Positions 1-64,000 of a stretch of 64,000 nucleotides of DNA are shown piece after piece. Within the stretch, counting starts at the first letter, position 1, and every line of letters begins with the position of its first letter. The stretch comes from Desulfomonilia bacterium (GTDB lineage: Bacteria; Desulfobacterota; Desulfomonilia; UBA1062): positions 150,793 to 214,792 of the forward strand of contig JBEKDT010000007.1 in the NCBI GenBank assembly GCA_050014195.1, given 5' to 3'. Made by a program: the position numbers and the translations under genes. The notes below the pieces were generated by a model, which saw nothing but the letters and a program-made list of their open reading frames with translations, had not been told where the DNA came from and made no database searches.

Positions 1-146
1 TACAGGAGGAGGGGTTCCCCTTTTCTGCTGGGACATGTCTGTATTCTGTCCATTGCAGGAAAAGAGGAGAACCCCAAGGGTGCAGATCGAAATTATTGCA
101 ACCCTCTTCACCCTCCATTCACTCCTTTATTGTTACCTTGCTTATC

Positions 147-527
147 TTACTCTGCAGGCTTCGCTGGTGGCGTCTCTTCTGCTTTCTTTTCCTTCATAAC
201 TGCCTTCTTCATTGCCTTCTTTGCCTTAATAACCTCGATCTTGTCTGCGTTCAGGGTGCCGGCTGCCGCTGTAATCTTTACCATCTGACCCTTCTTCAGG
301 TTAGCAATATCTTCCGCCTTCACGGTGAAGGTCTTGCCCTTTACATCGATCGTGTTAGCTGTTTTGTCGATCTTGGTAATCTTGCCCTTGATTACATCGG
401 GCTTTGCCATCTCTGTCTTTGCAGGCTCTGCCTTTGCTGCTGCGGGTGCTGCTGCGTCGGCTGCGAAGACCATCGTGGTGAAGCACACCAGTGCCAGTAC
501 TGCGATTAAGCTGATAACTTTCTTCAT
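147..527 (-). CDS. Small exported Ala/Lys-rich protein with a probable OB-fold-like core
   Basis: Signal peptide (MKKVISLIAVLALVCFTTMVFA), AGGAGG RBS, beta-rich core VIKGKITKIDKTANTIDVKG. Confidence 0.6.
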   Translation of the reverse strand: MKKVISLIAVLALVCFTTMVFAADAAAPAAAKAEPAKTEMAKPDVIKGKITKIDKTANTIDVKGKTFTVKAEDIANLKKGQMVKITAAAGTLNADKIEVIKAKKAMKKAVMKEKKAEETPPAKPAE

Positions 528-938
528 GGTTCATTCCTCCTGTGGTTTTTTATTGATGGTACATTCTATACGCAAAGAATGATTAAATGATGATTAGAAG
601 AAGATTAAAAGATTCTAATATTGCATGGAAGAACAGGGAAAGGCACTGTCCTTATCAAGTAATTATCCTTCTTTAAAAAGAACTCCTGAGATTATCCTAA
701 CCATTTTGTCTTATACTATAGATCTGCGATAGATTAGCGTTCTCAATCACTTACTATCAAGCGTAGATTTCTTCGATAGATAAACGAGTTACAAGATCTT
801 CAAGACTGGAAATCTCTTGATGAAATATTCACATCAAGATTTTAGAGTAATCTTCAATCCTTGTTTTTTGGAAAATCGATATGAATCATTTCAATCTTTG
901 CATCGTCTAAGTTGTAATCTCCTCAAAGAGGATTAATC

Positions 939-2009
939 ATGAAAAGAATCTTGCTGATACTGTTGCTTTTTGTTCTACCGATTTATTCCGGCTTTACTGC
1001 TGACACAAAATATGAGGTAGCTACCTTTGCAGGCGGCTGCTTCTGGTGCATGGACGCTGCTTTCGAAGATATCCCGGGCGTCATTGAAGTGATAACCGGA
1101 TACACGGGTGGGCATACTAAGAACCCAACCTATGAAGAAGTTTCAGCCGGCGGAACAGGCCATGCCGAGGCAATCCAGGTTACATACGATCCAGCTAAGG
1201 TTACCTATTCAAAGCTCCTTGATGTCTTCTGGAAGCAAGTCGACCCTACAGACCGCAGTGGTCAGATGGCTGACAGGGGATCACAATATAGAACGGTAAT
1301 CTTCTATCATACGGAGGAACAAAAGCGGCTTGCCGAGCAGTCAAAGCAAGTCCTTAAAGAATCAGGTAGGTTTAATAAACCTATTGTCACAGAAATTACA
1401 AAGGCAACAGATTTCTACCCTGCAGAAGAGTACCACCAGCATTATTTCAAAAAGAATCCACTTGGCTATAACTCGGGACGCGATAACTATCTGAAGAAGG
1501 TATGGGCAGACAACAACAGTGTTTCACTCCCACGATATACAGATAAGGACTACAGAAAACCATCAAAAGTTGAACTGAAAAAGAAGCTCACACCCCTGCA
1601 ATTCAGGGTGACCCAGAACAAGAGCACGGAACAACCATTCGATAACGAGTACTGGAATAATGAGCATGAGGGGATCTATGTTGATATTGTGTCCGGTGAG
1701 CCTCTATTCAGCTCTAAGGACAAATACGACTCTGGTACTGGATGGCCTAGCTTCACAAAACCGCTTGAACCTGGAAACATTGTAGAGAGGCAGGATGGAA
1801 GCTTGTACATGCTGAGGATCGATGTGAAGGAGGTTAGGAGTAAACTTGCTGACTCACACCTTGGCCATGTCTTTACGGATGGTCCTGCACCAACAGGACT
1901 GCGTTACTGCATGAATTCGGCTGCTCTGCTGTTTATTCCAAAAGAAGACCTGACAAAAGAAGGTTATGGGCGGTATCTTAATCTTTTCAAAAAAGATAAT
2001 GAGTTCTAA
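939..2009 (+). CDS. msrAB: Exported bifunctional peptide methionine sulfoxide reductase MsrA/MsrB (copy 1)
   Basis: Signal peptide; MsrA motifs GGCFW and AEEYHQ; MsrB motifs GTGWPSF, HLGHVF, RYCMNS. Confidence 0.95.
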
Positions 2010-2168
2010 AGAACTCAACTCCTCATCCTATTCAAGTTAGAGTCGTTTCCTTGATGGTATCGTTGAAGCCTGCAATATTTATAGACATCTCTAATCTCTC
2101 TGGTTTTTTCAAATAAGAACATTATTTCTTAGGGGGAGATCAAAACCGAAACGAAAGGAGCATGATCC

Positions 2169-2477
2169 ATGAATAATGGCTTTCTTATGAGGAAGTTTGC
2201 CATTGCAGGGTGCCTGCTTTTACTCTTGTGCGGGGTGCATTGGACTGCGCAGGCTTCTGATGAAGAGAAAAAAGTGGTATTTGTCGTGGCTTGATATGAC
2301 GTAGGCAAAGAGGCCTTGGAGAGGCTTCCAGGTGTAAAAAGGGTCGAAAAAGGATTCCATTTTTTTCAAGAAATAAACACTGTTTTTTATGACCCGTCAA
2401 AGATAACCGTCGACGAAATGGAAAGGGCGTTGAAGAAGGCAGGAACATATAAGAAGACATTGGGAGCGAAACCGTGA
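2169..2477 (+). CDS. Putative exported selenoprotein (102 aa, UGA at codon 42), mini MsrA-N/HMA-like fold; not in the ORF track
   Basis: AAGGAG RBS; signal peptide; in-frame TGA at 2292-2294 in VVFVVA-U-YDVGKEALERLPGVKRVEKG...TVFYDPSKITVDEMERAL; hairpin GAGGCCT-TGGAG-AGGCTTC at 2310-2328. Confidence 0.7.
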
Positions 2478-2645
2478 GCATCCTTCCTGTCAAACCGGGA
2501 ATGAGGTGAAGGAATGTCCGGGTCGTATCATCTCAGTTTGATGCTCTCTGAAAACTAAAGATAGTTAAGGTATGGGTTTCTTTTTACTCAAGACAAACAC
2601 TACATAAATAACTATAAGTTTCCAATTATTCAGGAGGAATAAAAG

Positions 2646-3719
2646 ATGATCAGAAATATCATGAAAGGATTTATAGCCATATTGCTTGTATTGCCACTAT
2701 CTACCGGGAACGCAGCTAATACAAAATATGAACTGGCTACCTTTGCCGGGGGATGCTTCTGGTGCATGGTGCATCCCTTTGATAAGCTCCCTGGGGTGAA
2801 GGAGGTTCTCTCAGGATACACCGGGGGACATACCGTCAACCCCACCTATGAGGAGAACTCATCCGGGACAACAGGCCATGCCGAGTCCATCCAGATAACC
2901 TATGACCCAGCGAAGATATCATATGCGGACCTGCTAGAGGTATTCTGGCGGCAGATTGACCCGACCGATGCAGGGGGGCAGTTTGTGGACAGGGGAAACC
3001 AGTATAGGAGCGCCATCTTCTATCACAACGATGAGCAGAAGAGACTCGCAGAGGAGTCCAGGGACCGTCTCGCAAAGTCAGGCAGATTTACAAAACCCAT
3101 CGTCACCGAGATTGTGAAGGCTGGCCCGTTCTATAAGGCAGAAGAATACCACCAATATTACTACAAGAAAAACCCGGTCCGGTATAAATATTATAGGTAC
3201 AGATCAGGCCGAGACCAATTCCTTGACAAGGTCTGGGGGAAAGACAGGGAAGATACACCAGCAAAGGTTAAAACAGGTTCATACACCAAGCCGAGTGCAG
3301 AGGTCCTGAAAAAGAAGCTCACACCAATGCAGTTCAAGGTAACCCAGAAGGGTGGAACAGAACCGGCTTTTGATAATGCATATTGGAACAACAAGCATGA
3401 AGGGATTTACGTGGATATCGTCTCCGGAGAACCACTATTCAGCTCCAAGGATAAGTATGACTCCGGCACCGGCTGGCCAAGCTTTACCCGGCCTCTGGAG
3501 CCGGGCAATATCGTGGAGAAGCAGGATAATACCCTGTTCACTACAAGGACAGAGGTCAGGAGCAGGCATGCAGATTCTCATGTTGGGCATGTATTCAATG
3601 ACGGCCCACCCCCTACGGGACTGCGCTATTGCATGAACTCGGCTGCCTTGCGCTTTATCCCCAAGGAAGACCTGCAAAAGGAAGGATACGGACAGTATCT
3701 TAAACTATTTGATAAATAA
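2646..3719 (+). CDS. msrAB: Exported bifunctional MsrA/MsrB (copy 2)
   Basis: Signal peptide, GGCFWC, AEEYHQ, GTGWPSF, RYCMNS; paralog of 939-2009. Confidence 0.95.
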
Positions 3720-3785
3720 AATGAATCTTCCTGATAAGATGGATGATTCCTTTTATCATAGGTTGATTCCCTGAGACTCAAATGC

Positions 3786-4487
3786 TCAAGTTAAAGGTCC
3801 CGACTGCCCCTTTATTTGAAGGGATGCCTTGATCTTCTTGTAGACTGTCGGGATCAATGCAAAAAGCCCAAGGAGTGCAAAGGAGATGAGCACACGGGGA
3901 CTCGCAACATCACGCATGGTATTGATGGATGCAATGCTCGAACCTGCATTCGCATAGACGAAGCTTCCGGGAAGAATCCCCACCATGGTACCTATGATGT
4001 AGGTCCTCAGCTGCAGGCCCGTGATCCCACAGGCAAGGTTGACGAGGAAAAATGGAAAGAGTGGGACTAGTCGCAAAAAGAGGAGGTACGACATCCCGCT
4101 TTCGCTGAGTCCCCTATCCAGGGCCTCCATTTGTTTGCCGAACTTTTTCACCACCCAGTCCCGCAGCAGGTTACGGGCCAGGAGAAAGGCCAGGACAGCC
4201 CCCATCGTGGCCCCGATATTCACCCATATCGTTCCCATTAGCGCCCCAAATACGGCTCCGCCAGCCAGGGTAAGGATGGCCGCCCCAGGCAGGGAAAGGG
4301 CGGTCTGCACAGTATAGATGACGATGTAGCTCACGATGAAGATGAGCATGTGGTTTGAATAGTAATTCAGGAGATAGTCTCTGTTTGTCTTGAGGCTTTC
4401 AAGTGTGAGGTATCTTCCGAGATCCAAATAGTAAAATATGCCGATCGCGAGGGCAATGATAATGAGTAATGCTATCTTCTTTTTCAT
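3786..4487 (-). CDS. TVP38/TMEM64 (DedA/VTT) family membrane protein
   Basis: Hydrophobic; motifs LSLPGAAILTLAGGAVFG and LRLVPLFPFFLVN. Confidence 0.9.
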   Translation of the reverse strand: MKKKIALLIIIALAIGIFYYLDLGRYLTLESLKTNRDYLLNYYSNHMLIFIVSYIVIYTVQTALSLPGAAILTLAGGAVFGALMGTIWVNIGATMGAVLAFLLARNLLRDWVVKKFGKQMEALDRGLSESGMSYLLFLRLVPLFPFFLVNLACGITGLQLRTYIIGTMVGILPGSFVYANAGSSIASINTMRDVASPRVLISFALLGLFALIPTVYKKIKASLQIKGQSGPLT

Positions 4488-4639
4488 TGGTTCTCCGCTA
4501 TCGCTTCTTCTCCATTGAGAGATACAGAATAATCATGATCATCATCCGGGAGCTTGAAAATATCTCCATTTACCATCTGCAGATTTAATAAAGGGAATTG
4601 ATCACCAGTATCCAATGCATTTGAACTCACCCTGGCCAT
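4484..4639 (-). pseudogene. Truncated peroxiredoxin/redoxin-like N-terminal remnant (51 aa)
   Basis: GGAGG RBS then MARVSSNALDTGDQFPLLNLQMVNGDIFKLP, resembling an AhpC/TSA-family N-terminus; no active-site segment; stop overlaps the TVP38 ATG. Confidence 0.5.
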
Positions 4640-4846
4640 GTTTTTCCTCCAAGATTGGATTATCTTCTGTATAATGATAAGCTTCTAATGTCAGGAATCA
4701 AAAAGGTTGATATTTTTATCATGCCCTGAGTCCTTGTTTAATTCTTATATCTCCCTATCATAATCTACCAATTTGCTGAGAAAAAATCCTAAGCAAAAAA
4801 CAAACTTCATGAACACGGTATCATCTTGAGTGAGGGAGGACAGAAG

Positions 4847-6334
4847 ATGCCAACCTTTGATTATGATCTCGGAATCATCGGCGGAGGAGCTGCAGGGCTG
4901 ACAGCCGCGGCAGGCAGCGCACAGTTCGGTGCAAAGACCATCCTTATAGAGAAAACAGACAAGCTAGGGGGAGATTGCCTCCATGTGGGCTGCGTTCCGT
5001 CAAAGACACTCATCCGCACTGCACGGGTATGGGCACAGGCAAAAAGATCCAAAGAATTCGGTCTGCCGGAACTGTTGCTTCCCCCTGTCGATCTCGGTGC
5101 AGTCATGGACCGAGTACATGCGGTCATAGAGAAGATCCAGCACCACGATTCTGCTGAACGGTTCTGCTCTCTCGGGGCGCGCGTCCGCTTCGGGAGCCCT
5201 GCCTTTGTGGATAACCATGTAGTAAACCTTGACGGTGAACGCATCTCGGCAAAGAGCTGGATCATCGCCACCGGGTCGAGCCCTGCCCTGCCTCCGGTAG
5301 AGGGATTGAGTAGTGTGGCGTTCTGGACCAACGAGACCGTATTCTCTCAGAGGAAGCTCCCCAGGTGCCTCATCGTGCTGGGTGGCGGACCTATCGGCCT
5401 GGAGCTGGCCCAGTCATTTGCACGTCTGGGAGCAAAAGTTATCGTTGTAGAATTCATGGGCCAGATCCTGGGCCCTGAAGACGCTGACCTCGCTGACATC
5501 CTGAAAGAGCGACTTGTTGCCGAGGGTGTGGAAATCCATACCGATACCAAGGCTATCAGAGCAGAATCAAGTGGCGAAATGATTGCACTGACTATTGGGC
5601 CTTCAAAGGGGGAGGGACCAACCCAAGTCATCGAAGGGGATGCCATTCTTGTTGCAGCTGGACGCAAGCCGAATATTGAAGGTCTTAATCTCGATGCCGC
5701 CGGAGTAAAATATACTCCGAGGGGCATCCCTACAAACGACCGGATGAAGACCAATATCTCCCATATCTATGCCTGCGGTGACATCAACGGAGTCATGCCG
5801 TTCACCCACGTTGCTGGCTATGAAGGCGGGATCGCGCTCACCAACGCCGTGCTCCGCCTGCCTAGGAAGGCGGACTATTCAAAGATCGGGTGGTGCACCT
5901 ACACAGACCCTGAGGTCGCGAGCATCGGGCTCAATGAAAAACGCGCCCAGAAAGAAGGCACCGGGTACCGCGTCATCGAAGAGCACTTTGTAGATAACGA
6001 CCGGGCACTTGCAGAGGGAGAGACGTTGGGCAAGATTAAGATGCTCGTGAGCCCGAAAGGCTCTCTGCTTGGCTGTCAAATCATCGGGGCGCATGCGGGA
6101 GAGCTCATCCATGAGTGGATAGTGTCCATGGCTGCTGGTATTAAACTTTCAACCATGGCGGGCACAGTGCATATCTACCCTACCATGTCTGAAATCTCCA
6201 AGCGCGTAGCAGGCGACCTATTCGCATCGAAGATCTTTTCGGAAAAGACCAAGACTGTGCTCCGCCTGCTTTTCAACCTCAAAGGCAGGGCGTGCAGCCT
6301 GACTGAAGCAGTTGCTGATAACCTTCACTCGTGA
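4847..6334 (+). CDS. Pyridine nucleotide-disulfide oxidoreductase (Lpd/mercuric-reductase-like flavoprotein)
   Basis: GGGAAG FAD motif, GGDCLHVGCVPSK redox disulfide, GGGPIG NAD(P) motif, HIYPT. Confidence 0.9.
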   Translation: MPTFDYDLGIIGGGAAGLTAAAGSAQFGAKTILIEKTDKLGGDCLHVGCVPSKTLIRTARVWAQAKRSKEFGLPELLLPPVDLGAVMDRVHAVIEKIQHHDSAERFCSLGARVRFGSPAFVDNHVVNLDGERISAKSWIIATGSSPALPPVEGLSSVAFWTNETVFSQRKLPRCLIVLGGGPIGLELAQSFARLGAKVIVVEFMGQILGPEDADLADILKERLVAEGVEIHTDTKAIRAESSGEMIALTIGPSKGEGPTQVIEGDAILVAAGRKPNIEGLNLDAAGVKYTPRGIPTNDRMKTNISHIYACGDINGVMPFTHVAGYEGGIALTNAVLRLPRKADYSKIGWCTYTDPEVASIGLNEKRAQKEGTGYRVIEEHFVDNDRALAEGETLGKIKMLVSPKGSLLGCQIIGAHAGELIHEWIVSMAAGIKLSTMAGTVHIYPTMSEISKRVAGDLFASKIFSEKTKTVLRLLFNLKGRACSLTEAVADNLHS

Positions 6335-6435
6335 TTAATATTAATACGCCATGGAATAGTGTCCTTGACACTTGTTTTTTTGATGATCTTAAAGCGGGGA
6401 ATATAGTACATGATATAAGAAGAAGGAAATGTAGC

Positions 6436-7428
6436 ATGACGTCTTCTGAGCAGATCAGGCTGCTCAATGACAATCCATTGAACATATCGTTTCATAAGAG
6501 GATCATCTCGCCTCTCTGCGCTGATGCCATCGACATACTCCAGATAAATGTGGGTAAAAGATGCAACCTCTCGTGCAGGCACTGCCATGTTGAGGCCGGG
6601 CCACACAGGTCAGAGGTAATGGGCATGCAGGTTTTCGAGAAGTGTCTTCAAGTGCTCCAAGATCACCCGATCGGTACCATAGATATTACCGGTGGTGCTC
6701 CGGAAATGAACCCTGAGCTTCCATGGTTTATTCAGGAAGCTGCCGGATTGAAGCGCAGGCTGATGGTTCGCTCGAACCTCGTTATCCTCCTTGAGAAGCC
6801 CTATGAGCATCTCATAGACCTTTATGCAGATAATAAGGTCGAGATTATCGCCTCCTTGCCTGATTACCACGAAGAACGGGGCAACAGACAGAGGGGGGAA
6901 GGAGTTTTCAAGCGAATCCTGGAAGTGATGCGACTGCTCAATGAGCGGGGATACGGCAAGCCTGGGAGTAGCCTGATCCTGGATCTTGTCTATAATCCTG
7001 TGGGCACCTACCTGCCCGGGGCGCAGCAGGCCCTGGAGTATGAATATAAAACCAGGATGGAAAGCGAGCACGGAGTCGTCTTCAATACCCTCTATTGCCT
7101 GGTCAACTCACCAGTGGGCAGGTATCTCGACTATCTAATCCGATCGGAGAACTTTGAAGATTACATGCATGCCCTCAATACATCCTTTAACCCATCTACT
7201 ATTCATTGTCTGATGTGCCGGAATACCCTGTCCGTAGGATGGGATGGGCACTTGTATGACTGTGACTTCAATCAGATGCTGGGTCTGACGGTTGAATGTA
7301 CTCCCTCAAACAATATCAACAATTTTGATTTTGAAAGATTGAGAAACCGGAAGATCGTCATCGGCAATCACTGCTTTTCCTGTACTGCAGGTGCAGGTTC
7401 ATCATGCCAGGGAGCTCTTGAAAAATAG
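6436..7428 (+). CDS. arsS: ArsS-like radical SAM / Cys-rich protein (arsenosugar-biosynthesis radical SAM family)
   Basis: CNLSCRHC, DITGGAPEMN, YDCDFNQML, C-terminal HCFSCTAGAGSSCQG; start chosen by RBS (ORF track starts at 6331). Confidence 0.8.
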   Translation: MTSSEQIRLLNDNPLNISFHKRIISPLCADAIDILQINVGKRCNLSCRHCHVEAGPHRSEVMGMQVFEKCLQVLQDHPIGTIDITGGAPEMNPELPWFIQEAAGLKRRLMVRSNLVILLEKPYEHLIDLYADNKVEIIASLPDYHEERGNRQRGEGVFKRILEVMRLLNERGYGKPGSSLILDLVYNPVGTYLPGAQQALEYEYKTRMESEHGVVFNTLYCLVNSPVGRYLDYLIRSENFEDYMHALNTSFNPSTIHCLMCRNTLSVGWDGHLYDCDFNQMLGLTVECTPSNNINNFDFERLRNRKIVIGNHCFSCTAGAGSSCQGALEK

Positions 7429-7517
7429 TTCACAACTGGAGATACCTTTACTTAGCATAGGTTGATCAAGCGGTAATAAACTTATATCCTCAATATTATG
7501 AAAAAGAGGTGGTAAAA

Positions 7518-7979
7518 ATGGGAGAGATCGTTCACACTTCACGCATCAAAATTTTCCGTGAAAAAGGCCCCACCCGAAGAGCACTCATTGAGGGGTTTAA
7601 TGAGCCTGTATATTACGGTGTACATGGTGGGATAAAGAAGTTTTATAAAGTCGAACCTGAAAAGGAGCACGCTGCGACTCTTGATCATATCGTAGCAGCA
7701 GTTGCTGCCTGAATGATGGGAACACTGGCCACGGTGCTGGCCGGAAAAAAGATCCCCACCCCTGAAGATAAATACTGGGCAGAAGTTGAAGGTGATATCG
7801 AGGATGTCAATGGTATACTCAAGATCACCCGGATACGGGTGAATTACCATCTCAGATTGCTTCAGGAGAAAATCGGAGAGGCAAAAGAGGCCTTTTCTCT
7901 CTATCTCCCCTTTTGTCCCGCAGCCCAAAGCGTCATAGGCTGTATCGATATCAGGGATGATTTGATCATAGAGCAATAG
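7518..7979 (+). CDS. OsmC-family peroxiredoxin-like selenoprotein (153 aa, UGA at codon 65); split in two by the ORF track
   Basis: ORFs 7509-7712 and 7713-7979 are in the same frame joined by TGA 7710-7712, at the position of the OsmC catalytic Cys (DHIVAAVAA-U-MMG); second Cys in FCPAAQS; hairpin at 7725-7744. Confidence 0.85.
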
Positions 7980-8465
7980 ACTGTATCATTGATTCGGGAC
8001 AAGTTAAATCATTGAGCTAAGAGTCCGGATGTCAGATCTTGTTCTCCAGATTGTCATTTTTTATGATCCACACAGAACACATAGATTCCGTGATAATCAA
8101 AGCCTGAGTTGAAGTTCTCGATACATAGATAATATGCCAAGGCCAATGGTTATTCCAGAGCATTTCTTTCCAAACGGAACGGTTTGCCCATAGTGAATAT
8201 TTGTAACAAATAATCACCAATTGTTCATTAGCCGTGTGGAAGAGTGATATTTATTATTTCTATCAAGGATTTCTTTGGAGCTGCTTATCAAGCTTGTTTT
8301 TTGACTTTTGCTTCTGTTTTTCGATGTTCTGTTTTCGACCCTTTTCCTTATCTTTCTTGCCGCCCTTGTCTCCCATTACGTTTCTCCTTCATTATTAATT
8401 GTAATCTTGCATACTTTTCAAAACCGTGAATTCCACTTTCAGGAAGTACATCAAACGGATGAACC

Positions 8466-8759
8466 TTATTTCTCATCACTGTCATCTAATTTTGCCCTCA
8501 ATGCAGTGGATAAGGAGAAGGTAATAGCACGCCTTGGGGATATGATCATTTCTTCGCCGGTCTTCGGATTACGACCTCTTCTCGCTCGCTTCTCCCTTAC
8601 ATGGAATTTACCAAAACCGGAGAAATTAACATCCTCACCCTTGCTCAGATTGGATTTGATAATCTGAATGAAAGTTTCGATACCTTCAGATGCAGTTACT
8701 TTATCCAGACCTGTGTTCATGAGTATATCCTCAATAATATCCTCTTTGGTCAGATTCAT
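8466..8759 (-). CDS. IHF/HU-family DNA-binding protein (IHF-alpha-like)
   Basis: FSGFGKFHVREKRARRGRNPKTGEEMII; GAGGAG RBS. Confidence 0.9.
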   Translation of the reverse strand: MNLTKEDIIEDILMNTGLDKVTASEGIETFIQIIKSNLSKGEDVNFSGFGKFHVREKRARRGRNPKTGEEMIISPRRAITFSLSTALRAKLDDSDEK

Positions 8760-8997
8760 ATGGTCTCCTCTTAAGAATAAAATTCTTACTGTGCTTATAA
8801 GGAATATACCATATGTAAGATAACATTCCATAAGTTATCTTCAAACTGACCCCCCCCTCCCTTAATGCTTTGTTGATAGGATTGAGATGGTTTGAAGTAT
8901 GATCCCGCATGCAGCATGAAGATAGGAATATTATAATCAACCTTGCAAAGTAACTTTAACAATCATAGAATCAAATATTATATCAAGAGGAGTTTCC

Positions 8998-9420
8998 ATG
9001 AGGAAAAAGAGTCTGGAGTTCGTTCTGATGGTCAATGCTGTACTGGAGATCAAGGGTGATCAGGCACAGGTTGTTGTAAAAAATATCAAAGTAAAACCAT
9101 CCATCATATCTTTGCCAGTTGAGGCAGCTCCTACCATGAAGAGGAAACGTATAAAGAAGAAGCTCAGTAAATCAATCCATGACATAATCTTAGAATCTGC
9201 GAAAAAGGTCTCCAAGAAAGCAGATGATGGAATCTTCAAATCGGTGGACCTGTTTAATGTGGCAATCAAGAAATACCCTGAGCTGAATAAGAAGAGTTTC
9301 AACACCATGGTCATATCAGCAGCCCCGGAACACACCTCATGGAAGTATACTCGCAATGGGAAGGACTACTTGGTCTATCTGGGCAAAGGGAGATATAAGC
9401 TGAGTGATAAGATTAAGTAG
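8998..9420 (+). CDS. Hypothetical basic protein
   Basis: GAGGAG RBS, 140 aa, Lys-rich. Confidence 0.6.
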   Translation: MRKKSLEFVLMVNAVLEIKGDQAQVVVKNIKVKPSIISLPVEAAPTMKRKRIKKKLSKSIHDIILESAKKVSKKADDGIFKSVDLFNVAIKKYPELNKKSFNTMVISAAPEHTSWKYTRNGKDYLVYLGKGRYKLSDKIK

Positions 9421-9492
9421 GGTATCAGCTGTCCATTATACGAAAGCAAAAGATTCGCATCATATCTTTTCAATAAATACGAGGAGGCACTC

Positions 9493-9768
9493 ATGACAAA
9501 AACAGATTTAGTTGATGTTATTGCAGGCAAAGCAAAGATATCCAAATCAGCAGCATTGGAAGCCGTAGATGCACTCACAGAGTCAATTACTGGCGCTCTC
9601 AAGAAAGGCGATAAGATCATTTTAGTAGGTTTTGGGACCTTTGATGTTGCTAAAAGGGCAGCCAGAGAAGGTGTAAATCCTCAAACCAGGCAGAAGATAA
9701 AGATCAAGGCAAGCAAGGCTCCTCGTTTCAAAGCTGGCAAGGCACTGAAGGATGTTGTGAACAAGTAG
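9493..9768 (+). CDS. hup: HU DNA-binding protein (copy 1)
   Basis: MTKTDLV...LVGFGTF...NPQT...PRFKAGKALK. Confidence 0.93.
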   Translation: MTKTDLVDVIAGKAKISKSAALEAVDALTESITGALKKGDKIILVGFGTFDVAKRAAREGVNPQTRQKIKIKASKAPRFKAGKALKDVVNK

Positions 9769-9907
9769 ATACCAGGACTAGCGGTTCTGGCTGCACAGCA
9801 GATGGGTGAAACGCACACACTTCCGCCAAGACAATTAAGACCGATAATGACTTTCGAGAGTTCACAAAAGCCCAGACTGAAGAAATTAAGATACGAAAGA
9901 AGAAATC

Positions 9908-10894
9908 ATGAAATCTATTATCCCTATCCTGCAGGAAATACCATATCAGGCATTACGCGCTGTGATCAGGCTCATCCGATGCCTGCCCTATAACCTCGTG
10001 GTGAATCTTTTTCGATTTATTGGCATCATCATGTGGCTCATAGACCCGTTCCATAGGAAGGTTGCCACAGTCCAGATACGCACCGCCCTTGGCATAGAAA
10101 ATCCGTGGCGGCTTGTGCTGAAGGTATTCATGAACCAGACAGAAATAATTGTAGACACGATCCGGTATGCATTTATGAGCGATGAAGAGATCAGAAGCAG
10201 GATTGTGGTGGAGGGGAAGGAGCACGTAGATGAGGCGCTGGCAAGCGGACGGGGTCTCATGATGTTCACGGGCCACATCGGGAACTGGGAGATTCTCGGC
10301 CATATGAAGAAGGTTGTGGGCACTGAGTTTTACGCCATGGCTGATATCCGCAAAAATCCGAAGCTTGAAGCTATAGTGAACGATATCCGGGACCGCTGTG
10401 GTGCCATCGTCCTGCCACCAACGGGCACATTTCACATGCTTATTAATGAACTGAAAAAGTGCAAGACCATCGTCGGCATGATCATCGACATGCGTGGAGA
10501 CCAGAAAGACGACCTGTTCTGCGATATCTTCGGCATGCCGGCGCCTTCCAAATCCGCACCAGCCGCGATAGCACTCATAGGTAATGCCCTGGTAATGCCG
10601 GTCTATACCATTAAGCAGAAAGGCACCTACCACTGGTACTTTGCCAAGGCTGTGGATACGGCACAGTATGGCGATGGGGATGAGGCTATACAGAAACTGA
10701 GTGACTTCATGCAGTCCTGGGTGGCTTCTGTTGTCAGAAAACACCCAGAGCATTGGTTCTGGCTATACTCCAGATGGCTCAAACGATCGGACATGAGAAG
10801 GGTCATTAAAAAAAAGTTGGACTTCAAGGAGTACGTCCACAGGAAGATGGAAGCGGTATTGAGTGATCAGAGAGAAGTGAATAATGATTGGTGA
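9908..10894 (+). CDS. Lipid A late (lauroyl/palmitoleoyl-type) acyltransferase family protein
   Basis: GHIGNWE motif; C-terminal HPEHWFWLYSRW. Confidence 0.85.
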   Translation: MKSIIPILQEIPYQALRAVIRLIRCLPYNLVVNLFRFIGIIMWLIDPFHRKVATVQIRTALGIENPWRLVLKVFMNQTEIIVDTIRYAFMSDEEIRSRIVVEGKEHVDEALASGRGLMMFTGHIGNWEILGHMKKVVGTEFYAMADIRKNPKLEAIVNDIRDRCGAIVLPPTGTFHMLINELKKCKTIVGMIIDMRGDQKDDLFCDIFGMPAPSKSAPAAIALIGNALVMPVYTIKQKGTYHWYFAKAVDTAQYGDGDEAIQKLSDFMQSWVASVVRKHPEHWFWLYSRWLKRSDMRRVIKKKLDFKEYVHRKMEAVLSDQREVNNDW

Positions 10895-11500
10895 CTGTGA
10901 AATACATAATAGTGATCATATGAAGGTGCCAATATAAAAAATCCAGTTTAATGGAGAATAAGACTCCTGTTTTTGCTCGGCAGATGTGTAAATTTCGTGC
11001 CGAGGCTAATGGTTATTCCAGAGCATAGATTTATTTTGATAATCATCGAAAAAGATGGGCATGAAAAATCATAGATTAATACCATTATCAACAGTTTGAT
11101 CATATTGGTGATAACTTCAATAAATGATCGCTTTCAAATCAGTCCTGAAAGTAGATGTATTCAGATGTAATCTAAGCTTGGGGACATCGCATATCAAAGT
11201 CCACATTACCCATTCTTGGTTCCGATACCCGAGCTACAATAATAATTACAAAGTATGAACAAAGTTACCCCTTGCTATTATGGTCTTCTAAACCGCTATC
11301 TTCCTTATATGCAAGACCACCTCCTGAATAAGATTACCTAAGAACAATCTTCGAGCTCTCTTTACCATCATCACTGCTTCGGTATTCAGTCATCTTAAGT
11401 CTGATATCAAGTTACTACATGAGGCATTGATGAATCAAATGGTGCTCTCAGGACTGTAATAGATACCTTCATATGCATAAGATCTATAACGGAAAGAAGG

Positions 11501-11983
11501 TTGCTCATGAAAAACTCATGGTTATTTATACTTGTTTTCATGATTCCAGGAACAGAAGTGATTCTTCTGTATAGTGAAAAGATTATTATTGATAAAGAAG
11601 ACGAGGATAATCCCTCTATTCAACAGAAGGCCATACAGCCAATACTTTCTGCTCCAACGTCAAAAGTGAATGAATCTGCTCTCATAAAAAGCGCTACAGA
11701 TGAGATAAAGATTTCTGACAGGAATGAAATCCATTTCGATTTTGTCATGCCCACCCTTGAGCCTGATGTGCCAGATATATTGAACCAGAAGCTGTCTTTC
11801 ATCAAGGTACATCCAGATTTTAAATTTTGGATAAAGAGAAATCATGGTGAAGGAGACACAATAGGATCAAAACTTACACTTGGTGACCGTAGGGCTAGGG
11901 CTTTCCAGAACGATCTTGTTCATCAGGGAATGAAGAAAGAACGGGTTTCATCCATAAGTTATGTGGAGGTGAATCATGGTTGA
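11501..11983 (+). pseudogene. Degenerate OmpA/Pal-like domain protein
   Basis: IHFDF...LGDRRA...RVSSISY resembles Pal, but the GHxD peptidoglycan motif is lost and the C-terminus is truncated. Confidence 0.55.
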
Positions 11984-12284
11984 AAACAATTCAAACTGTC
12001 CAAAAAGTCACCATATTTTATCTGCTTCCGCAAATCTACTGGGCATATGCTTTTTGATATTCAACATTATCAGGGTATCAAAGATGCATGAGAAGACCTT
12101 TCTCGATGACCTATGCCTGGTAGGGATACTTTTATTCATGGCTTCCAGTTTAATGTCATATAGTTCTATACGTTCTACGACAAAACAGGATTCTTATGAA
12201 AAAGCGGCAGATACTATCTTCATGGGTGCTCTGCTCTTCTTGTGTCTTGTTACTACGGTTACAGCTCTTGGGCTGATCTATTGA
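11976..12284 (+). CDS. Small membrane protein (about 3 TM)
   Basis: HHILSASANLLGICF; hydrophobic segments; GAGGTG RBS. Confidence 0.7.
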   Translation: MVENNSNCPKSHHILSASANLLGICFLIFNIIRVSKMHEKTFLDDLCLVGILLFMASSLMSYSSIRSTTKQDSYEKAADTIFMGALLFLCLVTTVTALGLIY

Positions 12285-12300
12285 AGGATAGAACTTGTGT

Positions 12301-12990
12301 TTATTTCCCTTCCGAGAGTTCCTCAAGGGCTTTATAGTCCAGAATAGTGATCATCCGGCCCTGAACTTCCAGTACCCCATCATTCTGCATCTTTCGCAGC
12401 GTCCGGGACAGGGCCTCGGGAGTTGCTCCCAGTATCTTGGAAAGTTCCCGGTGGGTGACCGGGAGGTCGATCCTCAGGCCGTTCTCTTCATCCTTCCGGT
12501 ACAGGGCCATGATTAAACCGGCCAGACGCTGGGGAATCTCTTGGAGAGCCAGGGACTCGATGAGGCTCATGGATTCCTTGAGCCTTCGGGACAACACCCG
12601 CAGGATGTTCAGGAGGAGTGCAGGTTCTTTCATGACGATATCTTCAACGGCTGGTCCGGGAATGGTGAGTATGTCGGACTTTTTCAGTGCAAGTGCCTCG
12701 GCGGGAAAATCATGGGTGGCAAAGGCTGTACACAGGCCGAATGGTTCCCCAGGCCCTAAAAGGTACAGGGTCTGTTCCTTACCTTCTATCGAGCTCTTGG
12801 AGAGTTTCACCTGCCCTGAAACAACGACAAAGAACTGCTTGACCAGGTCCGTCTCAGCAACGATCACCTCTCCCGGTTGGTATGTCCCGATCAGTATACG
12901 CCGGGATAGAGCCTCCAATACTTTATTGGAGAGCCCTTGAAAAATAGAGATGTCCTGTATCTGTTTCAGAGTATCCATAAAAAATTTCAT
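12301..12990 (-). CDS. Crp/Fnr-family transcriptional regulator
   Basis: cNMP-binding domain (LGPGEPFG) and HTH THRELSKILGATPEALSRTL. Confidence 0.93.
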   Translation of the reverse strand: MKFFMDTLKQIQDISIFQGLSNKVLEALSRRILIGTYQPGEVIVAETDLVKQFFVVVSGQVKLSKSSIEGKEQTLYLLGPGEPFGLCTAFATHDFPAEALALKKSDILTIPGPAVEDIVMKEPALLLNILRVLSRRLKESMSLIESLALQEIPQRLAGLIMALYRKDEENGLRIDLPVTHRELSKILGATPEALSRTLRKMQNDGVLEVQGRMITILDYKALEELSEGK

Positions 12991-12991
12991 T

Positions 12992-13011
12992 TCATTGATC
13001 TAGATCAATGA
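12992..13011. promoter_or_regulatory. Perfect FNR-type box in a 20-bp palindrome
   Basis: TCATTGATCTAGATCAATGA contains TTGAT-N4-ATCAA (12995-13008), between the divergent Crp/Fnr gene and trxA. Confidence 0.85.
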
Positions 13012-13114
13012 CTGTATCGCCATGGGGGTATATGTCTAGCTTCATGGGATGAGATCTTTTTATCATAAGGAAGAATCCCTGAGCAAAAGAAATCACAGAT
13101 GTAAGGAGTGAAAG

Positions 13115-13450
13115 ATGGCTGACAAAGAATACGTAATTCATGCAGATGATAACACGTTTGATGTCGCTGTTAAGAAATCTGATTACCCCATCCTGGTAGA
13201 TTTCTGGGCACCCTGGTGCGGACCCTGCCGGGCTATCGGGCCTGTGCTTGAAGAGATAGCCAAGGAATATGATGGGCGGGTGAATGTCGTGAAGGTGAAT
13301 GTTGATGAGAGTCCTGAAACGTCGAGAAAATTCGGGGTCCGGAGCATCCCAACATTATTGTTCATAAAGCAGGGAAAGGTTCAGGATACCCAGGTGGGAT
13401 CATTACCCCGGACACAGCTGGCATCCTTTATAGACAAGAATTTAGCATAA
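13115..13450 (+). CDS. trxA: Thioredoxin
   Basis: DFWAPWCGPC, SIPT. Confidence 0.97.
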   Translation: MADKEYVIHADDNTFDVAVKKSDYPILVDFWAPWCGPCRAIGPVLEEIAKEYDGRVNVVKVNVDESPETSRKFGVRSIPTLLFIKQGKVQDTQVGSLPRTQLASFIDKNLA

Positions 13451-13485
13451 CAAATCAGTAACATGAGAAAGAAGGAAAATAGTCC

Positions 13486-13707
13486 ATGAACGATTTTTTG
13501 CTATTCATTCTCATTGTGTTTGTCTGGTACGTACTCCAGAGCTGGTTATTACCAAAACTGGGTGTACCGACCTGAGGGTCAAACCAGTCCTGCCAGGTGG
13601 CGGACAAAACACCTAAAGGCACAGATAAGAAACCAGGCTTATCCAAGACAGTCTCTCTTGCAAAGGAAATGGTGGATCATGACAAAAAACATGGGAACAG
13701 CAGATAA
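13486..13707 (+). CDS. Putative small membrane-anchored selenoprotein (73 aa, UGA at codon 30, U-x5-C); not in the ORF track
   Basis: GAAGGA RBS; MNDFLLFILIVFVWYVLQSWLLPKLGVPT-U-GSNQSC; TGA at 13573-13575; hairpin GTCC-(T)-GCC-AGGT-GGC-GGAC starts 11 nt later. Confidence 0.75.
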
Positions 13708-13879
13708 GGCAATCAGGTTACTTTTAGTAATAGTAGTGGCAGTACTTTATCTTACAGGGTCAATAACCGGGGTTGCAGCAATCGTTCTGGGCATCATTGC
13801 AGCTATCTTTATCATCACCAGTCTCATCAGTTTCTGCCCACTGTATGTCCCGTTGAAGATTTCGACGAGAAAAAGATGA
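13679..13879 (+). CDS. DUF2892/YgaP-like small membrane protein
   Basis: MTKNMGTADKAIR...FCPLYVPLKIST. Confidence 0.85.
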   Translation: MTKNMGTADKAIRLLLVIVVAVLYLTGSITGVAAIVLGIIAAIFIITSLISFCPLYVPLKISTRKR

Positions 13880-13994
13880 CAGCCACTCTATTGCTGCCCC
13901 TAGCCAGGCTAGGATGTTCTTATTATTATTAGGAAAATATGTAGAGCATGCACTGTTACACAAGGATATAGAAAATACCAGTCAGGAGGTAGAT

Positions 13995-15290
13995 ATGAGG
14001 AGAATCTCTAGTATTCTGGCATTAACAGTAATGACAATCATGGTGTCTAGTTCAGGAGCACTCGCCACCAACGGTGACAACCTGATCGGCATCGGGCCTA
14101 TTTCCCGCTCCATGGGCGGAGTCGGCATCGCAGCCCCCCAGGACGCCATCAGTGCGGTGTTTGCAAACCCTGCAGCCATGTGCGTAGGACCATACTGCCC
14201 GGCCTCGGCCTTTGATTTTGCCGGCACTCTGTTCATGCCAAAGATCAAGGGAGAGGTCGATACGAATGGCAGCATCGTGAAGTCCGATAGTGCGGATACA
14301 GAATACAGTATACCTGCCATCGGTATCAGCGTGCCGATTACCGACAAGCTTCCCCTCTGGAGATTCGGCCTTGCAGCCTACGGGGTGACAGGCCTCGGTG
14401 TGGACTATCGCGGCAAAGACCTTGACAAAGCCACACTCGGGGGGAGCTATCCTCTTGTTTCCGGGTCATATACCTCTCTCCAGGTCATGAAGTTCGCGCC
14501 TGCCATTGCGTTTGAACCGATGGATAAACTTTCCCTGGGCATGGCAGTGCATATCGACTATGCCACCCTGGATCTCAGGGACGGATCGTCACCGAATTAT
14601 GGTGCAGGAGTCCAGCTCGGCGCCCTTTATCATCCCATTGATCCTGTCACTATCGGCCTGAATTATACAACACCCCAGAGAGTGACATATAAGAACGTCG
14701 CCGACTTCGAGCAGAATGGCACGCTCGACAACCTCAAACTCGATTCACCCCAGCAGCTTGGCGGGGGAGTGGCATATGAGAACCCCACAATCATGAACCT
14801 GCTCGTTGAAGCAGATGTGACTTGGGTGAACTGGTCGAACGCAGCAGGGTACTCTGACTTTGATTGGAAAGATCAGTGCGTTTATGCCCTGGGAGTCCAG
14901 GTGGAGCCTGTGAAGAGATTTACCTTGAGGGCCGGATATAACTACGGAAACAACCCGGTCAAGAAACACAACAACTTTAATGGAAGCTTTAATTTCTCCA
15001 ACCCTCAACAGCCGGTCCCCAACAGTGTCAAGAATGTCCAGGGTAGTACCCTGCCCACATACTACTATGAGACCTTCAGGATCATCGGGTTCCCTGCCAT
15101 TGTGGAACAGCATATAACCTGCGGCGCAGGTTATAAGTTTACCGATCGGTTTGCTGTGAACCTCGGTTATATGCATGCCTTTGAGAACACCATCTCTGAG
15201 TCCGGTACCAACCCCCTGGGCCAGCCGGTCACACTCAAGTCAAAGCTGAGCGAAGACAGCCTTGATTTCGGGCTCACATGGTATTTTTAA
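13995..15290 (+). CDS. OmpP1/FadL-family outer membrane transporter
   Basis: Signal peptide, SMGGVGIA..D...NPAAM, C-terminal aromatic F. Confidence 0.88.
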   Translation: MRRISSILALTVMTIMVSSSGALATNGDNLIGIGPISRSMGGVGIAAPQDAISAVFANPAAMCVGPYCPASAFDFAGTLFMPKIKGEVDTNGSIVKSDSADTEYSIPAIGISVPITDKLPLWRFGLAAYGVTGLGVDYRGKDLDKATLGGSYPLVSGSYTSLQVMKFAPAIAFEPMDKLSLGMAVHIDYATLDLRDGSSPNYGAGVQLGALYHPIDPVTIGLNYTTPQRVTYKNVADFEQNGTLDNLKLDSPQQLGGGVAYENPTIMNLLVEADVTWVNWSNAAGYSDFDWKDQCVYALGVQVEPVKRFTLRAGYNYGNNPVKKHNNFNGSFNFSNPQQPVPNSVKNVQGSTLPTYYYETFRIIGFPAIVEQHITCGAGYKFTDRFAVNLGYMHAFENTISESGTNPLGQPVTLKSKLSEDSLDFGLTWYF

Positions 15291-15336
15291 TGCAGGAACA
15301 GCTCCGATCAACTCGGCAAGATAGCACACAGGAGGC

Positions 15337-18300
15337 ATGAGAATGTCGAATCTCAGCAATACCCATAAGGAATATCTCAAGGAAAAATTCAAGGACCGTG
15401 TGAATTTCGATGACGTGGAGCGAATGCTCTACAGCCACGACATAGCTGCCATGCCGAGTCTTATCAAGCCGCTCATCGGCGATACCACCCCTGATGCTGT
15501 GGTGCAGCCCCAAAGCGAAGAAGAGCTGAAAGAATTGGTGATGTGGGCCGCCAAAAACCATGTCCCGCTCACACCGAGGGGAAAGGCATCATCGGGCTAT
15601 GGAGGGGTCCTGCCAGTTGAGAACGGCATTGTGGTGGACTTCTATCGAATGAAAAAGGTGCTTTCTGTCGATAAAGACAAGCTTACAGCAACTGTCCAGC
15701 CCGGAATCGTCTGGGAGGCGCTTGATCATGAGTTGAAGAAGAAAGGCATGACGCTGCTTACCTACCCATCAAGCTACCCGAGCTCAACGGCAGGGGGCTG
15801 GCTTGCCCAGGGAGGTGCTGGCTTCGGTTCATTTGAAGCAGGCTGGTTCAGGGACATCGTGCTGAGCGCCCGTGTCGTGCTCCCCGATGGCATGGTCAGT
15901 GTTTTTGAGGGGAAAGATCTTGATATGATCAGCGATGCGGAAGGCATAACCGGTCTCATCAGCGAGATCACCCTAAAGGTTCAGAATGATGAGCCCATGG
16001 ATCTGGTCTCCATCGGCTGTCCGAACCCCCACGATCTCCAGAATCTCATGGAGGCAATGATAGCGCAGGACCTGCCCATATGGTCCATCGTGTTTATCAA
16101 CCCCAAGATGGCTGAAATGAAGAACCAGGCGCCCATCATGGAGCACTGGGGACACCCTGCAGAGGAGCGAGTGCTCCTGCCTGCATCCTACATCATCACA
16201 CTCACATTCAGAAAGAAGGACTCCCAAAAAATTATGGACGGCCTCAATAAGATCATCAAGCTATGCGAGGCTGAAATCTTGAGCGATAGAATAGCACACC
16301 ATGAATGGAAACACCGATTCAAGCTCATGGTTGTGAAACGCTTAGGCCCAAGCCTTGTGCCCGCAGAGGTGGTCATCCCGCTGTCTGCCTTCGGCGACTT
16401 CATGAAGAAGGTGGAGAGCACCATCCAGCAGCCCGTGGTAAAGGAAGGCGTGGTCATCAGGAAATCCACATCCGGCAAGCCCGAGGTGGTCATCCTCGGA
16501 TTCATCCCGAGCGATGAGCGGAAGTTCAGCTACAACTTTGTCTTCCCCCTGTCGCTCACAGTCATGAAGATCGCTGAAAAATATGGCGGACGAGCGTATG
16601 CCACAGGGCTCTATTTCAAGAGCAAGGCAAAGGCAGTCCTTGGGAAGGACCGGCTTGCACGGATGAAATCTTTCAAGAAAAAGATAGACCCCAAGGGTAT
16701 TCTCAACCCCGGCAAGGTGCTTGGCGCAGGACTTATCGGGACTGCTGTAAAACTGGCAAGCATATTCGAGCCGTTCATAAGGCCTTTCAGTTATGCCATC
16801 ATCACGGAAGTGGGGGAGAGGCCTGAAAAAGATGTTCGGGATATCCCACCTGATGTTGCCTGGTATGCCTACAGCTGCTCCCAGTGCGGCTACTGTGTGG
16901 ATGAGTGCGACCAGTTCTATGGTCGGGGATGGGAGAGCCAAAGCCCGAGAGGCAAATGGTACTGGTTGCGCGAGTACATGAAGGGCAAGCAGGAGTGGAA
17001 CCAGAAGATGGTGGATACCTTTCTTGTGTGTACCACCTGTGAGCTCTGCAATTTCCGCTGCTCTGCAGCGCTTCCTATCGAACCCTCCTGGATGAAGCTC
17101 AGGGGCAAGCTTGTAGATGAAGAAAAGAAGATGACCTTCCCGCCCTTTGAGATCATGTCTGCTGCAGCCATGAAAGAAGGCAATATCTGGGCCGGTTATC
17201 GTAAGGACCGATCTAAATGGTTCCCTGAAGATCTGAAAGAGAAGCACGGACCCGGAGTAACGGCCAAGAACGTCTATTTTGCAGGGTGCACGGCCAGCTA
17301 TGTGGAAGAAGACATCGGTATGGCGAGCGTGCGGCTGCTGGACAAGGCAGGGGTGGATTTCACCTATGTGGGCAACAAGGAGAACTGCTGCGGCACTCCC
17401 ATGCTCGTTGCCGGCAAGTGGGATGTTTTCGAAGCGATCATGAGGAAGAACATCAAGGCTGTCAAAGAAGCGGGCAGTGACACCGTTATTACCTCCTGTC
17501 CTGCATGCAACATGATGTGGCGACATGTCTACCCGACATGGGCTAAAAAGCTGGGTATCGATTATGACATAACGGCACGCCACTACAGCGAGATCCTTTC
17601 GGAAAAGATAAGATCGGGCGAGTTCACCTTCCCAGATACGGGGCAGAAGGAGGTCACGGTCACCTGGCATGACTCATGCCATATCGGACGCGTCTCTGGC
17701 GTTTATGAGGAACCACGGGACCTCATCAAGGCGATCCCCCATGTGAAATTCGTTGAGATGGATTATCATCATGCCGAGGCGCACTGCTGCGGGAGCGTGC
17801 TCAACCTCCTCAAGGAGCCCCTGGTAGCCGCGGATATCGGTGAGACGCGCCTGAACGAGGCACTGGATGCTGGAGCCCAGAAGGTCCTGGCCCTGTGCCC
17901 ATGTTGCGAGTTCCAGTTCCGGGTCACTGCGGACAAGAAGAAGATGCCCATCGAAGTAGTTGACCTCGCACGGTTCTCCGCGTCCGCCCTGGGGTATGAT
18001 TTCCCTGATCCCAACCCCGAGGTGGCCAAGCAGTGGGCCGTGTTCGAAGCCATGATAGCACTCATGACTCCGCAGGGGTTTGCCGACCTCATGGGCACCA
18101 TGTGGCCAGAGCTCATCTCGTCAATGCCGTTCGGCATGGGGCCCATGATGCGCATTATGGGCAAAATCCCGGGTGCACTTGACCTCATGAAGCCCATGTT
18201 CCCAATACTCTTCCCCAGGCTGCTGCCCATGATGATGCCTAAGGTCATGGACACCATGCTCAAGAAGGTGGGCGAGCGCATCCCCATGCCCGACTACATG

Positions 18301-18423
18301 CGCGAGCAGATGCCTGAACTTATGCCCAAGGTCATGGATAACCTTATGCCTCATATGATAGGTGATGTGGTGCCGCTGGTCACTCAGCCCATGATTAATT
18401 ATTTAAAAGGAAAACCACATTAA
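15337..18423 (+). CDS. FAD-binding + 4Fe-4S + CCG-domain oxidoreductase (GlcD/GlcF-like fusion) with Met/Pro-rich tail
   Basis: PRGKASS FAD region, DPKGILNPGK, CSQCGYC and CTTCELC, two CCG motifs, WHDSCH. Confidence 0.9.
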   Translation: MRMSNLSNTHKEYLKEKFKDRVNFDDVERMLYSHDIAAMPSLIKPLIGDTTPDAVVQPQSEEELKELVMWAAKNHVPLTPRGKASSGYGGVLPVENGIVVDFYRMKKVLSVDKDKLTATVQPGIVWEALDHELKKKGMTLLTYPSSYPSSTAGGWLAQGGAGFGSFEAGWFRDIVLSARVVLPDGMVSVFEGKDLDMISDAEGITGLISEITLKVQNDEPMDLVSIGCPNPHDLQNLMEAMIAQDLPIWSIVFINPKMAEMKNQAPIMEHWGHPAEERVLLPASYIITLTFRKKDSQKIMDGLNKIIKLCEAEILSDRIAHHEWKHRFKLMVVKRLGPSLVPAEVVIPLSAFGDFMKKVESTIQQPVVKEGVVIRKSTSGKPEVVILGFIPSDERKFSYNFVFPLSLTVMKIAEKYGGRAYATGLYFKSKAKAVLGKDRLARMKSFKKKIDPKGILNPGKVLGAGLIGTAVKLASIFEPFIRPFSYAIITEVGERPEKDVRDIPPDVAWYAYSCSQCGYCVDECDQFYGRGWESQSPRGKWYWLREYMKGKQEWNQKMVDTFLVCTTCELCNFRCSAALPIEPSWMKLRGKLVDEEKKMTFPPFEIMSAAAMKEGNIWAGYRKDRSKWFPEDLKEKHGPGVTAKNVYFAGCTASYVEEDIGMASVRLLDKAGVDFTYVGNKENCCGTPMLVAGKWDVFEAIMRKNIKAVKEAGSDTVITSCPACNMMWRHVYPTWAKKLGIDYDITARHYSEILSEKIRSGEFTFPDTGQKEVTVTWHDSCHIGRVSGVYEEPRDLIKAIPHVKFVEMDYHHAEAHCCGSVLNLLKEPLVAADIGETRLNEALDAGAQKVLALCPCCEFQFRVTADKKKMPIEVVDLARFSASALGYDFPDPNPEVAKQWAVFEAMIALMTPQGFADLMGTMWPELISSMPFGMGPMMRIMGKIPGALDLMKPMFPILFPRLLPMMMPKVMDTMLKKVGERIPMPDYMREQMPELMPKVMDNLMPHMIGDVVPLVTQPMINYLKGKPH

Positions 18424-18444
18424 AAGAGAACCAGGGAGGGAACC

Positions 18445-18828
18445 ATGAGAATAGGAAGATCTCTAGGTCTAGTATTCTTACTTATCCTGACAGTAGGAAT
18501 TATTCAGGGGTGCTCTCATCGTTGGCATGATTGGGATGATCAATGTTATGGCCATGGTGGAGGAATGATGTGGCATGGTGGAGGCTGTGGGCCAGGCATG
18601 ATGGGCTCAGGACCAGGTTACTATCGTTCTGGAGAACCACTAACAATTGATCAAGCCAAATCGACAGTGGAACGTTATATAGCTTTTTCAAGAAATCCTA
18701 ATATCAAGGTTGGTCAAGTCACAGAAAAAGACAAATATTTTGAGGCTGAGATTATCACAAAAGAAGGATCTATAGTAGATAAGCTTATGATAGATAAGCA
18801 AACCGGATGGATGAGATCGGTTTATTAG
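18445..18828 (+). CDS. Lipoprotein with His/Gly/Met-rich linker and PepSY-like C-terminus
   Basis: Lipobox-like IQGC; HGGGMMWHGGGCGPGMMG; IDKQTG. Confidence 0.7.
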   Translation: MRIGRSLGLVFLLILTVGIIQGCSHRWHDWDDQCYGHGGGMMWHGGGCGPGMMGSGPGYYRSGEPLTIDQAKSTVERYIAFSRNPNIKVGQVTEKDKYFEAEIITKEGSIVDKLMIDKQTGWMRSVY

Positions 18829-19467
18829 ATGAGCTATAGCAAAAAGCGTGATTTTAATAAGGAGGCAGCTTCCTGGGATGAAGAGCCAGGACGGGTAAAG
18901 ATTGCTAATGATATTGCTGATGCCATATCAGATGAAATAATTTTGACCCCAGATATGTCTTCTTTGGACTTTGGCTGTGGCACGGGTCTTTTGACCCTCA
19001 GGTTACAGCCTTTAGTCCATTCAATAACTGGTGTTGACAGTTCCCAAGGAATGCTTGATGTTCTTAAGGCGAAGATTGAAAATAAGAAGCTGACTAATGT
19101 AACAACTGAATACCTGGATCTAGAGAAGGGTGATGTTCTGGGTGGCATTTACCAACTAATTGTCAGCAGCATGACCTTGCATCATATTCAGAATATAAAA
19201 CCTCTCTTCGATGAATTCTACAAGATATTATCTCCTGATGGATATCTCTGCATTGCTGATCTTGATCTCGATGATGGGAAGTTCCATGGCACCAATGAAG
19301 GGGTATTCCACTTTGGTTTTGATCGGGCAAAATTGCGTCAGGTTTTTATGGAGGCAGGATTTGATGCTATCCGGGATCGGACTGCTACAGAAGTAATGAA
19401 ACCAACTGCTGATGGAATAAAGCAGCTTTTTACAATATTTCTTATGATAGGCCGGGAAAGTCCTTAA
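18829..19467 (+). CDS. Class I SAM-dependent methyltransferase
   Basis: LDFGCGTG motif I; MTLHHI. Confidence 0.92.
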   Translation: MSYSKKRDFNKEAASWDEEPGRVKIANDIADAISDEIILTPDMSSLDFGCGTGLLTLRLQPLVHSITGVDSSQGMLDVLKAKIENKKLTNVTTEYLDLEKGDVLGGIYQLIVSSMTLHHIQNIKPLFDEFYKILSPDGYLCIADLDLDDGKFHGTNEGVFHFGFDRAKLRQVFMEAGFDAIRDRTATEVMKPTADGIKQLFTIFLMIGRESP

Positions 19468-19989
19468 TGGTGTTGTAAAACAAATAATCATACAGATTAG
19501 TTAATTACATATGCTTATATACATTTCTCTCGATCGAGTTCAGCTGTTTACATAATAAACCGAAGATAACATGCCAGAAGACACAGTTTCTGATTATTGA
19601 ATATTTGTAACCACATAATCACCACTTTGCCCACCCCGTTGATAACTTCGATAACTATTCGGATTTGAATACATGCAAAAACCAGAGATATGTTAAAGAT
19701 ATCTTTACTTTTAAGGTCCTATGTCTGGAGTATCGATAGTGGCAAGTTATCATAAATTGATCTCTCGGAAAGTACATATAGCTTGTGGTTATCTCTAGTC
19801 GGTCATTACTGAATATATCATTCGGAGATCTCAATAGGCTATTCAGAATGGCAAAGTATAAAGATCTATAAGAGATGTGGCATGCTTGCTTAGGGCATTA
19901 AATCGCCGATAATCATTCATATGTTAAATATAATTTGTACATTTCAATAGTTACATATCATTTCCCATTATAGAGGCTGAGGTCTCCCT

Positions 19990-20544
19990 TCAATCAATGT
20001 AGCTTACTGTGCCCTTCCTGCTACGTTCAGCAACAGTGAACTTGTTTTCAGCTGCTGCATAACCAATGATGATAGCACATTTTAGCCCATAACCTTCAGG
20101 GATTCCTGCATATCGTGCAAGGTCACGGTTGTTCTCACCATTCAATGCCAATGTCGGGCTGACAAGGAAGCATGATCCCAAGCCCTGTCCGGTAGCTTCA
20201 AGTAGCATATTCTCTGCAGCAAGGGCTGCATTGACAGCACCATAAGGAGAATTATCCGGAGCAGAAAACAGGATCAGTACAGGTGCTCCATATAGAGGCT
20301 GATACCCTGGCAGAGCTGCTCTACTTTGGAGAAATTCAATGCCAGAGTGAACCATTGCATCGAGTGTCCGATCATTTATTTTTCTACGAAGCTCTGAATT
20401 ACGGACTACCGAAATCTGGAATGGCCCAGCATTCGGAGCCCACCGACCAGCTTCAATTATCTTATCTAGATCATCGGCAGGAACTGACTTATCCAAGTAG
20501 GCTCTTATACTTTTCCTCTTTGATATTGCTCCTGTGATATTCAT
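19990..20544 (-). CDS. Nitroreductase family protein
   Basis: RKSIRAY, WAPNAG, AENMLLEATGQGLGSC. Confidence 0.92.
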   Translation of the reverse strand: MNITGAISKRKSIRAYLDKSVPADDLDKIIEAGRWAPNAGPFQISVVRNSELRRKINDRTLDAMVHSGIEFLQSRAALPGYQPLYGAPVLILFSAPDNSPYGAVNAALAAENMLLEATGQGLGSCFLVSPTLALNGENNRDLARYAGIPEGYGLKCAIIIGYAAAENKFTVAERSRKGTVSYID

Positions 20545-20664
20545 TCTCGTTCTCCCTCTTGGTCATCAGTTCTGCACAGCAATAGTACTCATAACAGATC
20601 TATAGTCATGTCACATTCAATAATTCTGCATAAAGACCGATCGTCTCAGGATTGATATCAATCT

Positions 20665-20994
20665 CTATTCGTTATCCATATCTCCATGCTCTTCAAGGAC
20701 AATGTTATCAGCATCTACGGCAACTTCAGCCTCAACCTCATTAACAACCTCGATCACATTATCCCTTTCTTCCAGAGCAAATATAACAGGGGTTGCCTTA
20801 TTCATGATGGCAGATCGTCTATTTCTTTTGTGAATCTCCTTTGCCTCTTTATTATCATTTTGATTGACTCCACATGAAGGGCAAATGGGTTCTGGTCTGC
20901 CCAGGTCATAAAACTTGAAGCCACACTTAAAACACTTGTATCGTTCACCAAGATCCATCGGAGTAATCTCCTCTTTCTGGGATTGATTCTCCAT
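20665..20994 (-). CDS. FYDLN-acid domain zinc-ribbon protein
   Basis: CFKCGFKFYDLG...CPSCG with acidic tail. Confidence 0.8.
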   Translation of the reverse strand: MENQSQKEEITPMDLGERYKCFKCGFKFYDLGRPEPICPSCGVNQNDNKEAKEIHKRNRRSAIMNKATPVIFALEERDNVIEVVNEVEAEVAVDADNIVLEEHGDMDNE

Positions 20995-20998
20995 GGTT

Positions 20999-21274
20999 CT
21001 ACTTATTCACCACAGCTTTCAGTGGCTTGCCAGCCTTGAACCGAGGAGCCTTGCTTGCCTTGATCTTTATCTTCTCTTTTGTACGGGGATTCATGCCTGT
21101 ACGTGCCGCTCTTTTAGCTACATCAAAGGTTCCAAAGCCTATCAGGGTGACCTTATCACCTTTCTTGAGAGCACCAGTAATTGCCTCTGTAAGGGCATCT
21201 ACTGCTGTCAATGATGCTGTCTTTGATATTTTTACCTTCCCTGCAATAACATCCACCAATTCTGTCTTTGTCAT
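20999..21274 (-). CDS. hup: HU DNA-binding protein (copy 2)
   Basis: Close paralog of 9493-9768. Confidence 0.93.
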   Translation of the reverse strand: MTKTELVDVIAGKVKISKTASLTAVDALTEAITGALKKGDKVTLIGFGTFDVAKRAARTGMNPRTKEKIKIKASKAPRFKAGKPLKAVVNK

Positions 21275-21374
21275 GAGTTCCTCCTCGTATTTATTTAAAA
21301 GACCATGTTGGTACGAATGGTTCCCTTATAAAGAACAGCTGGTATTTTATCCAGCCAAATCTCTTAGGATTATA

Positions 21375-21667
21375 GTTACCACATATTGGAGTTCAGACCC
21401 TTTATATTGAGCCGGGCAACCCTTGGGAAAACGGCTATATTGAAAGTTTCAACGGTAAGTTCAGGGATGAATTACTCAATGGGAAGATCTTTTATACACT
21501 AAAAGAAGCAAAAATATTAATTGAGCAATGGCGCATGGAATACAACACTGTCAGGCCGCACAGTTCCTTGAATTATCGTCCTCCAGCGCCAGAGACATAC
21601 TTAACCAGAGAATTCATAATGGCTGAAGTCTAACTTAAAAGGTGGTACAAGGATTTGGGGCAGGTCA
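21375..21667 (+). mobile_element. IS3-family remnant (transposase C-terminus plus right end)
   Basis: Frame reads TLYIEPGNPWENGYIESFNGKFRDELL...EYNTVRPHSSLNYRPP; ends GTGGTACAA...GGGGCAGGTCA like an IS3 terminal repeat; left boundary approximate. Confidence 0.85.
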
Positions 21668-21820
21668 GTCGATGACTACAGACAAACCTTTGATTCTGTT
21701 GAATGACTCTCACCCTATCACATGCGAATGGGAAAGAGGTTGGAAAGATTATGAACAAACGGCTATACAAGAATCGCTTGCAAGATAGGGACTGCTTGTT
21801 CGCCCGTTCAGGAGACTGAC

Positions 21821-22120
21821 TTGGTCCGCTGGTATTTATACATTGTCCGGACTGTTGATCAATTAATGTATGCTGGAATATCAACTGATGTTCAAAGACG
21901 CTTTAAAGAGCATATCACCCAAGGTCGAAAAACAGCTAAATACCTTCTTGCCCACAAGCCGCAGAGTTTAGCATTCTCACATCCTGTCGGAGATCGGGCC
22001 TTGGCTCTGAAAGTCGAGTACCACTTCAAGCGACTCTCTAAAAAGGAAAAGGAGAGGGTAGTGGATTCGCAACAATTGGTATTTGACAGGGACTCAGGGA
22101 AGATCCGGGTTGCAGAATAA
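21821..22120 (+). CDS. GIY-YIG nuclease family protein
   Basis: WYLYIV...YAGISTDVQRRFKEH...ALKVE. Confidence 0.85.
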   Translation: MVRWYLYIVRTVDQLMYAGISTDVQRRFKEHITQGRKTAKYLLAHKPQSLAFSHPVGDRALALKVEYHFKRLSKKEKERVVDSQQLVFDRDSGKIRVAE

Positions 22121-22184
22121 ATTGAATGTGAAATATATACTCTATATTGCTAATGTCACATTCTATATTTTACTACTTTGCGGT

Positions 22185-24395
22185 CTACAACATCTCCGCT
22201 GATTCCAGGCCCATTAACGAGCTGATCCTTGCAGCAAGGTTTGTAAGTCTCTTTGTTGACTTCCTGTTTCTGACTGCAATGGAAAGAGCTTTCCCCTGGC
22301 CTATGATGATCACCAGTTTCTTCCCTCGTGTTACCGCTGTATAAATCAGATTCCGCTCAAGAAGCGTGTAGTGCTGCATGGAAAGGGGTATAACTACCGC
22401 AGGATATTCAGACCCCTGACTCTTGTGTATGCTTGTGGCATATGCCAGTGATACCTCATCCAATTCCCCGAACTCGTAATCAACAGACCTCTTGTCGAAC
22501 TCAACAGTGATCACACCTTCCTCTAGACTGATCTCCCTGATTTGCCCGATATCCCCATTGAAGACCTCCTTATCGTAATTGTTCACCATCTGGATAACCT
22601 TGTCACCAGGGGCAAATGTAGTTCCGTAACGAGTTACCCTGGGTTCTCCCTTATCATTGAGCACCTTCTGCAGCTCGGTATTCAGGGAGCGGGTACCAAG
22701 ACCTCCACGGTTCATGGGTGTCAGTACCTGTATATCCTTTACCGGATGGAAGCCAAATCGATCAGGAATACGTTCAGTAACTACATGGAGTAATTTCTTG
22801 TAAATATCCTCGGGTGTCTCTGATGGTATGAAATAGAAATCGGTGGGTTCTGCTTTTTCTGATTTTAATGGCAGCTCCCCTTTATTTATACGATGGGCAT
22901 TGACAATAATCCGTGATGTAGCTGCCTGGCGAAATATCTCTGTCAATCGAATTGTGGGAAGAGCCCTTGATTCAATGATGTCCGCCAATACTGAACCTGG
23001 CCCCACAGAAGGTAGTTGATCCACATCACCCACAAGTATCAATGCAGTATTGTCCGCAACTGCTGCAAGCAGGCGGTTCATCAATACCACATCCACCATC
23101 GAGGTCTCATCCACGACAACCAAATCAGTTTCTAGGGGTTCTTCCCGGTTTCGTTTGAAGCTAAAGGATCTTGGGTCATACTCCAGCAGCCGGTGAATTG
23201 TCTTGGCCTCCAAACCGGTGGATTCAGAGAGCCGTTTAGCTGCTCGGCCTGTTGGAGCACAGAGTCTGACTTCCACATGCTTTGCCCGGAGAATGTGAAG
23301 TATGGAGTTGACCAGGGTGGTCTTGCCCACACCCGGACCACCGGTGATGACTACTGCTTTACTTCTCAGGGCAAGTTTCAGTGCTTCACACTGGGATTGT
23401 GAAAGGTTCAGGCCCGTTTTCCCCTCAACCCACGGTATGGCCTTTTCGGCATCGATATTAACCCAGGGGGGAGAACCTCGCACAATACGTTCAATGCTGT
23501 TGGCAACTCCCACCTCGGCCCGGTGGAGCGAGACAAGAAAGAGGCATGGCTTGCCGTCTATCTCTTCCTGAACCAGATTCTTTTGAGTGATCTCTTCATG
23601 GATTGCCTCTTCCAGGGTTGCAACAGGGATCTGAAGCAGCTTCTCAGATTCTGTAACAAGTGTTTCCCAGGGGACAGCGCAGTGGCCGTCTCCTGACATT
23701 TCCTGCAAGACATGCCGCACACCTGCCTGAGCACGAATAAGAGATTCAGAGGAAATGCCCAACTTACCGGCTATGATATCAGAGGTCTTGAAGCCAACAC
23801 CCTGGATATCCAGCGCCAACCGGTAGGGATTCTCGGTTACCTTGATGATAGCAGCATCTCCATAGGTCTTATATATACGTACAGCACGAGCTGTACCGGC
23901 ACCATGAGACTGGAGAAAGAGCATGATCTCCCGAACAGCCTTCTGATCCGCCCAGGCAGAGGTGATCTTCTCCATCCGTTTCTTGCCGATACCGGATAGA
24001 GTCATGAGTTTCTCTGGTTCTTCCTCAATAATGGTAAATATCTCAGCTCCAAAGGCTCCCACGAGAACCTTGGCGAAATGAGGGCCAATACCTTTGACCA
24101 TACCGGAGCCGAGATACTTCTCAATTCCTTCAATTGTGTTGGGTGGAACTACCTTCAGGTTATTTGCCTTGAACTGCAGGCCGTGAGTCTTGTCATTATG
24201 CCAGATACCGAGGCATTCGACAAACTCTCCAGGAGTTACGGAGGCAGCTGAACCTACAACAGGCACTAAGTCCTGGTGTCCTTTTACCTTGACCCGTAAG
24301 ACACAGAATCCTGTCTCTTCATTATGGAAAGTGACCCGTTCAACAGATCCTGAAATACGCTCGGTTTGGGGTTCCGCTGAGACGGCTCTTTTCAT
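22185..24395 (-). CDS. recD2: RecD2-like SF1B ATP-dependent DNA helicase
   Basis: [51 protein letters not shown]. Confidence 0.95.
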
Positions 24396-24576
24396 CGGTC
24401 TTCATCCTGGAAGAATATTCCCTCTCATCAGGCCATTATTTGTAACGAATCAAAAGACATGATTAGATATCAGAGTAGTAACGGAATAGTTACATAGTCA
24501 AGCCTGTTCTTTGCCTTCTTCATCATCCTCTTAATAGAATACTTTAACATCTTAATATTGTATCGATATCAGTCAG

Positions 24577-25623
24577 TCACCCATGCACTAAGTATAAATA
24601 GGGTTGCATATTTTCTGATTGTGTTGCTGCCCACTCAAGATAATAAGTACTCATGAGTTGATCTATGATCCCATCCAACCTTCCTGACCGGGAAATTGTC
24701 TTCATGCCAGGCGGCATTGTGCAAATGACATACTCCCGGAGTTTCATTTTATCTTCTTCTCCCATGGCTTGGATTCGCTCCTTAATTCGCTCAAGCTCAT
24801 CTTTCATGTTTTGTTCTTCCTTTTTTGTTTCCTTCAAATCACGTTGTGATTGTTCTCCGGCCAATCGTTTCTTTTCTTCCTGGATCCATCCATGCGCAAT
24901 TTCATCTTGCCAGCCCTTGTCATTTAGCCAGGTAGTCGGAAGAGGGATTTTGTCCTTTTCTCGATTTCTCCAAAGTGACCGGTTAAGATACTCAATGCAT
25001 CGTATGATAAATATTGCCTGGCGAGGTTCAGGGTTTAGTTGTCTCCATAGCTCACGCGCTCGCTCCTTTTTTTCCTTTCGAGGATATACTGGCCAAAAGG
25101 CATTCTCAAAGAAATCATCGACACGGGTAAAGACACTTTTGACCTTTTCTTGTGTAGAAAAAACCGGAATGGACAATAAAGATTCTTCTAAAGAATCTTT
25201 ATCTAAAACAATACTATGGGTGACATTTTGTCGGGGGGGGGTGACATCCTGACACCGGGGGGGTGATAATTTGTCATGGGAGGGTGACAATTTGTCATGC
25301 CCCTCCTTTTGGCTTCTCTCACTACCAGGAATCATCGATAAATTAACAGTTAACTCTCTTTCGTCCTGACCATCCGGCTTTTTGGAGAACCTCACAATCA
25401 GATAGCCCCTCTCCTCAAGATCTTTGATCCATCGCTGTATACTTCGAGCTTCAACAGAGAGAAGGGCTGCAAAATATGAATTCGAGGCAATAACCCTTTT
25501 ATCTCCCTGCATAAATGCGACCTTTGATAATAGAGCTTTTTGCTCAAGAGACAGATCAGGCATCAACAGAAATGGAGCTGTGATAGTAATAAAATCAGTG
25601 TTTTTTAATTGATAGTTACCCAT
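24577..25623 (-). CDS. Phage/plasmid-type replication initiator (N-terminal winged HTH, internal iterons)
   Basis: ASNSYFAALLSVEARSIQRWIKDLEERGYL HTH; FWPVYPRK...PLPTTWLNDKGWQDE C-domain; repeats in the linker. Confidence 0.75.
   Translation of the reverse strand: MGNYQLKNTDFITITAPFLLMPDLSLEQKALLSKVAFMQGDKRVIASNSYFAALLSVEARSIQRWIKDLEERGYLIVRFSKKPDGQDERELTVNLSMIPGSERSQKEGHDKLSPSHDKLSPPRCQDVTPPRQNVTHSIVLDKDSLEESLLSIPVFSTQEKVKSVFTRVDDFFENAFWPVYPRKEKKERARELWRQLNPEPRQAIFIIRCIEYLNRSLWRNREKDKIPLPTTWLNDKGWQDEIAHGWIQEEKKRLAGEQSQRDLKETKKEEQNMKDELERIKERIQAMGEEDKMKLREYVICTMPPGMKTISRSGRLDGIIDQLMSTYYLEWAATQSENMQPYLYLVHG
25218..25297. repeat. Four iteron-like repeats (GGGTGACA-N-TTTGTCA consensus, 21-22 bp period) inside the rep gene
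   Basis: Copies start at 25218, 25239, 25261 and 25282. Confidence 0.75.
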
Positions 25624-26073
25624 AGAACACTTCCTCGAAGTAACTCTTATCTAACGCTTTGATTATTTTACCATGGTTTGTGATGTTGCGATTTTGAGAC
25701 GAAGTTATGGCGTGGATGTGTACAGATGATGACAAGAAATTATGGAAGCATATGATACTCGAGATCACCATGATTTTGAGAATGGACAGTGATTTATTTT
25801 TTATAGATATTCCTAATGCAATGCGCATACATGATCTCTCTTGATTTGGGTGATGGATGGGGAATTCAGATTGAAAGGGCCTGAGTGTGTAACAGATGTG
25901 TAGTAGGTCTACAGATATAGGCCACGGCTTGATGGTCGAGTGATCATATCCCTCCACCATTTTAGATTTACTGAAGGGGTATATTGGGGGCAGATGGTCC
26001 GGAAAGCAAAGTGAGATTAAGGCCTCCATGAGATAAAATCCTAGGCGGCCCAATAAGCTTTTTTCATAGGCCT

Positions 26074-26206
26074 GCTTGCAAACGCTTGCACTTTGCTTGC
26101 AGGTTTTTGGGGTATTTTTAAGGCTATGACTTAATGAAATCAAATAGTTATTGGCGGAGCGCATGGGAATCGAACCCAAGCGATTAGTTGGTACGGATTT
26201 GGTACG
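26074..26206 (-). mobile_element. att-like junction: tRNA 3'-end fragment (tRNA-Sec-like) with IHF site and arm-type repeats
   Basis: Minus strand TGGGTTCGATTCCCATGCGCTCCGCCA (26178-26152); AATCAAATAGTTA (26138-26150) matches IHF consensus WATCAANNNNTTR; GCTTGCA x3 (26074-26101); TTGGTACG x2 (26188-26206). Confidence 0.75.
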
Positions 26207-26579
26207 AGATTGACTCTCTCGATCTAGTGGTAGCCTAATATGACAGTAGGTAGAGAACCTTTACGCGATAGTCTTTACCTCTGGCTACTTGAGATATTTC
26301 AGTACCTAAAAAAATGGGAGCTTTTGCAGCTCCCAAAAGAGGAGATTTATAGGTATTTGGATCGATATTCATATGTGGTCGATCACATCTCCTTTCAAGT
26401 ACCCTTTTCTCAATGGTCTAATTTCTATAGGCTTTAAATCTATTTGTTTTTTGTTATTGAAAGCGGTAAAATTACTAAGATACAATAAATATTATAGTGA
26501 ATTATTCACTATGATAAAAATGTGTGTGCTTGCAGACCTTGCGATTAGGATTACAGATCAAACATGGGGGGCATGTGCG

Positions 26580-27143
26580 TTGAGAATCCTCAGATGGAAC
26601 ATAATCTTTGTTCTTTTATTAATTGGGTGCTCCACAACGAATATAGATTGGGAAGAGGCTCATAATATAGACACGGAGAAAGCATATCAAAATTTTTTAC
26701 AAAAGCACCCAAACAGTGAATACTCAGAACTGGCAAAAGTAAAGCTGGAAACCATTGATTATGAGAATGCAAAAGAAACGGATACTGTGAACGGCTACTC
26801 TTTCTATTTATTGAAATGTCCGCATGGGACACATGTAAAAGAGGTGAGAGCCAGATTAAAAGATATCAGATGTAATGATCCGGGTTATGTTAAAATATTT
26901 CCTTCATGGTTGAAAAAAGGCCTGTCAACAGATCCTAATCGTCACGCCAGTTGGTATTTAGCAAATTCCTATATAGGCATTGAGCCAAATGATATCGGTA
27001 GGGGGTACAAAGCCGCCGGAGATGACCCGGAGTTTCCCTTGGAATTGGACTGGGGGGCTGGTCAGTTAATTTATTATAGTGGGAAAGGTGTTATCATAGG
27101 TCCGAACGGAAAAGGCGTACTCGTTGGATATCACTGTAAATAG
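26580..27143 (+). CDS. Hypothetical lipoprotein
   Basis: Lipobox LIGC; repeats like AYQNFLQKHPNS; start uncertain. Confidence 0.6.
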   Translation: MRILRWNIIFVLLLIGCSTTNIDWEEAHNIDTEKAYQNFLQKHPNSEYSELAKVKLETIDYENAKETDTVNGYSFYLLKCPHGTHVKEVRARLKDIRCNDPGYVKIFPSWLKKGLSTDPNRHASWYLANSYIGIEPNDIGRGYKAAGDDPEFPLELDWGAGQLIYYSGKGVIIGPNGKGVLVGYHCK

Positions 27144-27184
27144 ATCATACTTGACGAATGGCGATGTTTATATAATCTAGGCGC

Positions 27185-29044
27185 ATGATCAGCGTAGATA
27201 ACCTCTGGAAGGGCTACGGACCCCAGGTGCTCTTCGAGGGGATCAGCTTCAAGATAAACCCCAGGGAGCGTGTAGGCCTTGTCGGTCGCAACGGCCATGG
27301 CAAGACTACCTTGCTCCGCCTTATCACCGGTGAAGAGGAATCTGATCGGGGTTCAATCGTTATCCCGAAAAATTACCGCATCGGCTATGTCACCCAGCAT
27401 CTCGGGTTTACCGAGGATACGGTGCTCAAAGAAGGGATGAAAGGTTTGTCCGAAACCCAGAAAGACCAGCACTGGAAGGTAGAGAAGGTTCTGGCAGGCC
27501 TCGGGTTCTCTACGCTTGACATGGAGCGCCATCCGGACGAATTCTCAGGCGGGTTTCAGGTGAGACTCAATCTCGCCAAGGTCCTGGTCTCAGACCCGGA
27601 CCTCCTCTTGCTGGACGAGCCCACGAATTACTTGGACATCACCTCCATCCGATGGATTGAGAGGTTTCTCAATACATGGCCCCGCGAGCTGATCCTCATT
27701 ACCCATGACCGCACTTTTATGGATAGAATTGTAACCCATACCATGGGCATTCATCGCAGGAAGATGCGAAAGATCGAGGGGGACACCGAGAAGTTCTACA
27801 ACCAGATAGCCCAGGAAGAGGAGATCTACGAGAAGACACGCGTCAATGATGAGCGCAAGCGCAAGGAGATCGAGGAGTTCATTACCCAGTTCAGGGCCAA
27901 GGCCAGACTTGTGGGGCTGGTTCAGTCACGCATAAGGCTGCTTGGAAAGATGGGGCGCAAAGAGAAACTAGAAAAGATTAAGTCATTGGAGTTCTCTTTC
28001 CGAAGTACCTTGTTTTTTGCAAAATATGCATTACAGGCAAAGGATTTGTCATTCTCCTATGACCAATCAATAGAGCTCATTAAGGACTTTAATATCGTCA
28101 TCCGTCCTGGTGAGAAGGTCTGCGTCATCGGTCCTAATGGCAAGGGCAAGACCACGCTGCTGAGACTCCTGGCCGGCCAGCTAAAGCCCGATGCCGGTGG
28201 GGTTGTCTACAACCCCAAGACCATAAAGGGCGTCTTTGAGCAGACAAATGTCAAGTCTCTTGTTGATTCAAGGACTGTGGAAGAGGAGATCATGTACTCG
28301 GCCATTGATATTGACAAGCAGTCTGCCCGTAATATATGCGGCGCCATGATGTTTGAGGGAGACTATGCAGCCAAGAAGATCGAGGTGCTCTCCGGAGGCG
28401 AGAAGAGTAGGGTGATGCTGGGCAAGCTCCTGGCGACCCCGTTGAACCTCCTGCTGCTGGACGAGCCCACCAACCATCTCGATATGGAAACAAGTGATGC
28501 ACTACTGGCTGCGCTTGACAGCTTTGACGGGGCGGTAGTCATGGTCACACACAACGAGATGTTTCTCCACGCATTGGCTGAGCGGCTTATTATCTTCTAC
28601 CATGACTCCATTGAGGTATTTGAAGGCGGATACCAAAGGTTCCTCGACAAGGGAGGCTGGGGGGACGAAGAGGTGATTCAAACCATGGTAAAAAAGGAAT
28701 CAAGACCGAATCTCGATGATGGAAAGATCAACAAGAAAGAGCTGAGAAAGAAACGCTCGGAGATAATTTCTGAGCGCTCCAAGGTACTGACTCCCCTTGA
28801 GAAGAAGATTACCCATGCAGAAAATGAGATAGAGCGGCACGAGAATATCATTAAAGAACTGCATGTGTTGTTGCAGCAGGCAACGTTAAAAAAGGATGGG
28901 AAGAAGATCTTCGAGGTTTCCCATGCCATTCTCGAGAGTGAGCAGGCCATCGAGGCCTGCTTTGCCGATCTTGAGAAAATGCATGCAGCATTTGAGAAGC
29001 ATCAGGCGGAATTTGAAGAGAGACTTTCTCTTGTGAGTGATTAG
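27185..29044 (+). CDS. ABC-F family ATP-binding protein
   Basis: Two ABC domains (GRNGHGKTT/FSGG/LLLDEPTN; GPNGKGKTT/LSGGE), no TM segments, coiled-coil tail. Confidence 0.95.
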   Translation: MISVDNLWKGYGPQVLFEGISFKINPRERVGLVGRNGHGKTTLLRLITGEEESDRGSIVIPKNYRIGYVTQHLGFTEDTVLKEGMKGLSETQKDQHWKVEKVLAGLGFSTLDMERHPDEFSGGFQVRLNLAKVLVSDPDLLLLDEPTNYLDITSIRWIERFLNTWPRELILITHDRTFMDRIVTHTMGIHRRKMRKIEGDTEKFYNQIAQEEEIYEKTRVNDERKRKEIEEFITQFRAKARLVGLVQSRIRLLGKMGRKEKLEKIKSLEFSFRSTLFFAKYALQAKDLSFSYDQSIELIKDFNIVIRPGEKVCVIGPNGKGKTTLLRLLAGQLKPDAGGVVYNPKTIKGVFEQTNVKSLVDSRTVEEEIMYSAIDIDKQSARNICGAMMFEGDYAAKKIEVLSGGEKSRVMLGKLLATPLNLLLLDEPTNHLDMETSDALLAALDSFDGAVVMVTHNEMFLHALAERLIIFYHDSIEVFEGGYQRFLDKGGWGDEEVIQTMVKKESRPNLDDGKINKKELRKKRSEIISERSKVLTPLEKKITHAENEIERHENIIKELHVLLQQATLKKDGKKIFEVSHAILESEQAIEACFADLEKMHAAFEKHQAEFEERLSLVSD

Positions 29045-29117
29045 TGAACAGTGATCACTGATCAGTGAACCGAAAATCGGTTTATCAGTATCCGATCACT
29101 TTTTCACCGCTCACCGG

Positions 29118-30983
29118 TCACTTTTCATAAAACGGCATCGTAATCTCATATGCCCCGCTTGAGAGGCTGGATTTCACAGGAAGGCCCGATTTCTCAAAGA
29201 CCTTCAACATGGACTTGTTCGATGCAAGCACATCTGCAGTAAACCCCTGAAGACCGCGTTCCTTTGCTACTCGTATGAGCATTTCCAAAAGATATGATGC
29301 GATCCCTATGCCTTGGTATTCTTCATCAACGACAAAGGCTACGTCTCCATAGGGACGGTTCCTGTCCTTGACAAAACGTGCTTCTGCAATAATGTGCTCC
29401 TGGTCCAGGGGACCCACTAAAGCCACGATGGACAAGATACGGTTGCAATCCACATTTACATACTGCTGCATCTTCGCATGGGGCATGGTCTTGATTGGGC
29501 TGAAGTAACGGTAATAAACGGCTTGGTCGGAGAAACGGTAAAAAAGGCGGCGCATCTCCTCTTCATCAGAAGGTTTAATGTGCCGGAACCTCACGTCGAT
29601 ACCGTTCTTGAAGGTATGCCGTGCATTGATATCCGAAGGATATAATGAAGCACATTGCGGCATGAATATCTGATCGGCGTAGAGGATGTTGTTCTTTTTG
29701 GCCTCTTCCACAAGCCGTTCTCTATCCTCAGGGTGAGCTATGTCGATAAGCGCCTGAGCTCGCTCTCTGACGGTTCTCCCCCGGAGATTGGCTACTCCGT
29801 ATTCGGTAACCACCATGTCTACGGACTCCCTTAAGCTCAGCAGGTTGGGGAATTCCTCGACCGACAGCAGGATATTGTGCTCTCCCTTGCGATTTCTGCT
29901 GGGCAGGGCAAAAATGGTGCAGCCTCCCTTTGAGAGTTCGGCTCCGTTGATGAAGTCCATAGCCTCTCCGGGTGTAGCTGCTACTGCGCCCTTTCCTATC
30001 TGCATGGCAATACGCCCTGAGATGTCCACCTTGCGGGCCGGTATGATGGCCATGAACTTCGGATTACGCCCGATCTGGACAGGGCTGAACACGAGGTCGA
30101 TACCCTGAAACTCCACGTGCGGGTTCTTGTCGAGCCAGCGCATAAGCTCTTTTGTGCCAAAGGCATATGATGCCAGCGATTTGCCGCGATAGATGCCCTT
30201 GTTGCGGTTGGTCACGGCACCACTCTTGATGAGATCCATGAGAGCATCGGTGAAGAACGGGCTGTGGACGCCAAGATTACGCTTTGCCGTAAGGTGTCTG
30301 CCCAAGGCTTCATAAATAGGACCGAGAGAAAAGGATATGCAACTTCCGTCTTCGATGACCGAAGCTATATTGGCGGCCACCTGATCGAACACATCGTCTA
30401 CCGGCCAACGTGCAAGATAGAGCGGGCTATCCTCGGATTTCACGAGATGGTCGAACTCGTCTATGTGAATGAATGTGTCTCCATAGGTATAGGGAACCTT
30501 ATCATTGATCTCGCCCACTACGAGCTTTGCTTGCTCTATGGCCTGCCGGGCGACATCCACGGATACACCGAGGCTCACAAACCCTGCCTCGTTCGGCGGG
30601 GTGACCTGGATGAATGCTGCATCGATGGGGAGCTGGCCTGACTCGATGAGGGCGGGTATCCGTGAAAACCTGCTTGGTATGAGGTCCACAAGACCCCCGG
30701 TGATGGCATCTCCGGCAACCCATCCTGAAAAGAAGGTTTTCAGCCTGAACTTTTGATTCTGCAGATCCTTCATGGTGATGAGGTCGCCCAGGCTCACAAG
30801 CTGAATAAGCTCGAGATCCTGCAGAGTCGGCAGATCAGAACTCATGAGGTACTTAACGAGCGTCCTGGGTTCGGCGACTCCGGTACCCAGGAAGATTTTC
30901 ATGCCGGGTTCGATCTTTTCCATGACCTCAGCCGGGGTTATGACTTTCTTGTGCCACTGCATTGTATGGATTCCTCTTGTCAT
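29118..30983 (-). CDS. Acetyl-CoA hydrolase/CoA-transferase fused to a C-terminal GNAT acetyltransferase
   Basis: DMVVTEYGVANLRG, LIDIAHP; GNAT motif YQGIGIAS. Confidence 0.88.
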   Translation of the reverse strand: MTRGIHTMQWHKKVITPAEVMEKIEPGMKIFLGTGVAEPRTLVKYLMSSDLPTLQDLELIQLVSLGDLITMKDLQNQKFRLKTFFSGWVAGDAITGGLVDLIPSRFSRIPALIESGQLPIDAAFIQVTPPNEAGFVSLGVSVDVARQAIEQAKLVVGEINDKVPYTYGDTFIHIDEFDHLVKSEDSPLYLARWPVDDVFDQVAANIASVIEDGSCISFSLGPIYEALGRHLTAKRNLGVHSPFFTDALMDLIKSGAVTNRNKGIYRGKSLASYAFGTKELMRWLDKNPHVEFQGIDLVFSPVQIGRNPKFMAIIPARKVDISGRIAMQIGKGAVAATPGEAMDFINGAELSKGGCTIFALPSRNRKGEHNILLSVEEFPNLLSLRESVDMVVTEYGVANLRGRTVRERAQALIDIAHPEDRERLVEEAKKNNILYADQIFMPQCASLYPSDINARHTFKNGIDVRFRHIKPSDEEEMRRLFYRFSDQAVYYRYFSPIKTMPHAKMQQYVNVDCNRILSIVALVGPLDQEHIIAEARFVKDRNRPYGDVAFVVDEEYQGIGIASYLLEMLIRVAKERGLQGFTADVLASNKSMLKVFEKSGLPVKSSLSSGAYEITMPFYEK

Positions 30984-31053
30984 GATATTAAACCTAATTC
31001 ACCTATAATGGCATCAGCATATTTTGAAAAGGGGTGAAAATAAATCTGCACAT

Positions 31054-31092
31054 AAAAAAGCCGCCGCCTCATTTTCAAGGATGAGGCGGCGG
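31054..31092 (-). terminator. Rho-independent terminator after hppA
   Basis: 12-bp stem CCGCCGCCTCAT/ATGAGGCGGCGG with T-run on the minus strand. Confidence 0.8.
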
Positions 31093-31118
31093 GTCCTGGT
31101 GACTGAGTTTTGTAAGAT

Positions 31119-33557
31119 TTACTTCTTGATCGAAACGCCGGTAATCCGCATACCGTAGAACGAACGGTATACGAAAATAAGGGCGATAACGAAGAACACA
31201 ACTGCAAGGCCGGTCCTGAGGCCGGTATTCGTCATGGTTACGGCGATTTCCGTAGCGAGAAGACCGAACAGTGTCGTGAACTTGATGACCGGGTTCAGAG
31301 ACACCGAAGAGGTATCTTTGAAAGGATCGCCTACCGTGTCTCCCACAACCGTTGCCTCATGCAGCGGGGTGTTCTTCTCTTTCAGGTCCACCTCGACGAT
31401 CTTCTTGGCATTATCCCAGCATCCGCCGGCATTTGCCATGAAGATTGCCTGGAAGAGCCCGAAGAAGGCGATGGCGATGAGGTAGCCCACGAAGAAGTAG
31501 GGGTTGAAGAAGGACAGACTCAGTGCCATGAAGAAGATGACCACAAAGATGTTGATCATACCCTTCTGGGCGTAGATCGTGCAGATCTTCACGACTTCCT
31601 TGCTGTCTTCAATGGAGGCCGTCTTGCTGAGATCAATCTTTTCCTTGATGTACACGACGGCGCGGTAAGATCCGGTTACAACGGCCTGGATGGAGGCGCC
31701 GGTAAACCAGTAGATCACGCAGCCGCCCATCAAAAGGCCGATAATGATTTCGGGCTGGATAAGACTTAATTTGGCAGCAACGTTGCCAAAGATACGCTCG
31801 AGCAGGATGATGATGCCGAACACCATGGTTGTGGCTCCTACGACTGCCGTTCCAATGAGCACCGGCTTGGCTGTTGCCTTAAAGGTGTTGCCCGCACCGT
31901 CGCAGGACTCGAGATAGTGCTTGGCATGCTCGAAGTCCGGTGTGAAGCCGAAGTCTTTCTTTATCTCTTCCTTGACGTTCGGCACTGACTCAATCATGGA
32001 GAGCTCGTAGATGGACTGGGCGTTGTCGGATACCGGGCCGAAGCTGTCCACCGCGATCGTCACCGGCCCCATGCCGAGGAAACCGAAGGCCACCAGACCG
32101 AAGGCAAACACTGGGGCTGCGAAGACGAACTCTGCAGGCATAAGTGCCATGATCGAAGCGTTCTTTGAAACCAGGTATGCGATCAGCATCAGCATCAGGA
32201 TGATCAACCCCTCCCAGAAGGCCGAGAAGTTACCGGCAACGAGGCCTGAGAGGATGTTCAGGGAAGCGCCGCCCTGGCGGGATGCATTCATGACCTCTTC
32301 ACAATGGCGGGATTTAGTGCTGGTGAATACCTTGGTGAATTCCGGGATCAGGGCGCCGGCGATGGTGCCGCAGCTGATGATCACGGAAAGGGCCCACCAC
32401 AGGTCACCGTATTTCACGGGGTCAAGGTCGCCAAGCAGGACATAGCTTGCACAAAAGGTTACGAAGATGGAAATAGCTGAGGTTATCCAAACTAGATTCG
32501 TTAAAGGATGTTCGAAGTCGAATTCGACCTTGCCTTTGAAGAGCGAAGTGCTCAAGGCTGTATTGAAGAAGTAGGAGACGAGTGAGGTCAGGATCATAAG
32601 GATACGCATTGCGAATATCCAGACGATCAGTTTGCCGCCCATTTCCTGATTGCCGAACAGTGCCAGGGCCAGGAAGGAGATGAGGGCAACACCGGTCACA
32701 CCGTAGGTTTCAAAGCCATCGGCCGTGGGGCCGACACTGTCGCCGGCATTGTCACCCGTACAGTCGGCGATAACACCGGGGTTTTTGGGGTCGTCCTCAG
32801 GGAGGTGAAACACGATCTTCATGAGGTCGGACCCGATGTCGGCGATCTTGGTGAAGATACCGCCGCAGATCCTCAGTGCGCTCGCACCCAGAGACTCGCC
32901 GATGGCGAACCCGATGAAGCAAGGCCCGGCAAGCTCTTTGGGGATATAGGCAAGGATCAGGATCATGAAGAAGAGCTCAACACTCACCAAGAGCAGGCCG
33001 ACGCTCATGCCTGAGCGGAGGCAGATGTTGACAATGTCAAGAGGTGCACCTTTCAGTGATGCAAAGGCCGCCCTTGAATTGGCAACGGTATTTATCCTGA
33101 TGCCGAACCAGGCAACACCGTAGGAGCCCATAATCCCTGCTATGGAACATATAAGGATAATGATGATGCTGGATGCTGGTGCGCCCTGGAGTCCATAGAA
33201 ATAATAAACGATACACGCTGCGATGAGTACCCACAGGCCCGCCAGGAACTTGCCCTGCTGTGCCAGATAGGTCTTACACGTTTCCCAAATGGTGTTGGAA
33301 ACGGAAAGCATGGAGGCGTGAGCCGGAAGGTTCTTGGTCTGTACATACTGCATGAGACCGAAGAGCAAACCGATGGCACATACCACCAACCCGATATTGA
33401 GAATTGTTAATCCACCGAGGGTGTTGCCTATGAATGCCACATTCGACAGATCAGGAAGCTTGATGTCCGCTTCCCCTGCAAAGGCAACAGGCACCATGGA
33501 GAACATAGCACCCATGGCCAACATGAAAGACCATAAACTAAGCTTTGCTTTACTCAT
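31119..33557 (-). CDS. hppA: Membrane-bound ion-translocating pyrophosphatase (K+-independent signature)
   Basis: GGIFTKIADIGSDL, DCTGDNAGD, GNTFKA, DTVGDPFKDT. Confidence 0.95.
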   Translation of the reverse strand: MSKAKLSLWSFMLAMGAMFSMVPVAFAGEADIKLPDLSNVAFIGNTLGGLTILNIGLVVCAIGLLFGLMQYVQTKNLPAHASMLSVSNTIWETCKTYLAQQGKFLAGLWVLIAACIVYYFYGLQGAPASSIIIILICSIAGIMGSYGVAWFGIRINTVANSRAAFASLKGAPLDIVNICLRSGMSVGLLLVSVELFFMILILAYIPKELAGPCFIGFAIGESLGASALRICGGIFTKIADIGSDLMKIVFHLPEDDPKNPGVIADCTGDNAGDSVGPTADGFETYGVTGVALISFLALALFGNQEMGGKLIVWIFAMRILMILTSLVSYFFNTALSTSLFKGKVEFDFEHPLTNLVWITSAISIFVTFCASYVLLGDLDPVKYGDLWWALSVIISCGTIAGALIPEFTKVFTSTKSRHCEEVMNASRQGGASLNILSGLVAGNFSAFWEGLIILMLMLIAYLVSKNASIMALMPAEFVFAAPVFAFGLVAFGFLGMGPVTIAVDSFGPVSDNAQSIYELSMIESVPNVKEEIKKDFGFTPDFEHAKHYLESCDGAGNTFKATAKPVLIGTAVVGATTMVFGIIILLERIFGNVAAKLSLIQPEIIIGLLMGGCVIYWFTGASIQAVVTGSYRAVVYIKEKIDLSKTASIEDSKEVVKICTIYAQKGMINIFVVIFFMALSLSFFNPYFFVGYLIAIAFFGLFQAIFMANAGGCWDNAKKIVEVDLKEKNTPLHEATVVGDTVGDPFKDTSSVSLNPVIKFTTLFGLLATEIAVTMTNTGLRTGLAVVFFVIALIFVYRSFYGMRITGVSIKK

Positions 33558-33893
33558 GTCTCATCTCCTTGTTTATTGGTCACTACATTGATACGCCCCT
33601 ATAACAGGCGCATTTCTATCCTACCTAGCTCCATTAAGATTATCTTATAATTATCTGATATATGCAGCATAAGCACATGTTCGTGCTTTGATAGACACTA
33701 CCCCTCTCCTCAATTCACTCTGCACCTTCATGAGTGAATCATCATTCAGCCCACGAAAAGGTACAATAGGTCTTGTTCACTGTCAAGGCTTTTTTTATGG
33801 CTGAGATGTAATCGATTCACAGAGTTATTCAAATAACTGTTTAATAAGAGAACAGTATTCCAGCATCAATAAAATCCGGTGCATGTCCTCAAA

Positions 33894-35132
33894 TCACTGT
33901 CTTAAATATTGCATGGTTCCGTCCTGGATGACAGCGACCTTGGCCTCGTTCGGGTAGTCTTTTCCTAGAATTGCAAGTACTTCCGGCCATGTCTTTACTG
34001 TTGTAGCATCATCAGGGTGGCAAATCAGATCGAGGCCTGTCCTATCGGGGTGAGGATTCAGAACAATGAGTTTTTTCATAAGGAGTTGAACGAACCCTAA
34101 AGAACGGTGGCTGTAGTGCCTTCCGCCATAGTCTGAACCCCAGGCCCTCATCACATAGTGGGGGACTTGTCCTTCGGGTGCATCGGAGATGAGCACGGCA
34201 GTGCCCTGGGCTCCGGGCTTGAGTGTCTGGAGCGCAAGGAGCAACGCGATGGCCGACTCGCTGGCCTTTGCGTAAGAATTGCATACAACAATGTCATAGC
34301 CTGTTGAAAAGGGTATTCCATAGTGATCTTTGGCTTCTTGGGCGCCTGCGGCATGGGTGGCCCGGAAGGTGCCTGTATAAAGATCGGTGATCTGCCCTTT
34401 GCGGTTAATGAGGCAGTCGAGTTTGAAATTGAGCCCTGCCATGTCGCCTGCAGCATCACATTCTGCACGCATGATATTGTTTTCAAAGTTACCAAGACCG
34501 GTCCGGCCCGGGTCTCGAAAAAGCTGGTTGTGAAACTGGTTGATGGTTTCGATCCCTGCCACACCCGGCATGATGAGTTTAGCCCCACCGCCGAATCCCA
34601 CATGAACATGAGCGGTTATGCACCCGATGCCAATCTTCAGGTCGCAGGCCATGAACTCCCGGTTAAACCAGACCTCCACGCCTGTGGGAGTCCTACCTGC
34701 CCGGATGGTGTTCTGAAAGGGGTCGTGGTTGTAAACGGCGTATTTTTCTACGATCTCATCTCCAAGTTTCTTCCTGGCATTGATCATGTCATAGGCGCCG
34801 TGCGAGCCGAGTGCCCATAAAAATCGGATTTGGTCCCGCTTCATGCCAGCCCCGTGGAGAATATCCAGGACAAACGGCGCAACATCCTTGACCGGGGTAG
34901 GCCTGGTCATATCGTCGAATACGATGACTGCCTGCTTCTTGGCGTGAGCGAGAGCTGTGAGGGTAGGGCCGTCAATGGGATGGTCGACCTTCTCCTTAAT
35001 CTGCTCTGAGGTGAGCCCGGGTTTGTCGAGACCGGGGGAGGTGAGGTTGGTCACATCCCACCTGGCCGGAAAAGTGAGCTCACGCTCGGCGTTTCCGTAC
35101 CAGAGGCGTGAGGGGACGGATATTTTCTTCAT
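33894..35132 (-). CDS. Lactate racemase (LarA)-domain protein
   Basis: DDMTRPTP, ALGSH, HVHVGFGGGAK. Confidence 0.85.
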   Translation of the reverse strand: MKKISVPSRLWYGNAERELTFPARWDVTNLTSPGLDKPGLTSEQIKEKVDHPIDGPTLTALAHAKKQAVIVFDDMTRPTPVKDVAPFVLDILHGAGMKRDQIRFLWALGSHGAYDMINARKKLGDEIVEKYAVYNHDPFQNTIRAGRTPTGVEVWFNREFMACDLKIGIGCITAHVHVGFGGGAKLIMPGVAGIETINQFHNQLFRDPGRTGLGNFENNIMRAECDAAGDMAGLNFKLDCLINRKGQITDLYTGTFRATHAAGAQEAKDHYGIPFSTGYDIVVCNSYAKASESAIALLLALQTLKPGAQGTAVLISDAPEGQVPHYVMRAWGSDYGGRHYSHRSLGFVQLLMKKLIVLNPHPDRTGLDLICHPDDATTVKTWPEVLAILGKDYPNEAKVAVIQDGTMQYLRQ

Positions 35133-35216
35133 GGCAGACCCCCATTCGTCTACGTGCTGCATAGAGAACCAGCACTTGAAAAACTTATCTTTTGCTGCAT
35201 CATCTCACAAAAATCA

Positions 35217-35984
35217 TCAGCCGGTAAGTCCGAGCTGGCTCGAGACCTGATGGGAAGTGAACTTAACGGCCTCGATAATGTCCTTATGGCGTTTTGCGAT
35301 GTTATCAGGATTGCCCGTGATAGCGAAGGCCGCGATGATCGCACCGGTGTGGTTGAAAATGGGCCCGCCGATGCCGGCCAGACCATTAATGGACTCCTGG
35401 TTGTCGAAGCTCACACCGGAAGTCCTGACCAGTTCGAGTTCTTCAAGGAAACGCTTACGCGTGGTAATGGTGTTGGGTGTCAGTTGTTCGAAGCGGTAAT
35501 CGGCAAGGAGGAGGTCCCTTTTGGCGGGATCCATATGGGCGATGAGCATCTTGCCGATGCATGTCGAGTGCATGGGGATTACCGAGCCTGCCTGAGGGAA
35601 TACCATATAACGGTTCTCCGGCTCGATGCGCATGACGATCGTGACCTTGTCGCCCACGAGCATTCCCAGGTTGACCGGCTCCATGAATTGGAAGCAGAGC
35701 CGCTCCATCCATGCCCGGCCGATGGTGACCAGGTCCATGTTGGTGGCACACTTCATCCCGAGTTGGAAGAGTTGGGGGCCGAGGCGGTACTTACTCGTGA
35801 AAGGGTCTTTCTCCAGGTAACCGATGGCCTCGAGTGTGGCCACAATGCTCGCAATGGTCGTCTTCGCAAGACCAAGCCGTTTGGAAAACTCGGTGATGCC
35901 GAGTGATTTCTTCTCATCGATGAACAAGGCCAAAATGTCTGAGGCCCGTTTGATGGATTGGATCAATCGCTTTCCCTGTTTCAT
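35217..35984 (-). CDS. IclR-family transcriptional regulator
   Basis: N-terminal HTH; HSTCIGKMLIA; GIGGPIF. Confidence 0.93.
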   Translation of the reverse strand: MKQGKRLIQSIKRASDILALFIDEKKSLGITEFSKRLGLAKTTIASIVATLEAIGYLEKDPFTSKYRLGPQLFQLGMKCATNMDLVTIGRAWMERLCFQFMEPVNLGMLVGDKVTIVMRIEPENRYMVFPQAGSVIPMHSTCIGKMLIAHMDPAKRDLLLADYRFEQLTPNTITTRKRFLEELELVRTSGVSFDNQESINGLAGIGGPIFNHTGAIIAAFAITGNPDNIAKRHKDIIEAVKFTSHQVSSQLGLTG

Positions 35985-36170
35985 ATGCTCACTACGTATG
36001 CGGGTTGTTTTAAAGAGTATAGCCCATGGTTAAAGAATGAGGAAGGTGATATTTTCTTTTCGGGCATGGATGCATGATGCTGTTTCATTGAAAATCTTCT
36101 CCATATCATACGCTTCAGTGGTTTTGCGATTGACATGAATGATGAAAAAAACGCAATATATCAGAACGAG

Positions 36171-36187
36171 GTACGACATTATCGAAC
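36171..36187. promoter_or_regulatory. Possible IclR operator downstream of a TTGACA -35 (36130)
   Basis: Near-palindrome GTACG-N7-CGAAC in the divergent intergenic region. Confidence 0.35.
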
Positions 36188-36357
36188 ACTGCCAAGGGTA
36201 AATATGCCGGCAATGAATACGAGATCGCTCTCAAAAGTAGTGCAGGAGAAGAATGAAGAGTATGATATAATAGTACTGATACAAGCACTAATGTATTTAA
36301 TAATTCGGTATATAACAGATGCCTTTGAAGGCACCTTAGTATGATGAAGGAGCTTAC

Positions 36358-37476
36358 ATGACGTTAATTCAGGAATTCCAGCGAGTATCTTCCGATCCCC
36401 ACGGCTATGCCCGGAAAATGAAGGGCCAAGGGAAAAAGTGCATTGGATATTTTTGCTCCTATACCCCGGAAGAGATTATCCATGCAGCAGGCATCCACCC
36501 GTTGAGGCTTTTCGGCGCAAAGGATGACACCAGCATTGCTGACAGGCATCTCCAGGCCTACTGCTGCTCTCTCGTAAGGGGTGCACTCGCAGATGTACTT
36601 TCCGGAAGGCTTAACTATCTTGACGGTGCGGTATTTCCCCATACATGCGATTCCATCCAGAGGTTGTCGGATATCTGGAGGCTGAACACGGCATTTCGTT
36701 TCTTTGCCGATATCGTGCTGCCGGTCAAGCTTACGACCGAAAGCTCCAGGCAGTATCTCGAGGATGTTCTCAGAAAATTCAAGGCCGATCTTGAAAAGGG
36801 TTTTTCCATCACCATCACCGATGATGACCTCGGAAAATCAATACACACGTACAATATCATCCGCTCATCACTGGAAACTCTTTATGAGATGCACTCGAAG
36901 GACACCTCGCTGTTAACCGGCAGCGATCTGAATGCCATTGTCCGGGCCTCCATGATCCTCGATCGGGGAAAGGCTGCTCAAATGCTGGAAGATCTCGTGC
37001 AAGGGCTCAAGGGGCCATTGCCCGAAACTAAAGTTTCAAGGAAAAGGGTCATGCTTGTGGGCAGTGTCTGCGACCAGCCGGATATATACGATTTACTCGA
37101 GCGTGCAGGGGCGGTGGTTGTATGGGACGATCTGTGCACAGGGTCGAGGTACTTTGAAGGGGCGATCAGCGAAGAGGGCGATCCCATGACGGCAATAGCC
37201 GATAGGTATTTTAGCCGGATTATCTGTCCGGCCAAGCATTCATCTATTACAGGCCGTGGTGAGAAACTCGTGAAATATTCACAGGGGCATAAAGTCCAAG
37301 GGGTTATCTTCCTCCAGCTCAAGTTCTGCGACCCACACAGCTTCGACTATCCTTATCTCAAGGAGTACCTCGATAAGGAGAACATACCCAGTATGTTGCT
37401 TGAGATCGAAGGCCAGCTCCCGCCCGAGGGACAGTTGCTGACACGGTTCGAGACCTTTGTACAGATGCTTTCATGA
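36358..37476 (+). CDS. 2-hydroxyacyl-CoA dehydratase / benzoyl-CoA reductase subunit (HgdB/BcrC-like)
   Basis: FCSYTPEEI, HTCDS, DDLCTGSRY, KFCDPH. Confidence 0.88.
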   Translation: MTLIQEFQRVSSDPHGYARKMKGQGKKCIGYFCSYTPEEIIHAAGIHPLRLFGAKDDTSIADRHLQAYCCSLVRGALADVLSGRLNYLDGAVFPHTCDSIQRLSDIWRLNTAFRFFADIVLPVKLTTESSRQYLEDVLRKFKADLEKGFSITITDDDLGKSIHTYNIIRSSLETLYEMHSKDTSLLTGSDLNAIVRASMILDRGKAAQMLEDLVQGLKGPLPETKVSRKRVMLVGSVCDQPDIYDLLERAGAVVVWDDLCTGSRYFEGAISEEGDPMTAIADRYFSRIICPAKHSSITGRGEKLVKYSQGHKVQGVIFLQLKFCDPHSFDYPYLKEYLDKENIPSMLLEIEGQLPPEGQLLTRFETFVQMLS

Positions 37477-37566
37477 GTGACTGGTGGATAGTGATTAGTG
37501 GCTGGTGAATTGTGACTAGCTTATATATAGGAGCGGCTTGAGCCGCGAGAGAGATGAGGTGAGATA

Positions 37567-38802
37567 ATGAGCACCCCCGATGCTGATAAGAAAATGAGGA
37601 AGTTCAGATCCGCCAAGCGGATGCGGGAGATCATGACCGAGTACTACATCGATGCCAAGTCGGCATCACAGACGGGAAAGAAGGTGGCCTGGATCACCAG
37701 CGGCGGGCCCGTTGAGCCACTCATTGTCATGGACGTGATACCGGTCTATCCCGAGAACTATGGTGCAATGATCGGGGCCTCCCACATGGGGAGCGATCTC
37801 TGTGAGAAAGCGGAGGCTCTGGGCTACAGCACCGACCTGTGCTCATACGCAAGGGCGGACATCGCCTGCGCCCGAGAGAACGGAGGGCCCATCGGCGGCC
37901 TGCCGAAGCCCGACATGCTCATCTGCTGCAACAACATCTGCGGGACCGTTCTCAAATGGTATGAGGTGCATGCCCGCTATTTCAATGTACCTCTCTTCAT
38001 CTTCGATACACCCTTCTGCCATACCGAGTTTCCGGAGGTGGCAAGGACATATGTGCGCAAGCAGCTCGATGAATACGTTGCGTTTCTCAAACAGACATGC
38101 GGAAAGCCCTTTGATACGGACAAGAGCATGGAAGTAGGGCGGCTTTCCATAGAAGGCCAGCGGCTCTGGCAGGCCGTGCTCGATACGGCAGCGCACAAGC
38201 CCGCCCCCATGACGGCTTTCGATGCCTTCTTCTTCCTGGCCCTCATCGTTACATTACGGGGGACAAAGACCGTTGTGGACTTCTATAAAGAGCTCCTTGC
38301 AGAGATGAATGAACGCGTCGAACAAGGTATCTGGGCGCTGCCGAACGAGAGATACAGGCTCCTCTGGGATAATCTGCCCGTGTGGTACCGTCTTAAATGG
38401 CTCTCGGATACGTTTGCATCTCATGACGCCTGCCTTGTGGCCGACACCTATACAACCGCCTGGTGCGGCTCAATGAAGTATATTGATGAGAACAACTTCT
38501 TTGACTCCATGGCTGAGGCCTACACCCGCATATACCTCAATATCGGCATTGACGAGATGGCAAAGACCATCTTTCAGATGATAGACAAGTACGAGGTCGA
38601 CGGCATGGTGATGCATTCCAACAGGAGCTGCAAACCGTATTCCTTCGGCCAGTATGATATCCAAAAGATGATCCAGGAGCAAAAGGGTATCCCGTGCATG
38701 ATGCTGGAGTCGCATATGGTGGATGAGCGGAGCTTTTCCGAAAGCCAGGCAAGTACGCGCATCGATGCATTCATGGAGATCATCAAACAGAGGAAGGGAT
38801 AA
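37567..38802 (+). CDS. 2-hydroxyacyl-CoA dehydratase / benzoyl-CoA reductase subunit (HgdA/BcrB-like)
   Basis: YPEN, DLCSY, CNNIC, RSCK, TRIDAF. Confidence 0.88.
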   Translation: MSTPDADKKMRKFRSAKRMREIMTEYYIDAKSASQTGKKVAWITSGGPVEPLIVMDVIPVYPENYGAMIGASHMGSDLCEKAEALGYSTDLCSYARADIACARENGGPIGGLPKPDMLICCNNICGTVLKWYEVHARYFNVPLFIFDTPFCHTEFPEVARTYVRKQLDEYVAFLKQTCGKPFDTDKSMEVGRLSIEGQRLWQAVLDTAAHKPAPMTAFDAFFFLALIVTLRGTKTVVDFYKELLAEMNERVEQGIWALPNERYRLLWDNLPVWYRLKWLSDTFASHDACLVADTYTTAWCGSMKYIDENNFFDSMAEAYTRIYLNIGIDEMAKTIFQMIDKYEVDGMVMHSNRSCKPYSFGQYDIQKMIQEQKGIPCMMLESHMVDERSFSESQASTRIDAFMEIIKQRKG

Positions 38803-38815
38803 AGGGGGTATCACT

Positions 38816-39580
38816 ATGGGTATGATCAGGTATGGACTCGAAGACAGGGTATTTGTTGTGACGGGCGGGAGCAGGGGAATCGGACTGGAATTAACAAAGG
38901 AGCTGATCAACCAGGGGGCCAAGGTCGCCATATGCGGCAGGAAGCAGGCGGCCCTGGATGCAGCCCTTGAAACCATTGATGCCGGAGAAAGGGTCATCGC
39001 GGTAAGCGCCCATATCGCCAGAGAAGAAGATGTTGATAAGATGTTCAATATGATAATCGCCAAGTTCAAAAGAGTCGATGCCCTCATTAACAACGTAGGA
39101 ATGAATCTCCTCACCCCTGATATCGCCGATACCGAGATTGCTATATGGCAAAAGATCATGGATACGAATCTGAACGGGACTTTCCTCTGCTCCAGGCGGG
39201 CTGCAAGAATTATGCGGGAGCAGAAAAAGGGTAAGATTGTAAGCATCTCATCCATTGCAGGCAGGAAGGCATCTCCTGCCATGGGTATATACGGCATTGC
39301 CAAGGCCGGGGTTGAGATGCTTACAAAAGTTTTGGCGGCTGAACTTGCCCAGTTCGGCATCCAGGTCAATGCCGTGGCGCCCTCCATGGTGAAAACCGAA
39401 TTCAGCAAGCCCTTCTGGTCGAATGACATCATCCATGATCAGATCGTCAAAGGTATCCCTTTAGGCCGTATTGCAGAGCCAAAAGATGTTGTACATCCGG
39501 TACTCTTTTTGGCATCCGATGCCGCGGATTTCATCACAGGACAGACCATTCTCGTGGACGGTGGAGCCACTGCAATCTAA
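38816..39580 (+). CDS. SDR family oxidoreductase
   Basis: TGGSRGIG, NNVG, YGIAK, VDGG. Confidence 0.93.
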   Translation: MGMIRYGLEDRVFVVTGGSRGIGLELTKELINQGAKVAICGRKQAALDAALETIDAGERVIAVSAHIAREEDVDKMFNMIIAKFKRVDALINNVGMNLLTPDIADTEIAIWQKIMDTNLNGTFLCSRRAARIMREQKKGKIVSISSIAGRKASPAMGIYGIAKAGVEMLTKVLAAELAQFGIQVNAVAPSMVKTEFSKPFWSNDIIHDQIVKGIPLGRIAEPKDVVHPVLFLASDAADFITGQTILVDGGATAI

Positions 39581-40363
39581 ATGAACAATAACCATATGCG
39601 GACAGCAGGCATCGACATAGGGTCCATCACTACCAAGGCTGCTGTCATTGATAATAATTCCATTCTCGGCACCAAGGTGATCTTTACCGGGTACAATGTG
39701 GAAGTGGCTGCAAGAAAGGTATTTGATGAATTACTTGCAGAGCTTTCCATTGAGGCATCCTCCATCAGCCACGTCATCTCCACAGGCTATGGCAGGAACA
39801 GTGTGCCTTTTGCTCAAAAGGCCATGACCGAGATCATTTGTCATGGTGCAGGTGCGCATTTCTTAAATGGCGACATCAGGACCGTCATCGATGTGGGCGG
39901 CCAGGACAGTAAGGCCCTTGTGATAGATGCCTCCGGCATGGTGAAGGATTTTGTGATGAACGACAAGTGTGCAGCCGGTACCGGTCGCTTTCTGGAGGTA
40001 ATGGCAAGGGCATTGGAGGTGAACCTTGACGACTTTGGTGCACTGTCGCTGAAGTCGGCAAATCCATCCAGGATCAGCAGTATATGCACGGTATTTGCCG
40101 AGTCGGAGGTGATCTCGCTCATATCTCGCGGGGAATCCCGGGAGAGCATTATCTCAGGGATCCACGATTCCGTGGCCTCACGCATCTATGCAATGGCCCA
40201 GCGTGTTAAGGCCCAGTCTCCCATAATGATGACAGGTGGTGTGGCCAAGAATATCGGCGTGGTAAAGGCGCTTGAGAAAAAATTCGGATCATTGATAGAG
40301 GTCAACGATCTTGCCCAGGTAAATGGGGCCATCGGGGCAGCGGTGTTGGCTGCCCGGATGTAA
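39581..40363 (+). CDS. Acyl-CoA dehydratase activase (HgdC/BadG-type ASKHA ATPase)
   Basis: GIDIGSITTK, TGYGR, DVGGQD, MNDKCAAGTG, CTVFAESE. Confidence 0.93.
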   Translation: MNNNHMRTAGIDIGSITTKAAVIDNNSILGTKVIFTGYNVEVAARKVFDELLAELSIEASSISHVISTGYGRNSVPFAQKAMTEIICHGAGAHFLNGDIRTVIDVGGQDSKALVIDASGMVKDFVMNDKCAAGTGRFLEVMARALEVNLDDFGALSLKSANPSRISSICTVFAESEVISLISRGESRESIISGIHDSVASRIYAMAQRVKAQSPIMMTGGVAKNIGVVKALEKKFGSLIEVNDLAQVNGAIGAAVLAARM

Positions 40364-40489
40364 TGTCTTTTTAAGGAGCAACTTCTACTGCAAGATTTCC
40401 AGTCACACCGGGAGAAACCTGCATAACCCTCATATGCTCTCAAGCATCCCCTTTGATATTTCACGTTTGAAGGTGCTCAGACAATCAAG

Positions 40490-40525
40490 AAAAAAGGCGG
40501 TGAGAGTATTTCTCACCGCCTTTTT
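40490..40525. terminator. Bidirectional rho-independent terminator
   Basis: AAAAAAGGCGGTGAGA-GTATT-TCTCACCGCCTTTTT between convergent genes. Confidence 0.85.
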
Positions 40526-40542
40526 ACAAAAGATTGATCGCA

Positions 40543-42354
40543 TTATTCAGGAGGATACATGGCTTCGATTTGAGATCCGTATTTCTGGTTGATCACCTTT
40601 CTCTTGACCTTCATGGTGGGGGTCAACTCTCCGGTGTCCTGGGACCATTCGGACTCGAGCAGGGTAAATTTCCTGATCTGCTCCACCCGGGCATAGTCCT
40701 TCATATACTCAGCGAGTTCATTCTCATAGAGCTTGAGGATCTCCGGCTTGGAGACCAGGTCTTTTTTGCTTGTGAAAGTGATGTTATTGTCCTTTGACCA
40801 GGATTCCAGTGAAGCGTACGAGGGTACGATCAATGCCGAGAGGTATTTCCTGTTGTCACCGATGACCGCCACCTGCTCGACATAGCGCGAGGTCATGAGG
40901 GCATTCTCGATATTCTGAGGGGAAATGTTCTTGCCGCCCGAGGTGACAATGAGGTCCTTGATGCGTCCCGTGATCTTGAGGTAGCCGTCTTTGTCGATCT
41001 CTCCAATGTCACCGGTACGGAAAAATCCGTCCGAGGTAAAGGCCTCTTTGGTGGCTGCCTCGTTCTTATAGTATCCTTTCATGACCTGAGGGCCCTTGAT
41101 GAGGACCTCTCCGTCTTCACTGATCTTAACAATGGTATCCTTGACTGCCTGGCCGACGGTTCCGGGCTTGATAAGTTTTGGCTTATTTGCATTGGTTATT
41201 GGTGTTGTCTCGGTAAGGCCGAAGCCCTCGAGGACCTTTATGCCCATGCCGAGGAAGAACTGGGCATCGGATACCGACAAAGGCCCGCCGCCGGATATGG
41301 CCCCCTGGAGCCTGTCCATGCCAAGGGCGACCTTGAGCTTGGAGAAGATGATCTTGTTGGCCAGATTGTACTTGAATGCAAACCAGCCGGTCCTGGGTTT
41401 GTCATTACATATGTAGGGCAGGTTATCCTTTGCTATCCCCATAGCCCATCCGAAAAGGGCCTTTTTAATCGGAGGCGCTGTGGCAACTTTTGCAGTGATG
41501 CCGGAATGTATCTTCTCATAGATTCGCGGTACACTCACCAGGAAGGTAGGACGGATCTCATTGAAGTTTTCCAGCAGCTTTTCCGTGCTCTCGGCAAATG
41601 CCACCTTGTGGCCCAGGAATATAGGTCCATAGTATCCGACGGTCCTTTCCAAAGAATGGGCCAATGGCAAGAAGGAGAGGAAGGTGTGGTCGCCTGCGAG
41701 AAAGTCAGGATCAACTGCCTGTGCCTGGTTTACGTTGGAGACAAAATTCTTATGGGTGAGCATTACTCCCTTGGGGCTTCCCGTGGTCCCCGAGGTATAA
41801 ATGATGGTAGCTACGTCCTCGATGTTGATGGGTTTGAGCCTCTTGTCAAAATCGTCCCTATTTTTGGCGGTCTTGCCCTCATTGAGTGCATCTTTCAGCG
41901 CAATCACACCCGTTACGGGCTTATCGAGTTCATCGAAGATGATGACATCACCCAGGTTCGGGAGCTTTCCTTTTACCTGGAGGATCTTGTCCATGTGCTC
42001 TTTTGTGCCTACAAAGCACATCTTGGCATCTGAATTATCAATAATATATCTGCACTCTTCCGGCGAGTTGGTGGAATAGATTGGTACGTTTACCGCGCCA
42101 ATGGAAATGATGGCAAGGTCCGCCACCCACCACTCGTACCGGTTCGGTGAGAAGAGTGCGACCTTGTCACCGGGCTGGACCCCTTTGTTTATGAGGAATA
42201 GACCGAGATCACGCACCAGCTCGTTAATCTTGTTCCAGGAGATCTCCTCCCAGGCACCCTGTTTGTTTTTGAAGATAACCAGGGTCTTGTCGCCGTATTT
42301 CTGGACCCGGTTCTGGAAAATTGCGCCCATGGATGTTTCTTTTAATTCAGCCAT
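40543..42354 (-). CDS. Long-chain fatty acid--CoA ligase
   Basis: YTSGTTGSPKG, GFGLTE, TGDIG, GKNISP. Confidence 0.95.
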   Translation of the reverse strand: MAELKETSMGAIFQNRVQKYGDKTLVIFKNKQGAWEEISWNKINELVRDLGLFLINKGVQPGDKVALFSPNRYEWWVADLAIISIGAVNVPIYSTNSPEECRYIIDNSDAKMCFVGTKEHMDKILQVKGKLPNLGDVIIFDELDKPVTGVIALKDALNEGKTAKNRDDFDKRLKPINIEDVATIIYTSGTTGSPKGVMLTHKNFVSNVNQAQAVDPDFLAGDHTFLSFLPLAHSLERTVGYYGPIFLGHKVAFAESTEKLLENFNEIRPTFLVSVPRIYEKIHSGITAKVATAPPIKKALFGWAMGIAKDNLPYICNDKPRTGWFAFKYNLANKIIFSKLKVALGMDRLQGAISGGGPLSVSDAQFFLGMGIKVLEGFGLTETTPITNANKPKLIKPGTVGQAVKDTIVKISEDGEVLIKGPQVMKGYYKNEAATKEAFTSDGFFRTGDIGEIDKDGYLKITGRIKDLIVTSGGKNISPQNIENALMTSRYVEQVAVIGDNRKYLSALIVPSYASLESWSKDNNITFTSKKDLVSKPEILKLYENELAEYMKDYARVEQIRKFTLLESEWSQDTGELTPTMKVKRKVINQKYGSQIEAMYPPE

Positions 42355-42510
42355 TGATAACCCTCCTCAAAAAATTATTGATTCAAGCACGATTCCGATA
42401 TTTATTTAATATAATAGATGTAATAATTTTTTTCAATGGGAAAGAAGGTTATGAAAAAGGGTATGCAGGGGGAGATGGGTCATTTCTCCGTCACCCCCTG
42501 CATTGCCATG

Positions 42511-44331
42511 CTAGTCTTCAGGAGGATACAGGCTCTCGATGATGCTGTTATATTTCTGGTTTATGACCCTGCGTTTGAGCTTGAGCGTCGGAGTCAGTTC
42601 GTCGGTCTCCTGTGACCACTCCTTTTCGAGCAGGGCAAACTTGCGGATCTGTTCCACCCGGGCGTAGTCCTTCATGCTCTCTTCGATCTCCCTGGCATAA
42701 AGGTCTTTCACCTTGGCGTTTTCCAGGAGTTCTTTCCGCGAGGTGAACTCCAAACCGGTTGCCTTTGCCCATCCCTCAAGGTCGGTAAATGCCGGCACCA
42801 CAAGGGCTGAAAGATATTTCCGGTTATCGCCGAGCACCGCGATCTGCTCGATATATCGTGAAGCCTTCAGGCTGTTCTCAATGTTCTGCGGGGAGATGTT
42901 CTTGCCGCCAGAGGTGACGATGATGTCTTTGATGCGGCCCGTAATCTTTACATAACCGTCGGAATCTATTTCTGCAATATCACCCGTTTTGAAAAAACCG
43001 TCTGCAGTGAAGGCCTCTTTTGTGGCGGCCTCGTTCTTGTAGTAGCCCATCATGACCTGCGGGCCCTTTATGAGCAGCTCTCCGCCCTCTCCAAGCTTGA
43101 CAACGGTGTCTTTCACGGCTGGCCCCACCGTGCCGGGCTTGATCTTGTGGCGATTATTCGCATTGGTCACCGGTGTGGTCTCGGTGAGGCCGAAGCCCTC
43201 AATCACCTTGATGTCCATGCCGAGGAAGAACTCCGCATCGGAAACGGACAAGGGCCCGCCGCCGGAGAAGGCAAACTCGAGCCTGTCCATACCGAGCGCG
43301 TTTTTCAGCTTTGAAAAGATTATCTTGTTTGCAAGGTTGTACTTGAACGCATACCAGCCGGTCCTCGGCTTTTCATTGCAAATATACGGAAGGTTCTGCG
43401 CCGCGATACCCATTGCCCAGTTGAAAAGGGCCTTTTTCACAGGCGGGGCGGTGGCGACCTTTGCTACAATGCCCGAATGGATCTTCTCATAGAGTCTTGG
43501 AACGCTCACGATACATACCGGCCTCACCTCCTGGAAGTTTTCCAGGATTTTGGCAAAGTCCTCGGCAAAGTATACCTTCATGCCGAAGGACATCGGCGTG
43601 TAGTACCCGCAGGTGCGTTCGAAGGAATGGGCAAGCGGCAGAAAAGAGAGGAAGGTGAGCTCATCAGCCCGCTTGAAAAGTTCCGGATCGACATTGAAGA
43701 TCTGATTTACGTTGGCGAAGAAGTTGTCGTGCGAAAGCATGACACCCTTTGGCGGACCGGTTGTGCCTGATGTGTAGATTATTGTGGCGAGATCCCGTGC
43801 CTTGATGGAATGAATCCTGTCATCGAAATCCTTTACCTTGGGGTTCTTCGCACCCTCCTCGAGGGCTGCCTTCAGTTCGATAACCCCTTCGACAGGCTTT
43901 TCCAGCGTATCGAAAATGATCACCTCTTTGAGGTTCGGAAGCTTGGGTTTGACTTCGAGGATCTTTTCCATATGCCCCTTGGTGGCAACAAAGCACATCT
44001 TCGCGTCTGAGTTCTCGATGATATACCGCGACTCCTCTGCGGAGTTCGTGGCGTAAATCGGAACATTCACCGCCCCCACAGACAGGATAGCCAGGTCAGT
44101 CACCCACCACTCATAACGGTTCGGGGAGAACAGGGCGACTTTATCGCCGGGTTGAACTCCTCTCCCGATAAGAAAGTATCCGAGGTTGCATACCATCTCG
44201 TTCATCTTGTTCCACGAGACGTCTTCATACACGCCATGGATGTTTTTATAGGCGACGATAGCCCTTTGCCCATATTGCTGCGAACGATTATGGAAGACGG
44301 CCGGGATGGATTTTTCCTCAAACTTCGCCAT
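42511..44331 (-). CDS. Long-chain fatty acid--CoA ligase (tandem paralog)
   Basis: YTSGTTGPPKG, GFGLTE, TGDIA; very similar to its neighbour. Confidence 0.95.
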   Translation of the reverse strand: MAKFEEKSIPAVFHNRSQQYGQRAIVAYKNIHGVYEDVSWNKMNEMVCNLGYFLIGRGVQPGDKVALFSPNRYEWWVTDLAILSVGAVNVPIYATNSAEESRYIIENSDAKMCFVATKGHMEKILEVKPKLPNLKEVIIFDTLEKPVEGVIELKAALEEGAKNPKVKDFDDRIHSIKARDLATIIYTSGTTGPPKGVMLSHDNFFANVNQIFNVDPELFKRADELTFLSFLPLAHSFERTCGYYTPMSFGMKVYFAEDFAKILENFQEVRPVCIVSVPRLYEKIHSGIVAKVATAPPVKKALFNWAMGIAAQNLPYICNEKPRTGWYAFKYNLANKIIFSKLKNALGMDRLEFAFSGGGPLSVSDAEFFLGMDIKVIEGFGLTETTPVTNANNRHKIKPGTVGPAVKDTVVKLGEGGELLIKGPQVMMGYYKNEAATKEAFTADGFFKTGDIAEIDSDGYVKITGRIKDIIVTSGGKNISPQNIENSLKASRYIEQIAVLGDNRKYLSALVVPAFTDLEGWAKATGLEFTSRKELLENAKVKDLYAREIEESMKDYARVEQIRKFALLEKEWSQETDELTPTLKLKRRVINQKYNSIIESLYPPED

Positions 44332-44513
44332 GGGGTTCCTCCTTGCAATAGAAGATTTAAAAGTGCCCTTAAACCATAACTATAATAGTATAAAAGACAT
44401 ATAGAAATTTATCAATCGCTTTTTAGAGAAATTTCAATGATAACCCTATCCTTGAGAATATTACTTCTCTATTATATGCTTATTGTCAACAAACCGGATC
44501 AAGGGGAGTCCAG

Positions 44514-44801
44514 GTGAAGATTACAGAATCGGAAGTCTTGCATGTGGCCCGTCTCGCACGGCTCAAGCTGGAGCCGGAATTACTCTTAAGGTTTCAAAGA
44601 GAGTTGAGTTCCATCCTTGATTATATGGACTTGCTCAAGGAAGTCGACACCACGGGAGTAGAACCTACATTCCATGCACATGCCCTGACAAATGCCCTCA
44701 GGGAGGACTCTGTATTACCGTCTCAGTCCAGGCATGATGCACTGAGTAATGCACCCCGGTTACATGATGACACCTTTGTGGTCCCCAAGGTGATAGAATA
44801 G
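44514..44801 (+). CDS. gatC: Asp/Glu-tRNA amidotransferase subunit C
   Basis: VARLARL...LREDSV...FVVPKVIE; first gene of gatCAB. Confidence 0.93.
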   Translation: MKITESEVLHVARLARLKLEPELLLRFQRELSSILDYMDLLKEVDTTGVEPTFHAHALTNALREDSVLPSQSRHDALSNAPRLHDDTFVVPKVIE

Positions 44802-44810
44802 GGAGCGCCC

Positions 44811-46232
44811 ATGCTGGATACGGCCCGAATCTACCGGAAAAATGACATGTCGCCGGAAAGGCATGTAGAGAAACTCTTGAGTCGGATCAGGCAAGATCCT
44901 CTGAATTCCTTTGTCACCGTGGACGAAGATGGTGCGCTCAGGCAGGCCGTGTTCTCGGGTAAGGCTATTGAGTGGGGGGATGAGGATTTGATGCAGGGCA
45001 TACCCGTTGCGGTCAAAGACAATATATGCACGAAAGGGATACGCACGACCTGCTCATCTGATATTCTGAAAGGTTTTGTACCCACCTATGACGCCCATGT
45101 GATCGAACGGCTTAAGGCCCGTGGTGCGGTCATCCTGGGCAAGACCAACATGGATGAGTTCGCCATGGGCTCCACCACGAACACCAGCAACATCGGCCCC
45201 ACCAGAAATCCATGGGATAAAACAAAGACCCCCGGAGGCTCCAGCGGGGGCTCGGCCGCCGCCGTGGCCGCCGGTTTGTGCGAGGTCGCGCTCGGCTCCG
45301 ACACAGGCGGGTCGGTCCGCCAGCCGGCAAGCTTCTGCGGTATTACCGGCTTGAAGCCCACATACGGGACGGTCTCCCGCTACGGCCTGGTGGCATTTGC
45401 CTCATCCCTTGACCAGATCGGACCGATGGGCCGCAACGCCCGTGATGTGGCGATCTTGTATGATGCCATCAAGGGATATGACAAACGGGACTCCACCTGT
45501 GTACCAAAGAAATATGCTGCAACATCGCTCGACGGGATTGATATGAAAGGGCTTAGGATCGGATTGCCGGATATCTTTTTCTCCGAAGGTCTTGCGCGCG
45601 ATGTGGAACGTTCGGTCCGGTTTGCCGTCTCGGTCTTTCGGGAGCTCGGCGCAGTGATCGTCCCCGTCGACCTTCCGCGTATCAGGTATGGGGTCGCAGT
45701 GTATTATATCATCGCCCCTGCAGAGGCGAGTTCCAACCTTGCGCGCTATGATGGGGTGAGGTACGGCACAAGGCACGGCGATGACAAAGATCTCTTCGAG
45801 ATGTACTGTGAGACAAGGGCAAAAGGATTCAACAGCGAGGTCAAGCGCAGGATCATGCTCGGTACCTATGCACTGTCTGCCGGTTATTATGATGCGTACT
45901 ACCGCAAGGCCTCCCAGGTCAGGACCCTTATCGTCGAAGATTTCCGCAAGGCCTTTGAGTCTTGTGACATCATCGCAGGCCCGACCGTTCCGGTGACCGC
46001 ATTCGGTCTTGATGAGATGCTGGATGATCCCCTGAGCATCTATCTCCTCGACATCTACACCATACCGGCCAACCTGACAGGCATCCCTGCCTTGAGCATA
46101 CCCTGCGGGTTCGGTGACAACGGTATGCCCATTGGAATACAGCTCATGGCGCCCGCCTTCATGGACCAGCTCATACTCGGTGCAGGCATCACATTCCAGG
46201 ACCATACAAAATTTCATGAGGTGAAACCGTGA
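44811..46232 (+). CDS. gatA: Asp/Glu-tRNA amidotransferase subunit A
   Basis: Amidase signature [27 protein letters not shown]. Confidence 0.96.
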
Positions 46233-47662
46233 CGGATTATGTGTCGGTCATGGGCCTTGAGGTTCATGCCCAACTCCTGACGAACTCCAAGATCTTCTGC
46301 TCGTGCTCCGCAGCCTCCGGACTCGATGCCAATACGAACACATGCCCGGTCTGCATGGGCATGCCGGGGGTCCTGCCCGTTCTGAACAGGAAGGTCGTGG
46401 ACCTCGGCATCAAGCTTGGACTGGCCCTTAACTGCACCATTGAAAACAGGAATGTGTTCGCCAGGAAGAACTACTTTTATCCCGACCTGCCCAAAGGCTA
46501 CCAGATCACGCAATATGAAAATCCGCTCTGCAGCAACGGCCACCTCGATATCGAGGTGAACGGCTCGAAAAAGAGGATAGGCATAAGGCGCATCCACATG
46601 GAAGAGGATGCAGGAAAAAGCATTCATGACGAGAAAGAGCCGCTGTCATATATCGATTTCAATCGTGCGTGCGTACCTTTGCTGGAAATCGTGACCGAGC
46701 CCGACATATCGACGACACAGGAGGCCGTAGCATATCTGAAAGAGTTGCGTCAGATCCTCATGTACTTAGGGATCTGTGACGGGAGCATGGAAGAGGGATC
46801 TCTGAGGTGTGACGCGAATATCTCGGTCATGAAGAAGGATGCCGGCCTTCTCGGGACACGCACCGAGCTCAAGAACCTCAACTCTTTTAAAAACGTGCAG
46901 AGGGCCCTGGATTATGAGACCGAGCGGCAGATACGTCTCATAGAATCCGGCCGCGAGGTCGAGCAGGAGACTTTACTGTGGAACACTTCTCTGGGGAAGA
47001 CCTTTTCCATGCGATCCAAAGAGGAAAGCCATGACTACCGTTATTTCCCCGAGCCCGACCTCATCCCGGTAATCGTTAATGATGAATGGGTGGGAAGGAT
47101 GAAAGATACCATCCCCGAGTTGCCGGCTGCAAGACGGCAGCGGTTCATGGAGCTCTACGGCCTTCCCGCCTATGACGCGGACCAGCTCACCCAGACTCAG
47201 GCGCTGGCAGATTATTTCGAGCGGTGTGTTGATCTCCTCAATTCACCCAAAGAGATCAGCAACTGGATCATGACCGAGGTCATGCGGGTCCTCAATGAAA
47301 AAGGGATCGACATCAAAGACCTTTTGGTGACGCCGGCCATGCTCACCGGGCTCGTGGACCTCCTGAAAAAGGGCACGGTATCGGGTCTCATGGCGAAGGA
47401 AATTTTCACCAAGATGGCTGATACAGGAAAGAGAGCGCCGGATATCATCAAAGAGCTTGGTCTCGAACAGGTAAGCGATGAGGACGCACTCAAGGGTCTC
47501 ATCAAAGAAATTATTGAGGCCAACCCCAAAGAATCCTCCCAATACCGTGCAGGCAAGACCCAGCTGCTGGGCTTTTTTGTCGGAGAGGTCATGAAGGCAA
47601 GCAAGGGCAAGGCCAACCCCAAGGTTGCAGGAAATATCGTAAAGGAGTTTCTGAAACCGTGA
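46229..47662 (+). CDS. gatB: Asp/Glu-tRNA amidotransferase subunit B
   Basis: [33 protein letters not shown]. Confidence 0.97.
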
Positions 47663-47871
47663 AGCATCTGCACATAGCCGATACATCCCGGGTAAGGGCG
47701 GTGGATGTCACTGATGTCTATTTCCTGCGCACCGAGAAGGTGCTGCTTGCCAAGGGCGGGTCCAAACACGTGTGCATGGAGATATTCCTGAAATCTTACC
47801 CTGACCGTGCGCTGTATGAAACCGCACAGCTCAGAAAAGATATGCCCGAGCGGGAATTCCTGAATCTATGA
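47659..47871 (+). pseudogene. N-terminal remnant of a nicotinate phosphoribosyltransferase
   Basis: HIAD...TDVYFLRTEKVL resembles the NAPRTase N-terminus; only 70 aa; overlaps gatB and mtnA. Confidence 0.6.
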
Positions 47872-48848
47872 TCAAGCCTTTCTATTTCGAAGACAATACC
47901 TTTTTCATCCTCGATCAGAGACGCCTTCCCATCGAAGAGACATGGGTGGCATGCACATCTCCCGACGATGTGGCCCGGGCCATTAAAACCCTGGCCGTGC
48001 GCGGGGCGCCCGCCATAGGCATAGCCGCTGCGTACGGTCTCGTGCTTGCAGCCGGCAAAGGCAGAGAAGGGGTCGAGCATGCTGCGGAGACCCTCATCAA
48101 TGCCCGGCCCACTGCGGTAAACCTTGCATGGGCGGTAAGACGGTGTCTCGAATCAATGAAGAATGCGGGATCCGGCCGTTTAGCGGAAACGCTCAAGATC
48201 GAGGCCGATGCCATCTGGAAAGAAGAGATTGCAGCCAATGAGTCCATGGCGGCATTGGGTGCAGGCCTGTTCGAACAGGGCAAGGAGTATTCGGTGCTCA
48301 CCCACTGCAATGCCGGGTCCCTGGCTACAGGGGGCATGGGGACTGCCATCGGGGTCATACGGAAGCTTTATGAGCAGAAAAAGCTCAAGATGGTCTACAT
48401 GGATGAGACCAGGCCTCTGCTCCAGGGGGCACGGATCACCGCTTATGAGCTCATGAAGGACGGCATCCCCTGCACGTTGATAACCGACAATGCTGCCGGC
48501 TGGCTCATGAAGCTGGGCAAAGTCGATGCCTTGATCGTTGGTGCGGACAGGATCGCGCGCAATCTGGATGCCGCCAACAAGGTGGGCAGCTATTCATTGG
48601 CGGTTCTTGCACATGCCCATGGCATACCGTTTTATATTGCAGCACCTCAGTCCACCTTCGACCCTGATATGCCGACAGGCAACGGCATCCCCATCGAGGA
48701 GCGCGGCCCGGAAGAAATACGCTCCTTCCAGGGCAGTCGGTCTTCACCTGATGTGAACGTGTTCAACCCTGCCTTTGACGTGGTGCCCCACGAGCTCATT
48801 ACTGCTATTATTACCGAGACAGGGATCGTGCATACAACAAGGGCATAA
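47868..48848 (+). CDS. mtnA: Methylthioribose-1-phosphate isomerase
   Basis: VRGAPAIG, ARPTAVNL, THCNAGSLAT, ETRPLLQGAR, NKVG. Confidence 0.95.
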   Translation: MIKPFYFEDNTFFILDQRRLPIEETWVACTSPDDVARAIKTLAVRGAPAIGIAAAYGLVLAAGKGREGVEHAAETLINARPTAVNLAWAVRRCLESMKNAGSGRLAETLKIEADAIWKEEIAANESMAALGAGLFEQGKEYSVLTHCNAGSLATGGMGTAIGVIRKLYEQKKLKMVYMDETRPLLQGARITAYELMKDGIPCTLITDNAAGWLMKLGKVDALIVGADRIARNLDAANKVGSYSLAVLAHAHGIPFYIAAPQSTFDPDMPTGNGIPIEERGPEEIRSFQGSRSSPDVNVFNPAFDVVPHELITAIITETGIVHTTRA

Positions 48849-48869
48849 CACACTATTATATCAAATTAT

Positions 48870-49439
48870 TTACATGGCTTTCGCGTGAATAGTTGGAGCG
48901 GCTTCGACTGCGTCTCCCTGATTGATCCGAACAAACCCCAGGTAATAAATGACCGGTGCAATTACCCAGATCAATTGTGGCACCATGGTATAATCCTGCC
49001 CCCTGATTGATATCCATACCGGATTCCAGCTTTGCACCTTATACTCCCAGATCACACCATTACCCATCAGCTCGACGATAAACTCCTGCCCGATGCCCCA
49101 AAACCACATGATCGCGAGCTCCGCCCAACGAAACTTTGTGCAGCAATGAGGTGTTTTCAGGATGAGAAGGCAGAGCCAATAACCGATAATAAACAAGCCG
49201 GCATCCCAGAAGGTGTGCAAGATGTGCAGGGTGATGATCGGCATCGGCCACTCCACTTTCATTGCGTGATACGTATTACCAAGGAAGTAATTGGTGAACT
49301 CCCACGTTGAACCGACAGCAAAACCCCACACCATCATCATGAGATGTCTGCGTTGGATATGTCCACTGAAATAGAGTAATGCCGTTGCCAGCGGAACCGC
49401 CAAGCCGATGGCGATATCAGCCCACACTTGCCGGATCAT
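48870..49439 (-). CDS. Hypothetical multi-pass membrane protein
   Basis: Several TM segments, Trp-rich; GAGG RBS. Confidence 0.7.
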   Translation of the reverse strand: MIRQVWADIAIGLAVPLATALLYFSGHIQRRHLMMMVWGFAVGSTWEFTNYFLGNTYHAMKVEWPMPIITLHILHTFWDAGLFIIGYWLCLLILKTPHCCTKFRWAELAIMWFWGIGQEFIVELMGNGVIWEYKVQSWNPVWISIRGQDYTMVPQLIWVIAPVIYYLGFVRINQGDAVEAAPTIHAKAM

Positions 49440-49587
49440 GTATCCACCTCTTTAGTATATGGGAACGATGAACCACATAATATCACGGATCATCGGCAGA
49501 GGCGAAGCACCGGTCCCATGCAACCGTTTGTCGGCTGTCCCCTGTTTTGGTCCCCGATTGAAAAAATAAATATGTCCCATCATCGAT

Positions 49588-51201
49588 TCATTCGGGAAGC
49601 CTGAAGACCTTTTCGACTTCGAAAATTTCCGATTTTTTCCTGTCAGCATTCCAGCCCAGCGCTTGTGCTGCGATATCGGCGACTTTCGCTACAACTTTTT
49701 CGCCGGGATTGCCCAGAGTCCCGATACCCGTTCTCCTGAAGAGAATGTCTTTCAACGTGATTGCCATCTCGTTCTCAATTGCATAAACCACCTGGGCCAG
49801 TATCTCTCCATCATCGTTCAGAATTTCTGAGAGCCTCGTATCCTTCCGTGCAAGCATCAGAATCTTGTCGTACTCGGTGCCGTAATTTCTGCCAAGATAT
49901 TCAACGGTCGTATCTTTAAAATCCCTGTTCCCCTGTTTAATGGAATCGATGAACCTTTCGATGTCCTCTATCTCGCAGCCGATAAGCCGTTGTCCGGCGG
50001 TCTTGCACTTGCCGGGCTTTTTCCCTAATCTCTTTTCCACGACCCTTAAGACATTCTGTGCGAGGTTGCGGCTGGTGGTGTACTTGCCGCCCTCAACGGT
50101 TATGAGGCCGTTGAGCCCTACATCCGCGTGGTCAAAGATTTCGTATTTGCGTGTGGTGGTGTGCACGTCCTGCCCCTTCGCATCGAGGAGCGGGCGAAGG
50201 CCCCCGTATGCAAACAGCACGTCACGGTACCCGATGGGATCGTTGTTGCCGAAATCATTGTTTACCGTATCCAGCAGCTCCTGGATGCTCTGCCTGGACA
50301 CGTGGTAGCCATCAGGATCTCCGCCATATTCCTTGTCGGTAGTCCCTATCAGCGAATGCCCGCGCCAGGGGATGAGAAAAAAGTGGCCCGTTTTGGTCAT
50401 GGTGCCCACGGAATGAGCGTTGATGAGCTTCTTCACAATCAGGTGGATGCCTTCGGAGCGGCGTATCTTGTCAGACGAAACCCCCTTTTTTGCCAGCTTG
50501 AGCACGATATCCGCCCAGGGGCCGGTGCAGTTGATGGTAAGTTTTCCCCTGATAGTGTGCGATCTGTTGTCCAGGAGATTGCGCACCGCTATGCCGGAAA
50601 CCCTGTTCCCATCCTCGATGATGAAATTTTCCACTTTTGTGTAATTTGATACTTTTGCCCCGTAACGGACCGCCGACTTAATGAATGCAAGCGTCAGCCG
50701 CTCGGGGAAAATGCTCAGGCAGTCATAGTACACCCTGGCGTCTTTCAGCCCGTAGCGCTTTACGTTCGGCTCCTCTTCGATAACCCGTTCTCTCGAAAGG
50801 GGGTAGTGGTTGCGGATCTTTTTGCTTTTGTCCCAGGTGAATCCCTTGTCAAATGCGAGCAGGTCGTACACGAAAAGCCCTATCTTCATGACGAACGTGG
50901 GATTGATGAACATGAAATTCATGGGATAGACAAAGTTGGGGGCGATGTTCTCCATAATCCTTCGTTCGCTCAGCGACTCGCGTACCAGGCCGAATTCAAG
51001 GTTTTTCAAATAGCGCAATCCGCCATGGATCACCTTGGAAGTAGCGGCCGACGTGGCCCAGCCGAAATCGTTCTTTTCCACAAGCGCTACGCTCAATCCC
51101 CTGCTCGCGGCGTCATAGGCAACCGCCGCGCCGGTTATGCCGCCGCCTATCACGATGATGTCGAATGATTCGTTCCGGTAGTCCTCAATGAAACGCTTCA
51201 T
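49588..51201 (-). CDS. glpD: FAD-dependent glycerol-3-phosphate dehydrogenase/oxidase family protein
   Basis: GGGITG, TSKVIHGGLRYL, GTTD, GGKYTT. Confidence 0.85.
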   Translation of the reverse strand: MKRFIEDYRNESFDIIVIGGGITGAAVAYDAASRGLSVALVEKNDFGWATSAATSKVIHGGLRYLKNLEFGLVRESLSERRIMENIAPNFVYPMNFMFINPTFVMKIGLFVYDLLAFDKGFTWDKSKKIRNHYPLSRERVIEEEPNVKRYGLKDARVYYDCLSIFPERLTLAFIKSAVRYGAKVSNYTKVENFIIEDGNRVSGIAVRNLLDNRSHTIRGKLTINCTGPWADIVLKLAKKGVSSDKIRRSEGIHLIVKKLINAHSVGTMTKTGHFFLIPWRGHSLIGTTDKEYGGDPDGYHVSRQSIQELLDTVNNDFGNNDPIGYRDVLFAYGGLRPLLDAKGQDVHTTTRKYEIFDHADVGLNGLITVEGGKYTTSRNLAQNVLRVVEKRLGKKPGKCKTAGQRLIGCEIEDIERFIDSIKQGNRDFKDTTVEYLGRNYGTEYDKILMLARKDTRLSEILNDDGEILAQVVYAIENEMAITLKDILFRRTGIGTLGNPGEKVVAKVADIAAQALGWNADRKKSEIFEVEKVFRLPE

Positions 51202-51214
51202 GGCAGGTAGCCCT

Positions 51215-52804
51215 TTACCGGTTTATTTTGTTAAAACTTGCCCTGTTATTCTTATACAGCGCCTTATAGTGTGCAAACAGACTGTCATACAGCGCTTTTG
51301 TGCCCGGATCGGGCCTTAAGAGGCTTCCCTTTTTCAGCATCCTGTTTATCTCCTTGAAATCCCGGTAAATCCTTAAGGAGACCATCGCGATGGTCGCTAC
51401 GCCCTGGGCCGATGCCATCTGGGGGTTCATCATCTGCACGACCGGCCTCTGCAGGACGTCGGCGAAGATCTGGCACCATACGTCGCTCTTTGAAGCGCCA
51501 CCTATCAATCGGACTTCATCCGTGGTCGGCCGGGTCTTTTTAGCCGACAGTGCTTCCACGCATTCCATTCCCCAGCGGATGTTGAAGGCAACCCCTTCCA
51601 TCGCCGCCCGGCAGAGATCGGCCCTGGTTGTATTGAGGCCGATATTGAATATCTGTCCGCGCAGGTAGGGATTGTTGATAGGCGACCGCTCCCCGAAAAG
51701 CCACGGAGTCAGAATGACGCTGTTCGCGCCTGGGGCCGATCGCGCCGCTTCCTCGTTCACCTTAGCGTATATCTCAGCGGATGATGCCCCTTTCGTGAGC
51801 TCGGAGGGGTAAAGCATGCCTTTCACCCAGTCGAGAGCAGCGCCCAGGGTTTCCTGCTTGCTGATCAGAAGATACACGCCGGGAATCCCTGAAACGATTG
51901 TTCCTATGTAATGGCGCGTATCGACGGCATGGCCCGGGAAGTGTGTGGCAACCCAGCCGGCGGTGCCGATGTTGACGTGCAGATCCCCCATCTCGATGGC
52001 GCCCGAACCGATCGCCGAGGTGAGGAGGTCGCCTGAGCCGTTCACCACGGGAAGGCCCTCCGGTACGCCGGTCTTTGCGGAAAATTCCGATGTGACGGTG
52101 CCTGCGATTGCAGTTGACGGTTTGAGCTCCGGCATCTTGCGTGTGTCGAGCCCGTACATGCGGTGGATATCTTCCGACCATGTCCACTTTCCCTGGTCCT
52201 TTTTCCGCGTATCCATGAGCCATGTGATGTACGCCATATCGTATGAGCTCACATAATTTCCGGTGGCAAGAAAGACGGCATAATCCTTTACGTCGAGAAA
52301 CTTGTGAACGGAATCATACAAATCGGGCTTGTTCTTTTTCATCCACGCGAGCTTGCATACGGTATCCTTCCCGTTTTTTCCCGGCATGCCGCCGGTTATT
52401 CTCAGGAACTTTATGAGCTTTGAGACCGGGTAGCCCTCGATCTTGATGAGCCCCCTGTACATCTCTTCCTGGGTGAACCGGGCTGCGCGCTCATCCATCC
52501 AGGAGAGCATGTTCATGAGAGGTTTTCCGTCTCTGCCCACAGGAATCGTGTTCTGCATCTGGCTCGTAAACACGATTCCTGCAAGCCTGCCGATCAGGTC
52601 GGGATGCGCCGCAAGAACATCCCTGCTGGATGCATATATCGCATCCGACAGCTCCTCCGGAGATTGCTCAACACACGACTTTGCCGGATACGAGAGGCTG
52701 CATGCACACTGATTTGAATCTATGTATCCGTCAGGGCTCACCAGCACTGCTTTCGTTTCCGTAGTACCGATATCAACGGCAAGTATGAGATTTTTTTCTT
52801 CCAT
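51215..52804 (-). CDS. FGGY-family carbohydrate kinase (xylulokinase-like)
   Basis: DIGTTETK, WMDER, GERSP, GGASKS. Confidence 0.88.
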   Translation of the reverse strand: MEEKNLILAVDIGTTETKAVLVSPDGYIDSNQCACSLSYPAKSCVEQSPEELSDAIYASSRDVLAAHPDLIGRLAGIVFTSQMQNTIPVGRDGKPLMNMLSWMDERAARFTQEEMYRGLIKIEGYPVSKLIKFLRITGGMPGKNGKDTVCKLAWMKKNKPDLYDSVHKFLDVKDYAVFLATGNYVSSYDMAYITWLMDTRKKDQGKWTWSEDIHRMYGLDTRKMPELKPSTAIAGTVTSEFSAKTGVPEGLPVVNGSGDLLTSAIGSGAIEMGDLHVNIGTAGWVATHFPGHAVDTRHYIGTIVSGIPGVYLLISKQETLGAALDWVKGMLYPSELTKGASSAEIYAKVNEEAARSAPGANSVILTPWLFGERSPINNPYLRGQIFNIGLNTTRADLCRAAMEGVAFNIRWGMECVEALSAKKTRPTTDEVRLIGGASKSDVWCQIFADVLQRPVVQMMNPQMASAQGVATIAMVSLRIYRDFKEINRMLKKGSLLRPDPGTKALYDSLFAHYKALYKNNRASFNKINR

Positions 52805-52877
52805 GATCACCTCTCCCTTATGATTATATTTCAAAGCCAATCACAAAATTCATAATTCAAAGAAATCTCCGGGAACA

Positions 52878-53711
52878 TTACAGCACCGCACAGAGGATGT
52901 TCGTTTGCTTCGGTACTGGAAGGTCTTCTGGGTGCTGCCGGAAGTACCGCACCTCAGCCTCTTCGGGTGAAAGGAACTCCACTCTGGCAAAGCCGAGGCC
53001 ACGCAGTTTTACTTCGAGCACATCAGGCTCGAAGTAACTCACCCAAGGTTCGCCAAGGCCTGCGGTGCGCCGGGCGAGTGGCGAAGGAGAGTCGCCTGGC
53101 GGCCGCACGAATGTAAGCACGATCTCACTGCCCGCCGGAAACGTTGCGACAGACCGGAGCACGGCATCGATGGCGTCTTCTTTGAGGTACATCGTCACAC
53201 CCAGCCAGGAGAAGAAGGTCGGCTCGTCCATCGAGACATGATACCTAAGCAGGCCATCGAGTAACGATTCGTGTTCGAAGTCGATGTCGGCAAAGGCTGT
53301 GTTCTGGGGCATTGCGAGGCCGGCTGCGGCAAGATGGGAACGTTTCATGGTTTGTGTCCCCGGATGGTCGACCTCGAAAATCTTCAAAGCCTGCGCCCAT
53401 GGAGGTTGCCTGAGTGCAAAGGTATCGAAGCCTGCCCCCAGGATGACATACTGCGTAATTCCGCGAAGGACCGCAGCGGCGAGCCGGTCCTCGGCGAACC
53501 GCGAACGCAGAACTACATGAGCGCGCAATGCAAGCCCTTCGGGAGTTCGATAGTGATCCGCCGTATCTTTGATCCGCTGCAATGCAGCCGGTCCAAGCAA
53601 TGACAATGCAACCGGATCATCAAGGATCCGCGGCCGTGTTTCAAACAACTGATGCGCAGCCCTCAGGTATGCGGTTCCCAGCGCCGTGCGACTCGCTTTA
53701 TGATCTGACAT
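52878..53711 (-). CDS. SAM-dependent methyltransferase (leucine carboxyl methyltransferase-like); probable cassette
   Basis: VILGAGFDT, FEVDHP, WLGVTMYL; preceded by an attC. Confidence 0.88.
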   Translation of the reverse strand: MSDHKASRTALGTAYLRAAHQLFETRPRILDDPVALSLLGPAALQRIKDTADHYRTPEGLALRAHVVLRSRFAEDRLAAAVLRGITQYVILGAGFDTFALRQPPWAQALKIFEVDHPGTQTMKRSHLAAAGLAMPQNTAFADIDFEHESLLDGLLRYHVSMDEPTFFSWLGVTMYLKEDAIDAVLRSVATFPAGSEIVLTFVRPPGDSPSPLARRTAGLGEPWVSYFEPDVLEVKLRGLGFARVEFLSPEEAEVRYFRQHPEDLPVPKQTNILCAVL

Positions 53712-53743
53712 TGTGCGAAGCTCCCTTCAAGTTGTGGACTGAG

Positions 53744-53801
53744 GTCTAGCCGCCGCAGCTCAGCTGCGGCTGTAAGCCATCCGCTGGATTATTTGTTATC
53801 T
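53744..53801 (-). mobile_element. attC site (degenerate core)
   Basis: Minus strand AGATAAC-AAATAATCCAGCGGATGGC...GCCGCAGCTGAGCTGCGGCG-GCTAGAC. Confidence 0.6.
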
Positions 53802-53820
53802 TCAATTCTGTACCATACCA

Positions 53821-54594
53821 TTAATACTCAGAAGGTAGAAATTGAGAGAGAATTTTATTCGTAACAAATCGTGGGAGAAATCTCCCAAGTATAATTCCTG
53901 TCTTCAAAGAAAGAGGAAACATATACTCTTGTATCTCGAACTGCAGAGCCTTTAAGATGTGTTTTGCTGCATCTTCTTCACTTATTGAAAATGGCTTGGG
54001 AATTCCATCTTCCTTATTTTTCTCTGTATTCACAAAGCCAGGACAAATTGTAACTACCCTGATATGAAAAGGTTTCAACTCAATTCTGGCAGTATCTAAA
54101 AAGATGCGACATGCTGCTTTTGCAGCTGAATATTGCCCTTGCATGGGAAGTCCCAAGAATCCTGCCAGTGAGTTTGTATTGGCGATAATTCCACCCGAAC
54201 CCTGGGTTTTCATCTGACGTACCAGTGGACAGAAATAATTAATCATCGAATCATAATTCACCCGCATGTTTTCTTTGATTTCATCAGGAGAGGCCTTTGC
54301 GGTGTTGAGCGCAGGCCCGGCACCAACATTCAGTAATGCGATGTCTATGTGAGCAAATCGAGAAACAGCCTCCTGAACGGTCCTTGCCGCTTGTTCCTCG
54401 TCCAGTGCGTCTCCCGGGATTGCCAAAGCTTCACTGCCGTTCTTTTGTATGGTTTCTGCTACATTCGTTAATAATTCTTTTCGACGGGCAGTAATGACAA
54501 TACGATTTTGTTTATGACTCAGTGCCAATGCCACGGCTTTTCCTATTCCAGACGAAGCTCCGGTGATCAAGACTACTTTCTGTTGTATATCCAT
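53821..54594 (-). CDS. SDR family oxidoreductase (gene cassette)
   Basis: TGASSGIG, YSAAK; flanked by attC sites. Confidence 0.9.
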   Translation of the reverse strand: MDIQQKVVLITGASSGIGKAVALALSHKQNRIVITARRKELLTNVAETIQKNGSEALAIPGDALDEEQAARTVQEAVSRFAHIDIALLNVGAGPALNTAKASPDEIKENMRVNYDSMINYFCPLVRQMKTQGSGGIIANTNSLAGFLGLPMQGQYSAAKAACRIFLDTARIELKPFHIRVVTICPGFVNTEKNKEDGIPKPFSISEEDAAKHILKALQFEIQEYMFPLSLKTGIILGRFLPRFVTNKILSQFLPSEY

Positions 54595-54638
54595 TGCTCA
54601 TTCTCCTGTTATTAAGATACGAGAAATATAATCTTGAA

Positions 54639-54704
54639 TAATAACGCCCCAGCCCAGCCGCGGCCCCGTGCGGCGGGGACGTCGACCGGAGCGTCTTGTT
54701 TGGC
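54639..54704 (-). mobile_element. attC site
   Basis: Minus strand GCCAAAC-AAGACGCTCCGGTCGACG...CGCGGCTGGGCTGGGGC-GTTATTA immediately after the stop codon. Confidence 0.75.
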
Positions 54705-54705
54705 G

Positions 54706-55035
54706 TTATCGTTTAGTAATGCGTTCAAGAAGTGTCTGGATGTGAGCGCGGCGGTCACTGAAATCGATAAGAGGAGTCACTCGCGTATCAGCGACCGTCC
54801 ACAAGGGAAGGCTGGAAACGAGCTGATCAAGCTGCTGGGTTGTTTCCACATCCGCGATGAAGCGTAGTGCAATGCGTCCGGCTACTGGTCCGCCTGCCAC
54901 GATGCAGCCTTCTTGAGCAAGCTGTTCGGCCTTGGCGAGTGTCGGGAAAATAATGCCTTCGATGAAGGAGCGAGCGGTGTCTTCGGTAAACGGCTGGCCT
55001 GTCTTGATATGGTCAAGCTCGACGAGGAATTTCAT
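54706..55035 (-). CDS. Muconolactone isomerase/YCII-like small protein
   Basis: MKFLVE...QLDQLVSSLPLW...VTPL. Confidence 0.65.
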   Translation of the reverse strand: MKFLVELDHIKTGQPFTEDTARSFIEGIIFPTLAKAEQLAQEGCIVAGGPVAGRIALRFIADVETTQQLDQLVSSLPLWTVADTRVTPLIDFSDRRAHIQTLLERITKR

Positions 55036-55079
55036 TTTGGTGCCCTTTCTTTTTATCATATCTGTTGTTCATATGATCC

Positions 55080-55105
55080 CCGCACCGGGCTATAGCCCGG
55101 TGCGG
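55080..55105. terminator. Perfect palindrome (terminator or stability hairpin) after the ABC substrate-binding gene
   Basis: CCGCACCGGGCTATAGCCCGGTGCGG. Confidence 0.55.
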
Positions 55106-55120
55106 GGGAGAAAAGCGATA

Positions 55121-56143
55121 TTAGTCGACAGGCTTTGCAATCTTCAGGATATCCATAGGCAGGGTGACACCAATCTCCTTCAATGACTTTTCATCCACCA
55201 GGATATTGAGGTCCTCTTGTCGTAATATGGGGAGAGAATCTGGGTTTGCGCCATCTTTGAGGATCTTTACCGCCTGCTGGCCGGAGAGCATACCCACATA
55301 TCCGAAATCAGAGCCGACATAGAATGCCGCCCCTGGTACCTTATAGAGTACGAAACTGATGGCCGGGATCTTGACGGTCTTTCTATATGCATAGAGCTCC
55401 AAGCTGGGCTCGTTATTCCTTAAAGCATAGTAGGTATCGAGCGGGACGATAAAGGCCTGTGCTCCCTGGGCCACAAGCTCTTTGGCAACAGGGGTGATAG
55501 GGTCGCTCTTTCCCACCTGCTTGGTGACGAAGGTTATGCCCATGGAGGAACCGGTCTTTTTGGCCTCTTCCACCTGTGCTACGGCGTTGTCGTCATCGCT
55601 GTAGATGATTCCAAAGGTATGTGTCTTCGGGAATGCCAGCTTGACGATTTTGAGCATGTCCTTCATGTTCATGTACAGCGTGGCGCCGGTAAACCCCGGG
55701 CCTGCCTCAGTCAGCGACTTGCACCCGGCGGCGGTGGGGATGGCAACGGAGGTGAACACGAGCGGTATACCTGCAGCGATGATCTTGTCCTTGGCGTATT
55801 TGGTTGCCGGTGTGCCTATGGTGAGCACAAGGTCCGGCTTGTCTTCGGCGATACGGGAGGCCTCGCTCTTGATGCGCATGAGCACGCCTATTTTCTTCCA
55901 CAAGCCGCCATTCTCAATATCGAAATCAATAACAGTGCGTTTTATCGTGAGGTTCTTCCCCTGGACGATGCCGTTTTTCGCAAGCTCTTTGAAGAAACTG
56001 CTGTAGCATGTCTGGAAGACTGGGATATTCGTAACCTGCAGAACATCTATCCGATAGTTCTTTTCTGCGGCGAAGCACGGAATAGAAAGGAACACGAGAA
56101 GCAGGAAACAAACGCCTAAGGACACCTCTTTTCTCATCGTCAT
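55121..56143 (-). CDS. ABC transporter substrate-binding protein (orphan)
   Basis: Signal peptide; PDLVLTIGTPA, IPLVFTSV, GQQAVKILKDG. Confidence 0.85.
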   Translation of the reverse strand: MTMRKEVSLGVCFLLLVFLSIPCFAAEKNYRIDVLQVTNIPVFQTCYSSFFKELAKNGIVQGKNLTIKRTVIDFDIENGGLWKKIGVLMRIKSEASRIAEDKPDLVLTIGTPATKYAKDKIIAAGIPLVFTSVAIPTAAGCKSLTEAGPGFTGATLYMNMKDMLKIVKLAFPKTHTFGIIYSDDDNAVAQVEEAKKTGSSMGITFVTKQVGKSDPITPVAKELVAQGAQAFIVPLDTYYALRNNEPSLELYAYRKTVKIPAISFVLYKVPGAAFYVGSDFGYVGMLSGQQAVKILKDGANPDSLPILRQEDLNILVDEKSLKEIGVTLPMDILKIAKPVD

Positions 56144-56414
56144 ATGCTCACTCCTTTCATTTTACAATACACCCACTTCATGGTTTCATATCCTATGTAT
56201 GGATACAATCCCCCACTGACCTATGGATCAGCCTTTCTATCAAGATGTATTAGACACATACCTTCCCATGAGTCAATTTTTTAAAAGGGATTGGCGGAAT
56301 ATTGAGGTTTTTTATTTGACTTCTTGAATGTTTCTGAGTTTGATGAGAGCGATAACGTCAGTCATGATCCGCAGGAAATCACCTTTCCTGTATTGTAATA
56401 AAAGGAGGTGCACA

Positions 56415-57239
56415 ATGACAACTAAGGCCCGGCAGAGCATGTTGAAGGCGAATGATGGTGTTGAGCTTTTCCTGTCGCAAAGCAACGTTGACAATCCCAG
56501 GGCGGTTTTCGTCATTGTCCATGGGCTGTGTGAGCATTCCGGTCGTTATGACTATGTAGCCTCTCGCCTCAATGACTGGGGCTATTCAGTCTACCTATTT
56601 GACAACAGGGGCCATGGCCGCTCGAAGGGAAAACCTGTGTTCGTAGAGGATTTCCAGAATTTTATTGACGATGCCGAGACAGTCGTGGGCAGTGCCAAGC
56701 AGGAAAACCCAGGTATCCCGCTTTTCATGCTTGGGCATAGCATGGGCGGATTCATCAGCGCCTCCTACGGTGTAAAGTACCCGGGACGCCTCTCGGGTCA
56801 GGTGCTCTCAGCACCTCCGGTCATCGTCCTGCCTGCCCTCAAAGGTCTGGAATCCTTTGATTACAACGCCACTCCCCTTGCGCCCATTCCCAACTCCCTG
56901 ACTGATCTGATCTCCCGGGACCCCAAAGTTGTAAAGGCCTACACGGATGATCCGCTCGTGCCCAAGGAATTCACTACCAAGCTCATGGGCGAAGTATTTA
57001 TCCGGGGAGGGAAGTGGATTATGGAGAATATGGGTGCTTATCGCTACCCATGTCTCATCCTTCACGGCGGCTCTGACCAGATCGTTCCACCCGATGCATC
57101 GCGATACTTCTATGACCACATCGCCTCAACTGACAAACAGATAAAGATATACGACGGCCTCTACCATGAAATACTCAATGAGCCTGAAAAGGACATCGTG
57201 CTTGAAGATATCCATACCTGGATCGAAGGCCGGATCTGA
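56415..57239 (+). CDS. Alpha/beta hydrolase, lysophospholipase family
   Basis: HGLCEHSGRY, GHSMGG, HGGSD, HEILNEPE. Confidence 0.92.
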   Translation: MTTKARQSMLKANDGVELFLSQSNVDNPRAVFVIVHGLCEHSGRYDYVASRLNDWGYSVYLFDNRGHGRSKGKPVFVEDFQNFIDDAETVVGSAKQENPGIPLFMLGHSMGGFISASYGVKYPGRLSGQVLSAPPVIVLPALKGLESFDYNATPLAPIPNSLTDLISRDPKVVKAYTDDPLVPKEFTTKLMGEVFIRGGKWIMENMGAYRYPCLILHGGSDQIVPPDASRYFYDHIASTDKQIKIYDGLYHEILNEPEKDIVLEDIHTWIEGRI

Positions 57240-57280
57240 TGTTACTGTCGCTCTCTGCGTGTGGAAAACGTAGGAATTCT

Positions 57281-57331
57281 GTGGCGCATCACCGGCGGCT
57301 TTAGCCGTCCGGTGGGATGCGATTGTTCCAC
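57281..57331 (-). mobile_element. attC site with disrupted right end
   Basis: GTGGAAC-AATCGCATCCCACCGGACGGCTAAAGCCGCCGGTGATGCG; centre nearly identical to the attC at 59749. Confidence 0.7.
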
Positions 57332-57342
57332 GTAGGCCACTT

Positions 57343-57723
57343 TTAACCCGTTACCTGGAATTCAAGGATGTCTTTTATAAGTCTGAAATGGCCATCAAGT
57401 GAATATATTTCACAACGATTCTGTTTTGCATTTTGGGCAATAATCAGATCAGGAATACCGATTCCGTTTAAACCATTTTTCAAACATTTGAACTGAAACT
57501 CAATAATTTGATTCCAGTCAATCAATAAACTTAACTTGTTAATATTATATAATAAGTTAATAACCTTCTGTTGATTGCGAACTTTTAAGAATGGAACCAG
57601 TTCTGCAAGAATAAGGTCATTAATAACAATAAGATTTTCATCAATTAAGAAATCAAGTTTTTCAGAATTATTTCCACTCCTGAAATATTCTATCCATATG
57701 GATGTATCGACTAATGTCGACAT
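57343..57723 (-). CDS. vapC: VapC-like PIN-domain toxin
   Basis: LVDTSIWI, E, DLIIA, SLDGHF. Confidence 0.9.
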   Translation of the reverse strand: MSTLVDTSIWIEYFRSGNNSEKLDFLIDENLIVINDLILAELVPFLKVRNQQKVINLLYNINKLSLLIDWNQIIEFQFKCLKNGLNGIGIPDLIIAQNAKQNRCEIYSLDGHFRLIKDILEFQVTG

Positions 57724-57914
57724 TGACGTCCTCTAATAGCGTTCATATCAATGTCCAAATCAACCTTCCCTTTAAATTTTTTCAAACCGGATATTTTTGA
57801 TTTCCTTATTAAATCTTCTAAAGCAGTGATAATGAGTTGTGTTTTTGTATTAATTTGGGTAGCCTTCATAGCCTCATCAATTAAATCTTTAGGTAAATCG
57901 AGTGTTGTTCTCAT
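57711..57914 (-). CDS. vapB: VapB-like antitoxin
   Basis: MRTTLDLPKDLIDEAMK; overlaps the toxin; TTGACA promoter with TATGCAT repeats upstream. Confidence 0.85.
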   Translation of the reverse strand: MRTTLDLPKDLIDEAMKATQINTKTQLIITALEDLIRKSKISGLKKFKGKVDLDIDMNAIRGRQCRH

Positions 57915-57970
57915 GATTGGCCTCCATATGCATAAAAATAACATTTAATGCATACGATGTCAAGTTCTAC

Positions 57971-57995
57971 GCCGAACGTGAAGCTCACCTGCCGC
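57971..57995 (-). mobile_element. Right half of an attC site
   Basis: GCGGCAGGTGAGCTTCAC-GTTCGGC directly after the stop codon; left half not seen. Confidence 0.55.
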
Positions 57996-59108
57996 TCAAG
58001 CAAGACGCTCTGCTGTCTCTTTGAGTTTCAAAATGCCCCATTCAATTTTGTCCGGCTCATAAGCCGGAAAGGTCAATCTGATAAAAAGACCTCTCCTGCG
58101 CTTTTCTTCCTTACAGTTGGGAGGGAAAACATCCCACGCAGCAACTACACCCACACCCGCTTGCTTTGCGGATTCGATGAAGGATGCTTCTTTATCACTT
58201 GAAATATTCTCCAGGGTGAGGGGGGCAAAAAAGCCACCGCTGATTGCAACTGGAAACGCTCCAGGGAACTGGCTATTAAGCGCGGTATTTAATGCCTCCA
58301 TTCTTGGTTTGTACAGTTTGCACAAGTATTTGACGAAATCGTCATACCGTCCCGATTCAATAAAATCGGCTATGAACGCCTGGGTCGGCAGGTTGGGGTT
58401 TATGCGTGTATTGGCAATAATGCCGGATAGATGCCCCACATAATGATTTGGAACGATCATATACCCGCACTTAGTTCCCGGAGAGATCGTTTTCGTAAAA
58501 GAGCTTGTTAAAATGGGTCCCCATTCTGAGACTTCTATCGAGCCATTCGTTTTTCCATCATACCGAAGGGCTTGATAACAGATATCCCATACGCACAGGA
58601 TACTATGTTCCCGGCAAACGCGTTCAACATCCTTTCGGTTCTCTTCTGTGTAGTTGATCCCTGTTGGGTTTTGATGGAACGGTATTCCGTAAAAAGCCGC
58701 AACCGCGTTCTTATTAGCCACGTCTCTAAATTGGTTCAAATCGACTCCTTCCGGTGTCAATTTAACGCCAATCAAATGATGTCCATAGCACTTTGCATCG
58801 AGTACTACTCGATCGTAACTTGCTTCTTCAACAATGATATTGCTTTCTCTGGGGAGAGACTTGAAAAAAAGCGAGATAACCTCCATGCCGCCGTTGCCGA
58901 CAATAACTCGATCCGGATTAACACGATGTAAGCTGCCAATCAGATCCCGCAGTGGCTTGAACCCGGTAAAATGGCCGTATTGAAGCACATCCGTCCCATA
59001 CCGCCTGATGACTTTTCCGTATCCCTCTGACGCCATTGGAATAAGGCGTGATAAGGCTTCTTCCGCAGGAACCCCACGCAAGAAATTGATTGATTGTTTC
59101 TCACTCAT
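57996..59108 (-). CDS. PLP-dependent aminotransferase class I/II (gene cassette)
   Basis: HQNPTG, WDICY, SFTKTISPG. Confidence 0.88.
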   Translation of the reverse strand: MSEKQSINFLRGVPAEEALSRLIPMASEGYGKVIRRYGTDVLQYGHFTGFKPLRDLIGSLHRVNPDRVIVGNGGMEVISLFFKSLPRESNIIVEEASYDRVVLDAKCYGHHLIGVKLTPEGVDLNQFRDVANKNAVAAFYGIPFHQNPTGINYTEENRKDVERVCREHSILCVWDICYQALRYDGKTNGSIEVSEWGPILTSSFTKTISPGTKCGYMIVPNHYVGHLSGIIANTRINPNLPTQAFIADFIESGRYDDFVKYLCKLYKPRMEALNTALNSQFPGAFPVAISGGFFAPLTLENISSDKEASFIESAKQAGVGVVAAWDVFPPNCKEEKRRRGLFIRLTFPAYEPDKIEWGILKLKETAERLA

Positions 59109-59144
59109 TTTGCCCTTTGTGATCTCCTTTCATTTTTTAGTAAA

Positions 59145-59201
59145 GCATAACATGCTGATCAGCGGCGGCTGAAATCCGCCCGGTGGATTTGCCGGTTCCC
59201 T
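59145..59201 (-). mobile_element. attC site
   Basis: AGGGAAC-CGGCAAATCCACCGGGCGG...GCCGCCGCTGATCAGCAT-GTTATGC. Confidence 0.7.
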
Positions 59202-59459
59202 TTAGCGATAGACATCTTTCCGATGACCTACTTTGACGACCCATATGGTCAGTTCATTATCTTGGATGGAATAGACAATGCGATACAATCCTTGACGTAC
59301 ACGATATCTTTCTTGACCTGTTAATTTTTCACTCCCTGAAGGTCGAGGATCTTCAGCAAGTTTCTTAATGCGATCAAGGATTCTGTTAAGATCCTTTTTG
59401 GGTATTGTCTTAAAATCCTTCTCTACAGACCTTTTGAAAAAGATATTATATGCGGCCAT
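59202..59459 (-). CDS. relE: RelE/ParE-family toxin
   Basis: LAEDPRPSGSEKL...YRVRQGLYRIVY...VGHRKDVYR. Confidence 0.92.
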   Translation of the reverse strand: MAAYNIFFKRSVEKDFKTIPKKDLNRILDRIKKLAEDPRPSGSEKLTGQERYRVRQGLYRIVYSIQDNELTIWVVKVGHRKDVYR

Positions 59460-59679
59460 CTTTTTTTAATCTCTTGACCATTTCATCATAGCTGATCAGA
59501 GGTTCGGTTACTCTTTCCTCAAATGCTTCAATATCTTCAGCGTCTTCTGCAAGAGATTCTCTGACGGCTTCGTTAACCAGATCTGATACAGACCGGGATG
59601 TTTCGACCGCTTTTAATCGCAGTGCCTTATGAATATCCGGATCAAGATATATGGTTGATCTTTTAGCTTGCATTGTCAT
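59446..59679 (-). CDS. CopG/RHH antitoxin
   Basis: RSTIYLDPDIHKALRLKA...SVSDLVNEAVR; own promoter TTGACA-N17-TATAGC. Confidence 0.85.
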   Translation of the reverse strand: MTMQAKRSTIYLDPDIHKALRLKAVETSRSVSDLVNEAVRESLAEDAEDIEAFEERVTEPLISYDEMVKRLKKDGRI

Positions 59680-59748
59680 AATATTACCTCCTATTGACGC
59701 TATAACATTATAACGTCATAATGTCAATTTATCAATAGGGATGTAAGG

Positions 59749-59805
59749 AGCGAACGTTGTGGATCACCGGCGGCTTTAGCCGTCCGGTGGATTAACTTGT
59801 TCGGC
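59749..59805 (-). mobile_element. attC site
   Basis: GCCGAAC-AAGTTAATCCACCGGACGGCTAAAGCCGCCGGTGATCCACAAC-GTTCGCT. Confidence 0.85.
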
Positions 59806-59809
59806 TATT

Positions 59810-60517
59810 CTATTTATCTTTTAATTCGTTGATTTTTTGAAAGCTCTTGCAAGCATCAACTAAGCCTCCATTGCAAGCCTTTTCATAAAGTTCTTTTGCT
59901 GCAGAATAATTTCCGGATTTATACTCTAAGAAAGCCAAATTGTTGCATCCCATTAGAAATCCACCATTGCATGCTTTTATATATAGGTTCTTTGCAGCAG
60001 ATTCATTTTCTTTTTCAATTAAATACCCAAGGTTTGAACATGCTTCTAAACTACCGTTGTCACAACCCTTACTTAAATAAGCCACTTTTTCATCATCTTC
60101 CAACAAATCTGCAAGATCAGAACATGCTTGAGCTATATTTTCTTCGCAAGCTATCTTGTAATATTTTATCGCTTTATCTATATTTTGTAGTCTATATTCT
60201 AGGGCAGCCAAATTAATACACGTTTTCGGGTCACTTTCACAGGCAAGTTCAAAATATTCCCTAGCTTTTGTTTGGTTTCCCGCTGAAAGCTCTATTACTC
60301 CTAAATTACTACAACCTTCAGCTGACCCATTTTGGCATGCGATATTAAAATAATATTTTGCTTTTTCAATATTGCCTTTTTGTGACTCTGCGAAACCAAG
60401 ATCAAGCATATGGTCAATGTTAATAGTCTGAGTTTTCTTGGTAGTATGTGAACAAGATAGTAACAGTACAACACTGAAACAAAAAAGTGAACATTTTAAA
60501 ATGCTATAAAATTTCAT
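59810..60517 (-). CDS. Sel1-like/Cys-rich repeat lipoprotein (gene cassette)
   Basis: Lipobox LLSC; repeats of KAC-x-G-x3-C-x-NL. Confidence 0.85.
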   Translation of the reverse strand: MKFYSILKCSLFCFSVVLLLSCSHTTKKTQTINIDHMLDLGFAESQKGNIEKAKYYFNIACQNGSAEGCSNLGVIELSAGNQTKAREYFELACESDPKTCINLAALEYRLQNIDKAIKYYKIACEENIAQACSDLADLLEDDEKVAYLSKGCDNGSLEACSNLGYLIEKENESAAKNLYIKACNGGFLMGCNNLAFLEYKSGNYSAAKELYEKACNGGLVDACKSFQKINELKDK

Positions 60518-60531
60518 AAATTACCCTTTCA

Positions 60532-60595
60532 GCCGAACGCCGGGCATCAGCGGCGCGGGTGGCAGTCCGCGTCCGCCCGGATGCCATGGTTGGGC
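60532..60595 (-). mobile_element. attC site
   Basis: GCCCAAC-CATGGCATCCGGGCGGACGCGG...CCGCGCCGCTGATGCCCGGC-GTTCGGC. Confidence 0.88.
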
Positions 60596-60612
60596 TAGTT
60601 ATTGTTGATGGT

Positions 60613-61302
60613 TCACTTTTTAATTTTTACTTTTGTTTCTTTTAATTGGCGCGAGTTGGTAAGTTTATGTGCCTTGTAGTCTAACTCGTAAAGATAATTT
60701 AGAAGGTCTTGACATATCTCAATTGCAAGTCTTAACTCTTCTATAGATGGGGCTGATAATTCATGTGCAGCTTCATTTCCAATAAATCGTAGGCTATGAA
60801 GATTACTTACAATATTTTGAGGGAGCGGGATATTTATCATATTGTTGATTCTTTCTTCAAGATTACTGCCAGTGATTCCTTTATCTGCGCAGATGCCTTC
60901 AAGAAGAGCACGTATACCCAAAGCGCAAAGTACATTTAAACTATTATTGTATGCTCGAAGTGTTTCACGATAGATAACGGCTAGCTTTTTGGGTAACTGT
61001 ACAAAATACTTTTCTTTTACATGAAGGTTAGTTCGCTCAGGGTAATACTCCACGTCAGGTCTTGAAACATATTCATCATTTGTAGCATCAAATATATAAA
61101 ATTCTTCTAGGGTTCCTCTTTCACAGCCTGCACATACCCAAAATCTGTAACCGACTCTTTCGACGATGCCCAAAGAGCCGTCGGGATTGTAACCTGGATA
61201 ATCCCTATAATGCTCTCCTTTTAAGACATGGTTAGTTTCATTCCTGCACCAATTGCAAAAAATATACTTCTTCTCACTAGCGTTTTCAGAATTATTTGTC
61301 AT
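60613..61302 (-). CDS. DUF4145-like HEPN-fold protein with N-terminal Zn-ribbon (gene cassette)
   Basis: CNWC/CAGC; RALLEGIC; LRFIGNEAAH. Confidence 0.8.
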   Translation of the reverse strand: MTNNSENASEKKYIFCNWCRNETNHVLKGEHYRDYPGYNPDGSLGIVERVGYRFWVCAGCERGTLEEFYIFDATNDEYVSRPDVEYYPERTNLHVKEKYFVQLPKKLAVIYRETLRAYNNSLNVLCALGIRALLEGICADKGITGSNLEERINNMINIPLPQNIVSNLHSLRFIGNEAAHELSAPSIEELRLAIEICQDLLNYLYELDYKAHKLTNSRQLKETKVKIKK

Positions 61303-61327
61303 TGTATGATCCTCATTTACAAGCCCA

Positions 61328-62043
61328 ATCGGGATAGGGGGGAGTTTCACAACTCCTCCCCTCCCACACCACCGTGCATACGGGTCACGTACACGGCGGT
61401 TCGGCTGATTCAGTCAATGTCCCTTGAGACATTAACCGGAGTGTCACCCTTCCGATTCCCAGTGATGGTTTCATCCTCCGACTTTGCCGGAGACAGTTTT
61501 GCCTGCTTGCCAGATGCAATACCATCCCTCGTCACAGAATAACTGCTCCTCTCATTTAATCCCCTTCCAGGGGAACCGTTCGGGCCTTCAGTGGCAAGCC
61601 ACCTACTATGCCCTCTGCTGACTCCTGTACAGCGGTCAGACTCTCTCTCAAGAGCCTCAGTTCTTTCTCTCGGCTACAGGCTGACATTTGTCTTCTCCGT
61701 TTTCCGCCTGGTTTCCCGACGGTGCCACAATATTCCAGCCATACCATTCAAAGAACACTGTACAGGCCTCCCGGGGTAAGACACAGAGCTTTGTAGCGCG
61801 TAAACGCCGGATTTATAAAACGTACACAACTCACGGATGGAGGACTTTATCGTCACGTGCCGACTCGTCCCATGTACGTCACACCTCATATCCGGTTCCT
61901 GTTCGTCGCCCCGCGCTTTTGGATTAGACTTCCTTCAGACCCCACCTCACGATGACGCCCTTGCCCTTCTCCTAGCCTTCGGCTCCGTTTATACCTGGCG
62001 CGAGGACTCCCACCTCGCTAGTTCTGTGCCATGCCCGGCACAC
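61328..62043 (-). ncRNA. ORF-less group II intron (class C-like) inserted in an attC core
   Basis: 5' end GTGTGCCGGGCATGGC; DIII-like GGAGTCAGCAGAGGGCATAGTAG...GAAGGCCCGAAC; DV GAACCGCCGTGTACGTGACCCGTATGCACGGTGGTGTG; 3' end CCCTATCCCGAT; removal restores GT|TGGGC. Confidence 0.88.
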
Positions 62044-62099
62044 ACGGCGGGCATCAGCGGCGCGGCTCCGCCGCGTCCGCCTGGATGCCATTGTTCGGC
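62044..62099 (-). mobile_element. attC site (core completed at 61323-61327 beyond the intron)
   Basis: GCCGAAC-AATGGCATCCAGGCGGACGCGGCGGAGCCGCGCCGCTGATGCCCGCC-GT. Confidence 0.85.
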
Positions 62100-62117
62100 A
62101 TTTTTAGATGAAATAAA

Positions 62118-63008
62118 CTAAGCCCCACTGTAAGCCAATCTATTAGCCAGCCCTATTAATACATCAAAATCTTTTGTTCTTGGTGGACATGAGTTGTTTA
62201 GACCTGCTTGATGGCATGTAGTCAGAAGGTTATCAGCTTCAATAATACCTGGTGTAGAGAATTCAATGAATGCGCCTATCGATCTTTGATCAGACGTGTT
62301 TTGCCAGACATTCTTATTCTTAAAAATAAATGAGTCTACATGTCGATCTAATAACAATCCAATTTCTTGCACCGTGCTACCAATAATAAGACCATGTTCA
62401 GGATTAATTAAATCGGTGATTGATAGGGCTAGAAGACCTCGTGCAGAGGCAGGTGATTGGGCTGTCTTATATCTGGAATGAAGTTGCTTTAGAGCTTCCT
62501 TTATCCGTTTATTTACCTTATCAAAGGACTTGAGCCTCTTGCATTCTAGAAATATTTCTATTCCATTATAATATACAACTAAATCTGCTTTATCTCCGAT
62601 GTCAATTCTTAGGCCTGCTCGGCGACAACGTGAAGCCAGAAGAAGTTCGAATGCAATATCACGACTAGGATCAAAATTAGAAGCAGATGAACGCCCTTCT
62701 TTGCCAGATAAAATGAATTTAATCTTATCTTTAAGATCGGAAGAATATAAGTCTGATAAGCCTCTATGGATTCTCATAAGTTCCATAGCTTCAGAAAGCG
62801 CAGTTACTTGATATGGAAAATCTCGCTTGAATTGTGCTGTATCAAGTGTGCCATTTCGGTAGTAATGCGCAAGTTCATCAATACAATCCTTGTACTTGCG
62901 AATTCGTGTCACAGCCACACTGAAACCAAAGGATTCGAACCATTGGTATGCAGCGTTATACTGATCAGAAAGATCCGCGTAACTAGTCCGAGTGAACCCA
63001 GACTTCAT
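62118..63008 (-). CDS. Hypothetical cassette protein, possible PD-(D/E)xK nuclease fold
   Basis: FELLLA...KADL...LECKR; low GC; between two attC sites. Confidence 0.6.
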   Translation of the reverse strand: MKSGFTRTSYADLSDQYNAAYQWFESFGFSVAVTRIRKYKDCIDELAHYYRNGTLDTAQFKRDFPYQVTALSEAMELMRIHRGLSDLYSSDLKDKIKFILSGKEGRSSASNFDPSRDIAFELLLASRCRRAGLRIDIGDKADLVVYYNGIEIFLECKRLKSFDKVNKRIKEALKQLHSRYKTAQSPASARGLLALSITDLINPEHGLIIGSTVQEIGLLLDRHVDSFIFKNKNVWQNTSDQRSIGAFIEFSTPGIIEADNLLTTCHQAGLNNSCPPRTKDFDVLIGLANRLAYSGA

Positions 63009-63041
63009 ATTATAGGCCTTACTTACTATTTGTTATCTCCT

Positions 63042-63097
63042 GCCGAACGCCATGCTTCAACCGCGCTTTTAGCGTCGGCTGGAAGCATTGGTTAGGT
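63042..63097 (-). mobile_element. attC site
   Basis: ACCTAAC-CAATGCTTCCAGCCGACGCTAAAAGCGCGGTTGAAGCATGGC-GTTCGGC; overlaps the stop codon. Confidence 0.88.
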
Positions 63098-63876
63098 TTG
63101 TTTTTTATCCCACTCCGAAGCACCAACCCCATAGAAACTAGAAAGTCGCCCAACCTCATATGTTCCTTGCATCATTGCAATCAGATCAAAACCAAACTGT
63201 GAAAAAAACGGTTCAGCCCACATTAACATTGATCCAATATGTTGATTAACCGACACCTGTACAGATTGTGCAATTCCTAAATTGAGAAGCGATTGTTTGT
63301 CATGCCCAATAGTACTTTCGATTGGAGTCTCAGATCGAAGCAAAGATATTCTACCCGTGAGTGCCTTATCGTGCCCCTCACCTCTTAGAATTACCCCACC
63401 AAAGAACCCGCGGAGTTCAATCCCCGAAATCACTATACTAAGTGCAGTTTCACTAAATTGATTATCTTTCTTTAAATTAAAGAAAACTAAACCGCAAGCG
63501 AAGTTTGTTGAAAGATGCAGCTTATATTTTTCTTGAGGATTATCTGGTCCACCCATAAGGGGTAATAGGTCCTTTAGATGCTCCATTGCATTTACCACGG
63601 TCGTAGAAGAAAAATTAGATTTTACCTCCAAAACACAACGGACATATTCAACTGGTATGGCAAGAGACCGACCTTGAGAAGAAACATCAGGAAAATCCTC
63701 AACCCAAAGAATGGGAGACTCAAGTTGGTCATAGATTATTATGTCGAAATGAGGTGTTTTATCGCCGCTCTTTAATCCAGTGGAAACAATATATCCAGAA
63801 GTAATACCATATCTTTTAGGCAAAAAACTTGCGAGCCACTTTCTAAATTCAGCCTCCGCTACTTTACCATGGAAAG
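63092..63876 (-). pseudogene. Restriction-endonuclease-like (DUF6602-like) cassette gene, 5' part separated by an IS insertion
   Basis: HGKVAEAEFRKWL...HFDIIIYD...VLEVKS; the ORF-track N-terminus lies inside the IS end. Confidence 0.65.
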
Positions 63877-64000
63877 TGATGTTCCCCAAGAAAAGTGGAC
63901 CACTATTTGTATTACCTTGCCAGTGCTTCATATTCAACAGGGGAACAGTAATTGATCCCCGAGTGTATCCGTTTCCTGTTGTAAAAATGGGTGATATATC
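63877..64000 (-). mobile_element. IS3-family element, right end (continues beyond window)
   Basis: Terminal TGATGTTCCCCAAGAAAAGTGGAC resembles the IS3 inverted repeat; minus strand reads YITHFYNRKRIHSGINYCSPVEYEALAR*. Confidence 0.85.

Follow-up and report, generated by a model that had tools for sequence, protein, structure and literature searches.

A 64,000-nucleotide stretch of DNA from a Desulfomonilia bacterium (the window) contains three reading frames on the forward strand that standard annotation cuts at a UGA: ORF A (2169..2477), ORF B (7518..7979) and ORF C (13486..13707). Do they encode selenoproteins, and if so, what might these proteins do and how did their genes travel? As described in the first-pass annotation, each frame has a purine-rich ribosome-binding site, a single in-frame TGA (at 2292, 7710 and 13573, respectively) and a downstream hairpin. 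The stems begin 15 (A), 12 (B) and 11 (C) nt after the UGA, and the loops contain G: GGA at 23 nt in A (stem-loop 2310-2328), CGGUGC at 19 nt in B (7725-7744) and AGGU at 19 nt in C (13587-13605). The host genome has selA, selB, selC and selD, with selD itself containing a TGA. The sequence evidence indicates that all three ORFs very probably encode selenoproteins.

In the published consensus, a bacterial SECIS is a stem-loop after the UGA with G in the first two loop positions, 16 to 37 nt from the UGA (PMC13188914 Fig. 2A legend). We applied this model with our own script, in a strict and a looser version, rather than with bSECISearch. All three hairpins conformed, that of the window ORF C in the looser version only, its bulged stem having failed the strict one. 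Taken singly, the hairpins were only modestly stable (z -0.4 to -2.0); the evidence for recoding comes from conservation. The UGA was kept, with the coding sequence conserved beyond it, in 16 of 18 homologues of ORF A (the others had TGT and AGC), 19 of 20 of ORF B (one TGC) and 120 of 121 of ORF C, and homologues with Cys aligned at the UGA were found for each. The figure for ORF C comes from metagenome matches in which the codon was left free; the remaining match had TGC and none had TAA or TAG, the comparison being that TGA makes up 42% of the stops in this genome. The SECIS model was passed by 99 of 114 ORF C members; synonymous shuffles passed in 314 of 912 cases and true TGA stops in 14 of 150. 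All 19 TGA loci of ORF B passed as well. After the UGA, two copies of ORF A differed by 11 nonsynonymous and 6 synonymous codon changes, a weak signal of constraint. Host machinery and conservation past the UGA thus support the Sec recoding proposed earlier, which is the same as known bacterial recoding with an in-gene SECIS; the protein families of ORFs C and A differ from those catalogued. The suspicion that gene calling conceals such genes was also justified, since databases list the window ORF C as a peptide of 29 aa.

ORF C appears to be a single-pass membrane microprotein with a predicted helix at residues 4-22, a predicted Sec at U30 (TGA 13573-13575) and Cys36. Members of its family have about 55 residues, a single helix and a U-x4/5-C motif. 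Of 401 genomes sampled from the phylum, Desulfobacterota, 171 (~43%) contain relatives, and so do many other phyla, Acidobacteriota and Planctomycetota among them; cultured hosts were also matched (Geobacter sp. OR-1, Thermodesulfatator autotrophicus). All of the best 30 loci had TGA, followed by Cys at +5 or +6 in 29 and at +9 in 1. Among the best 150 relatives in the protein database, 104 had Cys at the Sec position, and 90 of these had another Cys at +5. Not every member has the U/C pair: 30 of 118 Sec-form metagenome members had no Cys within 10 residues of the UGA. When 30 members were scored against Pfam and NCBIfam, none gave a match better than E 0.02, and the 2026 table of 119 selenoprotein families (PMC13188914 Table 1; rows without a model identifier were judged by name) held no matching domain or motif. 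Lys and Arg averaged 0.12 on the N side of the helix and 4.4 on the C side, and this charge bias predicts an N-out/C-in topology, which would place U30 and C36 in the cytoplasm. SELENOK and SELENOS of eukaryotes are small single-pass membrane selenoproteins with the Sec in a cytosolic, poorly structured tail. ORF C may be likened to them as a small single-pass membrane protein with a Sec in its tail, an analogy that claims no homology; unlike theirs, its Sec lies 8 residues after the helix and within U-x4-C.

ORF B is OsmC-like (PF02566, 34.5 bits; cut-off 27.5) and had no NCBIfam match at E 0.05. Its predicted Sec, U65 (TGA 7710-7712), lies in U-M-M-G-T. An OsmC-like selenoprotein (PF02566) is tabulated with the motif UxxT (PMC13188914 Table 1). 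ORF B resembles it in having the Sec at the N-terminal active-site Cys position, which holds Cys in one homologue, but the loci compared had U-M-M-G-T and not UxxT. ORF B is possibly a separate OsmC subfamily, a distinction drawn from the tabulated motif rather than from an alignment with the tabulated representative.

ORF A combines a signal peptide with an HMA/ferredoxin-like domain, and its predicted Sec, U42 (TGA 2292-2294), lies in F-x-V-x-U-Y-D-V-G-K. The structural model (pLDDT 93.8) predicts a ferredoxin-like fold, and its best fold matches were HMA domains: it has the beta-alpha-beta-beta-alpha-beta arrangement of the CopA (CopZ-type HMA) domains and of MerP (TM 0.6-0.8). Like MerP, it has a signal peptide; unlike either, it has a single Sec and no MxCxxC metal-binding loop. 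In the fold search, MsrA reached TM 0.66-0.68 and ranked below the HMA domains. Nevertheless, U42 aligned with the catalytic Cys of the MsrA GGCFW motif (BLASTP E 3e-4; hhalign probability 94), and msrA genes adjoin ORF A both here and in genome G175. Compared with MsrA, Sec-MsrA included, ORF A offers only about 70 residues, no Trp follows the Cys and the whole C-terminal half is missing. We therefore rejected ORF A as an MsrA: GCFW and a full PMSR domain were absent, PF01625 gave no match, and TIGR00401 was matched by only 1 of 18 members (E 0.003). Membership in NF041115, a metal-binding (seleno)protein with UxxU, was likewise rejected because ORF A has one U, no UxxU and scores of 28.7 to 29.9 bits against a cut-off of 95. 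ORF A is apparently a second family missing from the 119-family table.

What surrounds ORF C bears on its function. A Crp/Fnr-family regulator (12301..12990, reverse strand), which lacks the FNR-type N-terminal Cys cluster and whose helix-turn-helix reads TPEALSR, is followed by a perfect FNR/DNR-type palindrome, TTGAT-N4-ATCAA (12995..13008), a thioredoxin gene on the forward strand (WCGPC; 13115..13450; TIGR01068 above cut-off), ORF C and a DUF2892/YgaP-like transmembrane protein (13679..13879, forward), which overlaps the end of ORF C. The box was free of mismatches in 10 of 10 crp-trxA-ORF C loci examined (9 distinct places) and rare at ORF C loci outside this arrangement (5/86 upstream, 1/86 downstream). 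As in the HcpR and DNR regulons, a Crp/Fnr regulator with Pro-Glu specificity positions is divergent from its target and has a TTGA-N6-TCAA-type box (PMC1274295). Membership in the HcpR regulon was rejected, since the delta-proteobacterial HcpR box is TTGAC-N4-GTCAA (PMC1274295) and the target here is trxA and ORF C, not hcp. Among 73 ORF C neighbours scanned across loci, 13 were redox or sulfur proteins, 8 were stress regulators and most were unrelated, as raw counts with no background control.

The claim that these genes are mobile was borne out. Positions 1..26260 of the window form the right end, 26 kb long, of an integrative conjugative element of 150.4 kb (G000:C7:26641-177052), which reaches ~124 kb beyond the left edge of the window; attL lies there, as do the genes for the integrase, the relaxase and type IV secretion. 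The true right end is the 13-bp attR core AGGTAGAGAACCT (26248..26260, forward), 70 bp beyond the tRNA fragment at which the first-pass annotation had ended the island. This core overlaps the stop codon that terminates a flavoprotein gene; it occurs exactly twice in the 4.2-Mb genome, each copy ~40 bp from an arm-type repeat (at the right end 26188..26208, forward; its counterpart inside the left end has one mismatch in the core 21 nt). In relative G003, the site is empty, with both flanks joined around a single copy, and the left-flank DNA adjoins the right flank in 10 of 11 relative loci. The GC content is 0.458 in the right-hand 26 kb and 0.502 in the genome. The element carries an integrase, a MobA relaxase, a coupling protein, VirB4/6/8/9/10/11, two parAB pairs, Rep3 and ArdC; VirB2, VirB3 and VirB5 had no model match on the element, though the other mating-pair genes did. 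Integrase, flanking direct repeats, an empty site in relatives, relaxase, coupling protein, VirB4 and mating-pair genes together identify an integrative conjugative element. It resembles those with a tyrosine integrase, a MOBQ-like (MobA/MobL) relaxase and a P-type secretion system in its terminal integrase, direct-repeat core and arm repeats, and it shares with them the relaxase, coupling protein, VirB4/6/8/9/10/11, ArdC, umuDC and parAB. It differs in the nested selC att relic and in having its core at a flavoprotein-gene stop although the integrase homologues use tRNA or tmRNA genes. Junctions in contigs from seven runs represented the integrated form only and no excised form, and contigs drop rare variants. 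The locus is thus a mapped case of probable selenoprotein genes on a conjugative element whose ends are exactly placed and whose empty site is seen in a relative.

The remaining cargo near the ORFs consists of two msrAB genes (939..2009 and 2646..3719, both forward), whose products have N-terminal hydrophobic leaders and are presumably exported, a VTT-domain membrane protein (3786..4487, reverse), a pyridine nucleotide-disulfide oxidoreductase (4847..6334, forward; under every NCBIfam cut-off shown), an ArsS-family radical SAM protein (6436..7428, forward; TIGR04167 417 bits, cut-off 300; no in-frame TGA) and a FadL-type outer-membrane barrel with a FAD/4Fe-4S/CCG oxidoreductase (13995..18423, forward), paralogous to a chromosomal locus on contig C1. 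The Pfam and NCBIfam searches confirmed the redox genes named earlier (both msrAB, the disulfide oxidoreductase, ArsS, trxA, the DUF2892/YgaP-like protein and Crp/Fnr) as well as RecD2, GIY-YIG and three HU/IHF genes. Had the block been syntenic and core in relatives, the island would have been in doubt, and half of this was found: crp-trxA-ORF C is syntenic in 7 of 7 genus genomes examined and lies in a core region in the closest relative. The cargo is a mosaic of a patchy msrAB/arsS/osmC module, present twice on the element as msrAB-A-msrAB...arsS-B, and a copy of the genus-wide crp-trxA operon.

The explanation we favor, with some confidence, is that a 150-kb element at a 13-bp non-tRNA site carries genes for three likely selenoproteins, with ORF C predicted to form a Sec/Cys redox pair that is anchored at the inner membrane, faces the cytoplasm and is recycled by thioredoxin. 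SelB would read each UGA as Sec through its hairpin, and ORF C would insert N-out/C-in. Oxidants, persulfides or nitrosating species would then turn U30/C36 into a selenenylsulfide, co-transcribed TrxA would reduce it, and the divergent Crp/Fnr protein would activate the trxA-ORF C operon under redox or NO-type stress; this redox role is predicted from the motif and the neighbours. ORF A would be exported, its single selenol placed where helix 1 of the HMA-type fold begins, and, beside exported MsrAB enzymes, could serve as a sacrificial reductant or soft-metal(loid) acceptor. ORF B may be a Sec-using OsmC/Ohr-type peroxide reductase. The cargo would have been assembled from the mobile module and a captured copy of the genus operon, and the selC fragment would have been left behind by an earlier selC-specific element.

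Alternatively, ORF C (and A) could be selenoproteins that bind soft metals or metalloids (Cu, Hg, As, Zn) instead of redox cycling, the module handling metal(loid)s, for example, alongside ArsS chemistry. The HMA fold of ORF A, its weak matches to MerP and NF041115, ArsS within the module, an arsenosugar-associated peroxidase-like gene (TIGR04169 above cut-off) in related copies of the module and, among the 73 ORF C neighbours, four ArsR-type regulators and five FmdB zinc ribbons all point this way. We consider it unlikely, however: ORF A has one Sec and no HMA CxxC loop, ORF C is tied in the genus to trxA and the FNR-type box, and neither arsM nor mer genes were seen in the window block with Pfam and NCBIfam.

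Under the redox reading, ORF C may, as we tentatively propose, be among the most widely distributed bacterial selenoprotein families missing from catalogues: a membrane-tethered, thioredoxin-recycled Sec-x4-Cys switch, functionally parallel to SELENOK and SELENOS, moved on a conjugative element together with an unlisted exported one-Sec HMA/MsrA-like protein. If so, a selenoprotein of ~43% of the sampled phylum genomes and of many other phyla has escaped notice, since gene callers reduce it to a stub of 29 residues, and its architecture, a membrane-anchored microprotein with U-x4-C, is not evident in the 119-family table. Since ORF C is small enough for synthesis and assay and cultured hosts are matched, its function is directly testable.

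The first-pass annotation had the element integrating at selC and hence tending toward hosts able to decode its Sec cargo. The fragment in question (26152..26178, reverse) is a true match to the 3' end of the host tRNA-Sec (21 identical nt, a 1-nt deletion and then CCGCCA), adjoined by three TGCAAGC arm-like repeats and an IHF consensus box (26074..26150, reverse). Moreover, a G002 element sits at an intact selC and has ArdC and MobA genes 73 to 80% like this backbone, the same arm repeat stands behind selC fragments in G000:C9 and G002:C18, and the genome has five copies of ORFs A, B and C in total, every one of them on the element. Yet the direct repeat and empty site define another core; a selC-integrated island would have an intact selC at one end and the 3' fragment at the other, whereas both ends here are 13-bp repeats and the intact selC is on a different contig (C13). 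None of five integrase homologues is at selC (three are at tRNA genes called Pro or Cys and one is at a tmRNA insertion), and a partner selC att was looked for inside the element and not found. ORF C relatives are mostly chromosomal in appearance, with no match in plasmids or viral contigs, and host filtering would gain little, since selA is present in 371 of 401 phylum genomes. Thus, selC targeting is largely refuted for the present insertion and quite improbable as a model. The fragment looks like a relic att junction of another, earlier selC-specific element, and part of a tRNA gene found close to the end of an island does not necessarily mark where that island integrated. The intact selC, judging from a second exact 3' fragment on C9, looks like it is flanked by its own separate insertion. 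In line with the earlier proposal, elements that target selC and have related backbone genes are in circulation within the genus. In G002:C18, a repeat similar to the TGCAAGC repeats stands before a selC fragment.

It is very doubtful that being translated is the main role of ORF C, with the gene serving as a selenium-sensing leader or small selenium sink rather than encoding a catalyst. Its tiny size, variable tail and neighbours and the subfamily without a nearby Cys would fit, but just 33 of 110 loci have a same-strand ORF within 500 nt downstream, which often leaves nothing for translation to couple to, and many Cys forms retain a C-x4-C pair that a Sec sensor would not need. That the UGAs are ordinary stops, which would make ORF C a membrane peptide of 29 residues and leave A and B as broken genes, is scarcely credible despite the 29-aa database form and the modest z-scores, given the lack of TAA/TAG in 121 ORF C matches, the Cys homologues of all three, folded domains that require sequence beyond the UGA, hairpins in excess over synonymous shuffles and the absence of the hairpin from the sole Cys-form ORF B locus.

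Toward the end of the element, genes for a FYDLN protein, HU, RecD2 and an HTH replication-initiator-like protein on the reverse strand and GIY-YIG on the forward strand (21821-22120, Pfam match) occupy 20665..25623, likely the remains of a satellite-type element. The reported rep gene with iterons held in part: four GGGTGA(C/T)A repeats are present inside the gene, at 25218-25290, and 'rep' itself has only an HTH_36 match.

Three reading frames, ORF A (window 2169-2477, +), ORF B (7518-7979, +) and ORF C (13486-13707, +), each contain one in-frame TGA, at 2292, 7710 and 13573, respectively, and each is preceded by a ribosome binding site, as the first-pass annotation had described. The hairpins were also found, with stems starting 15, 12 and 11 nt past the UGA and loops containing a G; taken one by one, their z-scores were modest (-0.4 to -2.0). 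The neighboring genes named in that annotation were borne out by domain and family scans, and the ArsS gene in the window is without an in-frame TGA. The window corresponds to G000:C7:150793-214792 of the 4.2-Mb host genome (G000), which, judging by homologues, is probably that of a Desulfobacterota-type anaerobe. The genome contains the selenocysteine (Sec, U) machinery, selA, selB, selC and selD, and selD itself contains a TGA. Sec is very probably inserted at the UGA codons. A stricter motif scan of the whole genome gave 54 candidates, including all five copies of ORFs A (two), B (two) and C (one), every one of which is located on a 150.4-kb element; a relaxed scan gave 421 and was too noisy for counting. 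Since the seven putative chromosomal selenoprotein genes in the two scans were identified by motif only, the enrichment of Sec genes on the element over the chromosome is no more than suggestive. A further candidate recoded UGA was seen at G000:C5:6914 (+), in the motif S-A-P-U-S-V-V with a SECIS-type hairpin and no family match. The stretch is contained in 24 DNA runs labeled peat or wetland metagenome; no RNA runs were listed, which is uninformative on expression.

ORF C encodes a membrane microprotein with matches in 171 of 401 phylum genomes, and each of the 150 places listed includes a TGA. In the best 30 loci, TGA was always present and was followed by a Cys at +5 or +6 in 29 and at +9 in 1, whereas a Cys at +5 to +8 followed only 13 of 150 true TGA stops used as a control. 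The SECIS model likewise matched 23 of these 30 loci versus 14 of 150 true stops. The decisive control was a scan in which the codon was left free: 121 metagenome rows gave TGA 120 times, TGC once and TAA or TAG never; the TGA share among the stops of the host is 1,088/2,618. The hairpin passed in 99 of 114 cases, compared to 314 of 912 synonymous shuffles, so the peptide sequence does not by itself account for it. A pattern scan of public genome contigs yielded at least 120 matches, and a hydrophobic stretch upstream, which was not part of the pattern, was present in 119 of the 120 listed, the remaining one being cut by the locus end. The titles among the matches listed included Desulfobacterales, Geobacter, Thermodesulfatator, Acidobacteriota, Planctomycetota, Spirochaetes, KSB1, Latescibacteria, Fervidibacter and Myxococcales. 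A word-based protein search with ORF C gave no match, nor did viral contigs and plasmids.

A profile search retrieved 1,811 representatives, and in the best 150 the U position was occupied by Cys in 104 (with a second Cys at +5 in 90), Trp in 30, the sequence end in 7 and other residues in 9. The Trp forms are probably UGA codons read as Trp by gene callers. Gene calling hides ORF C, as had been proposed: the database entry for the window gene is a 29-aa stub, and the only name seen was "hypothetical protein." In 30 members scanned, no Pfam or NCBIfam match had an E value below 0.02. The proteins have a median length of 55 aa (43 to 92; n = 92), and their charge bias suggests an N-out/C-in topology. 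A Cys within 10 residues of U is absent in 30 of 118 Sec-form members. One subfamily (L238, L239, L262, L271 and other loci) has U-A-V-P followed by an Arg-rich motif; its members lack a Cys at +5 and frequently carry one as the C-terminal residue. Locus L286 has T-C-C-C at this position. Co-occurrence of ORF C with selA was tried as a test of Sec use and was uninformative because selA is present in 371 of the 401 genomes. ORF C was found in 9 of 20 listed selA-negative genomes, and since all five tested of these 9 have selB and tRNA-Sec, the missing selA is likely due to assembly gaps. ORF C represents a widespread and apparently uncatalogued membrane selenoprotein family. Neither ORF C nor ORF A was found described in the parts of the literature searched (for ORF C, Table 1 of PMC13188914 included).

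Between the Crp/Fnr regulator gene and trxA, at window 12995-13008, lies the perfect palindrome TTGAT-N4-ATCAA, which was present without mismatch in all 10 crp-trxA-ORF C loci examined (9 distinct). At one additional locus the palindrome stands about 110 nt ahead of ORF C itself. It is rare across the family, in which 5 of 86 ORF C loci have it. PMC1274295 gives a rule relating the specificity residues of Crp/Fnr regulators to the type of box, and by this rule the Pro-Glu at the specificity positions of the regulator fits a TTGA-type box. We scanned 73 ORF C neighbors, chosen from 108 after duplicates and doubtful ORFs were dropped, and 13 proved to be redox or sulfur proteins, 8 to be stress regulators and 5 to be FmdB zinc ribbons, counts that stand without a background control. 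In ORF C, U and Cys would form a redox pair that faces the cytoplasm and is recycled by TrxA, a role toward which we lean slightly. SELENOK and SELENOS would offer a parallel.

ORF B, an OsmC-like protein, scored above the cutoff of PF02566 and had matches in 21 of 201 phylum genomes. TGA together with a SECIS-type hairpin was found in 19 of 20 loci; the other has TGC and no hairpin. OsmC-like selenoproteins are listed in Table 1 of PMC13188914 with the motif UxxT, whereas ORF B has U-M-M-G-T. It may function as a peroxide reductase.

For ORF A, the search matched 19 of 401 genomes, some of the matches being plain HMA domains. In 18 orthologous loci, 5 of which are close copies from the host and its relatives G002 and G003, the codon was TGA in 16, TGT in 1 and AGC in 1. 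The Cys form has seven database homologues that were compared, and at the U position five of them have Cys, one Ser and one Asp. The predicted structure (pLDDT 93.8) has the order beta-alpha-beta-beta-alpha-beta, and U lies immediately ahead of helix 1. Its best structural matches were CopA domains and MerP; MsrA ranked below them. In sequence, U aligned with the catalytic Cys of MsrA, and the HMA alignment spans only the part after the motif; ORF A scored far below NF041115 and NF041383. That ORF A is a true MsrA was ruled out by motif, length and fold rank. Counting against ORF A, its two local copies differ past the UGA by 11 nonsynonymous versus 6 synonymous codon changes. ORF A is apparently an unlisted, exported HMA/MsrA-like protein with one Sec and might partner MsrAB in the periplasm through its single selenol or serve as a metal acceptor.

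The search for the other end of the island, proposed earlier together with that for an integrase, led to G000:C7:26641-26653. The genome has exactly two copies of a 13-bp sequence, one here and the other at window 26248-26260, with an arm-type repeat about 40 bp from each copy. The left copy adjoins a tyrosine integrase gene and shares bases with the stop codon of a gene for a geranylgeranyl-reductase-like flavoprotein. The relative G003 (94 to 95% identical) has an empty site, in which one 13-bp copy joins both flanks, and in 10 of 11 loci of relatives the left-flank DNA adjoins the right flank, the contig of the eleventh ending at this place. The 150.4-kb insert (G000:C7:26641-177052) has a GC content of 0.458 versus 0.502 for the genome. 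Among 47 hand-picked proteins, plus a further domain scan, we found a MobA/MobL relaxase, a coupling protein, homologues of VirB4/6/8/9/10/11, two parAB pairs, Rep3, ArdC and umuDC. From the 13-bp ends, the empty site and the conjugation genes, it follows that the insert is an integrative conjugative element. Public-run contigs span both junctions, and neither core shows a loose end, although the sequence may originate from two of the 7 runs; an excised form was not seen in contigs of the 7 distinct runs at both junctions, and contigs cannot show rare excision.

The 13-bp direct repeat and the empty site in the relative also rule out selC as the integration site, which the first-pass annotation had assumed from a tRNA 3' fragment. 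The fragment itself is real: 27 nt at window 26152-26178 match the 3' end of the host tRNA-Sec with a 1-nt deletion. It lies 70 bp inside attR, points inwards and is followed by what we take to be an IHF box and by three TGCAAGC repeats. No partner selC att was found inside the element. C13 carries the intact selC, and C9 a second 27-nt fragment, this one exact, which probably reflects a separate insertion at selC; both are near contig ends (G000:C13:1-4950 and C9:1-4385), with a serine recombinase gene, DUF2924 and a tRNA-Ala 3' fragment nearby. Five homologues of the element integrase (37 to 41% identity, in 4 of 121 class genomes) point to tRNA-Pro (two), a tRNA called Cys, a tmRNA insertion and an uncalled RNA end, and none to selC. 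An 86-nt tRNA at an integrase end in G002 (L106, G002:C7, 1353-1438), called Cys(GCA) by ARAGORN, is longer than the ordinary tRNA-Cys of the host. In G002, a different integrase is found at selC, with ArdC and MobA genes 73 to 80% like the element backbone, and a selC fragment on G002:C18 has similar GCAAG repeats before it and the element's own arm repeat after it. The simplest reading is that the selC fragment in the window is the relic junction of a selC-specific satellite, from which the rep-RecD2-HU end may derive. The idea that selC targeting selects Sec-decoding hosts found little support, because with selA in 371 of 401 phylum genomes it would filter very little; no description of such a filter for Sec cargo was found in the parts of the literature searched.

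The cargo is a mosaic of two modules. Module 1 (msrAB-A-msrAB...arsS-B) is present twice on the element, the copies being inverted and 89 to 92% identical. In the second (G000:C7:82291-88354), a small CMD-like gene replaces the VTT and disulfide oxidoreductase genes; its G002 counterpart passes TIGR04169. DNA matches across ORF A were found only in G002 and G003 among 30 relatives (9 candidates scored per genome), and one match adjoins a MobA-like gene. Module 2 (crp, trxA, ORF C) was present in all seven genus genomes fetched, which were picked for having crp-trxA matches. The G003 copy is located in the purH/purD region, which is 94 to 97% syntenic with G000:C1. In the host, the chromosomal paralogue is without ORF C and DUF2892.

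The element also contains two 97% identical copies of a gene for a 364-aa tyrosine recombinase (G000:C7:69927-71142 and 130613-131839) and, at G000:C7:133621-135482, a patatin gene beside a nucleotidyltransferase gene with a weak SMODS match (E 6e-4), a CBASS-like defense pair. TerB/BrxD-type and restriction-modification genes are located at 71 to 92 kb. The only Rfam matches were to domains of a group II intron (RF02001, RF01998 and RF00029; window 61328-61956, -). A short piece at window 21400-21650 resembles, by eye, the end of an IS3-type transposase, and the lipid A acyltransferase gene at window 9908-10894 has a 96% identical counterpart on C5, a recent duplication or capture.

Follow-up and report, generated by a model that had tools for sequence, protein, structure and literature searches.

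A group IIC intron without reverse transcriptase in an attC site's top strand belongs to a clade of sense-oriented attC-targeting introns

Introduction

How did a group IIC intron without a reverse transcriptase (RT) come to lie inside an attC site, in the same orientation as the gene cassettes around it, and to which lineage of introns does it belong? The question is raised by a cassette array in a 64,000-nt stretch of the genome of a Desulfomonilia bacterium (assembly GCA_050014195.1, here G000; contig JBEKDT010000007.1, positions 150,793 to 214,792). This whole stretch is called the window below, and positions are counted from its first nucleotide. In PMC3001079 and PMC7923331, the IIC-attC introns are defined as insertions into the bottom strand, antisense to the cassettes. 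PMC7923331 also cites a single top-strand IIC case, from Enterobacter cloacae (Rodriguez-Martinez, Nordmann and Poirel 2012), and a sense-oriented intron on a plasmid of Shewanella algae KC-Na-R1 appears in PMC9229058.

Results and Discussion

Class and architecture of the intron

The 716-nt element (Table 1) is a group IIC intron. It matches the Rfam models group-II-D1D4-3 (119 bits), D1D4-1 (56 bits) and Intron_gpII (41.7 bits), all above the gathering score; the last of these is the comparison that the initial annotation of this DNA had called for. The same three models are matched by terminator-type IIC introns and by IIC-attC introns. Domain V is short and carries the CGC triad, a mark of class IIC according to PMC1702495, and domain I fits the full length of RF02001, as in terminator-type and IIC-attC introns. 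Domain I is short and has no EBS2, the EBS1-IBS1 pairing lies within the 3-4 bp of the class, and the 5' exon is a stem-loop, in this case an attC hairpin. The conserved AGGAA internal bulge is present as well (GAACAGGAAC at intron nt 140-149). The triad, the short domain I, the bulge and the exon hairpin agree with the class first proposed, and the intact ends, the CGC-bearing domain V and the domain VI of that proposal are confirmed. The bulged A of domain VI stands at -8. EBS1 is inferred to pair with the exon CGT at -3 to -1, with a U.C mismatch at -4, so that only 3 bp form at this site. Non-autonomy and a short domain IV without RT had also been claimed, and both hold: the RT body is gone, the longest stop-free stretch inside the intron has 87 codons and no RT motif, and DIVb is closed by a 12-pair hairpin (61411-61438) just 5' of domain V. 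A promoter scan across the intron gave no signal above chance inside it.

Table 1. Positions of the intron, its domains and the neighbouring cassette features in the window
Feature	Position	Strand	Remarks
ORF-less group IIC intron, 716 nt	61328..62043	minus	GTGTG at 62043, CCCGAT at 61328; Rfam matches
Domain I, IIC type, about 270 nt	61771..62038	minus	Rfam D1D4-3; covariation
EBS1 (ACGU), in the 8-nt d3 loop	61855..61858	minus	invariant in 22 of 22 aligned relatives
Long-range pairing, 5' strand	61984..61988	minus	partner 61833-61837; covariation
Domain II, enlarged by an insert	61620..61770	minus	
Conserved structured RNA module, about 75 nt, in domain II	61670..61748	minus	intron nt 296-374
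Domain III	61578..61617	minus	Rfam D1D4-1
Domain IV, 174 nt; retains the RT leader region but not the RT body	61404..61577	minus	
Domain V with CGC triad (61396-61398)	61368..61400	minus	Rfam; structure alignment
Domain VI with bulged A at 61335	61330..61366	minus	
5' part of interrupted attC (R'', L'', L', GT of R'); 5' exon hairpin	62044..62099	minus	
3' part of core site, TGGGC; first T is IBS3	61323..61327	minus	
Cassette ORF on the upstream side, 296 aa, without Pfam family	62118..63008	minus	
Downstream cassette ORF, DUF4145	60613..61302	minus	ATG at 61302
Intact attC upstream	63040..63097	minus	
Intact attC downstream, close in sequence to the interrupted site	60532..60595	minus	
Intact attC further downstream	59749..59805	minus	

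Structural alignment argues that the ribozyme has been maintained. Of the 80 pairs predicted in domain I, 44 covary, changing on both sides, in an alignment of 22 relatives, and the window's intron keeps all 80 consensus pairs. In a long-range pairing, which we take to be alpha by analogy, five of seven pairs change on both sides, a value that none of 500 shuffles reached. Here the window's intron has a compensatory change from G-C to A-U; five of its seven pairs are kept and two are broken. Domains V and VI are normal, and a broken ribozyme core, which the initial annotation had named as a reason to see only a dead remnant, is not what we found. In a tree of domain I RNA the end branch of the window's intron is 0.007, its neighbour is a truncated copy in a genome of the same genus, and it falls inside a starred set of 14 rows that includes RT-bearing introns. 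Judged from these structural models, the intron looks intact and its ribozyme uneroded.

The interrupted attC site and its array

The attC site's top strand is the minus strand, not the plus strand, by its four boxes and by cassette book-keeping. It reads R'' (GCCGAAC), a 5-nt spacer, L'' (CATCCAGG, longer than L' by one C), L' (GCTGATG), a 6-nt spacer and R', which is split as GT/TGGGC. The 5' exon ends in CCGCCGT and the 3' exon starts with TGGGC. When the intron is removed in silico, the site is an imperfect R''-L''-L'-R' palindrome with an extrahelical base and a GTT core. The restored GTTGGGC and the R'' that belongs to the next attC (GCCCAAC) are reverse complements, as expected if the core opens the downstream DUF4145 cassette, and two neighbouring cassettes follow the same rule. 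Given this complementarity and the directly read junction, the intron lies in the attC top strand, a single base to the 3' side of the G/TT crossover, at the very point first annotated. It lies in no ORF, and the flanking cassette ORFs are all on the minus strand, so the orientation with the cassettes was also read correctly at the outset. A GTG start listed at 61350 for the DUF4145 ORF lies in domain VI and was dismissed as spurious.

The insertion is found in identical form on three metagenome contigs, which are of the same organism and possibly not independent. Contigs of two runs, X22 and X23, which are not marked as possible sources, bridge both intron junctions; joints between attC sites with sides of 27-37 letters and 90% likeness were not counted as evidence. 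In the contigs of four runs there was no empty-site joint among the joints listed, and those of X5 and X7 pass the 3' junction unbroken.

The array is cut upstream by the end of a multi-copy insertion sequence (63877-64000), presumably of the IS3 family by likeness, which interrupts a DUF6602 cassette. The same element is present at the ends of contigs C3, C10, C12, C13 and C27 of G000, and in several of these it sits in the middle of an attC. Further cassettes between 57343 and 60517 encode a Sel1/TPR protein, an RHH-ParE toxin-antitoxin pair, an aminotransferase and a PIN toxin with a short partner. The attC-like sites at 59148-59203 and 57275-57330 look degenerate.

A widespread clade with its own target code

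We searched GTDB genomes with a 24-letter pattern of the intron 5' end that contains no exon bases, and found at least 120 stretches. Pooling this search with the others gave 132 distinct 5' exons, and among the matches listed 102 of them end in CGT, against a background of 1.0%. At least 84 CGT-site loci come from the 5'-end pattern alone and span at least 12 named phyla. Among the matches listed from that pattern, 18 of 31 non-CGT loci are from Bacillota, where the sites look like terminators. A crude geometry test on the 102 CGT sites, again among the matches listed, called 69 as top strand, 1 as bottom strand and 32 as unclear; all three bottom-strand introns used as controls were called bottom. 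The window's own strand call rests on direct reading and folding, the script's best top-strand match there being a spurious upstream pairing. The first 3' exon base is T in 26 of 27 complete introns.

The target preference goes with a difference in the intron itself. The d3 loop is GGCACGTGAC in the top-strand clade and GGCACAAGAC in Kl.pn.I3 and two relatives; EBS1 is accordingly ACGU in the former and ACAA in all three bottom-strand introns, matching CGT and TTGT exons, respectively. An EBS1 search over 89 sequences yielded a motif in 41, of which 39 read ACGT, and none in the remaining 48. The window's intron shares the GGCACGTGAC loop and domain I with the lineage of the pR148 intron, to which it is 79% identical over 46% of its length, and its site follows the rule of that lineage, a sense insertion at NCGT/T in R'. 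On pR148, pPp47 and further plasmids, RT-bearing members are found within class 1 integrons, also in sense orientation. The KC-Na-R1 intron (L253) differs from that of pR148 by 2 nt and belongs to the same clade, and the E. cloacae intron is presumably the pR148 intron itself, to judge from its aadA1-qacEdelta1 location. In other words, top-strand attC targeting is a fixed habit of a separate and widespread IIC clade. The initial annotation was right to speak of top-strand targeting; the element is not a variant of the IIC-attC family, from which it differs in EBS1 and, through its RT-bearing kin, in RT clade.

The RT phylogeny bears on this separation. The RTs of the top-strand clade grouped together in a first tree (17 of 32 rows, support 90/92, not starred) and in a second one (15 of 28 rows, SH-aLRT 86, not starred), from which L043, L080 and L066 were left out as long branches and L171 as a duplicate. 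A union of these RTs with the four bottom-strand IIC-attC RTs was rejected (p-AU 5e-6), which places the RT-bearing kin outside the IIC-attC RT lineage as sampled by only four bottom-strand rows, L198 having been assigned to the bottom-strand group after the first tree from its orientation relative to dfrA12. The kin RTs sit among terminator-type and IIC-attC RTs, and one row in the tree is clearly non-IIC. Taken from sequence, and with few bottom-strand rows, this points to two origins of attC targeting within class C, and the lineage appears to have acquired attC invasion separately from the textbook IIC-attC introns. It is also relevant to the notion that the window holds a classical IIC-attC intron that entered the wrong strand by accident. 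Both kinds are class IIC, match the same Rfam models and target attC; however, the different EBS1, the geometry calls and the rejected union of the two RT groups all speak against an accident, which we regard as extremely improbable.

Comparison with known introns

The 716-nt intron can now be set beside described systems. Like the E. cloacae and KC-Na-R1 introns, it has a IIC ribozyme of the same RNA clade, inserted in sense at GT/T of R' and with the same d3 loop. Unlike them it has no RT, whereas they encode one of about 445 aa in class 1 integrons, and it carries the domain II module in a chromosomal array without integrase. With the IIC-attC introns S.ma.I2 and Kl.pn.I3 it shares the class, the attC hairpin as 5' exon, an EBS1-IBS1 pairing of 3-4 bp and T as IBS3 (PMC3001079, PMC7923331 and PMC5027574). 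IIC-attC introns differ in being inserted antisense in the bottom strand at TTGT/T of R'', where the window has the top strand and CCGT/T of R', and in parting a gene from its attC, whereas the 716-nt intron splits the crossover core. PMC2882425 and PMC4424553 describe in Thermosynechococcus elongatus TeI3 a similar loss of the RT body from DIVb, with a retained ribozyme and a good EBS-IBS match; however, TeI3 belongs to class IIB and has helper proteins in the same genome and 17 copies (PMC2882425), as opposed to one copy of a IIC intron and no helper found here. UHB.I2, a IIB1 intron adjoining an attC, also has the orientation of the cassettes, but it is of class IIB/CL1, has different ends and is inserted just downstream of the site (PMC7923331).

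A literature search, outside whose reach key papers and supplements lay, returned no account of the clade's breadth, of the EBS1 difference or of ORF-less forms. The 716-nt intron is an ORF-less variant of a lineage reported in passing; it is neither a member of the IIC-attC introns nor a new kind of element.

Loss of the RT and possible mobility in trans

If the intron is intact but has no RT, did the short form move to this site, or did it arise there? Trans mobility of ORF-less introns has been shown in T. elongatus (PMC2882425), and PMC4424553 describes ORF-less bacterial introns as rare and nearly always accompanied by a helper. In our census of the 102 CGT-site insertions, among the matches listed, 13 are full length, 6 are short with EBS1, domain III and domain V found, 13 are short with internal ribozyme deletions or failed motif tests, 20 have no detected 3' end and 50 are cut by contig ends. 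The 13 deleted or failing short members indicate that decay is common in the lineage. Three short members of similar sequence, which lie at different attC sites (L021, L023 and L173), lack the whole EBS1 arm. One ORF-less member, L192, is a twintron, with an RT-encoding intron of another class about 18 nt inside it. Another conserved insert, of about 110 nt and with a GAAA-capped hairpin, occurs in domain III of L017, L081, L187, L190 and L192. A likeness to the c-di-GMP-I riboswitch was considered and rejected after no Rfam match at E<=5 was found in L187 or L193, which carry, or partly carry, this insert.

One explanation is that a full-length intron was inserted in the window's attC and lost its RT in place, so that the short form has stayed where it arose, a relic too recent to have eroded. 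In line with it, the intron is single-copy and no helper RT is present in the assembly, a 5' stub of the same lineage follows another attC of the genome, many members of the lineage are truncated, and genome G242 holds a full-length intron together with a partly deleted sister. On the other hand, in 10 of 12 short members examined, domain IV measures 116-182 nt and is closed at the same place by neat hairpins of different sequence, and genome G061 contains two ORF-less copies that differ at 2 of 613 nt and lie in different attC sites. No RT was found in G061 (98% complete, 60 contigs), and its near-identical pair suggests, by sequence comparison, mobility in trans. We consider loss in place unlikely for this copy. 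Instead, we think it probable that the 716-nt element is a structurally intact but non-autonomous intron from a IIC clade homing to the attC top strand, one whose RT body was deleted and which, as a short form, could be moved and spliced by the RT of a relative.

In G000 we detected no group II RT except a 59-aa maturase scrap, and no second copy of the intron; the parent and the copies that the initial annotation proposed to look for are thus both missing from the assembly. The sole full-length RT (440 aa, on C10) was rejected as a helper: no intron surrounds it, and it is 26% identical to a clade RT. It lies at C10:107600-108920 beside a P-loop NTPase-like ORF and is possibly a defence RT. 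The IIC intron with an intact RT in G402, a genome of the same genus, was rejected too, being terminator-type and placed after a T-tailed hairpin. Viral contigs gave no match to the intron 5' end plus exon. The 5' stub just mentioned is 20 nt long (C21:36558-36577) and follows an attC-like site ending in AACGT. C9:1-123 and the end of C26 share domains V and VI of a collapsed multi-copy intron of another class, the body of which, possibly with an RT, is absent; as this intron ends two contigs, the assembly can hide repeats. Two near-identical short ORF-less introns of a different class from the window's intron (Rfam D1D4-2) lie at C24:1841-2400 and C12:100400-100964, again with no helper RT in the assembly. 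We take this copy to be probably dormant, as the assembly yielded neither a helper RT nor an integrase and showed no second copy. The early suggestion that it could be spliced out of the array mRNA by a maturase acting in trans has to be qualified, as the assembly offers no candidate maturase and the insertion sequence cuts the array upstream.

We propose the following scheme for the active members. The ribonucleoprotein would recognize the folded attC top strand as a IIC stem-loop; EBS1 would pair with CGT, EBS3 would pair with the T that follows, and reverse splicing would take place a single base to the 3' side of the G/TT crossover. The bottom-strand IIC-attC introns would follow the same scheme with EBS1 ACAA on TTGT, so that two loop bases may go with the choice of strand. 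The sense orientation would allow transcription of the intron from the array promoter, and once spliced, the mRNA would again contain the intercistronic attC. After deletion of the RT body and resealing of DIVb, short forms may be spliced and moved by the RT of a relative.

Recombination at the interrupted site

What would the insertion mean for cassette recombination? The substrate of IntI is the folded bottom strand, preferred about 1000-fold over the top strand (PMC8946536), and the cut falls between A and C of AAC (PMC2811028). The insertion turns GTT into GTG and removes the outer R-box pairs. The predicted hairpin energy is -21.0 kcal/mol without the intron and -17.1 kcal/mol with the R box forced; in the free fold the R box is unpaired. 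This modelling makes reduced recombination at the interrupted attC likely, in the direction of the block first proposed: stripping the outer R-box pairs from the bottom-strand hairpin would lower IntI recombination and tend to keep the two cassettes together. G000 has no integron integrase above the cut-off, so that the array is a CALIN in this assembly, and such an integrase is present in 8 of 14 genomes of the same genus.

The opposite has to be weighed, namely that the interrupted attC still recombines usefully, the crossover G/T being kept and the intron travelling along as the 5' end of the downstream cassette. According to PMC2811028, a match at the first base is all that IntI1 requires, and one partner may carry a changed third base; in addition, three R-box pairs can still form with the intron present; yet the IntI1 mutants described there kept the hairpin pairing, whereas the insertion removes outer pairs. 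One 1838-nt intron, identical in both loci and followed by the same 3' flank, stands behind the aadA2 as well as the aadA1 attC (L252 and L046), which fits repeated retrohoming and recombination at an interrupted site equally well. Against free movement, five of the six plasmid copies examined keep aadA1 fixed to the intron and the 3'-CS, whereas they differ in the cassette that lies upstream of blaOXA-10. Overall, useful recombination at the interrupted site seems doubtful to us.

The domain II module

Domain II of the window's intron is enlarged by a module that we found in 34 distinct copies among the loci. Ten are in domain II of this clade; 19 were labelled automatically as domain VI of introns with a different domain V, although at least one of these is really in domain I, and 5 have no domain label. 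The module thus occurs in domain II of this IIC clade, domain VI of other group II introns and domain I of a third type. Copies include C17:21422-21499 of G000 and loci L258, L238, L261 and L262. A covariance model run on 151 genomes of the phylum gave 17 matches, spread over 10 of them, and the seven contexts that were read are all group II introns or their remains. No match to the module was obtained in Rfam, plasmids or viral contigs, and the literature search, including PMC3753933, yielded no description of it.

It could be asked whether the module makes the intron a domesticated regulator, which senses a ligand or binds a protein and thereby controls splicing and expression of the downstream cassette. 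In intron classes that are unrelated, and at different positions, the module remains 85% conserved, and 5 of its 19 pairs show changes on both sides, as might be expected of such a function. However, it matches nothing in Rfam, none of the contexts read is a gene leader, most members of the lineage do without it and the intron lies in no ORF, so that we find a regulatory role very improbable. Our guess is that the module is an accessory hairpin which binds protein and has been handed from intron to intron, through recombination or through template switching of the RT.

Implications

A more far-reaching picture, which we put forward only as speculation and think rather unlikely to hold in full, is that class C introns invaded attC sites twice. 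The top-strand clade of at least 12 phyla would include MITE-like ORF-less forms that live on borrowed RTs, are transcribed from the array promoter and spliced from the array mRNA, and either freeze pairs of cassettes or ride with the downstream one. The domain II module would then be an RNA passenger with a function of its own, in protein binding or ligand sensing, and would change places between the domains of intron classes that are unrelated.

The probably dormant copy in the window adds little alone beyond the domain II module. Its lineage matters more widely. Top-strand IIC insertion has been treated in the literature consulted as a one-off exception, and here it is the habit of a broad clade with its own target code, ACGU as against ACAA. 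Its recurring ORF-less forms escape intron surveys based on RTs, and introns that split the core hide attC sites from annotation. By splitting the crossover core, such introns could alter the shuffling and the expression of cassette arrays, those of resistance integrons included.
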